From Amoebophrya sp. A120 (Eukaryota > Protista > Dinoflagellata), in contig CAJINV010000015.1 in assembly GCA_905178155.1 (NCBI GenBank), positions 643,309 to 707,308 on the forward strand: a DNA stretch of 64,000 bases. The letters are read 5' to 3'. The position numbers and the translations under genes were made by a program. Positions 1 to 64,000 of the stretch are shown one piece after another. The notes beneath the pieces are model-generated. The model saw only the letters and a program-made list of their open reading frames with translations, had not been told where the DNA came from and made no database searches. Positions within the stretch are counted from its first letter, which is position 1, and every line of letters starts with the position of its first letter.

Positions 1-20
1 AACATATACCACTGTACTAC

Positions 21-772
21 CTTCTGGATGAAATCGATTCACACAAATCGACAGCTTGTCGATTGACCCACCGTGTCTGTGGATAATTAAGTCCTCGATG
101 TAACTTATTTTCGTTGTTGGCTTCACCTTTATTGTAAACTCCAGCAGCGTGCAAACTGGGGCGGCCTGATAGGATGTGTTTTTCCACCGTGATATGATCG
201 TCAAGAAGAGGCAGAAGCAGATCGGGGTTATTTCCCAAATCAATTCAGGGATAGCATGACAACTACGAGTTTGCTCTGCATAGAGGAGAAACAAATTAGT
301 ACGCATGAGAGGTGGATCAAACACAACAACAAATACGAGTTTTATCGTTGCTTGGACTTCCCGGTTGTCTATTATGGGTGTGTCAGGATTGAGATCGGCA
401 GACTGTTGAAATAGTTTGTCATGCATAAAACCGATACCAGTTAGTAGGAGGCCCAGTTATCAAGCGGCGCATGACAAATTTTCCGAGCACCGGAATCCAA
501 TTTGTCATGCTGTTTGGGCACAGAAGACTGCTTTTGTCATGCTACTTTAGCAGCTCTAGTTCAAGCCCTACACAGGCTCACAATCGGCCTCACTTGCCAT
601 TCCGGCAAGACAGGCACTTCATCCCTGGCATTTTATGCATGACAAATCATTTCAACTTTGTCGATGTCAAACCTGACGCTTCCATATCTATTCTTGATGG
701 CGTTATTACTGGGTGGTCGTACTTGGCAGCCTCCTCTACCTTCTCCTTTGCCTTCTTCGATTTTTTACCCAT
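21..772 (-). CDS. Hypothetical protein, 5' part; continues past the left edge of the window
   Basis: ATG at 772. Removing introner 373-686 plus one TSD and GT-AG intron 166-336 gives MGKKSKKAKEKVEEAAKYDHPVITPSRIDNREVQATIKL|AAPVCTLLEFTIKVKPTTKISYIEDLIIHRHGGSIDKLSICVNRFHPE; next GT donor at 20. Confidence 0.6.
373..686. mobile_element. Introner family A
   Basis: TATGG..TCAGG / CCTGA..CCATA TIR, TSD TCTAT. Confidence 0.9.
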
Positions 773-2231
773 CTTGCAGCTTGTGGTGTTTTTTGCTGTC
801 TACTTACTTCTAGCGTAGTAAGTTGTGCCAGACTTCGTGTTGTAGTGGTGGCCCCTAAGAAAAGAGTGGAGAAACAGTATCGAACGCATTATCCCACGAC
901 TCCGACTACGACCTTTTCTATATTAATGTGCGAGGCGACAATAACGATTTTGTCGACGAAAAATCTGAAACTTAAACGAATTTCTCTTCCATCTCATCTC
1001 GCACGACGGACCATCATGCTACCTCTCGACGCACTCAATCTCGTCGCAAATCTCGCGTACCTTCTAGCGCTCTCCGGTAGTTGTGATTCGAATCGCGGTG
1101 ATGCCGATGAATATGGTCACATCAATGTTGCGACGAGTGCGTGTTACCGCTACCTTTGATATTCTGCGACTACAAATTAGCACCGGGTGGAGCAACGAAG
1201 CGACGAGAGCATCAACAAACACACCAAGGGTAGTAGACCAGCACGACTGCCTCGCGGAAGCCGCGGCATTGCCCTTGCGTGTCGTCGCATTTCAAATAGT
1301 ACAGTTTGGACATTTATTCCAGTTTATTATTTTGCTCAGTAAAGGTCATTTGCTCTGTAAAAGTTCTAACCCGTAGTTGGAAGAGTAGTTCGTTGAGTGA
1401 AATTCTGTTACTCTGAAGTCGTCTGCTAAATTGCTAAATCTTTCCTGCTATTAAACCTGGTTTGTTACTCGAAATATTTCCTGCTACTCTGCTGCTGGTG
1501 CTGCAGCTAAAACGTTGTCTGATTTACTTTCCAAAAGTTGTTGTTCCCTCGTCTGCTAGAAGACGAGTCTGCTATAAGCTGTTTCTGATACTGTTAATCT
1601 AAGATATCTGTGAGGTGACTGATTCGGGTAATAAAGTTGTCTGTCACATAGGAGAAGTGTCTGATTTCTCTCTCTCGATAAAGAATCTGATACTGGTTAA
1701 GAACAAAACTGCTGATAAGTCTGTAAAGTGTAAGCTATTCTGAAAATAAGGTAATCTGTGCTCTCACGCGGCGAATGTGTAGTAAACTGGTTTCTGGCAT
1801 GATGTCTGGTGACCACGCCATTCTGATTCTATCCACAAACCACAAAACGTTTTTCTAGTTATAACTGTGTCACATAATTCAACACGCTAAGATTAAAGTT
1901 TAGAATTGTTGTTTTTGTTTCTCTGCCTGTGCATCGGACGATGTGTCTCTGTCTGAAGATTTTTTCGGCGTCTAAATCTGATTAATCACGCATACTGTTC
2001 TGTCTGTTAGCTTATTCCTGCTCTGTGCAACTGTGTAAATCAAAGTTCCAGCAAACTCGTCTTGCATTCCATATAGCTGTCTGATTCTGTATTCTGGCCA
2101 CTAATGCCTCGTCTCATGTCCAGCTTCATTTGCAGGTGGTGCACCTGCCAGTACTGTAGTTTTTACATAATTTACATTGCATTTTTTAAAATGAAGAACT
2201 CACCGTCGTTATCATGCTCTCGCCACCTAAT

Positions 2232-2493
2232 TATGAAGTGCAAAAATGTCTGGGTCTGGAAGAATGCAAGGTTTGTCATGCACATTTTGCATGACCCGTG
2301 ATCTCTGTGGTGTATGCCCCAGCATCACAAATTTTTTGCAGGCATCTTGATGCCTATCCCGCATGAGAAATGCTCTCTACGCGGAGCTAAAACTGGACGC
2401 CTCTTGCTGCTCATGCAATACGGATTTTTTTAGATTCCAAAAATAGCATCACAAGTTGCAATCTTCCAGACCCAGACACTTTTGCAATCCATA
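2232..2493. mobile_element. Introner family B at the CFAP52 stop codon
   Basis: TIR TGCAAAA.TGTCTGGGTCTGGAA, TSD CTAAT (contains the TAG stop on the minus strand). Confidence 0.9.
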
Positions 2494-5400
2494 CTAATCC
2501 AGCTGACTCAAGTCATTCATCTTCTCCTGCGCCTCCGCCGGCACCTTCCAGATGAAGATCGCGCCCTCCGAGCCGACCGAGACGAGGCACGTGTTGTCCG
2601 GCGCGAGCGCAACCCCGTTGATGGAGCCGGAATGCCCGAGACCGATCCCGCACGGCAGGCCGAGGTCGTAGTCCCAGAGTTTCACCATGCGGTCCTGACT
2701 ACCCGCGGCGAAGTGCGAACCCGAGGAAGATATCAAATGCAAATGTGTCATCTGGGCCTGGAAAGATTCCGAGATTTGTCATGCAGTTTTTCCAATCTGC
2801 GCCAAGTCTGGAAAGCAGGGCCTAGCATGATCACAGGTTCTGCAGCCCCTTGGTGATGCCCATTCTGCATGAGATACATGCCCTCTCGGCATGGCGAGAA
2901 GTGGGGACCTTTTGCAAGAAGTCATGCAACACAGATTTTTGTATGATCCGCAACACGCGTCACAAGTTCGCATCCTTCCAGACCCAGACACTTCTGCAGT
3001 TGATAGAAGACATGGAGAGAGTGGCCAGCTCGCCCTCGATCGAGCCCTCCAGGACCCGGATGGCCTGCCCGTCAAAGGTGTCCCAGTACGTGATTTTCCT
3101 GTTATTTTCACGACATTTACGTTCGTTTACCGAAAGACGAAGTCATGCTGCATGAGACAACATAATGCCCATTTGTCATGCTACCTAAATCACTATCTAG
3201 TAGAATAACAGCCACAATATTTCAATCCATACCTGTCCGTTCCGGTGGTCAAGATCTGACTCTCGTCTGGGTGGTAGGCCATAGCCTTAAACTGCGTTGA
3301 CTCGAACAGGCAGAGGGATCGCGTCTTGGAATCCAGGTCCCACAGAATGCAGCTACCGTCCGATGAAGAGGTGAAGGCCTGATAGTTTCGATTATAAACA
3401 GCTTAGTACACAGGAGCCGCGCACCATCAACACCATGTTTGTCATGCAATACACCATCAAAGTAAACAGCTCGAGCGCCGCCGCACTCGCGACGTCGCGT
3501 GAGAAGATGTTGATGGAAAAAAAGCGAAGTTGAAGAGAAGTCTACTTTTGTTTCATCACTTGCAGCATGCAATCTCACACGTCGTCCCTAGAAATTTAAA
3601 TGGAATTTCGATATAGGTACCTTCTTGTCATCCTTTGTGAGGTATGGATTGTAAAAGTGTCTGGGTCTGGAAGGTTGGAACTTGTAATGCTAGCTTTCCA
3701 TACCTAGAAAATCTGTATTGCATAACCAACAAAAGTCGCAGCCTCTTTTGTCATGCAAAAACGCAGCTTCTCATGCGGATCGCCTATGAGAAAGCGTTTT
3801 GGGAAGTTGTCGTGCCGAACTGCATTCGGAAGTGTTTTCATCATGCACATTTTGGCATCACAAGTTTCCAGACCCAGATATTTTTGCATTTGATATGAGG
3901 CAGATGCTCCACACTCTCCCTCTGTGCTCCTTCAGGGATGCTTCCATGGACTGGCTCTGCCCGCCTAACCTCCATACTCTGACTTCGCCCTCCATTCCGC
4001 CCGTGACTAGTCTTGTTCCCGTGCACGTGGTAGCGATAGCCGTGCACTGAAGGTTGTTGTTGATTTCGTTTTCCTATTCGAAGAAAGCGTGCACGACAAA
4101 AATTATAATCTACCTCATCTCTCATGCTGATCCCATGTTGTCACGCATCACAAGTTCCTGAAGTTGTTCGAAATTAAAGCAACAAGCAATAGCAAAGAGC
4201 GTCAAATAAATAAAAACTGTACCCCGTTCCTGTGTGCGTCGTTGATAACGTACTGCAATCGGCCACTTTGCGGCAAGAACGACCTGACTTTGCCGTCGCT
4301 CCACCCTGTGAGGATGGAGGACCCGTCGTAACTAAAGTCCAACGCGTGGCACTCGACGTTCGGCACCTGGATGCGCAGAAGCTCTTGCCTCTGCAATATC
4401 AAAAGGAAAAATTCCCCCTCCCCATATCGAGGACGAAACTTGTGATGCTGTATATGAGTACACAGGTCGACTTGTATTGCTAGAAGGCCGAGAGCCGCAG
4501 CTGTGGCCTCGTTTGCAGGCAATTGCCATGCTGTCTCCTAATTCCAGCCGCCTCCTGTAATGCTGAAGACGCAAGGCCTTCCCACGCCGCCAAGCACTAC
4601 AGTGTCTACAACATCCTTTCCCTTCTAGCATGACAAAGCTGATTTGTGGCCACAGATCCGCATCACAGATTTCCGTTGGACGAGGGGAGATTTTTCTTCT
4701 TGATATGCAAGGCGTCCCACACTCGGATGTCGCTGCAGGAGGACGTCTATGCATTGCAAAAGTATCGCACAACTCGTAGTAATCCCAGACATGCATGACA
4801 AAGCTGGTTTCCTATACTGATTTAGCATTTACAAATTGCACTTTTTATGTCGCGGAAATTTATCATGCGTTTAATTACTACTTTTGAGATACTTTTGCAA
4901 TGCATAAGGTCACGAAGACTCGGGAAAACCCCCTTGGGAACTTGACCGCGTTAATGCGCTCGAAGTGGCAGGAGTTTCGGAGCTCGGCCTTAAAAGTATC
5001 CAGGTTCACCCAGTACATGTTCGCCTTGTCCGTACCGACGAACCTGAGAAAGTATTTTCATGGTCGTTGAGGGCTTTTGATGAAAATTTCCAATGACAAA
5101 ATTTGTAATGCTGATGTACCTTACGAATACGAAAAAGGTTCTACTTAATGCATGATTGCAATACGAGTACGATACTTTTGCACAGGATACGAGTAAGTTA
5201 GTACATGTGTGTGTTGTCGGCCGTTTTTGCGATAGAGGTAACACCACCCATCAGTGGTTCCTTGGTCATTGCTCTCACAGAAAGGTCTGCTGCGCTGAAT
5301 TTTACCTGGCAAGAAATCATGTGACAACTTTCAACTTTGATGGACATGATCCTTGCTGTTGATCGCATTTTTCGTGGTGTCGATCATGCAGCACAAACTC

Positions 5401-7873
5401 ACGTCTTCAGACCCACAAGCGGCACCATGGCCGCGAAATTCATCTGTACCAACAGCCCCGCCCCTGTTCCGCAGATGATGTCTCCGTTGTCCAGGATTAG
5501 TGTGGCGGTGATTCCCAATGAGAAGTTCTTCTTGTTCCCCGCAGACCGCTTGTAGAGGCATCGGCCGAGCTGGATCTGCAGCAGGTCACCGGTTTTCGTG
5601 CCGCAGTAAGCAAACTCATCCGCTTATGCATTGCAAATATGTCTGGGTCTGGAAACCTGTGATGCTGAATTGAGCACGAGTGAAGCGCTTGCAATGGCAG
5701 CCAAGCATGACAAGTTTTTGAAACGCCTGCTGATGCCTAGCACGCATCACAAATAATTGCGTTTTTGCATGACAAAGAGAGTTCCGCTTTTGCTGCTCAT
5801 GCAACACAGATTTTCCAGGAATGCAAGACACGCGCCACAAGTTCCACTGTTCCAGACCCAGACATATTTACATTTGATACCGTTGCGTCAATCACTAAGT
5901 TCGTTGTCTGCCGCTTCAGTTGACCTGATAATTGATTTCATATAATGCAGTGAGTTCTGAATATGAAAAATGAATTTATCGTGCAGCAACTGCAAGAACA
6001 GGACCGCGGACGATCGAAAAAGAACGGCATGCGGAAAGAACCAAACACCTCCTGTCAAGTGATGGCAATCGCCTTTGATGGCTGATGTAAAAGATGATTA
6101 GTTGTAGCGAGTAAGTACATCTACATATCAACAAATCTATACCGAGTGCACAGGGCGTTGGTCGGATTTTCTTGTTTTGCAGGTCGATGCGCCACGAGGT
6201 AACGTGATAGTTTCCCGCGTATCACAGGAAAAAGTGTTGACGTAAACAGAATTTGTAATGCGGTAACGCATGACAACACGCGCCCAGATTTGTCATGCAT
6301 AGCATGCACGCCAGGCACGATTTGTCATGCATATTTGCAATCTATGAAAACCGTTAACGTTAAGACTTTTTCCTGTGATACCGCGGTGACGAGTTTCATG
6401 CTGTCGTTGTTGAAAAACTTGACATATCCTGTGCAAAAGTATCGCACTCGTAGTAATTGCAGTCATACATTACAAATCTCTTTCTTCAGGCAAATCTGCA
6501 TTACAAATTTAATTTCTCATGCTAAGAAAATTTGTAATGCAATCCATACTACTACGATGCTTTCGCATTTCATATGACACAATGCGCGCTGTCATTGCCC
6601 GCTGGGGTTCCGCAGATGGCCGAGCCTGTGGATCGAATTCATTTGGATGGATAATTTAGAAGGTGGCTGGTTTTGCTGTTGCTCTTGCTGTGCATAAAAA
6701 TCTTCATGCATGGGCATCAGCATGACAAACACAACTACAAACAGATGGATCGATGGGTCGATCGTGATAATTCGTATTTCGTAAAGTTCGAGGAAAAATG
6801 CAAAAGAAATAGTACCGTTCTGCATGTCCCACACTACCAATGAGTTGTCGTCCTGCCCACCGAGCGATGCGAGGAAGAGTTCGTCGGGCGAGAAGCAGAG
6901 CGCCTTGACTTCGACTTTGTGCAGGTTGAGTCGGTATCTTTCTTTTCTCTGGTTGAAATCCCAGACAATGATGTCTGCATTGAAGCCCATGAAGGTGCAT
7001 TGACCTTTTCATGTTAGTTTGTTTCAAGATCAAGCAACATGATGTTGCGGAGTACGAGTAGAAGCAAGTAAGAAGTACCTACGCATGTAGTTGGCAGTCT
7101 CCATCTGAGTCATGCTCATGCGTTGATATTGCGGCGCATGACAACATTAAAATAATTTCAAACAGCACAATCACGGTAGAGGTACCTGACGCCATGAGGT
7201 CTCCTGATTGTGATACCGTGATGCAGTTAACATCGTTATCGTGCCCCTGCAGAAAGCTCTGCGTTCGCTGGATCACGTTTCGTACCTGTAGTTTTTGTCA
7301 TACTATTTTTGTCAGTGTCTAGCAGCTTTATTCATCATACGGAAGAAGTAGTTCCGCAACACAAGATTTCTTATTTTTCCTGGAAGAATGGAAGCTGGAT
7401 GTTGTTTCGCAATACAAAAAATCAAAGGAGCGCGCTGCTCGTTCTCGAAGCAGGTTTGAATACCACGACGGTGCATCCCAGCGGAAAAATGAGGTGTTCG
7501 TTGTCGGGGTGTAGGACCAGCCCACTGGATATGAGATTGCACAACTCCTCTTGTTTCCCTCGTCTGAAGATGTCATGCAAGATACCACACGAACACCCAC
7601 ACTCTGCCTCGCGGCGCTGCTTGCATGACAGGTTCATCCGAAAAGTAAAGACGCGAAATAGAACCACGCCGCGACGCTTATTTCTTTGAATTTGTCATGC
7701 AGATCATCATGCAGGAGACGCTGCGTGTGCGCCGTTCTCTTTCTTGCCACCGCTACTTCTGTTGCTGTGAATGCACTCCAAATAGAGGGAAAACAGAAGC
7801 TGTGCACCCGGATACTTGGCACGGTGCCCTTGAACCCGATGACGGCTTGGAGCTCAAGCGCGTCAGACGCCAT
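2494..7873 (-). CDS. CFAP52: Cilia- and flagella-associated protein 52 (WDR16), WD40 repeat protein, multi-exon
   Basis: Exons give LELQAVIGFKGTVPSGLVLHPDNEHLIFPLGCTVV, FLQGHDNDVNC, FMGFNADIIVWDF, LHKVEVKALCFSPDELFLASLGGQDDNSLVVW, TGWSDGKVRSFLPQSGRL, YHPDESQILTTGTDRKITYWDTFDG, GHSGSINGVALAPDNTCLVSVGSEGAIFIWK, closely matching CFAP52 as I recall it; both GT-AG and introner introns. Confidence 0.93.
2731..3005. mobile_element. Introner family B
   Basis: TAT..ATA ends, family B TIR, TSD GAAGA. Confidence 0.9.
3103..3231. mobile_element. Decayed introner that now reads as a GT-AG intron (3099-3232, minus strand)
   Basis: TAT..ATA ends, perfect TSD CCTGT, internal TTTGTCATGC, TIR lost. Confidence 0.7.
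3643..3895. mobile_element. Introner family B, reverse orientation
   Basis: TSD TGAGG, family B TIR. Confidence 0.9.
4397..4705. mobile_element. Introner family D
   Basis: TIR TATCAA..GAAAA.T.CCCCCTC, TSD TGCAA. Confidence 0.88.
4748..4906. mobile_element. Introner family C
   Basis: TIR TATGCATTGCAAAAGTATC, TSD ACGTC/AGGTC. Confidence 0.88.
5625..5879. mobile_element. Introner family B
   Basis: TSD CCGCT/CCGTT, family B TIR. Confidence 0.88.
6220..6380. mobile_element. Introner family J
   Basis: TIR TATCACAGGAAAAAGT, TSD CCGCG. Confidence 0.88.
6425..6574. mobile_element. Introner family C
   Basis: TSD TGACA, family C TIR. Confidence 0.88.
7530..7814. mobile_element. Introner, minor family (CFAP52 intron 1)
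   Basis: TAT..TGCACA / TGTGCA..ATA ends, TSD CTGGA/CTTGG; removal gives TVPSGLVLHPD. Confidence 0.8.
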
Positions 7874-9839
7874 TTTTTTGATTCCTATAGCTTATTTGAT
7901 GTCCAAATTGTTGTACTATTCGAAGATTTTTGGTTTATTATTGCTCCCCCCCAAAAAAAAACTGTGGTTGTGATTGTGAATTGATATTGAATTCGACGTC
8001 GAAAAAATGAAAATAATGATTCGACGGTGGACGACATAAATACAAGGCGAGCAATGCACGACAAAAATACAAATCTTCTTTTCACGACGACGACCCACGG
8101 CTTTCGTACTTGCAGCGAATGCGAAATATTAAACGAGCAAAAAGCTTTTCAAATTGTCAATCATCAATGATGCTTCATCTATCTTCTATTCGCTCCAACA
8201 TGGAGTCCAAAAATTGACGCTCAGAAAATTGATCACGTACGACGAAAACTACACATGTTCATACGTCCTCGCGCCGTGCGGATAGAGACAGGTAAACACA
8301 TACGCCTTAGTTATAGATATAGTTCATCTCATACTGTCGCTGTCCTAGTAATCCTAGTCGTATTTTTCAAGTTTTACAGAGCTTCATGTTCATCTTTCTC
8401 ACAGTAGCCAAGAACTTTATTTCATCTCCAGTGCTCTCATCATCTTCCAACAACTCTACTCGTCGCTCTCGGGTCGTCAGGCTCCTCTCAGAAGTCAACA
8501 TACATCAGAACTCGGGTTCTTGAGAGTAACAAGACGACGTCAACAGCGTCACTTTGTTCGGTAGTTTCCTACGTCTTTCTTCTAGACCACGACGCTACAT
8601 GGTCAAGGAAAACGTATGGAACTCCGTGTTTTTTGGAGCTGCGCCGAACATGCTGGGTGAAGCATGGCTGCGCACCGAAAACTGCAGCCTCCTACCTTGT
8701 TACAGAAAACTGCTACGCCCAGGCTCGCAACGTAGTAGAGGAGACGTCGACGCATGTAAGTAAAAATGGTTCTAGTACCCTGAAACATTGACAACGGAAG
8801 TGATTTTTCCTTAGACAGTTTCTAATTGTATCTGTAATTCACTCGAAAAAGAACTTTTTTCTCGTGTCTAATTGTCCACCTTGACAAAGTCCTCCAACTG
8901 GACTGCCACAGACGCTTAGTTTCTGAAAATATTCTTCGGATTTGTCCGGGTCATAGACACAGTGAGCTCCTAATACTATTAGTGATAGTTAGGTGATGCA
9001 ACTGCTGTCGATGTGGTCATCCCTCATTCACGACCCGATTTTGAAACAGGGAAAAATCGTCGATATGCTCTACCTAGCGATGTCGGTTGAACTTACATAG
9101 ATCCTGTTCGGGACTACATCATAAAATTCCATAGTCTTCCTACCATGAAACTCTATTAAATATCTGCAATTTGTATTCCGGAAACAAAAAAGGAGCGCAC
9201 CAGTGGAGCTGGCTGCTGCTTCTTTCTTAGTCGAGTCGTTTTAGATGATAGCTTGCGGCTATAATTATCCGCGTGCTCTTCTTCAGCGAGCGAAGATGTT
9301 GTGGTCTCCGTCTTCGCGGCACCACGGGGTGCGCGCTAAGTGAAGATAGAAAGATACAAGCTGGCTAGGCATCTTCGGCTTTCTTACATATCAGTGCTGA
9401 AAAAAAACAACAAATGGATCATCATGAAATTGTAGCTTCTTTGAGAATAACTTCAATTCTCGCCATTACGCAAATATGTATTTGCAAGGCGTGTGAAATT
9501 GAGCTCATGATACCACTCTAAAAAAACGAGAGCCAGAAGTGCTTTCAAGTAGATTTTCGTACAGGATATTTGAATGTGAAAGCACCACCGTCTAAGATCA
9601 AATGAAAGTCGACGAGACTTCTGGTTCTTGTCGACCTTATTCTTGCTGTAGCGACGTGAGATTTTTACATAAGATTCTACATGTCTTTATTCCATCCTTC
9701 ACCTCGAAGGTAGATTGATATAGATAAGTGACCGTCTTGAGCGATAAAAAAAAGTGCGAAAAATCAACATCACCGAAGAAGAGGAGTAGCAGTTGTCGTG
9801 CAGATTCTGCGAGGACCATGGTGAACTACTTACATCACA

Positions 9840-10160
9840 TATCAAAAGGAAAAATCCCCCCTCCCCATACTGAAAAGGTATATTTTTGGAAATTTGTAAT
9901 GCTGATTTGCGGCCAAAATCGAGTCTGTCTTGCAAGAACGCAACTCCGCAGACAACCGCCGCATTGCGCAGGCGGTTTGTCATGCTGTTGGGCTTACAGA
10001 GCTAACATCTGTCATGCTAGTCGCCTACGTCCAAACCTCCCGACTCAGGCTTGGCATATGCCTGGAGTCCTCTCTAGCAAGACAGACCTGATTTGTGTAC
10101 GCAAATCCAGCATCAGAAATTTCGTTTCGATATGGGGAGGGGGGATTTTTTCCTTTGATA
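9840..10160. mobile_element. Introner family D; host gene not identified
   Basis: Near-perfect TIR TATCAAAGGAAAAATCCCCCCTCCCCATA, TSD TCACA. Confidence 0.9.
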
Positions 10161-10606
10161 TCACAAGTACCACTTCTCCCCCGGCGGTGCCCTTGGCTTC
10201 GTTCGGCTTTCTTGTGAAAGCGAGAAAAGAATAAAAACAGAATGTCCAAGAACGACTAAAGGCGTGGAAAAAAAAATAAATCGAAACAGAAATTTTTCCA
10301 GAAAGAAAAATTTCGCTCTTTGCAGCAAAAAAACTTAAACCTGTATAGTCTAAGTCTTTTTACTGCAAGAAAGAAGAAAAAAGAGCCGGAGGACACTACT
10401 TGTAAGGGAAAGAGATAAAGGTCACAGCTGCGCACTTTATTCTTTTCACCGCGCGGTCTTATTTTATTTCTTTCTTTACACGAGGTCGTTATATCAATAT
10501 TGCAATTCCAATTTTTGTATTAGTATTTTTGTATTTTGTCGTATTCGATGTACTAGGTCGCACAACTATCCAAGAGTTGTCATGATCTTCTCACTATCGG
10601 CTTTAT

Positions 10607-13600
10607 TCAGTTGTCAGCGGTATTAAACCCGAACGTAACCAGCAGACTTTGCGCCGCGACGCGGACTATATCCCGACTGTCCTCGACATTCGTCAAGGTG
10701 CGCAAGGTCGCAGCGACGTAGGGGAAAAAGTGGTGCTTGGTAAAGTCAGCCACGTGGTTGATATTCAGAAATTGCACCACCTGCTCGTGGTCTGCTTCCG
10801 AAGTATTTTTCTTACCTTGGCCGCTCCTTGTTTCGCCACTTCCACCCTGGGGAGCGACTCCTGCGAGATGGTGTGCGTGATGATATTTCATCCCATAAGT
10901 AGTCGTGGTCTCCAATAGCCTGCGTCTTTTTCTCCTCGGAGGAAATATGCAAGAGAAAACACAAATCTGAATCACGCGACCTGTAGAAGTAGTAGAGTGC
11001 CAGAGTATTTTTAAAAGTAGCATCAGCTTGTTGCATGCAGCATGCTGAACCGAAGTTTTCTGCAGAACAAGGCAATGCTGAAGGACACAGAGAAGATGAA
11101 ATAACCTAGGGTACGTGAGAAACTCATTTGCGCTCCTGATGCAGCGGAAAACATCAGGGCGGAAGATCTGAAGCGTGCTTTTGTGGCAGTGGCTGCACAA
11201 AAAGCCTTTCGTCCTCCTGGAGAACTGCAGATATTAATTTCTGACAACTGAGCATGGTTGTACTTCTACCGGCGCATTATTCTTGTCCTCTATCTTCCTG
11301 TAGGATAGGTAAACACACACCAGAGTAGCCCGCCGCGGAGAAAAGGGGCGAGCGCAACCTCCTGTGCGAGGAGCAGGGCATCATGATCGTCCTGTGATGT
11401 TGTCGCGCGTCAGGCGGACCAGAAGACATTTCCGTGAGACGAAAAAAGTGCTGTGAAATAGATGAAGATGCGCCAGTACTCGCAGCGCCGCTGCCTGATG
11501 CCGCTACACCTCCACTTGCAACGAGAGATGCTGCCGAAGCGCCGTCTCCCATGATATCGTCTTTCCGAAGACCTTGCTCTGTGTCGCTTCTACCGGACGA
11601 ATCCGGCAGGAGAGACGCCATATGTTCCAGGATCCTTTCCGTCCATTTAATGGTCAATTCCGCGAGTTCCCTTGCCTGCCGAATCCGCGTTTGCACGGCG
11701 TCGTGCGATTCCGCAAATTGCGTGATGTGAGGAGCGTAGACCGTTTTGAACACTTCCATAAGGGGCGCGTAGTACTCCTGTTCTTGCAGGAGCGCCGCGC
11801 CGAGCACGTCGGAGAGCCGCGGAGTGCTGTGAAGCTGCTGCTGCCCCTCCAGCTGCCTCTTGTGGCGCGACTGGTGAAGACGCTTCTTGTCCTCGTCGCG
11901 ACTTTTGGCAAAGGCCGTCGCCGTCGTGTCTTGCAGAGCTCCTGTGCCCGCTTGTGGTGCTGTATTAAAGTTAACGACATTCCCCTTCCCCAAAAACCGC
12001 TTTTTTTGCAAAAAATTGCAGGTACGAAAAAAATAAAATTCAAGCCCGTCCGACACCGCCTCCGCCGCCGCTCCGACCTGTTTATCTAGCTACATCATCA
12101 TCGTCATCATCATCTATATATATATGTGTCCCATGGGCTAGCTAGTTCGTCATCAGTTGACTTAATGAAAGCAAGTAAAAAGATCTTCTTTTTTCGGTCC
12201 TTTTTGCAGGGTCTATCAGGGTGGGACGCTGGCTCCTGGCCCCAGGTGGGGCCAGGAGCCAGCGTCCCACCCTGATAGACCCTGCAGAAAGGACCGAAAA
12301 AACAAGACCTTTTCACTTGCTTTCATTAACTGATGACGAACTAGCTAGCCCTATATATATATATGTATATATGTAGATGATGACGATGATGATGAAAGTA
12401 GCTAGATAAACAGGTCGGAGCGGCGGCGGAGGCGGTGGCGGACGGGCTTGAATTTGTTTTTTTTCGTACCTGCGTTTTTCTTGAAAAAAAAGCGAAAATG
12501 GGGAAGGGGAATGTCGTTAACTTTAATATGCTGTGTTCATCTTGTTCACTGTCTCAACATCATGCAGCACTCCTTGGAAAGCTGCAGCCATCTGCTCCCT
12601 TTGGTGGTACGACCCACCTCCTTGTTCGGGAATCAGAAAGATAAAGTACTCGGCGAGAGTGGGTAAATTGTCCCAGGTGCTGACATCTTCGTGCCCTACC
12701 GGTGGGACGACCACGTTGTGAGCACCAGCGGCTCCCATCATCATGTTGTGGCCCGGTGCAGCTTGTACGAAACAATGTCCAGCGCCAGCCCTTGAAGAAG
12801 CAGCGGCAACATGCGGCGGCTCTGCTGCTGGGCAGGAAGAAGTCGACGACGAGGCTGCACCTGCGCCAAACAGCGTCGAGGAGCTTCTGAAAATTGAAGG
12901 CGCGGCCGCCCGCTGCTCGTCCCCAGTGGCTTGTTTAGCTTGTCGGTTATTTTCTTTGTTTTTATCAATTTCCAGCAGGAAGACCAGGTACTTTCTAAAG
13001 AGCTCGCGCGTCAATGCTTCTTGCTCGATCGTATACACGACGTCTGGCTCGCACAACGACGTGAAGCTGCTGCTGTGTTTAGGTAGTTCTTGATGACTAT
13101 GGGAGTGTCAGAATCGAAATTGACAAAGTCGAAAAATTTGTGATGCACAAAATCGATGTCAGTTGGAGCCCTAGTTTCCAAGTGGCGCATGACAAATAAT
13201 TTCGGGAGCACCCACATCCAGTCTGTCATGCTGTTTGGGCAAAGAAGACTGCTCCTGTCATGCTACTCTGGCAGCACATCGTATACCACTAAACAGGCTT
13301 ACAATCGGCCTCATTTGCCTGCTCCCCAATACAGGCCTTCAGTGCCCTACATTTTAAGCATCACAAATTTTTCGATTTTGTCGATTTCGATCCTGACACA
13401 CCCATAATGACCACGCAGGTCTTCATCCTCTTCCGTGGTGAGACGCCACGGCCTGGTGGTGCAGCTCTCAGTGCAAAATTCAACATCGACATCAGTGTCA
13501 TCTTGATCGCCGACGACGTTATCCATAGAAAAAAACCCATCCCCATCCATTTTTTGCATGACAAACATCGAATGTTATGCATATTTTGCGTGACGAATTG

Positions 13601-16600
13601 GATGGAAAGATGGATGGGTGTGTTTTTGTGGATAGTCATCCCCGGCATCGGACAGAACCTCGTCCTTCTGATGCGCTCTTCGCGGCCCATGATCAACATT
13701 GCAGCCAGCATGATCATCCCCAAAGCCAAAGCCCCCTGCTCGGAGTTCTTCCGAGTTGATGGCAGCATCGAACAAAATGTCGATAATCTTTTCGTCGAGC
13801 TGCTTTTTCAGTAGATCCGCCACCGCGCGCATCGTGTCATCATGCTGCCGTTCTGGCGACGAGTTCGTGCGTGTCATGCTACAACCAGAGCCAGAGGGGA
13901 CCACGTGGCGTAAATCCTTTGATGTTCTTCCGAGCACGTCTTCGCGCCTGTCGGGCGAGAGTAGAAGCTGCCCACGATCAGGTGGACGGGAAGATGGTGG
14001 ACCTCCACCAGCCTCACGAGCACGGTCGTCGAGCAAGGAGAAGGAGCCGCTATTCTGTGACCCTACTCCTGGTCCACCTCCGCCTGCATAGCCGCCTAGT
14101 ATTTCTTGAAGGCTGGAGGAGCTCGAAGCCGCTGCAGAAGCACCCTGGAAGTAGGGGCAAGACGACGCTGCAGCGGCGGCCGCCGGACCTCCAGCTGGTG
14201 GTGGTGGACCATCTAGTGATCCTTGTCCTTGCAACTGAGTTGTACTAGTACTACTGCCCGAAGAACGCTGGTGGTGGTAAAGATGGTCCTGTTGTCCGGA
14301 AGATGAAGCTGCTCCTGCACCAGCTGACCCACCACGCCGCGGAGCTCCTCCTATCGGAGCCCCAGCAGCTCCAGGTGGGCTTCCAAACCTGCCCGCACCT
14401 CCGTCCTCATCCATCATACGGCTGGCGGACATCTGTCGCGACATCGGGGGCGTCGTGCTCGCGTCTGAGGCTACCCGGGTCCACACGCGGGGGGCGCCGT
14501 CGGAATAAATCCGGTAATGTTGTTCCTCGTCCTGCTCGTCGTCCTCACTGTCATCTAGGTCGAACGAGCTGGGCCAACACGCGCTGACACTGATGTTTTC
14601 TTGCGAGTCCTGCGACACCGAGAGTGGTGGCCGCGGCCGCGGCTGCAAGGCTCCCAACCGAAGCTGCGGAAGTAGGGGTGGAGACCCGTGCGGCCGCGGG
14701 GCGTCGTGCATTTGGAGCTGGTCCTGTTGGTCCACAGCGACCCCATTGCCAGCTGCCTCCTGACGCATGTTGCAATCAGGTAATTTTTGTACATGAAGAT
14801 CTTCTATCTCTATCATCTGCTGCTGCTGCTGTTGTTGAGAATTCGACGCTGCAATTGCCGCTGCGTCGTCAAGCCCCCCCGTCCGCACACGCTGTACTTG
14901 CTTATGCTTGCCTGGCCTACGCCTAGTCTCGTCATCTTGATCTTCGTCTCCTCGACTCGTCTTCCGCTCCTGCTCCATCATTCGAGCTAGTTGTTCCGGC
15001 GTCGTGGGCCATGGAAAAGCGGACGGGGACGAGGACGACGCAGCGGCACCGAAAATCAGAGGTCGTGGCCCCACTACTTGCGCAACAGGAGCTCTACTCC
15101 CGCCCGCACCACTGGAGGTAGCGGGCCCAGCAGGTGCGCCAGGAGGACCCCCGTCGGCCTGACCCGCGGCAAGAGCTCCAACGGTTGAACTAGAAGGTCT
15201 GCCAGAGCTTCTAGACGGTTCGATGTGCAGAACGTCCATAGGACTCCGTGATAGCCCTAAATGACGTTGTTTGGGCTCTTTGGTTTTACCAGCACATGTC
15301 CTCCGGTGAGATTCTTTTTCTTCGTCTTCCTGCGAGGAAGGCAAAGTCGCGCCATCTGGTCCTGTGGGGCCGCCTGCGTGAGGAGGCTGTGGAGATGAAG
15401 TCCTTGCACCACGACAAAAATCCTCTTGCTCCTGTAGTTCCATCTGGTCACGACCTCCCTTATCCGTTTGCTGCGAACACAGCAGCCGGGTCATCTCTCG
15501 CAGTTCCAGGTGGTCTATCAACCAGAAAAGTTGTGCGAACGTCAATTCCATATCGCTTCACACATTGATTGCAGGCGGTGGCGCCGGGCATGACAGAATA
15601 ATAGATGCTTGATAAAATTGCATGTTGGTCCTACAAATTTTATTTCGATTTTGTGTTCGTCTTTCGTTTCTTGCACCATCACAAAGTCCGCGACCCATCA
15701 ACTAAGCAAACACATTTTTCTGTGATACGGTCCTCTTCGTTTAGTGCCGAGGTTGCGCTTGCGGAGCTTCTTGGCGAACATAATTCGACGTCCATATAAT
15801 CGTCGCGGTGAGCACCAGCGTACAATCCCAGAGCAAAACTGTCTCGGTCATCTCAACTTTTTGCAGACTATGCGACACAATGTGGTCGTTGTACAGAAAA
15901 ACACACAAAAGCAGTGAAGATGGGTCAGATGGCGCAAGAGGTGGAAACACGCCCATTATAAGAACAACGGGGGCGGCATCCTAATTCTTCTTGAATGGCT
16001 AACATGAGCATCCATGACAAACACAAAAATAAAATTTCTTGAACAACGAACTTCCGCGTACAACAGCAGGGTAAGTAGAATGATGAGACTTCTCACTGAG
16101 ACAGTTTTTTCTCGGGATACAGGATGAGCATGAGTATTAAAGGGCGGCAGACGAGGGACTACCGGCGCAGGTTGTGCTAGCAGATGACCTCCAGGCGGCG
16201 CGCCGTCGTGCTGCTGGGCGGGAAAGGCGACAGGGCCCTGGCTTGGGATGTGCTGGGCCTGCCGTTGAAGGTCAGCTCCACCAGGGTCGTCTTCTTGTAG
16301 CCCGACCCCTGCCCCGCCATGCACCTCCTCCGCATCAAGATGTTGATCATGCCGTTCTGATGCATCAAGAGCCTCTTGCATCAAAAATATCTCCGGGGTT
16401 GAGCGCCCAGGTACCGTTCCAGGAAGCTGCCAATGGAATTGCTCCTCAATTTCTTCACGACCTCCCCCGGCCCCGTAAAGAAACTGTTGCTCGCCCGGTG
16501 GGCTAAGCATGCGCGCGAAGGGTAGTTGGCGAGTATGAAACACATCAGTTCTTGATGCGAACGGATGTAGGAGGCGGTCGTGGTGGTCTTGGGGCACCAC

Positions 16601-16906
16601 CATGGGTGGAATGTCTACCATCGCATTGTGCACATAGGAGCTTTCGCCACTAGAGCCGCCAGACTCTTGTCGATCCCACATCAGGAGTCTTTTCTTTTTC
16701 TTGCCCGGATCCGCTCCGCCACGACGATGCAGTTGCACCGCTGCTACGGCGGTTGAATTTATAGTAAGCCACCAGGTGGCGTCGATTAGGATTATAGACG
16801 TCAGCAACAGCATCTTCAGCGTCGATGCTGCCGTGAAGTTGTAAAGTTGTGTAGAAGTAGTTCTCATAATCATATTGCGGTTTGCCCTTGCGGATAAGAT
16901 TTTCAT
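10607..16906 (-). CDS. Hypothetical low-complexity (Ser/Gly/Ala/Gln-rich) protein with a possible signal peptide; 5' junction and 3' end uncertain
   Basis: ORFs 13575-15551, 13347-13568, 12523-13056 and 11277-12056 join in frame across elements 13520-13634, 13098-13406 and 11963-12528. Links to ORF 15956-16906 (MLLLTSIILIDATWWLTINSTAVAA) and ORF 10607-11200 are unresolved. Confidence 0.5.
11963..12528. mobile_element. Fold-back element acting as an intron; whole element is one hairpin with about 280-bp arms
   Basis: TATTAAAGTTAACGACATTCCCCTTCCCC at both ends, centre GGCCCCAGGTGGGGCC, TSD TGCTG; removal gives NKMNTA|PQAGTG. Confidence 0.9.
13098..13406. mobile_element. Introner family A
   Basis: TSD ATGAC, family A TIR. 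Confidence 0.9.
13520..13634. mobile_element. Introner family L (short)
   Basis: TIR TATCCA..AAAAA.ACCCATCC, TSD GACGT/GTCAT. Confidence 0.8.
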
Positions 16907-18360
16907 TTTGCTTTCCGATACTAAATAAAAAATGAAACCTGGGTGCTATTAAAGGGCGGCACCACTCATTTTCAGTGTTTGATACTAGTTGGCGTTCGCG
17001 TTATTTTCGAGTTTATCTCAGATGTTTCAGCCTTGACGTGTCTTCGGGCTTCAAATTTGATGTCTAAAGTACTAGTAGTCGATGATGTGAGGGGGCATCA
17101 TCAACTTTACATTGGTCGCCGCACGTCAGAAGCGTGGCCATGGCGCCACGCTGTCGGTAGAAACAACAAGGGTGTACATAGATACAGGTCTCAGAAAAGA
17201 TAAAGAAGGTGTGATAATAAGTACTTACATCAATATCAGGTGGTTTTTGTCAAAAACAAGGTTTGGAAGATTTTGATTTTGAGTTTGATATGTCCGTCGT
17301 GTAGTCCGTACTATAGGTTTTGCGATTAAGTTGTAAGTCATAACTCCACCTGAGCCACGACAAACGCCGCCTGCGTTTATTAGTTTTTGATGTGGCGTCC
17401 CCATTATCAAGAATCTACTAAGTAAGTAATCAACGCCATCTCATCCACCTCCACCAGGCCCTAAAGTCAAATGGATCTTCTCGCGTCAGCGGTTGCTGTT
17501 TGTGACCACTAACTAAAACTATCGAACGAAGTAGGAAGTAGTAGATCCACTAGAAGTACAACACTTCTTCCTGTTTATTGTGGATCTTCTCGTCGTCCGT
17601 ACATACTCCACCACAAGCGACGCTTATCTTCTCGATCTTGTTCCGCATCGTATCGTCAACGACCTCGACCTGCTCACGATCCAAGGATCAAACATCAGAT
17701 AGCTCCTGCTAGATCAGCATGAAGATGTAGTTGAAGTAGGTAGATCTCGACTGTCAACAGACCAACAAACAGCTTGCACGTCGAGATATCCAGATCTTCC
17801 AGGACGCACCCTGATATACAAGATGCGTATATCAATTCTTTCGAGGGCTTGTTCATCGCTTTTGGTGTTTCCTGCCGATAGGTAGACGTAGACCTAGTAT
17901 ATGCAGAAATACTGGATCTGGAAAGAAGAACCAACGTGCTCCGAATCAAGAGTGGTCCTCCCTTGATGTAATGCTGCACTGCTTCAGGTGTTTCAAGCGG
18001 AAGATCTTCTTCATGCGAAAAGAGTCTTCAGTTACAGACAGTAACTTAAGCGTACAGCTAGATCTTCGTGCAGCTGGTGGATCTATGCCCTTTGCTCATC
18101 AAAGGCAAGCGCTTTGCGCTTCTTCTTGGCAAGCGCTAATGTGCTCGAGGTACAACTACTCGCCAGCAGCACGACTAAGGTCGTACCTGCACGGCTTCCT
18201 AGAGATCATCGTCGTCCTGTTTCGCGGCACACGAAAATAACTGCGCTGCTATTTTTCTTACACGTTTACGATACTCATCATTTTTTTCAAGTCACGACAT
18301 TGACTACTTCTGGCGTTCTTTTGGTTCAACATTTATCGCTGTGTGGTCTTCTTCTACGAT

Positions 18361-19839
18361 CTATCGCATTCCCATCCCCAGAGCTAGTGTCCACAAAGAG
18401 CAGAAGATCAGAACTTCCTCCTTCTGCTTCCGAAATTCCTCCACGAGGCGGTTCAGTTCCGCCATGAGGTTCCACTTGTCCACGACAAAAGCTTATGCAC
18501 TGCAAAAGTATCGTACTCGTGTAAATGCATTACAAATTTTATTCTCAGCATGAAAAATAAAATTTGTAATGCGGATTTGACTTAACGAAAATATTTGTAA
18601 TGCATGATTGCACTACGAATACGATACTCTTGCACAGGATAAAACTTGGCAGAATTCTCCCTCGTCCAGTTCCTGCTTCACGTTTTGATTCTCCGTATCC
18701 TGTGCAAAAGTATCGTTCTCGTAGTAATCGCATTTATGCATGACAAATCTCTATTTTTCAAGGTAAATCAGCATGAGAAATTCCATCTGTCATGCTGAGC
18801 AAATTTGTAATGCGATTAGTACTAGTGCGTGTGCGATGCTTTTGCAAATTCATACTCCGGTAGCGAGCAGTCCACGTCGACCTCGATGAAGTCAATTACC
18901 TCGCTATCCTACGTAAAAACGTCCCCACACCATAGTCAAGATGGGAACTCTGCAACATAAATCTCCAAGTTTTGGGAGTTCTGCATCCCAAGTTTCCATC
19001 TGCAGTGTAGTGGTGGGTAGCAAGGAAAGCCGCATGAGAAAGCCATTTACTCATGCTGTTTGCAGCATTACAAATTCCAAAACACGACTGGAAATGCCTC
19101 TCAAGGAGATGCGCATTACAAATCGATTCCTGTTATTGCGCATTTGCATGACAACTTTGGTGTGGAGGGAACGTTTTTACACAGGATACTCGTCCGTGAT
19201 GCCCGGAGAGAGAGGAAGCTTTTTCAATAAAATCGGCGGAGTTGTTCTTGACGTTGATTCAGTTCCCTCGTCTTGTTCCCACGACCCGGCTGTGCTTGGT
19301 GGACCACTAGCTGCTGCTACTTGTGGCACATCCTGCTCCGGGACAGCCGTACTGCCAGAACTTGTATTCGTAATCACCTTCCCAACGTACCCCGTCTCTT
19401 CCTTTAGTTCCCGCAACGCGGCTTCTGTCACCGTTTCATTTCTATGATGGTCCACCAAGCCCGCCGGGAGTTCCAAGGTAAAAGCGTTCACTGCGGGCCG
19501 AAACTGCTTCACTAGAAGGATTTTCTCCTTGTTTTCTGGATTTAGTATTTCTGTCGGTGAAGAAGTTGTGCCAGTCTGGTAATTCCGTAAAGTTGCAAAA
19601 ATCGCCACGGCATCGATGCTGGATGAATCATTTTTTCTTGCTGCTGCTGCAACATTGTCCTCTCCTCCAGCTGCAGAAGTCGGGCTGGGTTTCGTGGTTC
19701 TCACCACTCTGTCCCATTTCCGCTCCCGGCCCGTCTGGTCTGAGTAGGTCAAAGTTTCCAGCCGGATCCATTTGGATTGGCCGACGAGGGCGGTCTTCGC
19801 GAAATCAACGGCGGGTTGGTGGAGCAGACGGCTCGTCAT
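18361..19839 (-). CDS. NUDT5: ADP-ribose pyrophosphatase, Nudix hydrolase (NUDT5/Ysa1-like), 4 exons
   Basis: KWIRLETLTYSDQTGRERKWDRVVR, LVKQFRPAV, Nudix box ELPAGLVD..ETVTEAALRELKEETGY, SPGITDE; removing three introners gives ...NQNVKQELDEGEFCQV...LWTLALGMGMR*. Confidence 0.88.
18494..18641. mobile_element. Introner family C
   Basis: TSD AAGCT/AAACT. Confidence 0.88.
18696..18854. mobile_element. Introner family C
   Basis: TSD CTCCG. Confidence 0.88.
18905..19188. mobile_element. Introner family E
   Basis: TIR TATCCT..GTAAAAACGT.CC, TSD CTCGC/CTCGT. Confidence 0.88.
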
Positions 19840-21151
19840 GTTGGACTGTTCCCCGTTGTAAAAATACGGTCGGAGCAAGAAGATGTTTATGTACACGACT
19901 ACTCTACTTATTTAGAGACCTACGACCTCCGAAGAGAAACAATATGGCGCAAATTTCTTCAGTACATCGAGAAGTAGTAGTGGACTGATGTTGTAGTGCG
20001 GAAGAACACGACAGCACGCAGGAATTTGGTGCTCCCCGTCACTTTTCCTGATCTATTTTGCTTTGCTGCAGATCATGGAGCTGTAGCATCGTTCAAATTC
20101 AACATATTCGTAGAAATTCCTTTACGTGTCGTGGTCGTGGTGCAGGCCAATGTATCTATGTAAGTCAATGTCAACAAATAATTCATCATGATGAGTCGCT
20201 GTCGCCCCAAAAAAGGTCCGCGTCATTTTCGCCTTTATTATGAAACAAATGCATCCTGATGTTCATGTTCTATTATATGTGTCCTGCTTTTTATGTCGAT
20301 TGCGCAGCTGATGCCGATGCGGAAACTGAGCTGCATCACAACTGCGGTCCTAATAATGGCCGAACTTTTTTGATAGACGCTTTGAAGCAAAATGTAACTT
20401 TTTTCATCTAAAAATCGCACGCGGTCATTTGCTATCTAACTTGTAGCTTTTCCGTGGTACTAATGAGCTATTTCTTCGAAATAGTCCTTGTTGAGTAATG
20501 CAGCGAGCCAAAAAAAAAGCGTATTTTTACGCCAATCAGGAAAAGTATTGTGCTTTTGTCTTCATCATGTGCAATGAAGTCAGCAAGTAACTGTAGTAAG
20601 TAGAGATGAGTGCTTTTTCTGATGTGTCGTTGTATTTCTAACGAATAGCTAATTAAAGCGGCCATCTCCTTATCCTTTCTTGGAACCCTGTCTACCTGAT
20701 TGAAAAGAAAATGCTAATGGTATATGATCAAATAGAAGAGGCGGAAGGTAGAGAATCTAGGAGCTGCGCAAATCTTAATCTATGCAGTACCGAAAGCAAC
20801 ACAAATAAACTTCGAAATTTTATTGCAACTCCTACAGTAGCAGCACTCCGGTGTCTCACTTGTGTTGAGAGGACATCAATTCTATTCTTGGAAACAAAAA
20901 CAAATCAACTTATCAAATTTAGAAATCAATATTTGGATCGACTCCTGATGTGGTGACCACTCCAAAAACTAGAAACGTGAACGTCGCAGATGAAGTTGAA
21001 GAGACTCACACATTTATTAAGAGGGAGGACCTGCAGTACTCAAGTGTAGTGAAAAGCATCAACTTCTTCGAGCGGTACAGTATATCACAAAATCCCCAGC
21101 ACATATCAGAAGTTTTTTTTTTTTTTCCTCTTTTTTTCTACTCCCTGCTAC

Positions 21152-24100
21152 TCAGGTCGTCTTAAACAAGTTCCCCATCTTGTTTTTCTCAAAATCCGGT
21201 AGCAATCGCTTCCGCATCGGTAGGCCCAACAGCGGATTTTTCGCCGCCAACTTGTACGCCCGTCGGCAGTGCCGCGAATTCCCGTGGGAATTCATCAAAG
21301 CGAGAAAATCGTGCTTGCACTTTTCCTCCGCGGTTGGTAATTCCTTGTTGTAATTCCGGCCATACACAACGCCCTTGTCTTTTTCCTATTACAGTGAAAA
21401 GTGCCCCCCACCCCTAAATTGCAAAAATTTGTGATGCGAAGTTTCCAAATGAAAACTTTTTGTCATGCATGAAAGCAATATGAATCTTTGTGATGCAGAG
21501 TCTAGGCGTATATAGCATTGCTTGCATGACAAGCGCCGCTTTTGCTCGGATCTTTTGCAATACAAATTTTCGCTATTCACGATTGGAAATCTGTGATGCT
21601 GCTAGATGCAAGAGGGCGAGTGTTTCTCTTAGAAAGGTTTGCAATACAAATGCTCCCGCCAAGTTCGGGGGTGGGGGCATTTTTCATTGTAATATTTCCG
21701 GTCGCTTCTTCTGGTCCATCTTGTGCATCAGTTTCAGCAGCTCCTTATCCGTTAGCCCCTTCGTCTTCTCCGGATATTCCGCACGGAACCGCTCGTATTC
21801 CCGTTGTTCTCGCTGCTTTACCACAATTCGGCGAATGAAATCTTCCTCGTCCGAAAGGTCTTCTTCGTTCTCTCGTTCGTCCGAGTCCTCTTCTTCGGTC
21901 TGTGAGTCCTCCGTCTCGGTAGCGTCCGGAAACTTTTCCACCATTTTATCCTCCTTGTACAACATCTGGAACAGATTCTCCTGCGCCCCGCTGTACCGCG
22001 CAAAATCGTGGATACCCGGATCGTTGTTCGGATTTTCTTCCCGGTAGTTGTGGCAGGTGTCCAGGAACGGGTCCTCCCAGCGGTTGTCAACGTACTCTTG
22101 GATTTTCTTGATATACCGCTGGGGATCGAGAGAAGCAAATTCCAGCTCCGCGGCCATGCGCGCCGGCTCGATGTTGTCTAGTTTTTGCTGCACGTAGAAC
22201 TCCAGTGGTAGGCCGTTTATCATGCCGTACTTGGACTGCTCCTGCGTCCTGCTCTGGACGTGCGATGTGGCGTCGCCGGGTCGCTTATCTGTAGAAGTCG
22301 CATTCTTCATCATCTCCGTCTTGATTTTTACCGCAGTCTGTGCTTCTACTTCTGCTTCCGCGTCATCTTCAGAAGGAGCTCGCTCCTTCTTTACTTTGAC
22401 AGCAGGCGGTGGCAGGCCTTGCTTACTTTCCTTTGCCCCGGTAGCTTTCTTCATAGCTTGCTTCATCGCCACCTGCTTCGTAGGTGTGGGTTTATTATTT
22501 TTCATCTGTTCGCCGTATTGAGAGGAAAAATCCCCCTCCCCATATCGAGCAGGTATGTTTCCGCAAATTTGTCTTGCTGATTTGAGACCACAAATCACGT
22601 CTGTCTTGCTAGAAGACAACTCCACAGGCTCTGCCGCATTATGCAGGCGGTTTGTGATTGTGATGCTGTTTGGCCTACAGCATAGACGTTTCTCATGCTA
22701 AGCGCCTAGGCCAAAAGCTCTCTAGTACTGAGGCTTGGCAGGAGCCTGCTTTCCTCGACTGCAAGACAAACGCAAATCCAGCATCAGAAACTTCCTTTAT
22801 TTGATATGGGGAGGGGGGATTTTTCCTTGTGATACGCCGGTCTTCTTGTTCTTTTTGCTAGCCGGTGTTTCAACAAGCTTCCTTTTCTTCGCGGCCGGAG
22901 ACTTTGCTGGTGCATCAGAAGGGTTCTTATCGGCCTTCTTCATCACGATTATTTCGTCCGGTTTTTTCATATCACTTTTATCCTCGTCACTGTCGAAGAC
23001 CGCCGCGGCATGATCGGTAGTTTCTTGTTGCCCTGCTTTGGTTGTACTATTCTTGCCAAAAATGCTAGACGTCGACAAAGCGCCTGGCTTCTCATCCCGA
23101 CGGCGCAACATGTCGGCAAACATGGAGCTGGAAGATTCGTCCAGCTCCTGCTGGTCGCACTTCATCGTGTTCTTCGACATCAATCTTCCCGCTCGCTGCT
23201 TCTCCATTTTGTGCACGACCGAGAGTGGCACATTGTACTCTTTATTGTCCATCAAAGCTGCCAACGTGGTCGCTGTTCCTGTAGTTCCACTTCCGCCCAC
23301 GACTTGCTGCTGCTGAATTTTCATCTCCAACTTCGCCCTCCTTCGCTCCGCCCGCAAATTCTCCGCATCTTGCTCGGTCTCCTCTTCGAATTGGGACTTT
23401 GTCAAAAGCTCCGCGGTGGTTGAAAACGTCTTCAGAGCTGTAGTGCTGTTGTTCGAAATAGTACTTTCTGCTTCTGCAACAGTACTAGCTGTAGTAGTAC
23501 CCGACGACGTGAAGTAGAACAGAAAAACTTGTTCTACTTTGCTGGACGGGTGGTCTACTTCGTCGGTAGAATCTTTTACGTTTCCAATTTCTTCAGCGTT
23601 CTTGTCATTCTTCTTTTTTGATGCACCAGCAGCAGCTTGCTCATCACCGTGGTCTTCAAATAGGAATTTATAATTGTCCACACAGTAACTCGTCTTCAGC
23701 ATCTGTTCTGCATTGTACTTCAAGACCGACGCCAAGGGGATCTCGATTGTCAGAAGAGTGGTGGACTTCATCTTGTTCGAAGTTCTCCCATTGGAAGGAG
23801 GACTGCTAAAGCCTTCCTCCATTTTGATCAGCACAGAGGCCTGACTCTCCTGCTCTAAAACTTCTTCTTCCTGCAAAATCCTGAAAGTGGTTATGGAAGC
23901 GTCAGGATTGAAATCGTCAAAGTTGAAATAGTTTGTGATGCATAAAATGCAACCCACAAAATGCCTGTCTTGCAGAGTAGGCAAGGGAGGCAGATTGTAA
24001 GCCTCTTGAGGGGTAGTGGTAGACATAGAGCTGCTAAAGTAGCACGACAAAAGACGTCTTCCTTACCCAAACAGCATTACAAACTGAATTTAGGCACAGC

Positions 24101-27100
24101 CAAGATTTGTCATGGGCCAATTGAAAACTGGGTTACAACTGGCATCCATTTTATGCATGGCAAATCATTTCAACTTTGTCGATTTCGATCCTGACACATC
24201 CATAGTGGTGTTTTTCACGACCAACTCCTTCCTGGTTTTCGCTTTGGAAGCTGAATTCGTATTCGATTCGACTTTTTCGCACGGTTTCCCAAACAGTTCT
24301 TCCAACCACGCCAGTTTGTCTTTCGTCACGTCGCACACGGTCACAAACTTGTCTTGGTACTCGACGTATGGATTGTAAAAGTGTCTGGGTCTGGAAAATT
24401 CCGGGACTTGTGATGCGTATTTTGTATGATCCATGATGCATGTAAATGCTAATGCATGATCTAGCATCACAGAACTTTAGAGGGCTTCCTGATGCCTATT
24501 CCGCATGAGAAGTAGCGCCCTCTCCGCGTGTTACAAACTGGACTCCTGTTGTTGGTCACGCAACATAGATTTTGGAACCCAAAGACAGCATGACAAGTTG
24601 CAATCTTTCAGACCCAGACATTTTTGCTATCCATACGACGTTTTCCATGATGGACTGTAGCAGAGCTTGGAGTTCCGGGTCGTGCTCTGGTGGTTCTGGA
24701 GCCAGCTTGTTCCCCGTGCTGTTGCTCTCGCCGGCTTTCTTCTTCGCTGCTGCTTTGCCCTTAGCGGGGGCTTCTCCTGCTTTGGTCACATTTTTTTCAC
24801 CAGCCTGTGTATCTTCTTCTTCACCAGCCCCAGCTGCTCCTGCGGCGGTCAGGGTTTTCGCATTCATCTGCTTTGTTTTTCCTCCGCTACCACTTTTCAT
24901 GATACCGCCCGACGCAGCTTCGTCCTCCTCCACGTCCATTTTGTCTCCTTTTTCAGTGCCTTCTTTTAAAATTGCAGGCAAATAATTTTGCTGGAAATTT
25001 TTATTCCGATGAGACCCACCCAGCGTGGAGGTCGTTCCCGCATTGATGTTCCTTTCGCCGGAAAGAAGTAGAATCCCTGATGTTGATGTTGAGTCGTTGT
25101 CGTTCTTCCGCAAAGTCGCGTCGAATTTTTGCAAAAAATCTTCCTTCGACTCCGGAATATCGCTCGAAACAATGTCCAAGCCGGACACCCGGAAAATGGA
25201 GTGGCAGTCTTGTTTCTCACCTTCTTTCTTCTCGTCGCCATACATGGTGTTGGAGCTGCAGTTTTCTTTCTCAAACGGCACAATCTGCAGATCGTTTACA
25301 TCGTAGTGCTCACACGTCTTTTCGTCAAAGATCTGTTTCTTCTCTCTCTTTATCAAATGCAAAAGTGTCTGGGTCTGGAAGATTGCCAGGTTTGTCATGT
25401 AATGATCCATGATGTCTGTGATGCTGCATGCTCTAGCATTACAGATTTTTCGATCGCTTTGTGATGACTCTACCGCATGACAAATGTCCTCTCCGCGTAG
25501 CACAAAGTGGAGTCCTCTTGCTGCTGGTCATGAAATACAAATCTTTTTAGAATTCAAAGACAGCATCACAAGTTTAGAATCTTCCAGACCCAGACATTTT
25601 TGCGTTTGATACTCTTTAGCTCCTCGACGAAACTCCTGTCGTAATTGCACTCCACCATGTCCCGTATCCTGGGTAAAAACTTCCCCACACCAGAGTCAAG
25701 ATGGGAAATCTGCTAGACAAATACCCAAGCTTTGGCTGTTGCGCATGACAAATTTGGGCTCGCAGTGTAGTGGTGATTAGCTAGTGCAGCACCATCACAG
25801 ATCTAGCATAGCATGCGGATTTGAGCATCACAAATCTCAAAACCCCAATAGGAACTCCCTCTCATGGGTCTCCGCATGAGAAACATTTTCAGCATGCAGA
25901 TTTGCATTACAACCCTGCGGTGGGGACGTTTTTGCTCAGGATATCCCGCTGCTTATCTTCCTCTTTCACTTTTTCTCTTTCCTTTTCCGCAAATTCTTTA
26001 TCGTAGTTGATCATATCCTTCGCGGGGACGGGGAGATACTTGTCCACTTCCCACTTGGAAACCATCAAATCCTATCAAGTGCAAATATGTCTGGGTCTGG
26101 AAGATTGCGAGGCTTGTCATGCATATTTGGAACGACCCATGACGCCTGTAATGCATAACATAGCATTACAGATTTTTAGAGGGCTTTCTGATGCCTTTTG
26201 CGCATGAGATACGCCCTCTCCGCGTAGCACAAACTGGACTCGTCCTCTTGCCTGTCATGCAGTACAGATTTTTTCAGAATCCAAAGGTAGCATCACAAAT
26301 TCCATTCCTTACAGACCCAGACATATTTGCAATGAATAGGTCCTTGTTGATCACAATTTTCTCGTCCTCCTCCGTTTCCCCCGGCACGACCAACTTCCCG
26401 CACTCGACAAACGCCCCGCGCTTCAGGTGCGCCTTCGAGATCCACCCGTCGGCCGTTTTCACCATGGGCACGGCCTGCATCATATCAAGCAAAAAAGTGT
26501 TAACGTTAGCATTGCATTCATGCATGACAAATTTTCGCTATCATGCATGCTATGCAATACAAATTTGAGCATTATTTCTCGTGTGTTCCTGCATGCCAAA
26601 TTCCGTTAACGTTAACACCTTTTGGTGTGATACATCAGAAAGGTCTTCCCCATCCCAAAGGAGGTTTTCAGCGGCTCACTCGGATCCCGCTTTGTTTGCC
26701 CGTCGTCGTCGTAAACCTCAACCTATGCATTGCAAAAGTATCCGCATCGCACTAGTATAAAATGCATTACAAATTTTCCCAATAAAAAAATTCAATGTGT
26801 CATGCTATTTCAGGTAGAAAGTTGGATTTGTCATGCATATCTGCAATTTGGTACGAGTACGATACTTTTGCACAGGATACAACCGCCCGGTTCGGGTGCC
26901 CGGGGTCCGGCGGCGGCAAATAGTCCATGTTGTAGCCCGGCTCTCCTGGTCCGGGCTGGAAAATGGACCCGTTCGGGACTAAGTTTTTGAATTCAATTAT
27001 GGACGAAGCGTCAGAATCGAAATTGATAAAGTTGAAAAATTTGTGATGCATGAAACCGATACCAGTTGGAAGCGCAATATCCAAGCGGCGCATGACAAAT

Positions 27101-30100
27101 TTTGGCACCATCGAAATCCAGTTTGTCATGCTGTTTAGAGAAAGCAGGCGTCTTTTGGCATGCTGCTTTGACAGCTCTATCGCAAACCCCGACAAGCAGG
27201 CCGCTCAGACAGTGGGGCTCGCTTGCCATCCCTGCAAGAGAGGCACTTCATGCCAATGCCTTGCAGTTTATGCATGAGAAATAATTTCAACTTTGTCGAT
27301 TTCAATCCTGACGCTTCCATATCAATCTTCATGTCCTGTTCCAAGTCGTTGTAGGCCATTCCCATGCGTTTCACCATCGTGTTATCCACACTAATTTTCC
27401 CGTACACGTACAAACGCGGTCTCTGCATGACAAAACTGGGCTTCGATCCTAGTTTAGCATGACAAGTGTTACACCCCAAGTTGGTGAAATTTGTGATGCA
27501 CTTTGTACATGTACGGAAAAATTTGTATTGCATACTTGTCGATGTCAAACGTTTCGCACCAGGGGTCCGGGTCCTCCTTGTTTTCGAAAACGAGGTGCTC
27601 GATGGCCTATCCTGTGTAAAAACTTCCCCACCCAAGAGTTGTCATGCAAATGCGCAATGACAGGAACATTTGTAATGCGCATCTCCATACTACTTAGGAG
27701 GCATTTCCAGTCGTGTTTCGGAATTTGTAATGCTGTAAACAGGATGCGGAAATGGCTTTCTCATGCGGCTTTACTTGCTAGCCAGCCCTATACTGCAGGT
27801 GGAAGCTTGTCATGCAGAACTCCCACAACTTGGGGATTTGTGTTGCAGACTTCCCATCTACTTGACTATGGTGTGGGGAGGTTTTTACATTGGATATGCC
27901 CATAATCCGCTTCATTTTGTTCGCGTCGTCGGTCAAAACTCTCTTCCCAGGCGGAAAATCGTAGTCGTTCCGCTGGAACTGGTGCGTTTCTTCCAATCGG
28001 TGCTTGAAGCGCTTATGCGTTGCAAATAAAGTACTAATATCGCACTCGTAGTAATTATCGCAACCATGCATGGCAAATTCTTTTCTCAATGCACATCCCC
28101 ATTACAAATTTCCTTTCTTATGCTGACGCTTTGTCATGCGATTTCTACTAGTAGTACAATCTATCATACTTTATTTGCAATTCATAACGCTGGTTGAACA
28201 GCATATTTCCGTCTTTCGACTCCCGGCACCCGTTCCCCGGTAGCAGCAGCGCCCCATTGTGGTAACTCTGCTGGATGAAGTTGTCCGTCAAGTCCCGTTT
28301 GATGATGAAAGGGTTGATTTCCTTCCGTGGGTAGTTGTACCGAAACAATTCCTCCCACTCGTCCCCGACGGAAGCCTCGGATAGTTCCGAGGAGTCCAGG
28401 GAACTTTCCTTCGCAAAAGACGACTCCGTACCCGTTTCCGAGCCCGAAGAGCAGGAAGAGGTTTCCGTAGGTTCGGAATCGAACGAGAGAGAAACCATCG
28501 AGTCGCTGTTCGGTGGTTCCGTCCTTACCCGGTGTGGTTTCGGGGGTTTCCGTTCGCGCTTTTCCACCTTCTCCGGTGCTGCCCCTTCTGGCGCTAATTT
28601 GTTCGGCGCTTCTTCTCTATTCGCCCCCATCGGATTGGGCTTTGCCTTCGCTACGCCTTTTTTCTGCATTTTCTTCCGCTGGTTCTTCCCATCTTCGTCC
28701 CCAGAATTGTCGTCTGACAGATCTTATGAACTGCAAAAGTATCGCACTCGTATAAATGCATTCCTCAGCATCATCATCATCATCATTGAGACGAACCCCC
28801 TGTGGTCGTCCTCACGGTGTCGTCTTGGCCCTAGGCTGTTTCGGACAGATGTTGGCTGTGTCCGGCAAGAGGACGGCTCTGCATGGGCAAATGTTGGCAA
28901 TGTCCAGCAAGAGCACTGCCGTGGCCCGTTTTCTGCCGGTTTTTCTTTTTGGCTTTCTCAGCATGAGAAATAATAATTTGTAATGCGGATTTACCTTAGC
29001 AAGAGAATGTGTAATGCATGATTGCAATTATACGAGTACGATACTTTTGCACAGGATAAATCTAAATCGAGCGAATCATCGGACCCGTCGGGGGAAGACT
29101 GGACCATTTTCCGCATCTTCTGCTTAGCCTTCGGCTTCTTGCTGGATTTGTCACCATCCTATCAAATGCAAACATGTCTGCTGGGTCTGGAAGATTCTGA
29201 GACTTGCTCATGCACGTTTTGCATGAGCCATTGTGTCTGTGATGTAAGCCCTAGGTAGCATCACAGATTTTTCGAGGGGTTATTTCTGCATATTCCGCAT
29301 GACAAATGCTCTCTCCGCATAGCACCAATTAGACTCCTTTTGCTGGTCATGCAATACAGATCTTCTTCGAATCCAAATGCAGCATCACAAGTTTACACCC
29401 TACTTCCAGATACAGACATGCTTGCATTCGATACATCCTCGTCGTCCTCGTCGCTCATCGAGGATTGCAACGGGGTGTCGTCTATCCTGTGCAAAAGTAT
29501 CGCACTCGTATTGCAATCACGCATTACAAATCTTTTTCTTGAGGCAGATCAGCATTACAAAATTTCTTCCTCATGCTGAGGAAATTTGTAATGCATTTAT
29601 ACGAGTACGATACTTTTGCAGTTCATATCGTTCTTCGTTTTTTTCTTCGCGGCGGGTTTTTTCTTCGGCTTCGCGTTGGAAGTCGAATCACCGTCGTCAC
29701 GGTCCAAAAACTCCCTTATCAAGTACAAAAACGTCGTCCCCAGTGCCCCAGACTTATCATGCAAATGCGCAATGACAAGAATGTTTGTAATGCGCAGCTC
29801 CATGAGAGGCATTTTCAGTCGTGTTTTGGAATTTGTAATGCTGTGCACAGGTTGACAAGATGACTTTCTCATGCAACTTTGCTTGCTAACCTCCAGCACT
29901 ACATTACAGAGGCGGTTTTGTCATGTGCAACTCCCAAAACTTGGCGACTTGTCTAGCAGATTTCCCATCTTGACTACGGGGCGGGGACGTTTTTCCTCGG
30001 GGTATCCCCGTCAAACATGTCATCATCCTCGTTCAGCTTCAACTTTCCGTTTTTTTTCGGCGCTTTCTTCAACCCTTTCGCTGAGACCGCCACCGCCGGC

Positions 30101-33100
30101 GCGACTTTTCCCTCCTCCTCGGAAAGACCGTCGTCGTTATCACCACCTTTTTCTTTTTTCGGCGGTGGTTTAGTACCTCGCTTTTGATGTTCCTTCTTCA
30201 GCTTCGCCACGCGCTCCTGTTTCTTCGCGTACCCTCCGCAAAGCTTCAAGTGTTCTCGTCGCTTTTTTTTATTTTTCAGTTGCTTGTTCATCAAATTGTC
30301 TTTGTCATCTTCTTGAAAGTGCAACTTTTTCCCGACTGCCTTCTGGAATTCTTTCAATTTTTTGAAATTTTCCGAGTTGTGGTGGTGGCCTGCTGCTGCT
30401 GCTGCGTCGTCATCGGAGGAGAAATCCGTTTCGATTTCCGAAGAGTCAAAGCTGAGGGAGGAACTGTTATCCGAGTACCCCTTCGGCTCCTCTCGCCACC
30501 GCCCGACCTGTTCCTTATCGGAATCTTCTTCCGAAGAGTACTCGATCATTCCCGTCATGTCAATGTTGTTTTGCCAGTTTTTCTATGAACTGCAAAAGTA
30601 TCGCACTGGTAGTAATTGCAGTCATGCAATCCTTTTCTTTGGGTAAATCCGCATTGCAAATTTCTTATTTTTTATTTCTTATGCTGAGAAAATTTGTAAT
30701 GCATTTATACGAGTACGATACTTTTGCAATGCATATTTTCTTGTGTTTCGCCATGATCGACTGGTAGACGCGCTCGGGTTCTTCTTTTTTGTCCGCGATA
30801 GAGAAGTATGAAGTGCAAAAATGTCTGGGTCTGGAAGATTCTGAGACTTGTCATGTGTTAGGCAAGATATGAAATCCACCAGGATCATAAGCCAAGCAAA
30901 TTCCCTACGACCTAAATTGAATGCTCATTGAAATCAGGCTCTAAATTTGTCGTTCAAATTTGGATCCAATGTGAAATCAGCATGTTCATACAAATGAACC
31001 AAAAATGAAGTTCATTCTAAACCCACTCTGTAAGCTAGTGATGATCAACGATGGTTGATCGGATTTCTCATAAATTTAGGGTGATTAGAACAAATTTGAA
31101 CTTTCATGTTTACCCCCTTGACTGAGACGTCAGAAATTGTGTGTTGTTTGGAACCCTAAATTTTTCCCCACAGGCTGTGACGATAGTCACCATAGATTGA
31201 TTGCGACTAAGAAACACTGAATCCCACCTAGATTCTGTTTGACATGCAAGATGGCCAGTGTTCACACCGCCCGCGTTTCTTCGTCGTTGATTGTCTTCAC
31301 ACCGTGAAAATTCGGTTGACATCATGCACGTTTTGCATCGGCCATGATGTCTGTGATGCATGCCATAGCATCACAGACTTTTTACGTTAGAGAAAACTGT
31401 CCCCACTACCCCGGTTTTCCCCAAATCAAAAATTTTTTTATGAACTGACGCAACAACACGGCCACCGGCCGCGCAGTCCGCCCGGATAGTGTCCGCTAGT
31501 GGATCTTCTTCGCGGATACTTTCTGAGGCTGTTACGTATGCAATGAGGCAAGCGGGATAGCGGCGCGCAAAAGTCGGCGCATGAGCTGACGGGGCAACAA
31601 GCTTTGTGGATGTGTGTAGCTACTTCGGCCCCATCCGCGCGCGGGCTACTGCAACGCGGCCCCGCCACACTGGCCGCGCCCAACTTCTGAGGCTCCGGCC
31701 TCACCGTTTCCCTGGGGGTCGTGCGTGCGTACCTTTTCGGGAGGTTTCTGGTGCTCGTTTTGGTGGCCGAAAGTGCGTAGATAGCTGCTTAGGGCCGAAA
31801 TCCCCAGCATACGTTTTTTTTCTCGCCAGCGTGTCCGAACATGCACTCAGGGAAACGGTGCCGGCCAGCCTCAAGCGGAGAAGACAGGTCCGCGGCAAGG
31901 GGCATTGCGTTCAGCCTTAGGTGGCCGGGGGGCGGGTCTGGCATGGGCGCCTTGCCCAGGGCGTTGCCTCGCGGGCCCCGAGCTGCTTGCGCCCCAAAAA
32001 GCCGGGCAAGGCGTGCAGTGTCTTTGAGTCCAGCAACACACTTGGGGGAGCGGGCTCCGGTCTGGCCATTCGCGGCGCAGGTCGCTTGCGAAGGGCCCGC
32101 CCTGCTTACAATTGGATCGAAAAAAAAAAATTGTCTTTGGGGAAAACCGGGGTAGTGGGGACAGTTTTCCCTACCGTACTTTTTGAGGCCTTCGTGATAC
32201 CAATTCCGCATGACAAATGCCCTCTCCGCGTAGCCAAAATTGCATCCCCTTTGCTGGTCATGCAATACAGATTTTTTTGGAATCCAAATGCAGCATCAGA
32301 AATTCGGATTCTTCCAGACCCAGACATTTTTACATTTGATAAGAAGTCCGCTTCTTCCATGTACCGGTCTTGGTTTTTCACGCAATTTTTTATCACAAGA
32401 AAAACTGTTATACGTTAACGGTTTTCATCACAGATTGCAGTCATGCATCACAAACGTAGCCCAATCTGCATGCTATGCATGACAAATTTTTTAGCCACGT
32501 TTAGTGATGCATTGCTGCGTCACGAATTCCGTTTTTATCAACGTAGTTAGCACTTTCTTTATTTTCCTGTGATATCTTCCAACGCGTGCTGATACTTTTC
32601 CGCGGGCCGCTTGTAGTCTAAAAACGGGAGCATGGCCTTCGTGTTGTCGGTCAGCTGCGTCCATTTTTTGTAGAGTTCTTCCCTTTTCTGCTCTTCCTCC
32701 GCCCGTTCCTCGGCTGTCATGTGCTCGTAGATGAGACATTTCCACTTCGCGGATTATCAAAACGAAAACATGTCTGGGTCTGGAAACTTGTGATGCTAAT
32801 CCTAATTTATGAATTGATGTAGTGGGGACACTGCAATAGGCAGCCAGGCATGACAAGCTTCTGGGCTCCTTTGTGTTTCGCTTTCCGCATGACAAACTAC
32901 ATTTTTGCATGACAGGCAAGAGGCGCTTTTCCTGCTCACGCATTACAGGTTCGAGAATCACGTGGGACAAGCATGACAAACTTGCATTCTTCCTGACACA
33001 GACATATTTGCAGTTGATACAGCGTTGTACTCCGCAATTTTCTCCTCCTCCCGCATGTAATGCATTGCAAAAATATCATACTAGTCTAAACTGCATCACA

Positions 33101-36100
33101 AACAATTTTTGCAAGAGGAAAAGTGAAATTTGTAATGCTGATTTACCAGAGGTAGGAGATTTGCCATGCATGACTGCAATCAGTAAGTACGAGTATGACA
33201 CTTTTGCAGTGCATATACGTTCTTTTCAAACAGCACGTTCTCAATATCCTGTTCCTTCTCGTTTTCCCGCTGCTTCTCGACGAAAAAGTTGTGCTCGGAC
33301 CCAATTTGCTCGATTTTCAGCAGTTCGATCTGCAGCCAGACGCAGATGTTGAAGCAATACGAGGCGTGTCGCAAAGCCGCGAACTTCTCGTGATCCGGCA
33401 AAGCTTCATCCAACACCGTGCTCGGGTCGCCGTCACACGTGGCGGTCAACATCTGCCGCTGAAAATTCTCCCAAATCTCGTTTTCGCCGGTGATTTTCGA
33501 GAGATTTTGGGCGTGCGCGACATCGGCTTTCATCTTTTTGAAGGGGTTGTTGCTGTCAAAATCGTTTTCGTGGTTCATGAAGGCGAGCTTATGGAAAGAA
33601 AAAAGTTTGTCACAGTCACCAACTTGCAGGCTTTGCATTACAAATTTTTTTAGCATCACAAGTTTTCCTTGTATTGCAGAAACACTAGGGAAATCCCCTA
33701 TGAAGCTTGGCTGTCATGCATTTTTACGCATGGCAGCCAGTTTTGTATTGCAAAAATGCGCATGAGTGATCGTGACGACCTTTTTTTGTTTGCTAGAGCT
33801 GCTCGTTGTTGTATTGTTGCCGGAGGAATTCCCGCACCCGCTTGGCCTGAATCAGATTCTCCTTCTCCATATGGATGTGTCAGGTTTGAAATCGACAAAG
33901 TTGAAATGACTTGTAATGCATAAAATCGATACCAGTTGGAAGCCCAATTTCTAAGCGGTGCATGACAAATTTCGGCGCCGTATAAATCCAGTTTGTCATG
34001 CTGTTTAGGGACAGAAGGCGTCTTCTATCATGCTGCTTTACTAGCATCTCCGTCGCAGACCCACAACAGGCTGGCAGTCGGCTTCGCTTGCCATCCCTAC
34101 AAGAGAGGCACTTTATGCCTTGCATTTTATGCATGATAAATTATTTCGACTTTGACGATTTCAATCCTGACGCTTCCATACTCCACCATTCCCAAATACT
34201 CGCGGAACCGAGTCGCCTTCTCCTCGTTGCTGTACGTTTGCTGCCGTGGGTATCAACAGGAAATGATTTTTTTTTCCCGCGCACGTGGTTGTACACGTGC
34301 AGCCTCTGCATGACAAGACTTGCCTCCGAAGATGATCCTAGTCAGCGTGACAAGTGTAGTTCTTACATCTTCACGCTAGCCTGCTGGCGAGACAAATAAC
34401 TTGTGATGCATTTGCTTGTACGCGGGCGGGGAAATAGTATTAAAATTGGATTTTTGCATAGCTGGCCGTCCTGCCGGCCCCTTAGCTCCGGGACGGGTTC
34501 CGGGACATCGGCCATGACGATCGTGTCGACCTTTTTCAGCAAATCCTCCGTGAGGTCTTCTTCTTCCCATCTTTTGTATTCTTCATCCGTATCGGGGTCT
34601 TCGGATTCCTTCCCTTCCCAAGAATACTCCGACATCTCTTCCGTCTCTATCCTGAGTAAAAGCGCCCCCACCTCATAGCCCAGATGGGAAATCTGCAAGA
34701 CAAATCAACAAGCTTTCGCTGTTGCGCACGACAAGCTTGGCCTCGACGTCGCACGAGCGTAATGCTGTTTAGCTACTTCAAGAGCATCACAGAGCTAGCA
34801 TATCATGCTTATTGGAGCATGACAAATTCCGAAACACGACGAGAAAACGCTTCTCATGGGGCTCCGCATGAGAAACATTTTCAGCGTGCAAAGTTGCACG
34901 ACAACTACGGGGCGGGAGTGTTTTTACTCAGGATAGTCTCCTTCAAATATTGACACTCCCGCTCAAAATCCTCGAACAGCCGCCGCTCGATTTCGTGGCG
35001 GCGCGGTTGCACCGGTATGCATTGCAAAAGTATCGCAGTATCAATTCCAATTGCAGTCATGCATTACAAATCTCGTTCCCAAGGCAAATCAGCATGACTA
35101 ATTGCATTTCTCATGCTGAGCGAATTTGTATTGCAATTACTACTAGCAGGATACTTTTGCAGTTCATAACCGGCTTTAAAGGTTCGGTCAGCGCTTTCTG
35201 CATCACTTTCTCCTTCAAATTCAGGTATTTGTACTTCTCGAAGATATGGAAGCGTCAGGTTTGAAATCGTCAAAGTTGAAATAATTTGTAATGCATAAAA
35301 TGCGATACAGAAAGTGACTCTATTGCAGAGGACCCACGGAAGGCAGATTACAGCCCTGGCAAGGGTCAAAAGTTGGACTGCTAACTAGCATGACAGAAGG
35401 CAGCTCTTTTGCCCTACACCGCATGACAGACTCGCTTTCAGGACCGGGAAAATTTGTCATGCACCGACTACAAACTGTAGGTCTAACTGGTATCCGTTTT
35501 ATGCATGACAAACTATTCCAACTTTGACGATTTCAAACCTGACACATCCATAGAAGAGGTACAGGTCTTTGTCGCTCTCGATCTGCTTCAAACAAACCGC
35601 TTGCTGCTCTTCTGTGGTGTAGTTTTCGTTGTTTTTCTATGCAAGACAAATTTATTCCCGCACATGCACAAAATGCATGACAAACTTCGCTACCACATTG
35701 GGGTGTCAAACTTGTCATGCTGACTAAGATTGAAGGCAAGTTTTGTCATGCAGGAACAGCACTTGTAACACTGTGCGGGAACTTTACTGTGGGTATTTTT
35801 CCAAACACGTCGATGTTGGTCTGGGCCAGGATCTATCCTGTGCAAAAGTATCGCACTCGTAGTTGTAATTGCAGTCATGCATTACAAATCTTTGTCTTAA
35901 GGTAAATCCACATTACAAACTTTATTTCTCATGCTGAGGAAATTTATAATGCAATCTTTTTTTTTTTTCTAAACTCTTCGCGCTTGGCTTTTCTTTTCTT
36001 TTGTTCTTTTTCTTTTTGATTTTCTTTTTTTTTTTTTGATTTTCTTTTTTATTTTTTTGATTTTCTTCGTTTTGGATTTTCTTTTTTTTTGATTTTCTTT

Positions 36101-39100
36101 TTCTGATTTTTTCAGCCACTGCGCAAAAAGCGGTCTATACTAGTACGATACTTTGCACTGCATACGGTCAACTGTCGATTTTTCTTGTCCGGGTGGACGG
36201 AGCCAAAACCCAGGTTCGAGTCCACGATCGGAACGAGTTGGGTAGAAGCCTCATCGGTAGTAGAGCTCGTAGTGGAGGACAGCACGACTGCGCCGCCACT
36301 AGACTGGTGGCTCCTCGAGGAAACTACCGGAACGAGAGCAGTCGTCGTTGCCGGCTTCTGCATCCAGGTTTTGCCTGCGTCGGTGGTTTTTGTCGTCGAG
36401 CTCGAAACAAGTACTCCACCAGTAGACGCAGAAACCACATCTTCGCTATCGACGTCCATAGGAATGGCTACGTCGTCTATTCTTGTTCCTTCCCCCGCTT
36501 TGTCGTCGGAAAGGGCCGGAGCATTCATTTCGTTTCCACCCTCTTCAGCACCACATTTCAACTTTCTCATGTAACCGCTGTCCGCAAACGCGTCGAGGTG
36601 CGAAATGTTCACAAGCCCGTTTTGTTCTCTTCGCGCGAGAGTCTTGCTTCTCGGGGTCAGTTGCTGTTTTTGCTGGTCCATTTGATTGTTCTGCTTTTCG
36701 TCGCCAGACGATAATTCGTCCCCGGAGCCACTAAAGTTCCCCGATGAACAACTTCCGCTGTCACTAGACGTTTCAAAAACGTCAGCAGGAACATCTTCTT
36801 TAGTGCCGCCAAGAACAGCAGTAGCTGTACCAGCAGAACAACTGCGACCACCAGCAGAACAAGTTTTCATCGATTCCGGTGCGTTGTGCTCCTCACGTAG
36901 CTGCTGGATGATAAAACCATCCACTGAGTTCTCCTTTAACATGTACTTCTCGAACTTTTCTTTTTTCCCCGATGATTTCCTCTTCGTCTTCTGATCGACA
37001 TGATCCGTGAGCATTTTCACGTCCCCCTCCTCCGACGTGATTTTCTTATCGGGAAGATGAGTTTCAATTTCCCTCCGCTTCAGCAGATTCTGATATTTCC
37101 CCTGTTCCACCAAAACCTTTTCCACCACCCACTCCTGATCCTCCAGCGCGTACGGTTTGTCTTTCTCCCCCTGCCCGTGCTGTTCCTATCAAATGCAAAA
37201 GTGTCTGGGTCTGGAATGTTGCCAGGTTTGTCATGCATGTTTTGCATGACTCCTGACGTCTGTGATTGATGCCCTAGCATCACAGATTTTGTGAGGGCTT
37301 TCTGATGCCTATGCCGCATGAGAAATGCCCTCTCGCCGGGGCAAAAACTGGACCGCTTTTGCTGTTCATGCAATACAGATTTTTGTAGCATCCAAATGCA
37401 GCATCACAAGTTCGCATCCTTCCAGACCCAGACATTTTTGCAGTTCATAGTTCCGACCAGGACTCGATCTCGCCCATCACCGGCTGCTGCAGGCGGTCGC
37501 TGTGGACCGCTTCTAGCTTTATGGAAGCGTCAGGTTTGAAATCGTCAAAGTTGAAATAATTTCTCATGCATAAAATGCATGACCCGAGGCACGTGTGTTG
37601 CAGAGCAGGCAAGTGAGGCCGATTGCGATTGTAAGCCTGTTTGGGTTTACAGCTCGAGCTGCTAAAGTAGCATGAGAAAACCGGCGCTCTTTGCCTAAGC
37701 AGCATGACAAACTGGATTTAGGGACCACCGAAATTCGTCATGCGCCACTTAGAAACTGGGTTCCAACTGGCATCCATTTTATGCATGACAATTTTTTTCA
37801 ACTTTGTCGATTTCAAGTCTGACACATCCATAAGCTTGTCGAAGTTTCTGAAGGCTTTCTCCACGATGTGCGGCGGGTAGAGATTTAGGAGTTTGTCCTT
37901 CAGCGCCTGTTTCATTTCCTTCCGCTCTTGTTCCGCGTCCACGATGTGCTTTTCGTACATCGGTTGGTAACCGTTCGGGTAGGCGATTTTCGTCGTATTA
38001 TCCTCGTTGAGCTTCTGGTACATGGAGCAACCCTGCTCCGAGTTCACTAATAACTGCTTTCGAATTTCAAATTCCTTGTACTGTTCGTGACACTGCTCGC
38101 TGTGGCAGAATTTCTGGTCTTCCGGATTGGGTAGAAACGCTTTGGTCCAAAGCATCTCCCGTAGCTTGTTGATGGTGCGCTGCACCGTGCCCAGATTTTT
38201 CTTCGCGTCGTCCGTCATGAGCAAAGTGTTCCAGACATGATTGCCACCGAGAAGATGGAGCATGGAGTTCTGCTGGGAAGCAACATTTTCACCGTCTTCA
38301 TGATCTGCGACAGAATCTTCATCGTCCTGCTCTTTCTTGAAAACGCTCGGGAACATGGTATCCGAGTACTGCTCCTCCACCGGTCCTCCTGGTTCTACTT
38401 TTTCCACTGTTAATTTTGCTTTCAACTTCTCCATCTGCATTTGCACCAGCTTCCCCACCTGCAGGTCCAAGTTGCTTAGTGACTCTTCAGTGGAAAACGC
38501 CGGGCGCCGTGCGACAGATGTTGGATCAAGAACTACATCATCTGCAGCAGTTGCCGACGTTTTGTCTTCGTAAAAATCGGGAATCAACTTCGTCAAATTC
38601 TGGCTCCACTCGTAATCCTGTAGGGAGTACAAAGCCTCTTGTAGCTGCTCGAGCGGCGTGCCTGTATTCGAGAAATTCTCAGACACGCCGTTCACGTTCT
38701 TGAAAGTACCCTGCTCGTAAATGGTTTTAGAATTCTCTTTCTCGCCACCTTCCACGGCACTCATTTTGTAGTTCCCTGCAGCTTTCCTTTCCAACTTTTC
38801 GTTCTCTTTCACCAAGAAGTTCTTCTCCTGCGTCTTCAAATTTTCGTACACTTCCCGGCCAAATTGCTCAATCAGAAATCCGCACTTCTCATCGGAATGC
38901 TCCAGCGCCGCGGCAAAATGCTTCATCCCCGCTTCCGGAACCACCGTACCCAACAGCTCGAACATGCGACGGAGCTTCTTGATGTAAATGTTCATTTGCT
39001 CCTTTTTGTGCTGCTTCAGAGAGTTTAGCTTCTCCACGTATTCATTCGTTACCGTTTCTTCGTACTCCTTTTTCAGCGCCTCGGCCTGTTTTTCCTTCCG

Positions 39101-42100
39101 CTCCAAGTACCAGGGAATCATTAGGTCTGACAGATCCAGCAATCCTCGGATCTGTTTGTCGGTGGCTAAATCCCGTTCCGCCTTCACTGCGTCCACCGCT
39201 TCCTGCTCAAATTTCGTGAACGGCAAGATCGGTTGTTTGTACTTTGGGTCCATCACCCGCGGCCCGTAGACCTTCGTGGTGTGGTCGCCGTGATGCTCCG
39301 TGTCTAGGGTCGCAAGTACGACGTCAACCAAGTCTTGCTTGTTGTCTTTGTAGATCTTCGGCAACAGCCCCGTTTTCAAACCTGGAATTTCGATCAACCG
39401 TAAATCCTTCAAATCCTTGTCGTTCTGACACTCGTCGTAGAGCTTCTTGTCCTCCTGTTCGCGTTCAAATTTGTGGTAGTCGTTCCCCCCATAGGGGTAC
39501 CGCTCCTTTTCCGGCGGGGGCGGGGCCGGTTGGCTCGGATCGGTGTTCTCGTCAAACTCCAGACTGATGACCCACGCGTAGTCGTTAATCGTTTGCAGCT
39601 CCCCGTTATACAGGTCCAGCGCGTACTGTGCCGCCTTAGCGTGATTTGAAACACGGAGTTGCAGAGCCGGGTTATCGATCCGCGTGTTATCCATCGCCAC
39701 AATGTAGGCCAGCGGGTCGTGTAGTCCGATCTTGTTCGTCACCTTCCGGCCGTAGTCCGCGAAGGCCTGGTATACAATGTAAATTTCCCGTACTTACATG
39801 TACAAAATGCATGACATATTCTGCTAACTTGCAGTGTACCACTTGTCATGCTAGACTAGGATGGAAGGAAAGTTTTGTCATGCAGAGACTGCATTTGTAC
39901 GTGTACGGGAAATTTACTGTGGATACCTGGTCCCGCATGCTGTAGCCGATCAGCCGGCCCTCGTTGTGGTTTTTGATGAAACCCTATCAAAATGAAAAAT
40001 CCCCCCTCCCCATATCAAAACGAAGCTTCTGATGCTGGATTTGCGTACACAAATCAGGTTGGTATTGCAGGAAGACACTGCGGCCAGATCCCCAGGCTAG
40101 GTCGGGGCGCATGGGTCTAGTTGTTCAGCATGGCAAACGGCTCCCCTTTAGGCCCAACAGCATGGCAAATCGCTTCCACAATGGGGCGAAAGCCCCTGCC
40201 ATTGTCTTCTTGCAAGACAAATATGATTTGCGACCTCAAATCAGCAACGCGAATTTTCGAAGTCATACCTTTTCAATATGGGGAGGGGGGATGTTTCCTT
40301 TTGATAAACCCTCGTAGCAGGGAACGGTCGACAACTCGCCCGCGCCGGGAGCCTCGTCCATAGCCTGGATAAATTTCAGTTTGACGAGGAAGATTTTAGA
40401 AGTTTATTTGTATTGCACAGCGTGCAGCGTCGCTGGTGTTTCTCATGCGAGAGCTCATGAGATGAAACACCAGTGACAGAAAACGAGGGGAGCGCTGTGC
40501 AATTTTCTGTCATGCAGAATTCACATCAGACACGTGTCTGTTCTGTCTTCAACATGCGGAGCGTCCTACAACTTTATACCTGTTCCTGCCACGGCAACAT
40601 CCAGTCCTGGTCGTGGTTTTCCGGGTCGTTCCAGTACTCATCCGTTTTCCTCTGTTTCTCTTCGTCCGCCACTAAATTTATTTTCCTCGCCCACTCCACC
40701 CCTTCCAGCGCCTGAAAACTTTTTCCCCCTTCCGGGAGCAGCGCCAAAGCCTGCTGTCCCGCGTGGTTTTGCGCGTTGAAGATGTGTTTGTTATACGGGT
40801 CTGCGGTGTTTTCCACATTGAACAGATTTCCCGCCCGGTTGTTGGCGTCGGTGTGGACAATCTGCTGCCGCTTCTTGTGCGATAGTAATTTGTAATTCAA
40901 ATTGGAACAACCTCCATTCGCGGGGGTCTGGTTGATTTTCAGCTTTTTCAACTGCACGGTCGGAATTTCGTTGTGCGAGTCCATGCACTGCAACCGTTCC
41001 TGGTCCTGGTTCAGGAAATTGCGGGAAACGGTGCTCAGCGCCTTCCCGGAAGTGACCATACTGTTGTCGGACCGCAACCCGGTTCCGCCGGAGCCGGTCG
41101 GCAGCAAATCATACATCAAGTGCGGGTGCTCCCGCGGATCCACGCAGCGCTCGTCGAATGTGAAGCAATCTTCATCGTCAAAGTCCGCAATTTCCGGGTC
41201 GTCCTCCAGTACCTGCGTCGTGAATACCGTCGGCGGCGGCAGAATGGAGGTGCAGAACTGCTTCTCGTCCCCAACGTCCATCAGCGCCTCCTTCTTCGAC
41301 CATTCGGGGACAAACGGCGCCCGCTCCGGGTGCTTCTTGATCTGACTGGCCCACCACGCGTCTTCCGTCGCTTTCATCTTTTTCAGCGCTTCTTCACTGT
41401 CCTTCAGCTTCGGCAATAAGTACTTTCTCTCGTAGATTTGCAACTGCTCGTCCGACAGCTTGCACTGGGAATTCAGAAAAAACCTCGCCGTGCGAAAATC
41501 CCCTCTGGGTAACGCCGTGTCGTAGACTTCTTCCTGTTTCAAAGCCGGGAACGCCTGGAAGGACAAATCGCTGTCGTCGTAGTAGTATCCTGTGCAAAAG
41601 TATCGCACTCGTATTGCAGTCATGCATTACAAATTTTTTTGTCAATGTAAATCCGCATTACAAATTTTATGTCTCATGCTGAGGGAATTTGTCATGCATT
41701 TATACGAGTACGATACTTTTGCAGTTCATAAGAAGGTTTGGTGGTCAGTTTCATCCAAACAGTACTCCATATTCGGGTAAAACTCCCGCGCGGCGACCAG
41801 TTGGCGCTGCGCAGCGGTCAGGGTGTATCAACTGCAAAAGTGTCTGGGTGGTCTGGAATATTGCCAGGTTTGTCATGCATATTTTGCATGACCCATAATG
41901 ACTGCAGTGCATGACGTAGCATCACAGATTTTTGGAAGGCTTCCTGATGCCACCTATTCCGCATGGCAAATGCCGTCTCCGCGTAGCACAATCCGGGCTC
42001 CTCTTGCTGGTGATGCAATGCAGATTGTTTTCGAATCCAAGGACAGCATGACAAATTTGGATCCTTCCAGACCCACACATATTTGCAATGAATAGGGTGG

Positions 42101-45100
42101 AAGTGTTCGTCATGTTTGACCGGGTCGACATGCGGCTGTGGGTGGACATCATGCTCTGGTCGAGCACAGAAGATTCATCTTGTTGTAGTTCCTGCTTCAC
42201 TAGAGGTGTGCTGTGAAAAAGGTGGCGCTGCTCGCTGTCGTGGTCCCTACTAAACTCCTGTTCCTGTTTTGTTTGCTGGTGCACTCCACCGACCTGCTTC
42301 ATTCCCCCAACCGCTTGAATCGCGCTGACAACTTGTAGTTTCTTCATCGCGGAAAGATTTTTGTTCTTTCCGTTCCCACCCATCATCATCGGTGGCGCCT
42401 TGTCGTCGTCGTCCTCTTCGTCCGCGAAGGTGACCGTGGGCTTTTGCTTTGACGATTTTTTCTTGTTCATCTTTGTAGATGTTTTGGACAAAGCATCTCC
42501 AACGCTAGTATCATTTTCCAACGGTAAGAGCGTTTCCTGTTGTTCCTTCTTCACTTTCTTCTTGGAGCCTTGCTGTAAAAGTGGCTTCTTGTGGTCGGCA
42601 CTAGAATGACCATTTGCAACATTTTCCAGCTGCAGCAAACTACCACCTTCTCCGTTATTAAATCCATTTTCCAGCGGGTGTGCGTCGTCGTCCTCGTTCG
42701 TCCACTCATTCGCCCCCATATGATCAAATTCGGGGTCGTTAAACGGATCATCCGCCACATCCACATCATACAGCCAGCGTTTCGGAATTTTGTAAATCGG
42801 ACGCCAGAATGTGCCGATCCGCACATACATCTTCTCGGGCATGTGATCGAGCCTCCACGTTTCCTTGTCCTGCAGCGAACTGGGCAGCTCCATGAAGGTC
42901 AACTTCTGCTTCCGCTCTGCCTGTTGCAAGATCGGGTCCTTGTTGTTGCCGGGGAGCAGGGTGTTCTTGCTGCAAAACTGTTTCTCCATTTTCTTGATCG
43001 GGTTAAATTTGTCAAAGTACTTCGGCCCGGTTTTCCGGATGATCTTCAAAAAAAATTCCCCGAGGTTCTTCTGCCACTCAGGAAATTCGGGTTCCTTCTC
43101 GGATGTTGTTGTACAACTATCTCCGCAATTATTTTTTCGTGCAGCAGAAGAAGATGGCTCTTCTTTGTCATTTTTTCGCACTTCAGAACCACCTCCCGTA
43201 CTAGTTCGAAAAGTGTACTTCGCCCGGACCTTCTCGTGCAGCTCAAATAACAGGTCCACGGGAAGTGCCATTTTGGCCAGAGTGCGGGACAACAACGCTT
43301 CGCAATGCTCGTAGCTTGGGTCGACAACAACTGTTGCAGCAGCAGCTTCGGAGTTCGTGTCAAAAATGTTACTAGTCTCACCACCCGCTTGTTGATCGTG
43401 CTGTTCTTGCTTGATTTTCGACTGGCTTCGGTTTATATCGACGTTGTCCTCATCTTCGCTCTCCATTCCAAGTTATCCAATGCAAAAATGTCTGGGTCTG
43501 GAACGTTGCAAGACTTGTCATGCAGATTTTCCATGACCCATGAGGTCTGGAATGCGAGACCCAGCATGACAGACTCTTTGAGGTCTCTATCATGCCTTTC
43601 TTGCATGAGAAGCTCCCTTTTACCTTGGTCAAAAGCGGACAGCTTTTGGTACTCACGCAACACAGATTTTTGCATCATTCAGATTTAGCATGACAGGTTT
43701 AAATCTTCCAGACCGCCCAGACATATGTGCATTTGATACAAGTTCCTTCTTCACCCTGATCTTCTTCGGGGGCTGGTCCTGCTCCGAAGCAGCTCCTGTA
43801 CCACCACCATCCGAGGACATCATAGAGGCGTCAAGGTCGAGGTCCAGATCGAGCTCCTTTTTCACTTTGATGGAACTAGATTTACTTTTCGAAGTCTGTG
43901 CAGCAACTGCAACTGCCTTGCTTGTACTTTTATTTCCGCCTTTAATCGCAGACTTTTTCTCATCAACAGCCGCTTTCTTCTTACTGGAACCACCAGCACC
44001 AGCGCCCGTACTAGTTCCACTCTTGTTTTTCAAAATCTCGTCCTGCTGTGGGGCGCGAATTTTCCAGGGTGCCTTTTCGCGGGTCTCGCTGTTTTTCCAA
44101 AGGGATGATTTGAACAAGTCAAGGTATTCCATCACGGACTCCACCGGATCCGCCAGAACATCGTCCTTTTCCAAATGTCGCATATGCAAAGAAAAAAGTG
44201 TTACAGGAGTTACGCATTGTGTTGCAAGACCAGCAAGACAGACGATTTCTGTCATGCGCAAAATGCTTGCGAGTCTCGTTTCCTGTGTGTTTTGCTTTTG
44301 CCTTATGATCTCTGCATTACAAGTTTTCTCCGTTATGCGATGCAAATTTATTGTGATGCTGAATTCACTATAAATGTGTAACTGTAACACTTTTTTCCTT
44401 GGATATCGCACCATATTCTCCCAATACTCCATCTCCGAATACGGCGTTACCCCGGCCGCACCCGCACCCGTCAGCCCGTTTTTCGCTACGAGTTTTTGCG
44501 TCATGTCGGCGCGCCACTTGTCAATCTCGACCAGCCCGTCCGGGTCGTTTTCCTCGATCTCCAGGTCCCGTGCGTTCGCGGCATCGACGGACTTCACGAA
44601 CTCGTCTCCCTGCTGCAGAATCACCTTCTTCCGATACACCCCCATCCGGCTGTAAAATTCGATCAGAACTTGTTTCGTAAACTCGTCGACCGACGGGAAT
44701 TTTCCCTCGTTCAGACACAGATCGTAGCGGTAAAATTCTTGCTGAATGTTGTTTAACCCGTACGGCGTGGCGCCGCAGGTTTGCAGGCGAACTAAGGTGT
44801 CGGCTTCGTAGCGGTCGTAGTGGATGGGCACGTCGTACTTCGAATTCGTCAGTTCCGGGATGGGTTGGAAGTTCGGCGTTTGTTCCAACTCCGCCAACGT
44901 TCGGTTTTCGTAGGGTTCCGGGCAGTGGGGGTGGGAATTTGGCAGGTTTTTCATTGCGTAGGTCTCGCTCGGGTCCTCGTCCTCAAATTGATGTGTCTCT
45001 TTGTTCATCAAAATCTCCACCGGCTGCTCCACCAGCGCGACGCTCGTTTCGTGCTGCTTCCGCAGGGAGTTCGCTTGCTGGGACCGACCGAATTCGTCCC

Positions 45101-48100
45101 TCGTGTCCATCGCGTTGACCTCGGTGACTTGCTGCTCCCAGGCATCTATCAAATGCAAAAGTATCGTACTCGTATAAATGCATTACAAATTTCCCCAGCA
45201 TGGGAAATAAAATTTGTCATGCGGATTTACCTTAAGAGAAAAACTTGTAACGCATGCCTGCAATTACTACGAGTACGATACTTTTGTACAGGATAGCATC
45301 CGAAGAAATTGCCATGGGCTTTTGCGCGCGTAGTGCGTCGCTCTGCTCCAGAAACTTGTAGCCTATCAAATGCAAAAGTGTCTGGGTCTGGAATGTTGCC
45401 GGGTTTGTCATGCATATTTTTCATGACCCAGGATGTCTGTAATGCATGGCCTAGCATCACAGATTTTTAGAGGGTTTCCTGATGCCTGTTCCGCATGACA
45501 AATGCCCTCCCCGCGTAGCACAAACTAGACTCCTCTTGCTGATCATGCAATACAGATTTTTTTGGAATCCAAAGACAGCATCACAAGTTACCACTTTCCA
45601 GACCCAGACATTTTTGCACTTGATATAGCCCATTTCCTTCAAATACGCCGTCTCATCGGCTTTCACCCAGGCTTTGTCGCAGTGCGCGGGAGAAGTCCGC
45701 GCCAGAATGTCCTCCGTGGTTAACAACGCCGAGCCGTCAGGATGTTGAAGAAGAGCAGGGTGACGTCGAGAAGTCGACAAGTCCTCACGAGCTGCTGCAG
45801 TCATGCCGGAGGTGTTGAGGTAGTCGTTGGTCAGAAAAGAACTGTTGTTGAGACCGTGAGGATCTTCTAAGCCCCCGCAGCGCTGGTCCTCGGCAAAGGA
45901 GTTACCGCTCGTGTTCGGGCCGGTAACCAACACAAACTTCTTGTCTTCTGCTGCTGATCTTCCGCTAACCAGGTTTTTATTGCTTTCCTTGTTCTTCGCA
46001 ACTGTTCGAAAACTGTCAAAGTTCAGCTGGACGTCGTCGTACTTAGAAGTAGCTCGTCCTTTGTTTTCATCTAGTGAAAAAGAACCAGCTTGCTCTTGCA
46101 GTCCAGACTGGTCGTGGTCGGTGACACCGTTTCCTTCAAGCATGTCAACATCTTCATCGTTTTTGCTTTGACTTTTCTTCCTAGTTGATGTACTACCCAC
46201 CACATCTTCGTTCCTCTTTGTCTTAGCCCCGGCGCTGTTCTTCTGGTTCGCGTTCGACTGCGTACTCCTTCTGCTCATCATGCTTTCGTTCAGCACGGAT
46301 TGCTCTTTATCTTCCAGCGCCAGCAGCGACTGCTGCTGGAACGAAAACTCATTTTCATCATTCCTCATATGGAAGCGTCAGGTTTGAAACCGACAAAGCC
46401 GAAATCATTTGTCATGCATAAAATGGATACCAGTTGGAAGCCCAATTTCCAAGGGACGCATGACAAATTTTCGGAGCACCGGAATCCGATTTGTCATGCT
46501 GTTTTGGCACAGAAGACTGCTTTTGTCATGCTCCTACTTTGGCAGCTCTATTTCAAACCCTAAACAGGCTGACAGTCGGCCTCACTTGCCATCCCGGCAA
46601 GACAGGCACTTCATGCCTTGCATTTTATGCATGGCAAATCATTCCAACTTTGTCGATTTCAAACCTGACGCTTCCATACCCTGAAAGAACTTGATACTGC
46701 CGCATCACATCCTCGCGATCCTGTAGCGGCAATAGCTGGTGCGGTATGAAGTGCAAACATGTCTGGGTCTGGAAGAGTGCAGACTTGTCATGCATATTTT
46801 GTATGATGATTGATGTCTCTAATGCATGATCTAGCAACACAGATTTTTAGAGGGCTTCCCGATGCCTATTCCGCATGAGAGATGCTCTCTCCGCGTAACA
46901 CAAACCGGAGTCCTGTTGCTGATCATGCAATGCAGATTTTTTCGGAATCCAAAGACAGCATTACAGGTTGCAATCTTCCAGACCCAGACACTTTTGCAAT
47001 CCATATGCGGATCGTCAGAGCGATCCAGAATCTGCTTGTACCCCGTCATGCCGCTAGCCGTGCCCCGTAACCGCCAGTCAATCAGCTTGCCTTGCTCGAC
47101 GGTCAAACCGGACTTCTGGTTGAAAAGCCGTGGCAGAAACCGGTTTTCCAGCTGCATGAGCCCGCCGCGGAGGGGGAGTTTCTTGTTGTTCTGCGGGTGC
47201 TGCTGCAGTACTCCTGCGTCGTTTTTGATTCTCGAGTCGGTGAAAATGTTGGTCATCAGCATGAAGTCGTAGTTGCTCTGCAACGCGAAGAACTTACCGT
47301 TTCCGATTATGGAAGCGTCAGGTCTGAAATCGTCAAAGTTGAAATAATTTGTAATGCATAAAATGCATGACCCGAGGTACGTGTGTTGCAGAGCAGGCAA
47401 GTGAGGCCGATTGTATGAAGCCTGTTTGGGGTCGTTAAAGCTCGAGCTGCTAAAGTAGCATGAGAACATCGCTCTTCTTTGCCTAAGCAGCATGACAAAC
47501 TGGATTCAGGGACCACCGAAATTTGTCATGCGGGGTTCCAACTGGGTTCCAACTAACTGGGTTCCAACAGGGACCACTTGAAAACTGGGTTCCAACTGGC
47601 ATCCATTTTATGCATGACAAATTATTTCAACTTTGTCGATTTCAACTCTGACACATCCATACCGATCGCGTTCAAATTGATCGAGTAATTGTACAACAAC
47701 GCGTGGCATCCTGTGCAAAAGTATCGTGCTCGTAGTAATCCCATTCATGCATTACAAATTTCTTTCTCAAGTTAAATCCGCATTACAAATTTTCTTTCTC
47801 ATGCTGAGGAAATTTGTAATGCATTTATACGAGTACGATTTTTTTGCAGTTCATACGTGGATTTTTTCCCAGTCGATCCGCGGGCAGTACCCCATCAAAT
47901 ACTCGCTCCGCGCGGTTACCGCGTAATTCAGCATGGCCTGTTTCCCGAGGTCCTGCTTGTTGTACGGGAAGGTCCGCGTGTCCTGGTCGCAGATCGCCGT
48001 GGACTCGAGCTCGTTGATCGCAAATGCGTTCAACATGTGCAGTGCAAAAGTATTGTAATCGTAGTATATTGCAGTCATGCATTTTTACAAATCTATTTTT

Positions 48101-51100
48101 ATACCTGGATCTGCATGACAAACAAGGCCCACCCGAGCGTGGGGACAGGGTCCCCACGCTGGGGCCTTGTGCTCGTTCCTAGTGGCGCTAGTGGGGGAAG
48201 GGTGTTCGGCATCGGGGCGGACAGCGTCCGCCCCTCGCCTCACACCAGGCGCGCGCGTAGTGGCTTAGTGCGCAAAACGCTAGTGGGGGAAGGGTGTTCG
48301 GCATCGGAGCGGACAGCGTCCGCTCCTCGCCTCACACCAGGCGCGCGCGTAGTGGCTCAGTGCGCGAAGCGCTAGTGGAAAAAGGGCGAATTAGGCGCCC
48401 TGCATTTTGCAAGAAACAACAAAAATAGAAGCAAAATAAATATCTCTGTGTGGCTGCTGCAAAAAAGTTCTCTAATATTGAAGCGCAACGCCTTTCCGAT
48501 TCCACAGAGCAAAATAAGCAGCTGTCTCCTGGCCGTGCATTGCAGAGATAGCCGCTTTTTTATTTTTGCATGGCAACGCAAAGACTTCTTTGTTTATGGA
48601 GGCAGTTTGTGTTACAGCTTTAATCTTTTCCATTTTTTGCGTCGCGTTTTTTTTTTTTGGCGCTTTTAGTCTATTCTTTTTTTTCACGTCAAGGTCAAGA
48701 GCGGCACTTGGCGTGAGAAATAAATATTTGCGCCCAGGCGCTGGTCTCGCCTGTGCTTTATCCTCTCGCTTCGCCTGTCGCGGCCACCTGTCGCGGCCAC
48801 CTGTCAACGTCACCTGTCAAGATCGCCTGTCAATGTCACCTGTCAAGGTCACCTGTCAGGGTCGCCTGTCAACGTCACCTGTCGAGGTCACCTGTCAAGG
48901 TCACCTGTCACGGTCGCCTGTCCTGGTCACCTGTCAAGGTCACCTGTCGCCGGGGGGTAGGCGGGACCAGAACCCGGAAGTCAAGCAATGTAAATATTAA
49001 TTCTAGAAGTTCCCTTCTTGATAAAATTTGTATTGCAATTTTACTAGTAGTACGATAATTTTGCAATGCATACAACGCAAGGGGCTTCAGGTCTTGTTGG
49101 AGAATCGCGCGGTAAGGTGCGTTTTTCTCCTCGACAAAGCGTCTCCGCTTCTGGGCTTTGATTTCCTCGAACAGGGCTGGGGAGAGTGAATGTGAATTGA
49201 ATAAAATGAAATGATCTAGTAGGAGTAGGTGGTGGTCGTGCTGCAGCGGACTTCTTGTCTGTAAAAGTCCATTTCAAGATAATATTATCCGTCAAAGCTT
49301 TCATTCTTGCCAAACAGTGGCAATGCTTGACGTTGTTTCACTTTTTCATTTTCAGCAATGAGAAGGATTGGACGCACAAAAATTTCTGCACCAGCCGAGG
49401 AGTACTAGACACATAAAAATCACAACTCGTCACCAGTAGTAAAGTAAGTACTTACCTCGCATTTCCACCCATTCCTCCCTTTTTCTCCGACCCATGATTT
49501 TCTTGCCTGTTTCGTCGTAAAGGATCCGCTCCTTCCGCTTCAATCTGGCTTCTTCGAATTCTGCGCGTTTTTTCATTTTCCGCGCGTTTTTCTCCTCCTC
49601 CGTGTACGCAACAAGACCCTCCTCTTTTAACTCGGCCAATTTCCGGTACGTCAACGCGTTTTCCTTGTGGTACTTGCGCTTCACGTCTCGTTCTTCTTTG
49701 ATCCGGCGTTTTTCCTTCTCCTGGAGCTTTTTCAGTTTTTTTTCGCGCTCCATCCTGCGCTCCCGCTTGAGACGACTTTCGCAGTTGGCTGCCTTTTCGC
49801 GTTTCTCTTTCTGCATCCAGTCGAGCAGCCGGCGATTCTTGTTTCGGTGGGGTTTTCCTTCTCCCCCACTGCCACCCGAATCGCTTTCGGAGCTGGGGTT
49901 GCGGTTTTTCCGATCCGATTCGTTGTCTGAGCTTTGTCTTATCCTGAGTAAAAACGTCCCGCCCCAGAACAGAGTCAACGTGCGAAATCTGCTAGACAAA
50001 TCACACTAGCTTTGGTTGTTTGGCATGACAAATCTGGACGCGTAGCATAGTGCTGCTTGAGCTAGTTCAGCAGCATTACAGATCTAGTATCTCATGCTGA
50101 TCTGAGCATGACAAATTTCAAAACCACATAAGAAAATGCTTCTCATGGGGCTCCGCATGAAAAACATTTTAAGCATGCAGAGTTGCATGACAACTATGGT
50201 GAGGGGACGTATTTACACAGGATATGTCTCTTCCTCTCGCCCTCGTCGTCAGAGTCGGGCCACAGGGGCAAATCGCCGCCGTTCGAATTCAACCACGCCT
50301 CTTTTTTTGCTTTTTTCTGATCTCGCTCTTCCTTCGGAAAGATTTTTCGTTGAAAATACTCCCGGTGCTCGTTGCGCTCCTCCTCCTTGACTTCGGATTT
50401 GAGTCTCTTCACCACCTTTCCGTCCTCGTCAAACCGTAGCACCAGCTCTCGGCCCTCGTGGTCCCGGATCCAATGCAAACATGTCTGGGTCCTCTGGAAA
50501 CTTGTCATGCAAGTCTGTGAGTAATGAGCAGCCCACTGCAATGGGTGACCAAGCATGACAAGTTTGTGAACTCCTGCGTGTTGCGCTTTCCGCATGGCAG
50601 GCTTCATTTTTGCATGACAGTCAGGAGTGGATCTTTCTGCGCCTAAGCAACACAGAGTGAACAGTCATGCCAGAAAACCATGACAAATCTTGCATTCTTG
50701 TTATTCTTCCTGACCCAGACATTATATTTGCATTTGATATCCCGGATCCCCGCCTGAATTTCCCCTTCGTAGAGCAGTCGCTGGAACTGCTTTTCAAAGT
50801 CTTGTTCCGTAGCTGGGAGGGGCAAGACCCAGTCCGAACCGAGATTGTACTTGTCTTGATCCTGCACCATGTCGGAGAGGTGCGCGATCATATCCAAGAA
50901 AAAAACTGTGTAGGTGTAAATCTGTAATGCAGAACATGCAACAGAGTTACACCTGTCATGCCAGACAAGTGTGTTTTCCCTTACAAGCCACGCACGACAG
51001 GCTTTCTCTGTCATGTAGGGCAAATTTGTGATGCTGTTTCTCAAAGAAAGTTACACGACTTACACCGTTTTTTTCTTGCATAGATCAGCACCGCGTTATA

Positions 51101-54100
51101 TTCCCGTCGGTGGTTGCCCTGGAGTTTTGCCAGCTGATTGTTCACTGCCTCGCGCCACATCTTCTGCATTTCCTCCTTCTGCTTCACCTGTGTGGCGTTC
51201 TCAACTGTTACATTCTCAACTGTCACATGATGGATCTGTGATGCAAAAGCACCACTATTATCCACACGATGATCAAGCTGCTTCGCATGATAAATTTGCA
51301 AAGTGCTAAACATTACCTAAATCCGACCGTGCGGAATTTGTAATGCTACAGGCGCAACCTCCACCCTTTCACGTTTCTCGTTCTTGCGTCACAAATCCAC
51401 GCAACAGTTGAGAATGTAACAGTTGAGAACGCCATAAACTGGCGCATCTCCTTGTAGAACGTTTCCAGACGCTATGGGGGTGTCAGGATCGAAATCGTCA
51501 AAGTTGAAATTGAAATAGTTTGTCTTTGTCATGCATAAAATGCAACGCAGAAATTGTCTCTATTGCAGAGGACGCAAGAGAGGCAGACTGTAAGCCTGTT
51601 GAGGGGTAGAAACTGAGGTGCTCACGTAGCACGACAAAAGGCGTCTTCCTCATCCAAACAGCATGACAAACTGGATTTGGATTCTACCCAGATTTGTCAT
51701 GCGCCACTTGGAAACTGGGCTTCAACTGGCCTCCATTTTATGCATGGCAAATTAAGTATTTCAACTTTGTCGACTTCAATCATGACAGGTCCATAGACGC
51801 GCCCGCTTCTCCCGTTTCTCGGCATCGTCGTTCGGAAACCGATTTTTATTCTCTACTTCCCCGCCCAAGTCCAAAAACGATCGCGCGCTGAAATTTCGCG
51901 CACCTACCCGGCCGGTGCCTTGTTCCTCCCCTGAAACATGAAGATCCTGCGAAGATTCGTGGTTGGGTGGCACGGGCGTGGGCTGCAGCAACGTGGGCAG
52001 CTTTATTTTATTGCGATCGTTTTCATTCTCTCTCTTCGGGCTCAGCAAACCGAAGGGATTCTTTTTATCCTGATCCTCATCTCCGCCATCAATCATGGAG
52101 TTCTTGTCATCATCTCCCCCAAGGACGGAGGACCGGGAGATCATGCGAGAAGATTTCTCTGCTGGAAGTAGTTGTGAAGACTGCTCCTTGTCTTCACCAT
52201 CACCACCACGTGGTCGACCGCCGGGCATGGGCGAAGAACAAGATTCGTCGAGTGCAAAGAAGCCGGACAATTCCGACCTAGCAGCACTCGCAGGTACAGG
52301 CGAGCCCATCGGGTAGTCGGAGTACTCCATGTTCCACAGATGCTCCTCCAGCATGCCAAACTCCGATTGCGCCGGAATTTCGCTCAGCTCGTTCAGTTCC
52401 GAGAGGGCAGATGACCGGTCGTCCTGCTGATCACTCCTCCGATTTTTGTTTCTGCGACCTCCTCTGTTGCTGCCCGGAGTCACCAGGCCACTCATGTTCA
52501 GATCGTTGGGCGCCGTCCCCACCACGTCTATTGTCGAAAGGTCGACCTTATAAACTGCAAAAATGTCTGGGTCTGGTTCTGGAAGAGTCGGGGCTTGATG
52601 TCATGCAGATTTTGCAAGACCCGGCCCCGGGAGGTCTGTGATGCTGGTGCTAGCATCACAGATTTTTTGAGAGCTTCTTGATGCTAATTACGCATGAGAA
52701 ATGCCCTCTCTGCGTGCCAAGAACGGACTCCTCTTGCTGCTGCTCAGGCAACACAGACACTTTTAGAGTCCGCAAACAGCATTACAGGTTCCACTTTTCC
52801 AGACCCAGACATTTTTGCAATCCATAGACCTGGCTTACGTCGAACACGGAGACTTCGGCAGCTTCGTCATCGTCTCCATCTCCGGCGTATCAACTGTAAA
52901 AGTGTCTGGGTCTGGAAGAATTCGAGACTTATCATGCAGCTTTTGCGTGACCGATGAGGTCTGGAATGCAGGACCTAGCATGACAGATTCTGTACGATCT
53001 TTCTCATGCCTATCCTGCATGAGAAACTGCCTCCCGACTTGGTCAAAACTGGGAGACTTTTGGTACTTAATCATGCAACACAGATTTTTGCATGCTTCAG
53101 ATTTGGCATGACAAGTTGCATTCTTCCAGACCCAGACACTTTTGCATTTAATACAGCGGCTTGCTCGACGATGTTGTCCTCCGTCTTCCGGTATCAAATG
53201 CAAAAGTGTCTGGGTCTGGAAGATTTCTAGACTTGTCATGCAGGTTTTAGATGAGTCTTGATGTCTGTCATGCGTGCCCTAGCATCACAGATTTTTTGAG
53301 GGCTTCTTGATGCCTATTCCGCATTACAAATCAATGCCATCTCCACGTAGCAAAAATCACACTCCCTTTGCTGCTCATGCAATACAGATTTTTTTGCAAT
53401 CCAAATGCAGCATCACAAGTTCCAATCTTCCAGACCCAGACATTTTTACATTTGATATCCGGCGCTTCGGGTTCCGCACGGGCGTGGACGCTGATGAAGC
53501 CTCCTGTTTGACTTTGACCTTCACCTTTGTCGTGCTTTGTGTGCCCTCATGATCTCCAAGAAAGCTCTCTTCGACGTGTAGTTCTTCCTTTGTTCCCGAA
53601 ACCACACTACTTGCATCAAGCAACGCGTCTTTGATCTTGATCGCCGAAATAGTACTAGGATCTTCTTCGTCCACCTTCAACCGGGCACCAGCAGCTGACT
53701 CCTTGACTCTCTTTTTCCGCGCCTCCTCGACCATTTCCTGCTTCACGATCTCCGCGGCATGCGGTGCCGAGTAAAACTCCGGCCGCTGGACTTTGTCCAC
53801 TTTCTCAAACTTCTTCAGCCGTTTCTGCAGGACGTGATTGCGCATGTGGTCAATGTCGAACGTCTGCAGTTGGAACCCGTTGCTGTAGTCGTAGTCCGGC
53901 ATGTGCTATCAAATGTAAAAATTATGTCTGGGTCTGGAAGAGTCATGCTGTTTTTGCATGACGCGGCAGAAGGTTTGCCATGGAAGCTCTAGCATCACAG
54001 GTTTCGAGAAGCTTCCGACATGCCGAATCCGCATGACAAATCCCCCATTTTGGTGACAGAAAGTGGGCAGCTTTTGCTACCTATGCATAAGAGATTTTTC

Positions 54101-57014
54101 TGTGTTCTGAAATGCGCATTACAAGTTTGTATTCTTCCAGACCCAGACATTTTTGCAATGTATATGTGCACTTTGTCTTCGCAGAACTTTCGTACCGTTT
54201 CCGGGTCATCCTTGTTGACATTGTTTTTGAAGAAGATGTGATTCTTCATGGCCACTTCCTTATCCAGAACTGCCACACCTTTCTCGGGCTGCCACTTTTG
54301 GTTCTTAACCGCCTCGTCCATCTCTTTCCATTTCTGCTGCATGTGAATCGCCTGTCTCGTCTGCTGTTTCAGGTATTTTCGGTTGTAGGGTTTGTAGATG
54401 CTGTCGTGGCCCCGCCGGCCAAACGCTGCACTTTTCCCCATGTCCTTCTCGAGCAACAAATTGAACCGCTGCTCCTTGTCCGTCGTTTTGTTCTCGAGGA
54501 GGGAGTCGCGCTGGACTTGTTGTGCCATGCTGCTGGTCGTGGTCTTGGTGGCATCGGTATGTTGAATTTGATGCGAAGGAGCAAGAAGAGCATCGCCATT
54601 GCTATTGCCAGCTGCAGCATCCTGTTGATGATCGTGGTCCCGCATGACAACGTCAGCTTCGTGGTCCTCATCCTCGACTTCCTCTTTGTGTTCGAGCAAA
54701 ATGGAAGCGCCAACATCTACCTCCACAGTGGGGGCTTTAGTGCGACGTGTACTATCATCTGCCTTCGCCGTAATTGAAGAGCTGTCGAATTCCTCTAAAA
54801 ACCGGTCCAACATGTCCTCGCCCCAGAGATAGGAAGTGAATGCGGATTTCTGTTCGGCACTAAGCTCTTCTGGTTGTGGCGGTGCTGGTGGTTGCTGAGA
54901 GGAGTTTGTTGTTGACAATTGTTGTTCATCATGGTCTTTCTGGTTTCTGTGCATCAGTGACTTCATCTTCCCGCCGGTGCCATCTTCGACGGCACCAGTG
55001 TCGTTCGTCTCGCTCACCACACCGTTGTTCCCGTGCGGAGCGACGAGAACCTATCGAGGGAAACGATTGCGTGTAGAAGTGTAGCTCCTGTTTTGGACTC
55101 ACAGCTCCGCAACAAATTCGCTCTGATGCATGATAGAAAAAGCTTTTCATACACCGCTAGTAATTGAAGCAATGTGATATTGACATCACTTATGATGAAG
55201 TGACGAGGCTCTGAAGTAGATGGATGCCGACATGACAAAGTTTTACATGTCCTAATTCCGCATCAGAGAATCACTATAGTTCTTACACTAAGCACAGTTT
55301 TTCATCTCTCGATAGAATCTCGTAGGGGTTCGCTGTCGCCGCGTGTTTCAATAAATTTGTCAGGCCGGAGCAAGATGCTGCTTGGTTTTTGTTTTGCAAC
55401 TGACCAGCCTTTTCTTTCACCGCGGCCTTGACCGCGTCCTGGTCGGCGACCACGTTGTAGACCGAGACGCCGACATTATCCTCGAGTTCGTAGTTGTAAA
55501 ACCGGGGCAGCGAATCCTTCATGTACATGCCCGTCAGAATTCGGTCGTGGTGTTATGCATTGCAAAAGTATCGCACTCCACTCTCGTACATTAAGTAATT
55601 GCAGTCATGCATGACAAAATGTCGCTCCAAACTTGAAACAACATTACAAATTCCACTTGTTTTTTTGCCGAAATTATTTCTGATGCTATTAGTGCTAGCA
55701 CGTTAATATTTCTGCGGTGCATAGGTGCTCGCGGTCAGCGATTTCTTCCTTGGTCCAGGTGGTGCAGTTCAGGTAGTGCTCCCGCGAAGTCATCCCGAGA
55801 AGCCGCCCCTCCTTCATTTTTTCGGTTTTCGGAAAAACGTAGTCCCCCCAATCGATGTTGTCTTTGAAGAGGCTGTAGCCATCGTCCTCGAAATTCTATG
55901 CATTGCAAAAGTATCGTACTCGTATAAATGCATTACAAATTTTCTCAGCATGAGAAATGAAATTTGTAATGCAGATTTGCCTTAAGAAAAAGATTTGTAA
56001 TGCATGAATGCAATTACTACGAGTACGATACTTTTGCACAGGATAAATTCTTGTTCTTCACGACGTTCTCCACCCAGCTTTTGTCAAAGTCTTCCACGTT
56101 GCCCAGCTATCAAATGTAAAAATGTCTGGGTCTGCAAGAGTGCATGTTTGTCATGCTTGTCTGGCATGACTCTTAAATCTGTCATGCACGTTACCCAAGA
56201 GCTCCGCTTTTCTGTGATGCAGAGGCGCAGTTTGTCATGCAGAATAGGCAACACCTAGGAGCTCAGAAATTTGTCATGCTGAGCCAGCATTTGTAGCGTC
56301 CTCATGAGACGCCACCCAGCATCACAAGTTTCCAGACCCAGACATTTTTACTTTTGATACCAACCTCTCCTTCTCCACATCGGGGATCAGAGACTCCGGG
56401 TGGACCGGTTTCTTCGCCTCCGTGGCGTGTTTGTAGGCAATGGAGTCCAACCCCTTCATCAGATGCTGAGTCACGATCGCGGATTCCTTAAAGCGGTCGA
56501 GTTCCGGCTTCACGGGCACGACGGACGGCTTGTATTTCGGCAGGTCGACGTCACTGTCGCTCGGATCCTCCGGGTTCTGCTTCGGAATCCAGAACTTCTT
56601 CTTCCACGCTGCCCGATGCTCCTGGCGACGCGCATCCTCGAGCTCGTAAAACTGGTCCCGCGTTAGCCCTTTTCGTCCTCGTTCCGAGGGTTTCTGGCCG
56701 GTTTTGTTGTTCGCGCTGTCTGTCATGCTGGAGTTTGTCATGTCAACTTTAATAGCGTCTCCAGTTGTTCTAGCGACGGCAGACGCAGCGCTGATGTTCT
56801 CCTCGGGTGCAACTTCATCCTTCACTTCAACTTTCTTGTCCGCCTGCTTCCCTGCTTTCTTCGCTCCAGCTTTTTTCTTCGGTTGCGGTTCGTCCGCACC
56901 CTGTTTCCCAGCAGCATTGGAGGTCTTGGCTTCTGGTTCTGCGTCTTCGGGCGGGAGCAGCGTCTCCGCCCCGGACTTCCGTTTTGCGGTATTTTTCTTG
57001 CTTTTATTGTCCAT
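21152..57014 (-). CDS. Giant orphan protein (about 6,300 aa, 61 exons), Lys/Glu/Asp-rich, no domain recognised
   Basis: ATG at 57014 (MDNKSKKN) to TGA at 21152 (..GNLFKTT*). I translated all 60 junctions by hand; each keeps the frame after removing element plus 5 nt (58 cases) or a GT-AG intron (40365-40579, 49177-49455). Confidence 0.82.
21387..21694. mobile_element. Introner, minor family
   Basis: TIR TATTACA.TGAAAA.TGCCCCC, TSD TTTCC. Confidence 0.88.
22516..22834. mobile_element. Introner family D
   Basis: TSD CGCCG. Confidence 0.9.
23892..24204. mobile_element. Introner family A
   Basis: TSD GTGGT. Confidence 0.9.
24367..24635. mobile_element. Introner family B
   Basis: TSD CGACG. 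Confidence 0.9.
25351..25611. mobile_element. Introner family B
   Basis: TSD CTCTT. Confidence 0.9.
25665..25943. mobile_element. Introner family E
   Basis: TSD TCCCG. Confidence 0.9.
26073..26338. mobile_element. Introner family B
   Basis: TSD AATCC/GGTCC. Confidence 0.87.
26483..26632. mobile_element. Introner family J
   Basis: TIR containing GTGTTAACGTTA, TSD CATCA. Confidence 0.88.
26724..26879. mobile_element. Introner family C
   Basis: TSD CAACC. Confidence 0.9.
26998..27321. mobile_element. Introner family A
   Basis: TSD TCAAT. Confidence 0.9.
27383..27534. mobile_element. Introner family G
   Basis: TIR containing TTTTCCCGTACA, TSD CGTGT/CTTGT. Confidence 0.85.
27608..27896. mobile_element. 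Introner family E
   Basis: TSD TGGCC/TGCCC. Confidence 0.87.
28014..28186. mobile_element. Introner family C, degenerate
   Basis: TSD GCGCT/ACGCT. Confidence 0.82.
28725..29058. mobile_element. Introner family C with an internal insertion of about 185 bp
   Basis: TSD GATCT/AATCT; extra sequence 28772-28956. Confidence 0.85.
29160..29433. mobile_element. Introner family B
   Basis: TSD CATCC. Confidence 0.9.
29483..29627. mobile_element. Introner family C
   Basis: TSD TCGTC/TCGTT. Confidence 0.9.
29717..30004. mobile_element. Introner family E
   Basis: TSD TCCCT/TCCCC. Confidence 0.85.
30584..30735. mobile_element. Introner family C
   Basis: TSD TTTTC. Confidence 0.9.
30856..31321. mobile_element. 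Probable solo LTR (466 bp) nested in the introner
   Basis: TGTTA...TGACA ends (TG..CA), 5-bp TSD TCATG on both sides. Confidence 0.72.
31383..32178. mobile_element. Non-autonomous TIR element (MITE-like, 796 bp, GC-rich) nested in the introner
   Basis: 43-bp TIR TACGKTAGRGAAAACTGTCCCCACTACCCCGGTTTTCCCCAAA (2 mismatches), TSD CTTTT. Confidence 0.9.
32391..32574. mobile_element. Introner family J
   Basis: TATCACA.GAAAA TIR, degenerate TSD, frame restored. Confidence 0.8.
32755..33019. mobile_element. Introner family B
   Basis: Family B TIR, TSD diverged, frame restored. Confidence 0.82.
33059..33215. mobile_element. Introner family C
   Basis: Left end AAT, TSD CATGT/TACGT. Confidence 0.8.
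33590..33795. mobile_element. Introner, minor family
   Basis: TAT..CTA ends, TSD GAGCT. Confidence 0.82.
33870..34180. mobile_element. Introner family A
   Basis: TSD CTCCA. Confidence 0.9.
34251..34460. mobile_element. Introner family G-like
   Basis: TSD GTGGG/GCTGG, frame restored. Confidence 0.8.
34648..34935. mobile_element. Introner family E
   Basis: TSD GTCTC. Confidence 0.9.
35016..35168. mobile_element. Introner family C
   Basis: TSD ACCGG. Confidence 0.9.
35245..35552. mobile_element. Introner family A
   Basis: TSD GAAGA. Confidence 0.9.
35638..35795. mobile_element. Introner family G
   Basis: TSD TTTTC/TTTTT. Confidence 0.83.
35834..36164. mobile_element. Introner family C containing a T-rich low-complexity tract
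   Basis: Family C TIRs, TSD GGATC/CGGTC; T-rich tract at about 35957-36112. Confidence 0.8.
37187..37449. mobile_element. Introner family B
   Basis: TSD GTTCC. Confidence 0.9.
37520..37832. mobile_element. Introner family A
   Basis: TSD AGCTT. Confidence 0.9.
39771..39925. mobile_element. Introner family G
   Basis: TIR containing GTAAATTTCCCGTAC, TSD CCTGG. Confidence 0.9.
39985..40306. mobile_element. Introner family D
   Basis: TSD AACCC. Confidence 0.9.
40365..40579 (-). other. GT-AG intron of the giant gene
   Basis: CAG|GTATAA...TCCAG|GCT joins WQEQ|AMDE. Confidence 0.75.
41586..41730. mobile_element. Introner family C
   Basis: TSD AGTAG/AGAAG. Confidence 0.88.
41826..42094. mobile_element. 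Introner family B
   Basis: TSD GGGTG. Confidence 0.9.
43474..43738. mobile_element. Introner family B
   Basis: TSD CAAGT. Confidence 0.9.
44183..44405. mobile_element. Introner family F, in frame and stop-free
   Basis: TIR TAT.CAA.GAAAAAAGTGTTACAG, TSD TCGCA. Confidence 0.9.
45147..45295. mobile_element. Introner family C
   Basis: TSD GCATC. Confidence 0.9.
45364..45625. mobile_element. Introner family B
   Basis: TSD TAGCC. Confidence 0.9.
46368..46678. mobile_element. Introner family A
   Basis: TIR intact, TSD CCTCA/CCCTG diverged, frame restored. Confidence 0.87.
46745..47005. mobile_element. Introner family B
   Basis: TSD TGCGG. Confidence 0.9.
47308..47661. mobile_element. Introner family A with internal GGGTTCCAAC duplications
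   Basis: TSD CCGAT. Confidence 0.9.
47707..47855. mobile_element. Introner family C
   Basis: CAT..ATA ends, TSD CGTGG. Confidence 0.88.
48186..48378. repeat. 92-bp tandem repeat (2 copies plus a partial), each with a GC-rich hairpin
   Basis: CGCTAGTGG recurs at 48186, 48278 and 48370. Confidence 0.9.
48772..48948. repeat. 13-bp minisatellite CRCCTGTCAAGGT, about 14 copies
   Basis: Counted directly. Confidence 0.95.
49177..49455 (-). other. Canonical GT-AG intron of the giant gene
   Basis: GAG|GTAAGT...CCCCAG|CC joins EMRA LFEE. Confidence 0.85.
49940..50224. mobile_element. Introner family E
   Basis: TSD TGTCT. Confidence 0.9.
50467..50739. mobile_element. Introner family B
   Basis: GAT..ATA ends, TSD TCCCG. 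Confidence 0.87.
50891..51082. mobile_element. Introner family F
   Basis: TSD GATCA. Confidence 0.88.
51191..51436. mobile_element. Introner, minor family
   Basis: TIR TRTGGCGTTCTCAACTGTTACATTCTCAACTGT, TSD ACCTG/AACTG. Confidence 0.88.
51473..51795. mobile_element. Introner family A
   Basis: TSD GACGC. Confidence 0.9.
52549..52826. mobile_element. Introner family B
   Basis: TSD GACCT. Confidence 0.9.
52888..53153. mobile_element. Introner family B
   Basis: TSD CGGCG/CAGCG. Confidence 0.9.
53192..53457. mobile_element. Introner family B
   Basis: TSD TCCGG. Confidence 0.9.
53907..54164. mobile_element. Introner family B
   Basis: TSD TGTGC. Confidence 0.9.
55052..55314. mobile_element. 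Introner, degenerate minor family
   Basis: TATCGAG..CTCGATA ends, TSD GAACC/GAATC. Confidence 0.8.
55554..55723. mobile_element. Introner family C, degenerate
   Basis: TSD GGTGT/GGTGC. Confidence 0.83.
55897..56045. mobile_element. Introner family C
   Basis: TSD AATTC. Confidence 0.9.
56108..56359. mobile_element. Introner family B variant
   Basis: TSD CCAGC/CCAAC. Confidence 0.88.
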
Positions 57015-57820
57015 CTTGCCACTAGCTGGTGCCAGTGCGGCTGATGTTTCCAACGCGACGGGGCCGACGAGACTCGTTCGATCGTGGTTGCGGGCTGCAG
57101 GTGGAGTTGAGCAACTTGAAGTTGTTAATAGACGAGAGGACGAACAAAGACACACAACATGTACGTTCCTTGGTCAGAGAAGATCACACAACTTCTACAT
57201 CACGGATCAAACAGTATTTGACTTTGACGCGAGTGAGTCTGTGTCCTCAATAATATTCATCGTGAAAGGTGGCGCGTGCGAGAGCTTTGAAATCAGCGTT
57301 AGCGTTCTTTGATCCGCTCATCAATACTGCTATCTCAATCTCGTCGCACTCGCTCTCAACAGCTCGCGCACCAACATGATGCCGCCAGCGCTATTCTCTA
57401 TACTCTATACTGGTTCTGATTTACTGTTTGTCCTCAATCAGAATCACACACATTCATGCCCTTCCAACCAAGCGTGGCTAGTTGTTCTTGGGCAAAACTA
57501 GTTGTATTGATGATGACGGGTATAATCACTAGTATTGTAATTTTTTCCTCACACATTCCTCGCGTCGCTCCTTTCCACTAGACAATACCCAAGTATCCAA
57601 TTTGATTGTCTTTACGTCGGTTCAAACTCAAGGGACAAGAACACACATTAACACACCTCGAGCACAAGCTTCAGCATCCTTTTTCTTCATGCCTCGTCGC
57701 AGCATCGATTTTTCTTGGCGCAATCCTACAAAACTAGTGCATTATAAGTGCTGGAGTGAAATAGGAGTATATTGTCGTGTCATCTGCACATGAAGCTGCT
57801 TACGCAGCTACTTTTCATTT

Positions 57821-60599
57821 TCACCTTCCTCTCACGCCAGCACTTCCTCCTCCACCGATCATGTTGTCGTAGTATGGGCTATTTCGTCGACCCGGGTTGT
57901 TGAATCCAAAAAACGGCACGCCACCGCCCGCCACTCCCGGCAATGGGCAACACGTCCCGTACTGCGCACAGTTCTGCACCAGAAAGAAAAAGCCGCAGCA
58001 AGATTATGCAATACAAATTTCCCGTCCATGTACAAAATGCATGACGACTTTCGCCATTACTCCGAGTGTGGTCCAACTTGTCGCGCTGACGAAGATTGCA
58101 GGCAAGTTTTGTCATGCAGAAACAACATTTGTATCTGTACGTCGTGCACGGGCAATTTCCCGTGGATAAGCAGGCCACTCCGAACACGAACCAGATCAGC
58201 TCTAGCAGAAACCGTGCAAACGTGTACTGCGCAGGAACAGTTTTCCCCTCCTGATACAAGTCACCATCGTCGTAGGTTTGCGAAAGCCGGCGCTGCGACG
58301 ACTGATACTGCGGAGGAGCGGGAGGGTAGTTATTGTACGGCGAAGATGGAGGGGTCCCCGCTGCAGCCGCATTGTTGTACCCGCCATAGGGGCTTCCGGA
58401 GTTGTAAGGTGAAGGTCCGCCGGGAACGAGGACATTGCTCGAGACCACACTGGGCGGCAGCTGTTGCTGAGACGGATAATTGTACGTGTTGTAATCTTGA
58501 GTAGAAGGAAACGTCGAGTAAGGTGACGCGGAGCCCCCGCCCCCTGGTGCGGCCGGAAAGAACGATGAGTCGTATGCCGCGGCACCCGGAGCAGCTGCTG
58601 GATAGAAGAGCTGGGAACTACTGCTGCTGATAGAAGGTCCTGCAGCGCCAACTCCTGGTGCTGGAAAGGGATTTGCCCCAGTAAACGTAGTAGAACTGCT
58701 GGTTAGCCCACTGTTTCCGTAGCTACTCGCGTAAACGTTCGCACTGGTAGAGCCCAGGTTTTTCAAAAAGTTGAACTGAATGCGCTCCATCTCGATACCA
58801 GTCGCCTCCGCCCGACGCAAATCCAGTTGCGCCGCCCGGGCGTAGAAGCTCGCCTCGGTCGCCTTGCGCTCCGCGAGAAATCGGTCGGCGGGAGAAGTTA
58901 TGCGTTGCAAAAGTATCGCATTTTTTTTTTTAGGAAGAATTGCATTACAAATTTTCTGAAGAACAAAAATGCTGCAATTTGTCATGCTATTATAGCTATT
59001 TCAGGTATAAAATTATTGGTTTCGGTAGTTTTGTCGTGCATAATTGCGATTAGTACCTAGAACGATACTTTTGCAATGCATAGAAGCGCTCGCGCTCTGG
59101 TACAGCTGGATGGCTTCCTGGATCAGCAGTGTGGCTTTCGCACCGAGGGTTTTTGCCGAGTTGGAGTAGGCTTCCAGGGCGTGCTGCATATGCTGCAGCC
59201 GCGGGGAGGAGGTTCTACTTGAGGCGGAGGAGGAGAATGTTGACGCAACTTGCTTTCTTGCCGAGCCCGCCGAGCCCGCATTTTCACGGTGGTGCTGCTG
59301 TAGCAGCTGCTGCAGCTGCTCCTGCCCTTGATGGCGAATTGGATCTGTAGCCGCAGCTTGGGCTTGCCTGGACGAGGAGAGCTGCCCTCTCTTGCTCGAC
59401 GAAACCAGCGATGTTGTTGCCGGAAATGATCTGCTTGGCGTTGGCACACTGACACTGGTCTCGCTGTTGCTGTCTGTAGTCGTGGTGCTCGGCTGCTGCA
59501 GCTGTTGCGCAACGTGTTCAACAACATCTGGCAGATTATCGTTCTTCTCGTTACTAGTCGTGGAAGTGGCCACGTTTTGGTTTCCACTGCTGTCGTTCTT
59601 GGTGCCGACAACTCCAGATCCAAAAACCTCCTGTTCTTGAAAAGTAGCTGCAGAAGATGCTGCACTGTCGTCGACGTTGTAAATGTTTGGTCCGGATTTT
59701 TGAGTCGTGGTTGAAAAAGATTTCATATTAGTTTCACTCCTGCCCCCCGGCCCAGTCGCGCTCCGACTGCCGGCAGTTGTTGGCTGCCCTGAAGAAGAAG
59801 AAGAAGATGTGCTTCTGTGGTCTGCTGCAAAAATATCGCTGGTTTCCGCCAAAATTTTGCTTACACTGTTCACCTGGTCACGGATAATCTGGTCCTGGAG
59901 AAGATCTTGATCTGGTTTTGTAGAAGAGTGCGACGACGGTGCTGCTGTTGGGAGATGAAACGACGGCAGGCGGCCTCCGTTTGCATCGGGCGGACCACCA
60001 GGTCGTGAAGCTTGTTCTGGCGGCCCAGCATTGCGAACAGGGTGGCTTTTCACTTCTTGCTGCACCTCCGATTGTTCTCCTATTCGCGGCCCTGCTGTGT
60101 TGATCTTCGCGTTGAGAGGACCTGTTGTAGGTCCTTCTTCTACTGCATCACCTGTCTGCCACTGCAAGACGTCGCCCGCACTTCCGCTTGTTTTTCCCGT
60201 CGAAGCAAGGTGTAATTCGTTTTCAATCCGCCCCAAAGCTGCGTCCGGGTCGCTGATGCTGGTTTCAAGGAGATCTGCATCTTGATGATCCTGTTGGGCC
60301 GCCGGCCCGTGAAGATCCAGATTGTGGTGAGCCTCTTGAGCGAGCCTCGTGTCCTCTGGCACTGTGTTGAAAAAAGAAGCTGCTGCTGGATCACTGCGGT
60401 CGCTGCTGTTCTCCTCCTGCGCAACAACTGCCACCGCTCCTAGTACAGACACCAGCACTACAGATTGTTCGAGTACCTTCGCAGGATGGAGCAGGAAAAG
60501 CGCCACTTGGGTGGAGGTCATCAGCAAATGGAGACGTCGGTTGACGCAGGACCCGCGTCGAGGTGAACCTGCAGCGCCGATTTTGAGACGAGAGGCCAT
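57821..60599 (-). CDS. Hypothetical membrane protein: hydrophobic N-terminus, long Ser/Thr/Gln-rich region, Pro/Tyr-rich region, Cys-rich C-terminal TM segment
   Basis: ORFs 59013-60599 and 57879-58985 join across introner 58899-59082; removing 58005-58168 gives FLLELIWFVFGVACCCGFFFLVQNCAQYGTCC...GVRGR*. Confidence 0.7.
58005..58168. mobile_element. Introner family G
   Basis: AATTTCCCGT motif and TAT..ATA ends; TSD diverged. Confidence 0.78.
58899..59082. mobile_element. Introner family C
   Basis: TSD GAAGT/GAAGC. Confidence 0.88.
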
Positions 60600-61618
60600 G
60601 TTATTCAGGAAGGCGCCGGTGTTCTTGGAACTTGAGAAGCAGAGGCAGTAGGAGGCCGAAATCGCCTCCAGATCTTGTCGGCGCAGCTGTATTTAAATTT
60701 GTCTTATGTTTCCGAAACCGATACCCATGCGTGGAAACAATCTGTAAAACAATAACTGTCTGAGTCTTCTTCATTTTTAAACTATAGCGCGAAGATCATC
60801 TTCGTGTGTTCGTCACGAATAAGAGGAGCAGCGAGTTGTATACCACGACCTTGGCTCTCTTGTATAGAAACGCTCAGAAAGACGGCCCGATTTCTTTTAG
60901 GCTAGTAGACCATAACACTCATAAACTCGTCCTGCCTTCAGCATCTTGTCGTCCCTCTTTGCGACTTCTACTCATTTCTTCAACGCGATTTCTTATATGT
61001 TAATGTCCGCGACAACGAGAAGCAGCCTTTGCCTTTAATTCGTGAATAGAATTATTATTATAGGGACCACGACAAATAAGAATAACGTGGGTCAGACGCG
61101 GATAGTATCACGAAGAAGTAGAAGTAGCAGCACGACTCCGCTGGAACAGATTCCTAGTCGTGGAAGTCGTTGCGTAGAACACTATGAAGACTTCACCAGC
61201 AGGTAGCCAGGTTCTTTGCGTGCTGTGTCTGTTTTTTGTAACTAATCTTTTGCAAAATAAACTACACAGGCACGAGATTAACCTCCGCCCACACACAACT
61301 GACTGCTGCATCAGCAGCACAGGCCTCCTCAGCACCATCAAAGGCAGAATCGCTGGGGGCGGCCGCACGCTGCAATAAATTTTCCTCGCTCGTCCGGATC
61401 GCCAAGTGCCATGGCTGGGTCGAAATGCTAGCAGTTGCCGTTGTGATGAACTACGAGGGAGCGACGTGACGGCCCTCGCAGCAGATCGCCGTCGCAGAGC
61501 CTCATCGATGAGTAATGAAGCTGAGTGTGAATAAAGATGAAACTGGAGCGAGAAGCTACAGCTGTACAACCCCAACCACTCGGAGTAGACAATTAGGATT
61601 AGCACCAGGTTAGATGTA

Positions 61619-63482
61619 TTATCTTGCCTGCAGCGGATTGGTCCCGTAGCCCGACTATGAACTGCAAAAGTATCGCACTCGTATAAATGCATGACAAAGT
61701 CCCTCAGCATGAGAATTAAAATTTGTAATTCGGATTGACCTTGAGAAAAAAATTTGTAATGCATGAGTGCAATTAAGTACTACGAGTACGATACTTTTGC
61801 ACAGGATACCGACAAGCCCCCGACAACCCAGCTTTGCTCCTCGATGGGGAGTGCGCGAAAAAACTTTTCGAAAATCTGCACCCGTTGCTCGTCCAGAGAT
61901 TTCTGCGTCGGGAGCAGGACCGGAGTTGTAGAGGAGGTGCTAGAAGAAGCTCCACCTGAAGTTGATGTGCCCGCCGTACTGATCAGCCGTTGCGGTTTGT
62001 CTTTCAACTCGACAAAGTAGTACACCCACTGTTCCTATCCAGGAAAAGACACCCATCCCCATCCAATTTGTCATGCAAAACACGCATAAGTGCCAATGTT
62101 TGTCATGCAAAAAATGGATGGGGATGGGTGTTTTTCCTGGATAGTTCCGGGTACGTCACTTGCATGGATCCCTCGTCTAGAATCACGTCCTCCAAAAGTT
62201 CCATCCCACCGCGGATGTTCCTCGCCAAGTGCCTCTGGTTCGTCTGCTCCAGTTATGAGAGTTCTACTACTGCGCAACGAGGACTCCTCCGCACTTGTCG
62301 GGCATAAGCAGCAATACAAGCGTCGGCAAGACCAAGAGAATAAAGAGTGCACGTTGATTTGCATGACCACAGATTCACGCGAACAAGATCGTGGTCCTGC
62401 TTGGGCTCCTGCCAGACGAGCCTGCACCTGTCATGCAAACAGTGCCAAGAAGCAAAGACCAGCCTTAGTATAGATACTTTTGCATGACAAATGAGGGGTC
62501 CTCACAGTACCAGTTGTGCATTCTCGTACCAAAAGATCGATCAGACGGCGGATGAATTTTTCCCGCTTTGTGTCCGAATTGTTCCAAAACTCCGTGAAGA
62601 GCCGCATCCTTTGGGGGTAGGTGAGACGGTGCTTGAAAAAGTTCAACACGTCGTCGCTAACATTCTTAGTCGTCAAAAACGGATACGAACCCTCCGGAAA
62701 GGGTTTGGTGTGCTCGCTATCGAAAAAGCTGCACTTCAGCGGGTTTGTTTTAGATTTACCGGTTTGGCTTGATGAAGAAGAAGCAGAAGGAGTTGTTGAC
62801 GCGTTGCTTTTATCGTAAAGAAGTCCACCCCAACTACCGGAAGACGACGGCTGTGGTGCAGCTCCTACTTTCTTCAAAAGCTTTGGCTGGTGCGCCGCAG
62901 CAGGATCGGTTGCAAGAAGGGTATTGGTGTAGTTCGTCGGCGAAGAACTCATCGTTCCACCAGGCAACATTTTCTCGACCGCACCACCGGAACCCTTGGA
63001 GCTAGAGTTTGAGTTTTTGCCGGCTCCTGGTCCTGCTGCAGAGTTAAAATCATGCTGTCTTCTTAGTCGCACGCTGTGGTGCTGATCCTCGTCGGTTGAG
63101 TGCGATGTTGCGTCGGAATCCGAGGAGGCGCCTTCTGTATGGAGGAGGAGAAGAAAAAAACTCTATCGGAATAAAAGCACCAAATGCTTAAACATAAATC
63201 TCCGAACCAAGTATATCATAATTGCTGGTCATCATCATGACAAAACTTGATGGCCGCTACCGTCGCTTTCTTGAACAGAATAGAGACGATGCAAAAGAAC
63301 TAGGAGCAAAGAATGTTGATGAAACTCCAGTCCAGGATACAACAATCGCGCGCAAGAAAGAAGGCAGCACAGAGCATACCTGAACAATCCTTGGTGTAGT
63401 GCTTGCAACATAGCCCCTCCCCCGACGGTGGTTTTCTTCTTGGATAGATGTTCGCCCATTTCGAGTAGTCGATAGGAGGCAT
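61619..63482 (-). CDS. Hypothetical protein with an N-terminal IDYSKW motif (reminiscent of the Cdc37 N-terminus)
   Basis: MPPIDYSKWANI|GASSDSD..., ORF 62431-63072, inferred GT-AG intron at about 62245-62530, then MNQRHLARNIRGGMELLEDVILDE..YPE|QWVYYFVELKD..GLS|GYGTNPLQAR*. Confidence 0.6.
61656..61808. mobile_element. Introner family C
   Basis: TSD CCGAC. Confidence 0.9.
62036..62143. mobile_element. Introner family L (108 bp, shortest seen)
   Basis: TIR TATCCAGGAAAA.ACACCCATCCCCATCCA, TSD GTTCC. Confidence 0.92.
63138..63446. mobile_element. Degenerate introner
   Basis: TAT..ATA ends with AGAAGAAAA inverted repeat; TSD unrecognisable, but removing element plus 5 nt restores the frame. Confidence 0.65.
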
Positions 63483-64000
63483 TGTCAAGAAGAGCCGCGT
63501 GCTCTTGCCGTACCACTATTCAAGTTCAGCTGTTGTACCACTGTTTAAGTCCACAAAATAAAGGTCGAGTACGTCAACGTGGTGAGATGTTGAAGAAAAT
63601 CGATTTATAGGCAACCCTAAAATACAAGTAATAGAAGAAGTGTTGTCTTGTCTTCACGGATCAACGCAGAAAGATGAAAAATTTATAGTATATAGAATTG
63701 CATTCGCTTCAAATTCAACTTGGTTGTTAACGTTGGTGATGGTTGTGATGGTGGCCCTGACGCGAGTACTACATGAGCAAGAAAAGCATGATAGAGACAA
63801 TTATGGCCTCATCAGTAGCGCAGCAAAACAACGATAAAAGCAACTACCTCAACGCCAACTACTGCGACAAAAATACAGTTGATCTTCTCCATGCTGTATA
63901 CTTTCATTGAAGAACCAGATCCTCAGCGTAGCTGTCGCGGGGCCCAAACAAGTGAAGTGATCAGCGTCTTCAAAATTATTGAAAAGTAGCTCTACAGGTA

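Follow-up and report, generated by a model that had tools for sequence, protein, structure and literature searches.

Eighty-three TAT…ATA elements with 5-bp target duplications are catalogued at 373..63446 of the window, the whole 64-kb stretch of DNA analyzed here, and RNA contigs lack the element plus 5 nt at 22 direct joints, with the same removal established for a further 12 elements by record-length arithmetic. Their removal as real RNA splicing without GT-AG ends, claimed in the earlier note, is supported, on the understanding that contigs would keep intron retention and minor cryptic sites hidden. A common register, N-TAT…ATA-NNNN, is likely, being compatible with 28/28 junctions and forced at one of them. 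We give about an even chance to the reading that these are MITE-like elements sharing one splice register, removed by a relaxed spliceosome, with an internal motif that is the predicted binding site of an unseen transposase. The overall interpretation in the earlier note is thereby partly supported.

In Amoebophrya A25 and A120, over 60% of introns are reported to have no splice signature, and their removal is still to be explained (PMC7789003). A rule of the form N-TA...stem...NNNN, if true, would mean that much of the apparent chaos is junction ambiguity within the duplication; it would also account for TAT at both ends in every family, make gene models correctable and define exact mutations for testing. 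The shared motif would in turn serve as bait for the missing transposase or for an intron-definition factor. The splice-register rule, the orientation and spacing of the motif and its occurrence in GT-AG introns were not found in print.

Elements and Their Families

The elements had previously been put at about 80, of 108-350 bp; in the catalogue 80 of the 83 span 108-362 bp and the remaining three measure 566, 1037 and 1535 bp. Exact TAT is found at both ends in 74/83, the 5-bp duplication is perfect in 51/83 and has at most one mismatch in 72/83, and no target preference was detected at the insertion sites of window and locus elements, which confirms the earlier observation of nearly uniform TAT…ATA ends flanked by indifferent 5-bp repeats. 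Coding sequence flanks 81/83 elements, and all host genes examined lie on the - strand; a few elements (10946-11307, 63164-63446) were catalogued mainly from the reading frame. An unbiased scan for direct plus inverted repeats gave TAT starts at repeat length 5 only (35/39) in the window and at length 5 (210/214) in 555 kb of related loci, and the count of TAT..ATA pairs that combine a perfect duplication with a good inverted repeat was 46, against 0-3 in 20 Markov nulls; the pattern is therefore not due to chance.

The elements are short, non-coding and present in many copies in both orientations, with inverted repeats and a duplication, as in MITEs. The families are as follows.

2232..2493: example of the ~262-bp family (RNA joint 2226>2494); 20 copies (2232, 2731, 3643, 5625, 24367, 25351, 26073, 29160, 32755, 37187, 41826, 43474, 45364, 46745, 50467, 52549, 52888, 53192, 53907, 56108) plus the expanded 30807 copy
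4748..4906: example of the ~150-bp family; 19 copies (4748, 6425, 18494, 18696, 26724, 28014, 28725, 29483, 30584, 33059, 35016, 35834, 41586, 45147, 47707, 55554, 55897, 58899, 61656) plus the expanded 48036 copy
373..686: example of the ~311-bp family; 10 copies (373, 13098, 23892, 26998, 33870, 35245, 37520, 46368, 47308, 51473)
18905..19188: example of the ~285-bp family; 6 copies (18905, 25665, 27608, 29717, 34648, 49940)
4397..4705: example of the ~320-bp family, with an RNA joint; 4 copies (4397, 9840, 22516, 39985)
27383..27534: example of the ~155-bp family; 4 copies (27383, 35638, 39771, 58005)
6220..6380: example of the ~160-bp family; 3 copies (6220, 26483, 32391)
62036..62143: example of the ~110-bp family; 2 copies (13520, 62036)
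Other small families or single copies: 7530, 10946, 15516, 21387, 33590, 34251, 44183, 50891, 51191, 55052, 62254, 63164
30807..32341: 1535-bp element, ~262-bp family ends enclosing inserted DNA that includes a nested inverted-repeat element; removed whole from RNA (joint 30801>32342)
48036..49072: 1037-bp element, ~150-bp family ends enclosing a GC-rich insert with tandem repeats; frame kept after removal
11963..12528: 566 bp long, a near-perfect palindrome bounded by TAT...ATA, flanked by a perfect 5-bp duplication and devoid of the motif; lies within a 1218-aa frame; no splicing seen, RNA cover of the element being low

A single grammar across more than 10 dissimilar families had been proposed, and the shared grammar stands; many families have a loose end consensus in common and may be distantly related. 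The ~262-bp family is biased in orientation in the window (18:2), with no clear replication in the loci (34:23, p = 0.18), and the end pattern had 0 matches among the viral contigs searched.

Host Genes and Ordinary GT-AG Introns

2497..7870, - strand: CFAP52 gene, 621 aa, with 9 elements and 9 GT-AG introns (3099-3232, 3379-3620, 4047-4222, 5044-5204, 5306-5449, 5925-6142, 6626-6815, 7005-7185, 7286-7463)
18364..19848, - strand: NUDT5-like gene with 3 elements
21155..57173, - strand: open frame of 6326 aa after removal of elements and 2 GT-AG introns, with RNA joints
166..302, - strand: GT-AG intron placed from frame and ends; one motif
40365..40579, - strand: GT-AG intron placed from frame; three motifs, including a pair separated by 32 nt
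49177..49455, - strand: GT-AG intron placed from frame; GTAAGT donor, no motif
3099..3232, - strand: GT-AG intron that doubles as a TAT...ATA element (3103-3231), its ACAGG duplication being perfect

Removal of the elements restores a 621-aa WD40 protein, a NUDIX protein and the 6326-aa open frame, for which Pfam gave no match in the 3 exons scanned. Exon pieces of the WD40 and NUDIX proteins match CFAP52 and NUDT5 structures, and the claim that loss of element plus 5 nt recovers these two genes holds. Host GT-AG introns have a GTAY donor in 11/12 cases, 9/12 of these introns deriving from one gene. In the intron at 3099..3232 the inverted repeat has decayed (4/14) and the motif is retained, and the +1 register yields canonical ends.

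Removal from RNA and the Splice Register

In the RNA contigs that lack the elements, 7 GT-AG introns are missing as well, and the displayed pieces contain 0 other letters. Elements of both orientations lose element plus 5 nt from the transcript. Among the 34 spliced elements 25 different end combinations occur and none (0/34) has GT-AG ends at the +1 register; U2-type ends are thus lacking, only T at +2 and A at +3 being in common with host donors.

Register +1 fits 23/23 junctions, where offset 0 fits 20 and offset +2 fits 18, and it fits 5/5 in an additional junction set. The register is fixed unaided by one junction only:

26069..26339, - strand: intron without junction ambiguity (joint 26068>26340), made up of element 26073-26338 together with the 1 nt that precedes TAT and the 4 nt that follow ATA (C-TAT...ATA-GGAT); hairpin z = -6.7

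The mismatched duplication of element 4748..4906 restricts the cut to offset 0 or +1, and the register is unchanged by element orientation (4748 and 28014 vs 33059). Published donor tables agree with the +1 register, since donors are mostly NT: the nine main classes of A120 without exception begin with NT, and the nine main classes of A25 with TT (Table S4 of PMC7789003), and NT donors make up 6681/9716, 892/1322 and 383/540 in three families of the PMC12130899 dataset.

As a consequence of this register, TA falls at intron +2/+3, as in host GTAY donors. At the RNA 5' end 83/83 window elements and 128/129 strand-called locus elements have it intact, its positions being broken in 9/212 at the 3' end vs 1/212 at the 5' end (p = 0.02); when the third base at the RNA 5' end changes, the result is most often TAC, the main host donor. 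The +1 base and the last two intron bases are unconstrained: the former tracks the flanking background and all 16 final dinucleotides are seen. Selection for G at +1 or for AG at the end within the duplication was considered and, in the window, rejected (AG in 3/83 elements; 11/129 in the loci). Free +1 and free last bases are a poor fit to ordinary spliceosome chemistry.

A stem joining the intron ends is present, as strong hairpins in the 2 elements folded and as end pairing. Private substitutions at end positions 4-16 (8.8%) are no fewer than in the middle (8.3%), so that the precise sequence of the stem is of little consequence. Two layers can be told apart in the data: the TAT/ATA ends are constrained after insertion and set the splice register, a layer distinct from the internal motif.

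The Internal Motif

The motif, GCATNACAAA, is carried by 82/83 window elements and 326/327 locus elements and is found in all 13 families with at least 3 members; sequence between motifs does not align across families. Its core GCAT.ACAA occurs 176 times in the window against 6 expected, and the density of matrix matches per kb is 15.8 for elements, 6.65 for GT-AG introns, 0.38 for coding exons and 0.59 for the remainder. The enrichment above background, beyond alignable families, which had been anticipated, is thereby borne out; one element, 11963-12528, lacks the motif, which is also present outside elements, in 10/12 GT-AG introns (8/9 of those in CFAP52), being absent from 5925-6142 (RNA-verified) and 49177-49455. 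The difference between GT-AG introns and other non-coding DNA is significant (p = 1e-7), and the first 11 such introns hold 15 matches vs 1.0 in shuffles. When 11 were tested for family homology none was found in 10 (at most 12.6 bits), simulated relics with an equal motif number scoring ~58 bits. Half an element (5098-5189) lies inside one GT-AG intron, showing a debris route for the motif. Two matches, at 20333 and 20796, lie in transcribed, unspliced DNA.

Same-orientation motif pairs stand 30-33 bp apart in 13/21 families (null mean 3.2, maximum 9 in 5000). Only a single strand version of the motif is present in 3/34 spliced elements and only the opposite version in 5/34, so a motif read in one fixed orientation on single-stranded RNA was rejected; in the ~285-bp family the copies all point one direction in four RNA-supported members, and both element orientations are spliced. 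Occurrence in either orientation together with the 30-33 bp spacing points to a double-stranded DNA site, and the motif is likely a protein-binding site on DNA. Private substitutions amount to 0.9% in TAT, 4.2% in the motif and 8.3% in the middle, the duplication mismatch being ~4.6% per position, and in 5/5 families conservation is higher in the motif columns than in the middle. Decay of the motif at about the neutral post-insertion rate fits a DNA-level site. Duplication mismatch proved a weak age clock (middle 8.1% -> 9.3%, motif 4.1% -> 4.8%, p = 0.09). In the loci, orphan motifs were not enriched between donor and acceptor patterns (13/68 vs 12.6%, p = 0.14), and an ab initio GT-AG intron search, whose candidates are mostly false, gave the motif in 26/191 (null 9.8). 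The motif may act in splicing; one test of that role was null.

Proposed Mechanism and Alternatives

A DDE enzyme, possibly integrase-like, would bind the motif array that begins ~35-60 bp inside each end, cut at TA and insert with a 5-bp stagger and no target preference. The transcript loses element plus 5 nt whichever way the element lies, the intron likely being N-TAT...ATA-NNNN with T and A at +2 and +3 as in host GTAY donors and with +1, -2 and -1 free. For the spliceosome, the likely remover, TA would act as the donor core, and the paired ends would substitute for AG by placing the acceptor four bases past the stem. Insertion at NNAGG would give a canonical GT-AG intron whose hairpin may then decay, of which 3099-3232 is the one example. 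Pfam identified no transposase or integrase among 17 frames of the window or 114 of the 201 long frames of the loci, and the proposed search for long TAT..ATA elements encoding a DDE transposase found none in 64 kb + 555 kb, a small genome sample; long TAT...ATA candidates in the loci were rejected as nested insertions or chance pairings. Of the interpretation in the earlier note, the shared grammar, splicing without GT-AG and motif enrichment are supported; one trans-acting machine for both ends and motif is a hypothesis. Against the preferred explanation, the motif in 10/12 GT-AG introns is unpredicted by a transposase-only role; its retention in GT-AG introns without hairpins lies beyond this model, and host co-option is possible. 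A published A120 intron family described as Mutator-like, with 8-9 bp duplications, also speaks against it, as the TAT/5-bp route is then not the sole one to an intron.

That same occurrence in GT-AG introns would be expected if the motif were a host intron mark, on which a factor, perhaps a domesticated transposase, sits on double-stranded DNA and recruits the splicing machinery co-transcriptionally in place of U1, elements spreading in exons because they carry several motif copies. This is tentative and somewhat unlikely: it draws on the enrichment (6.65 vs 0.59 per kb), on the 10/11 tested introns without family homology, on the sole textbook GTAAGT donor belonging to an intron without the motif, and on U1 snRNA being undetected in A25 and A120 (PMC7789003), and motif redundancy could mask selection on single copies. 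It is weakened by the two motif-free GT-AG introns, the matches in unspliced DNA, the unenriched orphan motifs, the derivation of 9/12 introns from one gene, the half element as a debris route and the near-neutral decay. An extension, in which introns both transposon-made and ordinary are marked in DNA by a transposase-derived protein on helically spaced GCATNACAAA sites, which passes them to a U1-less spliceosome needing TA at +2/+3 and a stem, is unlikely. A non-spliceosomal endonuclease and ligase measuring from the RNA stem (1-nt 5', 4-nt 3' overhang), of the kind put forward for the non-conventional introns of euglenids and diplonemids, would suit the free +1 base and final dinucleotides, the 25 end combinations, the strong hairpins and the whole removal of the 1535-bp element, likeness of TA to host donors then being a by-product of the transposon end. 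It is quite unlikely given the stricter TA at the RNA 5' end with its drift to TAC, the same-register element that is a canonical intron and the presence of nearly all spliceosomal proteins (PMC7789003).

The motif and its 32-bp spacing could be leftovers inherited from one ancestral transposon end with no current reader, a very improbable reading: the loose end consensus of many families agrees with it and an old 32-bp tandem duplication would yield the same spacing, but motif columns mutate at half the rate of the middle and show better conservation, and sequence between motifs cannot be aligned across families. It is scarcely credible that the joined sequences are DNA, from empty alleles or programmed excision; the RNA nature of two contig sets is presumed, but the CFAP52 contigs also drop GT-AG introns with no other change in the exon pieces shown, of the words in the unspliced stretch two other runs contain 0.84 and 0.77, and the cut is asymmetric and independent of element orientation.

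Relation to Known Introns and Transposons

A120 introners (Farhat et al. 2021, PMC7789003) start with TAT, then seven less constrained bases and a run of A, have non-canonical ends, 8-20 nt inverted repeats and 3-5 nt direct repeats overlapping the junction, and fall into many families for which a transposase was not found. The window elements share the repeated terminal inverted repeats starting TAT, the direct repeats (here 5 bp) and the non-canonical ends; TAT starts and 5-bp repeats are already published there for A120. That paper gives the splice position as variable or unknown with no end signature, whereas here all 28 junctions accept one register and the duplications are 5 bp throughout, and the internal motif is absent from its text as far as consulted, figures aside. 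Family lengths here (~108, 150, 210, 260, 280, 310) match A120 rows of the PMC12130899 dataset and, with the end pattern, tentatively suggest a host that is A120 or closely related to it. In that work (Gozashti et al. 2025) family 38, ~808 bp with integrase-like homology, is described as '5-bp TSD, TA/TA termini' and is a candidate trace of the mobilising enzyme; TA/TA with 5 bp is noted for this family only, the others having 2-6 (once 11) bp duplications or none and mixed splice models.

Ginger2/Tdd elements (Bao et al. 2010, PMC2836005) are DNA transposons with inverted repeats and an integrase-like enzyme; as here, the duplications of TDD-4 and TDD-5 are 5 bp long. Ginger ends are TGTNR, with mostly 4-bp duplications and specific targets, whereas TAT is the rule here (TGT at 2/166 ends), with no target preference and no enzyme found in the frames searched. 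Non-conventional introns of euglenids and diplonemids (PMC3935182, PMC12621601), for which a MITE origin is proposed and the mechanism is unknown, resemble the elements in that a stem unites the ends and direct repeats blur the junction, and euglenid intron positions were settled from repeat-free cases. The euglenid pairing is +4/+5 with -7/-6 (CA/TG), while here it is +2..+4 with -5..-7 (TAT/ATA), and unlike euglenid introns the elements match the host donor core and contain an array of internal motifs. Introner-like elements of Symbiodinium and Polarella (bioRxiv 10.1101/2020.10.14.339549) are likewise inverted-repeat DNA transposons making introns in dinoflagellates; they have 4-nt duplications and recruit near-canonical splice sites, whereas the ends here need no G or AG.

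Elements and Their Ends

An unbiased scan for inverted repeats bracketed by direct repeats recovered TAT starts at a repeat length of 5 only, both in the window (35 of 39) and in 151 non-redundant loci totaling 555 kb (210 of 214), which were drawn from the 160 related loci of a metagenome scan. As these loci were retrieved with the end of one family, family sizes are biased. The final window catalogue comprises 83 elements, 74 of them with exact TAT at both ends; the duplication is perfect in 51/83 and has at most one mismatch in 72/83, and coding sequence flanks 81/83. The earlier note's description of TAT...ATA inserts with 5-bp duplications is thereby borne out, as is its remark that the repeats show no obvious sequence preference, since the duplicated bases of window and locus elements show no bias. 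Pooling the 83 window and 327 locus elements yields 13 families with three or more members, plus singletons. In the ~262-bp family, 18/20 window copies lie the same way relative to genes (p = 0.0004); in the loci only 34/57 do.

The elements themselves are of an already known kind. PMC7789003 describes introns with TAT starts, 3-5 nt repeats and unknown border positions, and reports that neither a U1 snRNA nor an A120 transposase was found. Matching features suggest a host that is A120 or closely related to it.

Splicing and Host Genes

Removing each element plus 5 nt yields a 621-aa CFAP52 and a NUDT5-like protein, so that the proposed restoration of both conserved sequences is reproduced, and opens a frame of 6326 aa at 21155-57173, in which three scanned exons gave no Pfam match. 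Splicing data are contigs of runs X1 and X4, presumed to be RNA, and these contain a spliced CFAP52 transcript with no other letters in the pieces displayed. In the CFAP52 comparison, 15 of 50 joints are listed: 7 join across an element plus 5 nt, 7 across GT-AG introns and 1 between two repeat copies. In a second set, all 15 joints listed (of 16) remove an element plus 5 nt; one of these elements is 1535 bp long and contains nested insertions. At least 22 direct joints therefore uphold the claim that elements leave RNA without GT-AG, although the contigs are blind to retention levels and minor cryptic sites. Record-length arithmetic, partly by hand, supports removal of 12 further elements, bringing support to 34/83; the others lie outside the compared stretches or have no informative cover.

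A single presumed-RNA contig (18247-33420 and beyond) continues from the long gene across the unspliced gap 20001-21155 into the NUDT5-like gene, which may reflect either read-through or overlapping UTRs. Four conserved genes of the metagenome loci could help map true intron positions:
L018:2635-6090, C5 DNA methylase
L017:9890-12352, SNF2 helicase
L012:2-4790, DNA ligase with a DRMBL domain
L042:7581-9257, KIN17

A Probable Single Splice Register

With a perfect duplication, six cut positions are indistinguishable; mismatched copies narrow the choice. An intron beginning one base before TAT (offset +1) is compatible with 23/23 junctions in one comparison, against 20 for offset 0 and 18 for +2, and with 5/5 in another. 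Element 26073-26338 permits +1 alone; offset 0 is further ruled out by 28014, 28725 and 33059, and +2 by 4748, 27383, 32391 and 32755. Because mismatched duplications permit +1 at all junctions, the intron is likely N-TAT...ATA-NNNN throughout. Opposite-orientation copies within one family share an identical register, which is thus not set by element direction; since every gene tested is a - strand gene, the data do not distinguish transcript direction from chromosome strand.

At this register, the first base in window elements mirrors the base composition of the flanks, being G in 27, A in 23, C in 20 and T in 13, and the last dinucleotide occurs in all 16 kinds, AG only 3 times. Host GT-AG donors read GTAY in 11/12, placing TA at the same intron positions (+2/+3) as in the elements. 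Among elements with a strand call (198/327 locus elements have none), TA is broken in 1/212 at the RNA 5' end and 9/212 at the 3' end (p = 0.02). Published donor tables agree when read at +1: NT opens each of the nine predominant classes in A120 and TT each of the nine in A25 (PMC7789003 Table S4), and NT donors make up 67-71% in three A120 families (PMC12130899 file 8).

The Internal Motif

GCAT.ACAA occurs 176 times in the window against 6 expected, far above background, and a matrix derived from the elements matches 82/83 window and 326/327 locus elements, so its near-universal presence also stands. Of the 34 elements with splicing support, 3 have GCATNACAAA alone in RNA, 5 the complement alone and 26 both; the motif is therefore not read as one RNA strand. 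The outermost copy lies mostly 35-60 bp inside the element end. Same-orientation copies are 30-33 bp apart in 13/21 families or singletons with at least two matches (null mean 3.2, maximum 9 in 5000). No element >400 bp entered this test, nor did one relative of the largest family. Three DNA helical turns span about 31.5 bp. The spacing equals three such turns, and an old tandem duplication would look alike.

In 394 copies, private substitutions are rarest at TAT/ATA (0.9%), stand at 4.2% for the motif core, and reach 8.3% mid-element and 8.8% at end positions 4-16. The two duplication copies differ by ~4.6% per position (our own arithmetic, excluding copies with three or more mismatches), indicating that TAT is maintained once an element has inserted, while individual copies of the motif change at roughly the post-insertion rate. 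The pattern is compatible with sites that transposition requires, or with a redundant set in which a single site suffices. CpG positions mid-element mutate slightly faster (9.8-12.0% against 8.1-9.3% at other positions), possibly a trace of methylation.

Several elements and introns depart from the common plan:
11963-12528, near-perfect motif-less palindrome of 566 bp that begins and ends like the other elements (TAT, 5-bp duplication) and lies in a long frame; it offers a built-in control on the need for the motif
L017:1641-1751, second motif-less element, in a metagenome locus
~31390-32172, other inverted-repeat element of ~780 bp, nested in 30807-32341; interior without motif matches and two frames without a Pfam match
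~48125-49015, GC-rich insert within an element of the ~150-bp family; it carries a duplicated ~90-bp unit as well as a 13-bp tandem array
L021:505-1608, similar GC-rich insert in a metagenome locus
3103-3231, element inserted at ACAGG, a canonical GT-AG intron at the +1 register, inverted repeat lost
5044-5204, GT-AG intron containing half of a ~150-bp family element, indicating insertion into a pre-existing intron

A further insert without explanation lies at ~30860-31310, within the 30807-32341 element.

Mechanism and Alternatives

A two-layer arrangement, to which we give about an even chance, would have an unseen DDE enzyme bind the motif array and cut at TA, while a relaxed spliceosome would set both cuts from TA at +2/+3 together with the stem; here the geometry is well supported and the machinery presumed. 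A TAT...ATA element encoding a DDE transposase, which the earlier note proposed to look for, was not recovered: the search for long elements in window and loci and Pfam on 17 window frames and 114 of 201 long locus frames found no transposase. What the two-layer model leaves unexplained is the motif in ordinary GT-AG introns, where it is present in 10/12, with a density of 6.65 per kb compared to 0.59 for other non-coding DNA. Among 11 GT-AG introns tested, 10 showed no homology to any catalogued family, and simulated relics with equal motif number were readily detected by homology, while those decayed past detection kept the motif in just 10-38%; the test speaks to catalogued families. Strong motif matches outnumber end-like matches 11:1 in these introns, a borderline departure from the ~2:1 of neutral decay.

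A host mark labeling introns at the DNA level is somewhat unlikely: two GT-AG introns have no motif, two motif matches lie in transcribed, unspliced DNA, nine of the twelve GT-AG introns belong to one gene, and an orphan-motif test in the loci was null. An endonuclease-ligase measuring the stem seems improbable, a functionless relic very improbable, and excision at the DNA level can practically be discounted.

Searches of the open (non-subscription) literature turned up no account of the internal motif, of how it is spaced or of a fixed register; the sources include PMC7789003, PMC12130899, PMC11453091, PMC12005148, PMC3935182, PMC2836005, PMC12621601, PMC13326754 and bioRxiv 10.1101/2020.10.14.339549. 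A splice geometry common to all junctions, its +2T/+3A rule and a spaced motif that ordinary introns share thus appear undescribed, and together they render the open splicing question directly testable.

What the first reader, a model, noticed from the sequence alone, without database searches (positions are those of the whole stretch)
21152..57014. A hidden 36-kb gene: 60 introns and a roughly 6,300-aa orphan protein
The ORF track shows only dozens of fragments. One fixed rule (remove TAT..ATA plus 5 nt) at 58 elements, plus two GT-AG introns, gave a stop-free frame at every junction from MDNKSKKN (57014) to GNLFKTT* (21152). Some exons are only about 35-60 nt (e.g. 53154-53191). About half of the locus is intron. 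I recognise no domain; charged low-complexity linkers alternate with aromatic-rich, globular-looking blocks. If the model is right, 58 non-canonical splicing events per transcript require very high per-intron fidelity.
Basis: partly seen in the sequence, partly recalled or inferred. Interest (0 to 1): 0.85.

Follow-up and report, generated by a model that had tools for sequence, protein, structure and literature searches.

The report
Giant gene packed with transposon introns
A marine parasite of algae has a 36-kb gene split by 60 introns, 58 of them small transposons without normal splice signals; most of the gene and this intron type are already on record, but its transcripts suggest one fixed cutting position, which the original description left open.

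Summary
Removing 58 inverted-repeat elements, each with one copy of a 5-nt target duplication, plus two GT-AG introns gives 61 exons and a stop-free 6,273-aa frame. Spliced contigs verify 34 of 60 intron lengths; one contig links introns 31-60.

It is not hidden. The organism is Amoebophrya sp. A120, the elements are its published introners (PMC7789003), and residues 1143-6273 equal GenBank CAD7968482.1 exactly. Two things are added here. One is a likely 1,142-aa N-terminal extension, whose link is not shown by RNA. The other is the cut position: at 11 of 11 junctions with diverged duplications the contigs fit a cut one base before TAT and four after ATA, in both element orientations. The paper calls this position variable or unknown.

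The rule is also not strict: 8 of 58 ends differ by one base. The protein has no Pfam domain. The one 643-aa exon searched exhaustively found only the protein itself. It is predicted to be mostly disordered and is likely a nuclear scaffold (weak evidence).

The parts
21152..57014 (-). Whole gene model: 61 exons, 60 introns, 6,273 aa, about 712 kDa
   Evidence: all intron coordinates are in the full report
21152..50870 (-). Part already annotated as CAD7968482.1 / GSA120T00014292001 (model aa 1143-6273, introns 12-60)
   Evidence: 0 differences over 5,131 aa
50871..57014 (-). Predicted N-terminal extension (aa 1-1142, exons 1-11 and the start of exon 12, introns 1-11)
   Evidence: Open frame; every exon scores as coding in frame. 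RNA seen only next to intron 6; the link across introns 9-11 is not shown by RNA
20048..21151 (-). 3' untranslated region, about 1.1 kb
   Evidence: Spliced contigs are laid down to 20800 and run 703-752 nt further; the end at about 20048 is computed from contig length
49177..49455 (-). Intron 14, canonical GT-AG
   Evidence: an RNA contig leaves the genome at 49456; agrees with the annotated protein
40365..40579 (-). Intron 26, canonical GT-AG
   Evidence: agrees with the annotated protein; not seen in the RNA rows displayed
26069..26339 (-). Intron 54: introner whose diverged duplication (GGACC/GGATT) fixes the cut at one base before TAT
   Evidence: Joint 26068 to 26340 with 0 ambiguous letters in 3 runs of one sample; equivalence classes
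28010..28187 (-). Intron 48: introner; RNA excludes the cut directly at TAT
   Evidence: Joint 28009 to 28188
28721..29059 (-). Intron 47: same family as intron 48 in the opposite orientation; RNA excludes the cut directly at TAT
   Evidence: Joint 28720 to 29060; orientation
35830..36165 (-).
30803..32342 (-). Intron 42, the longest (1,540 nt), holding a nested 796-nt TAC..GTA element at 31383-32178 with its own 5-nt duplication
   Evidence: absent from the spliced contigs
37834..39766 (-). Exon 29, the longest (1,933 nt); the only part searched against all 1.84 billion representatives
   Evidence: one hit, the protein itself

Best explanation
This is a transcribed and spliced gene of Amoebophrya sp. 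A120, likely one 6,273-residue protein, whose 58 non-canonical introns are likely non-autonomous DNA transposons that the cell cuts out at a likely fixed position, one base before TAT and four bases after ATA. Shown: each element has inverted ends (TAT-N7-AAA ... TTT-N7-ATA) and a 5-nt duplication, and the RNA lacks the element plus 5 nt. At informative junctions the RNA fits keeping four bases of the left copy and one of the right, which would restore the pre-insertion sequence in any phase and either orientation. Inferred: the cutter reads the symmetric end motif and measures from it. It is most likely a relaxed major spliceosome (about 55%), because the shifted cut puts U at +2 and A at +3 as in an ordinary donor that has lost its first G. 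Inferred and weak (about 40%): the protein is a mostly disordered, SUMO-site-rich nuclear scaffold.
For: Gene: stop-free model. Record offsets are constant in 3 of 3 long contigs, and 15 of 15 displayed joints have the model's length; 34 of 60 introns are verified by record coordinates. Contigs of run X5 pass unspliced through introns 3-4, 14 and 26, so the introns are in the DNA. The model is identical to the annotated protein over 5,131 aa. The 50 linking codons score 33.9 bits; 0 of 1,888 overlapping intergenic windows are both stop-free and score as high. Register: 11 of 11 informative junctions allow the cut at -1, 6 allow 0 and 9 allow -2, P about 0.002 if cuts fell evenly over the duplication. 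The annotated protein adds intron 41, which excludes -2 and beyond. The 149-nt family is spliced in both orientations (4 and 7 copies), and the cut at 0 is excluded in both. With this cut, +2 is T in 58 of 58, +3 is A in 58 of 58, +4 is T in 55 of 58, and -7 is A in 58 of 58. Protein: no hydrophobic segment and 81% predicted disordered; [VI]KxE 16 against 5.2 +/- 2.3 in 300 local shuffles, 0 reaching it; K[KR]x[KR] 31 against 19.6 +/- 4.1.
Against: No displayed RNA contig bridges introns 1-5, 9-13, 22-24 or 26, and the public annotation starts at residue 1143. The spliced contigs come from two samples of one study and are labelled RNA only by guess. Only one junction (intron 54) fixes the register by itself; 2 of the 11 ranges rest on piece ends at 90% likeness; 10 of the 21 imperfect duplications were not seen in RNA. 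+1 is G in only 18 of 58 and the 3' dinucleotide is free, and the paper found no U1 snRNA (PMC7789003, section 10), so spliceosomal catalysis is untested. VKxE ranks 5th of 2,142 three-residue patterns with several others as enriched, and IKxE is not enriched, so the nuclear reading is weak.
Confidence: 0.8

Rival explanations
1. Two neighbouring genes: an upstream gene of about 1,100-1,150 aa that stops inside element 9, 10 or 11, and the annotated 5,131-aa gene.
For: The public model starts at residue 1143. No displayed RNA contig crosses introns 9-11. Retaining any of them ends the frame at 1,098-1,150 aa.
Against: The three elements are well formed (inverted repeat 15-19/20, duplication 4-5/5). 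Exons 10-11 and the start of exon 12 score as coding in the same frame. There is no intergenic spacer.
Confidence: 0.12
2. The gene is as modelled, but the introners are removed by a non-spliceosomal, structure-guided nuclease and ligase acting on the terminal RNA stem, as proposed for euglenid nonconventional introns.
For: There is no conserved terminal dinucleotide at either end. The ends are predicted to pair (mean probability 0.74; above 0.5 in 48 of 56). Orientation does not matter. U1 snRNA was not found in A120 (PMC7789003).
Against: There is no sign that RNA pairing is selected: G-U 34 against A-C 46 mismatches (P = 0.22), and sense and antisense strands fold alike. Stem positions 4-7 pair in only 22-44 of 58, while positions 1-3 and 11-13 pair in 53-56, which suits motif reading. 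A120 keeps U2, U4, U5, U6 and most spliceosomal proteins (PMC7789003).
Confidence: 0.35
3. The cut position varies within the duplication, as the original paper's figure legend states, and the agreement seen here is luck of a small sample.
For: PMC7789003, Fig. 3 legend and Fig. S23 legend (inverted repeats 1-5 nt from the splice sites). Only 11 junctions were seen here, in assembled contigs that hide minor forms.
Against: 11 of 11 share one position, P about 0.002, or about 0.009 for the 9 junctions laid at 100% likeness. A perfect duplication makes aligners report scattered positions even when the cut is fixed (inference).
Confidence: 0.2
4. The protein is a cytoplasmic or cortical structural protein (helical rods joined by linkers) or a host-directed factor, not a nuclear scaffold.
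For: K and E make up 20% of residues. Single-sequence models are mostly long helices, but at pLDDT 37-39 they carry no weight.
Against: No hydrophobic leader or membrane segment; basic clusters and [VI]KxE are enriched.
Confidence: 0.4

Closest known systems
Introner elements among the non-canonical introns of Amoebophrya sp. A120 (Farhat et al. 2021, PMC7789003)
   Same: Same organism; inverted repeats starting TAT, seven variable bases, then three or more A; 3-5-nt direct repeats; about 240-270 nt; many families; no terminal dinucleotide consensus.
   Different: The paper's legends call the cut position variable or unknown; here 11 of 11 informative junctions fit one position in both orientations. 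Density is 3.2 introns per kb of CDS against 1.42 RNA-supported introns per kb genome-wide.
CAD7968482.1 / GSA120T00014292001, 'unnamed protein product' of A120
   Same: Identical to model residues 1143-6273.
   Different: Lacks residues 1-1142 and introns 1-11 of this model.
MITE-like introners with target duplications in other eukaryotes, e.g. Symbiodinium microadriaticum and Florenciella (Gozashti et al. 2022, PMC9860276)
   Same: DNA-transposon hallmarks; insertion plus splicing leaves mRNA length unchanged; splice boundaries lie in the duplication.
   Different: Those carry or co-opt splice sites from the duplication. Here the duplication is free in sequence, and only 2 of 58 read GT..AG under the shifted cut.
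Euglenid nonconventional introns (as reviewed in PMC11282704)
   Same: Non-canonical ends, inverted repeats pairing a few bases inside the intron ends, repeats resembling target duplications, unknown mechanism.
   Different: Euglenid pairing is CAG/CTG at +4..+6 with -8..-6, and those introns leave as circles. Here it is TAT/ATA at +2..+4 with -7..-5, and the excised form is unknown.

Membership tests
Amoebophrya A120 introner elements | Organism is strain A120 | tested here: met
   Neighbouring NUDIX exon 100% identical to an A120 protein; the gene itself matches an A120 protein
Amoebophrya A120 introner elements | Terminal inverted repeats beginning TAT-N7-AAA | tested here: met
   T 58, A 58, T 55 of 58 at positions 1-3; A 47, 45, 56 of 58 at positions 11-13
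Amoebophrya A120 introner elements | Direct repeat of 3-5 nt at the exon/intron borders | tested here: met
   5/5 in 37, 4/5 in 14, 3/5 in 5, 2/5 in 2 of 58
Amoebophrya A120 introner elements | Repeated families of related introns | tested here: met
   46 of 58 fall in 7 similarity groups; 12 singletons
Amoebophrya A120 introner elements | Removed from RNA without GT-AG ends | tested here: met
   34 of 60 introns, all of them introners, verified in spliced contigs
Major-spliceosome (U2-type) introns | GT..AG ends | tested here: not met
   2 of 58 introners under the shifted cut; met for introns 14 and 26
Major-spliceosome (U2-type) introns | Lariat intermediate and U2/U6 dependence | not testable with these tools
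   Needs branch-point sequencing or inhibition
Euglenid-type nonconventional introns | Excision as full-length circles guided by a selected RNA stem | tested here: inconclusive
   Stem predicted, but no sense-strand bias; circles not testable
Autonomous TIR DNA transposons | Encoded transposase | tested here: inconclusive
   56 of 58 elements are under 360 nt; the nested 796-nt element has no stop-free stretch over 129 codons; no transposase profile was run on the two long introns
Any described protein family | Profile or sequence match above threshold | tested here: not met
   No Pfam family at its cut-off in 29 exon pieces or in spliced residues 1143-5368; spliced junctions of residues 1-1142 were not scanned

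The most novel reading that the evidence does not exclude
The roughly 30,000 repeated introns reported for A120 are cut at one fixed, orientation-independent position (N-TAT ... ATA-NNNN). The reported absence of any splice signal would then be an alignment effect of the 5-nt duplication. The real signal would be a symmetric transposon end that doubles as a G-less donor (N-U-A-U) and a ruler for the acceptor, read by a spliceosome without U1. That would let any insertion of these transposons become a perfect intron, even 58 times in one 19-kb message.
Probability: 0.45. Interest if true: 0.65.

Novelty: already known. Interest (0 to 1): 0.35.

Why it matters
The gene is an extreme but ordinary product of a long coding sequence and a published introner invasion; genes with tens of introners in A120 are already noted (PMC12130899). 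The useful part is the register. How these introns are spliced is an open question in PMC7789003, and a fixed cut makes it testable from public RNA-seq and gives a simple rule for repairing gene models such as this apparently truncated one.

Tried and rejected
Model building: no whole genome is held for this window. The automatic path search with exact TAT/ATA ends gave 51 introns with wrong stretches and was rejected.

Homologue and family searches:
- Word-index searches found nothing for exon 29 among proteins of 1,127-3,215 aa or for exon 22 among 134-429 aa. Both length limits exclude a full-length orthologue.
- Metagenome scans: 64 and 52 pattern matches, none confirmed.
- ESM Atlas: best score 0.76 for exon 29 and no usable hit for exon 22.
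- PDB sequences: nothing at E 0.1 for exon 29 and one E 0.38 hit for exon 26.
- Single-sequence AlphaFold2: pLDDT 38.8 and 37.1; no fold search was run on these.
- Pfam hits below cut-off were ignored. Rfam: 0 matches. No internal protein repeat.

RNA runs: none of the listed holders is on record as RNA. The 2026 raw-read run X9 laid 218 reads, all only partly, and X7 gave only short pieces, so neither informs. Contig depth in X1 falls from 29.5 to 3.9 over 8 contigs from the 3' end towards the 5' end; this fits one long message, but contig depth cannot rank parts of a gene, so it is not counted. No spliced-leader relic at the gene start (motif recalled).

Mechanism: selection on RNA pairing was not found.

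Earlier scan notes: none for this genome or for look-alike stretches.

Full report
1. Observation. The minus strand from 57014 to 21152 carries short elements with inverted ends and flanking 5-nt repeats. An automatic path search that required exact TAT and ATA ends gave a wrong 51-intron model. Fifty of 58 are strict TAT..ATA. The duplication is 5/5 in 37, 4/5 in 14, 3/5 in 5 and 2/5 in 2, and it stops sharply at five bases. Shuffles give 0-1 strict pairs in each of 20 runs against 39 observed. A scan that did not use the first three bases recovered 39 of the 58 plus 2 extra calls.

2. Intron coordinates under the RNA-supported cut (minus strand, first to last base): 56360-56104, 56046-55893, 55724-55550, 55315-55048, 54165-53903, 53458-53188, 53154-52884, 52827-52545, 51796-51469, 51437-51187, 51083-50887, 50740-50463, 50225-49936, 49455-49177 (GT-AG), 49073-48032, 47856-47703, 47662-47304, 47006-46741, 46679-46364, 45626-45360, 45296-45143, 44406-44179, 43739-43470, 42095-41822, 41731-41582, 40579-40365 (GT-AG), 40307-39981, 39926-39767, 37833-37516, 37450-37183, 36165-35830, 35796-35634, 35553-35241, 35169-35012, 34936-34644, 34461-34247, 34181-33866, 33796-33586, 33216-33055, 33020-32751, 32575-32387, 32342-30803, 30736-30580, 30005-29713, 29628-29479, 29434-29156, 29059-28721, 28187-28010, 27897-27604, 27535-27379, 27322-26994, 26880-26720, 26633-26479, 26339-26069, 25944-25661, 25612-25347, 24636-24363, 24205-23888, 22835-22512, 21695-21383.

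3. Transcripts. Eleven runs were listed and seven were laid. Three runs of one sample each hold a long contig (7,362, 9,976 and 7,114 nt) made of exon pieces. Their record coordinates keep a constant offset to the model at all 7, 8 and 8 displayed pieces, which covers introns 31-60 in two of the three. All 15 displayed joints have the model's length; 33 more were not displayed. A 1,862-nt contig adds introns 29-30 and a 1,658-nt contig introns 20-21, giving 34 of 60. Contigs also leave the genome at the model's exon edge next to introns 6, 14, 19, 25 and 28, but their other side was not displayed. Contigs of run X5 run unspliced through introns 3-4, 14 and 26, so the introns exist in DNA. These runs are RNA by guess only and come from one study.

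4. Already on record. The neighbouring NUDIX exon is 100% identical to an Amoebophrya sp. A120 protein, and an A25 relative is in the same collection. Exon 29 against 1.84 billion representatives hit one protein, P0121. It is CAD7968482.1 / GSA120T00014292001, 5,131 aa, a cluster of one, and equals model residues 1143-6273 with no difference. A search for these identifiers found no paper. Farhat et al. 2021 (PMC7789003; passages, section 10, Table 1 and supplementary legends seen, figures not seen) describe A120 introners with TAT-N7-AAA inverted repeats and 3-5-nt direct repeats, 66% non-canonical introns, no U1 snRNA, a mean CDS of 1,773 bp and transcript-guided gene models. PMC12130899 (passages) notes tens of introners in single A120 genes. 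This gene has 3.2 introns per kb of CDS against 1.42 RNA-supported per kb genome-wide, and neighbouring genes carry the same elements.

5. The N-terminal extension. Nothing stops the frame upstream of the annotated Met (50870). All of exons 1-13 score as coding in frame under a codon model trained on the annotated part. The 50 codons between exon 9 and that Met score 33.9 bits, reached by 0 of 1,888 overlapping intergenic windows, 64 of which are stop-free. I put one gene at about 88%. Whether residues 1-1142 are annotated as a separate protein was not checked.

6. The cut position. With a perfect duplication every cut inside it gives the same mRNA, but 21 of 58 duplications have diverged. Eleven of these were visible in the contigs: 9 at 100% likeness and 2 at 90%. 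I read their allowed ranges from the joint and piece tables. Intron 54 fixes it alone. If cuts fell evenly over the duplication the chance is about 0.002 after allowing for six choices, or 0.009 for the nine. The annotated protein agrees, giving Leu4173 rather than Val and excluding -2 at intron 41; it derives from transcripts of the same organism and is not independent. The intron is therefore N-TAT...ATA-NNNN. Its first two bases are NT and its last two are free, which would explain why the paper saw no dinucleotide signature. The paper's Fig. 3 legend calls the position variable and unknown, and the Fig. S23 legend gives 1-5 nt; Figs S19-S23 themselves, which I could not see, may already show the register. 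Four searches on Amoebophrya introns and passages of PMC11282704, PMC9860276 and PMC12787238 gave no statement of a fixed cut; subscription papers such as Roy et al. 2023 were seen only as references.

7. Mechanism. Shown: transposon anatomy, exact removal, and both orientations in the 149-, 311- and 288-nt families (4 and 7, 5 and 3, 3 and 2 copies), with the cut at 0 excluded in both orientations of the first (introns 39 and 47 against 31 and 48). The signal must therefore be largely in the symmetric ends. The ends can pair (0.74 mean probability in 56 introns), but antisense folds equally well and G-U pairs do not outnumber A-C mismatches (34 against 46), so selection on an RNA stem is not seen. 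The eight variant ends spare +2 T, +3 A and -7 A while their pairing partners vary; this is suggestive only, given eight events and a pattern noticed afterwards. Inferred: a U1-less spliceosome reads N-U-A-U as a donor and places the acceptor at a set distance from the ATA end (55%). A structure-guided non-spliceosomal route (35%) is the main rival. The resemblance to the ordinary GU-A donor consensus is from general knowledge. Retention would disrupt the frame at 59 of 60 introns, so 99% success per intron leaves 55% full-length messages and 95% leaves 5%; real rates were not measured.

8. The protein. It is 712 kDa, pI 5.45, with no hydrophobic segment and 81% predicted disordered by a charge-hydropathy index, and it has no internal repeat. 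No Pfam family reaches its cut-off in 29 exon pieces or in spliced residues 1143-5368. 'Orphan' is tested exhaustively only for exon 29, 10% of the protein; the other searches were limited or blank, and about 59% of A120 proteins lack annotation. [VI]KxE, the SUMO consensus (recalled), occurs 16 times against 5.2 expected, and basic clusters 31 against 19.6, but VKxE is only 5th of 2,142 patterns and IKxE is not enriched. A nuclear scaffold is my best guess at 40%.

9. Verdict. A real, mostly annotated gene carrying a published intron type. What is added is a likely 1,142-aa extension and a fixed, orientation-independent cut that can be tested genome-wide. Interest 0.35.

Noticed in passing
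window 2232-56359: The roughly 262-nt introner family lies in one orientation relative to the minus strand in 19 of 21 copies (two assignments weak), whereas the 149-nt family is split 8 to 10. This may reflect selection or an insertion bias.
   Followed up: partly
window 31383-32178: A 796-nt TAC..GTA element with its own 5-nt duplication is nested inside intron 42; it could be spliced first, like a twintron.
   Followed up: partly
window 21152-57014: Introns sit in coding stretches with high GC3 (0.75 against 0.66; 2 of 2,000 circular shifts reach it) and more aromatic residues, and avoid the Ser/Thr/Ala/Gly linkers.
   Followed up: partly
window 21152-57014: Under the shifted cut the introner phases are 29, 17 and 12 for phase 0, 1 and 2 (P = 0.02 against even).
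   Followed up: no
window 48745-48961: A 13-nt tandem array lies inside the 1,042-nt intron 15, which looks like an introner with later insertions.
   Followed up: no
window 18360-19839: A NUDIX hydrolase (ADP-sugar pyrophosphatase-like) gene on the minus strand with three introners; by eye, its annotated protein P0001 also fits the shifted cut.
   Followed up: partly
window 2400-7100: A WD40-repeat gene on the minus strand with about seven introners; it resembles CFAP52 (name recalled, not tested).
   Followed up: no
window 11280-15557: An open frame of 1,091 codons on the minus strand after removing three introners.
   Followed up: no
window 57095-57164: A possible 70-nt GT-AG intron or trans-splice acceptor in the 5' untranslated region.
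   Followed up: no
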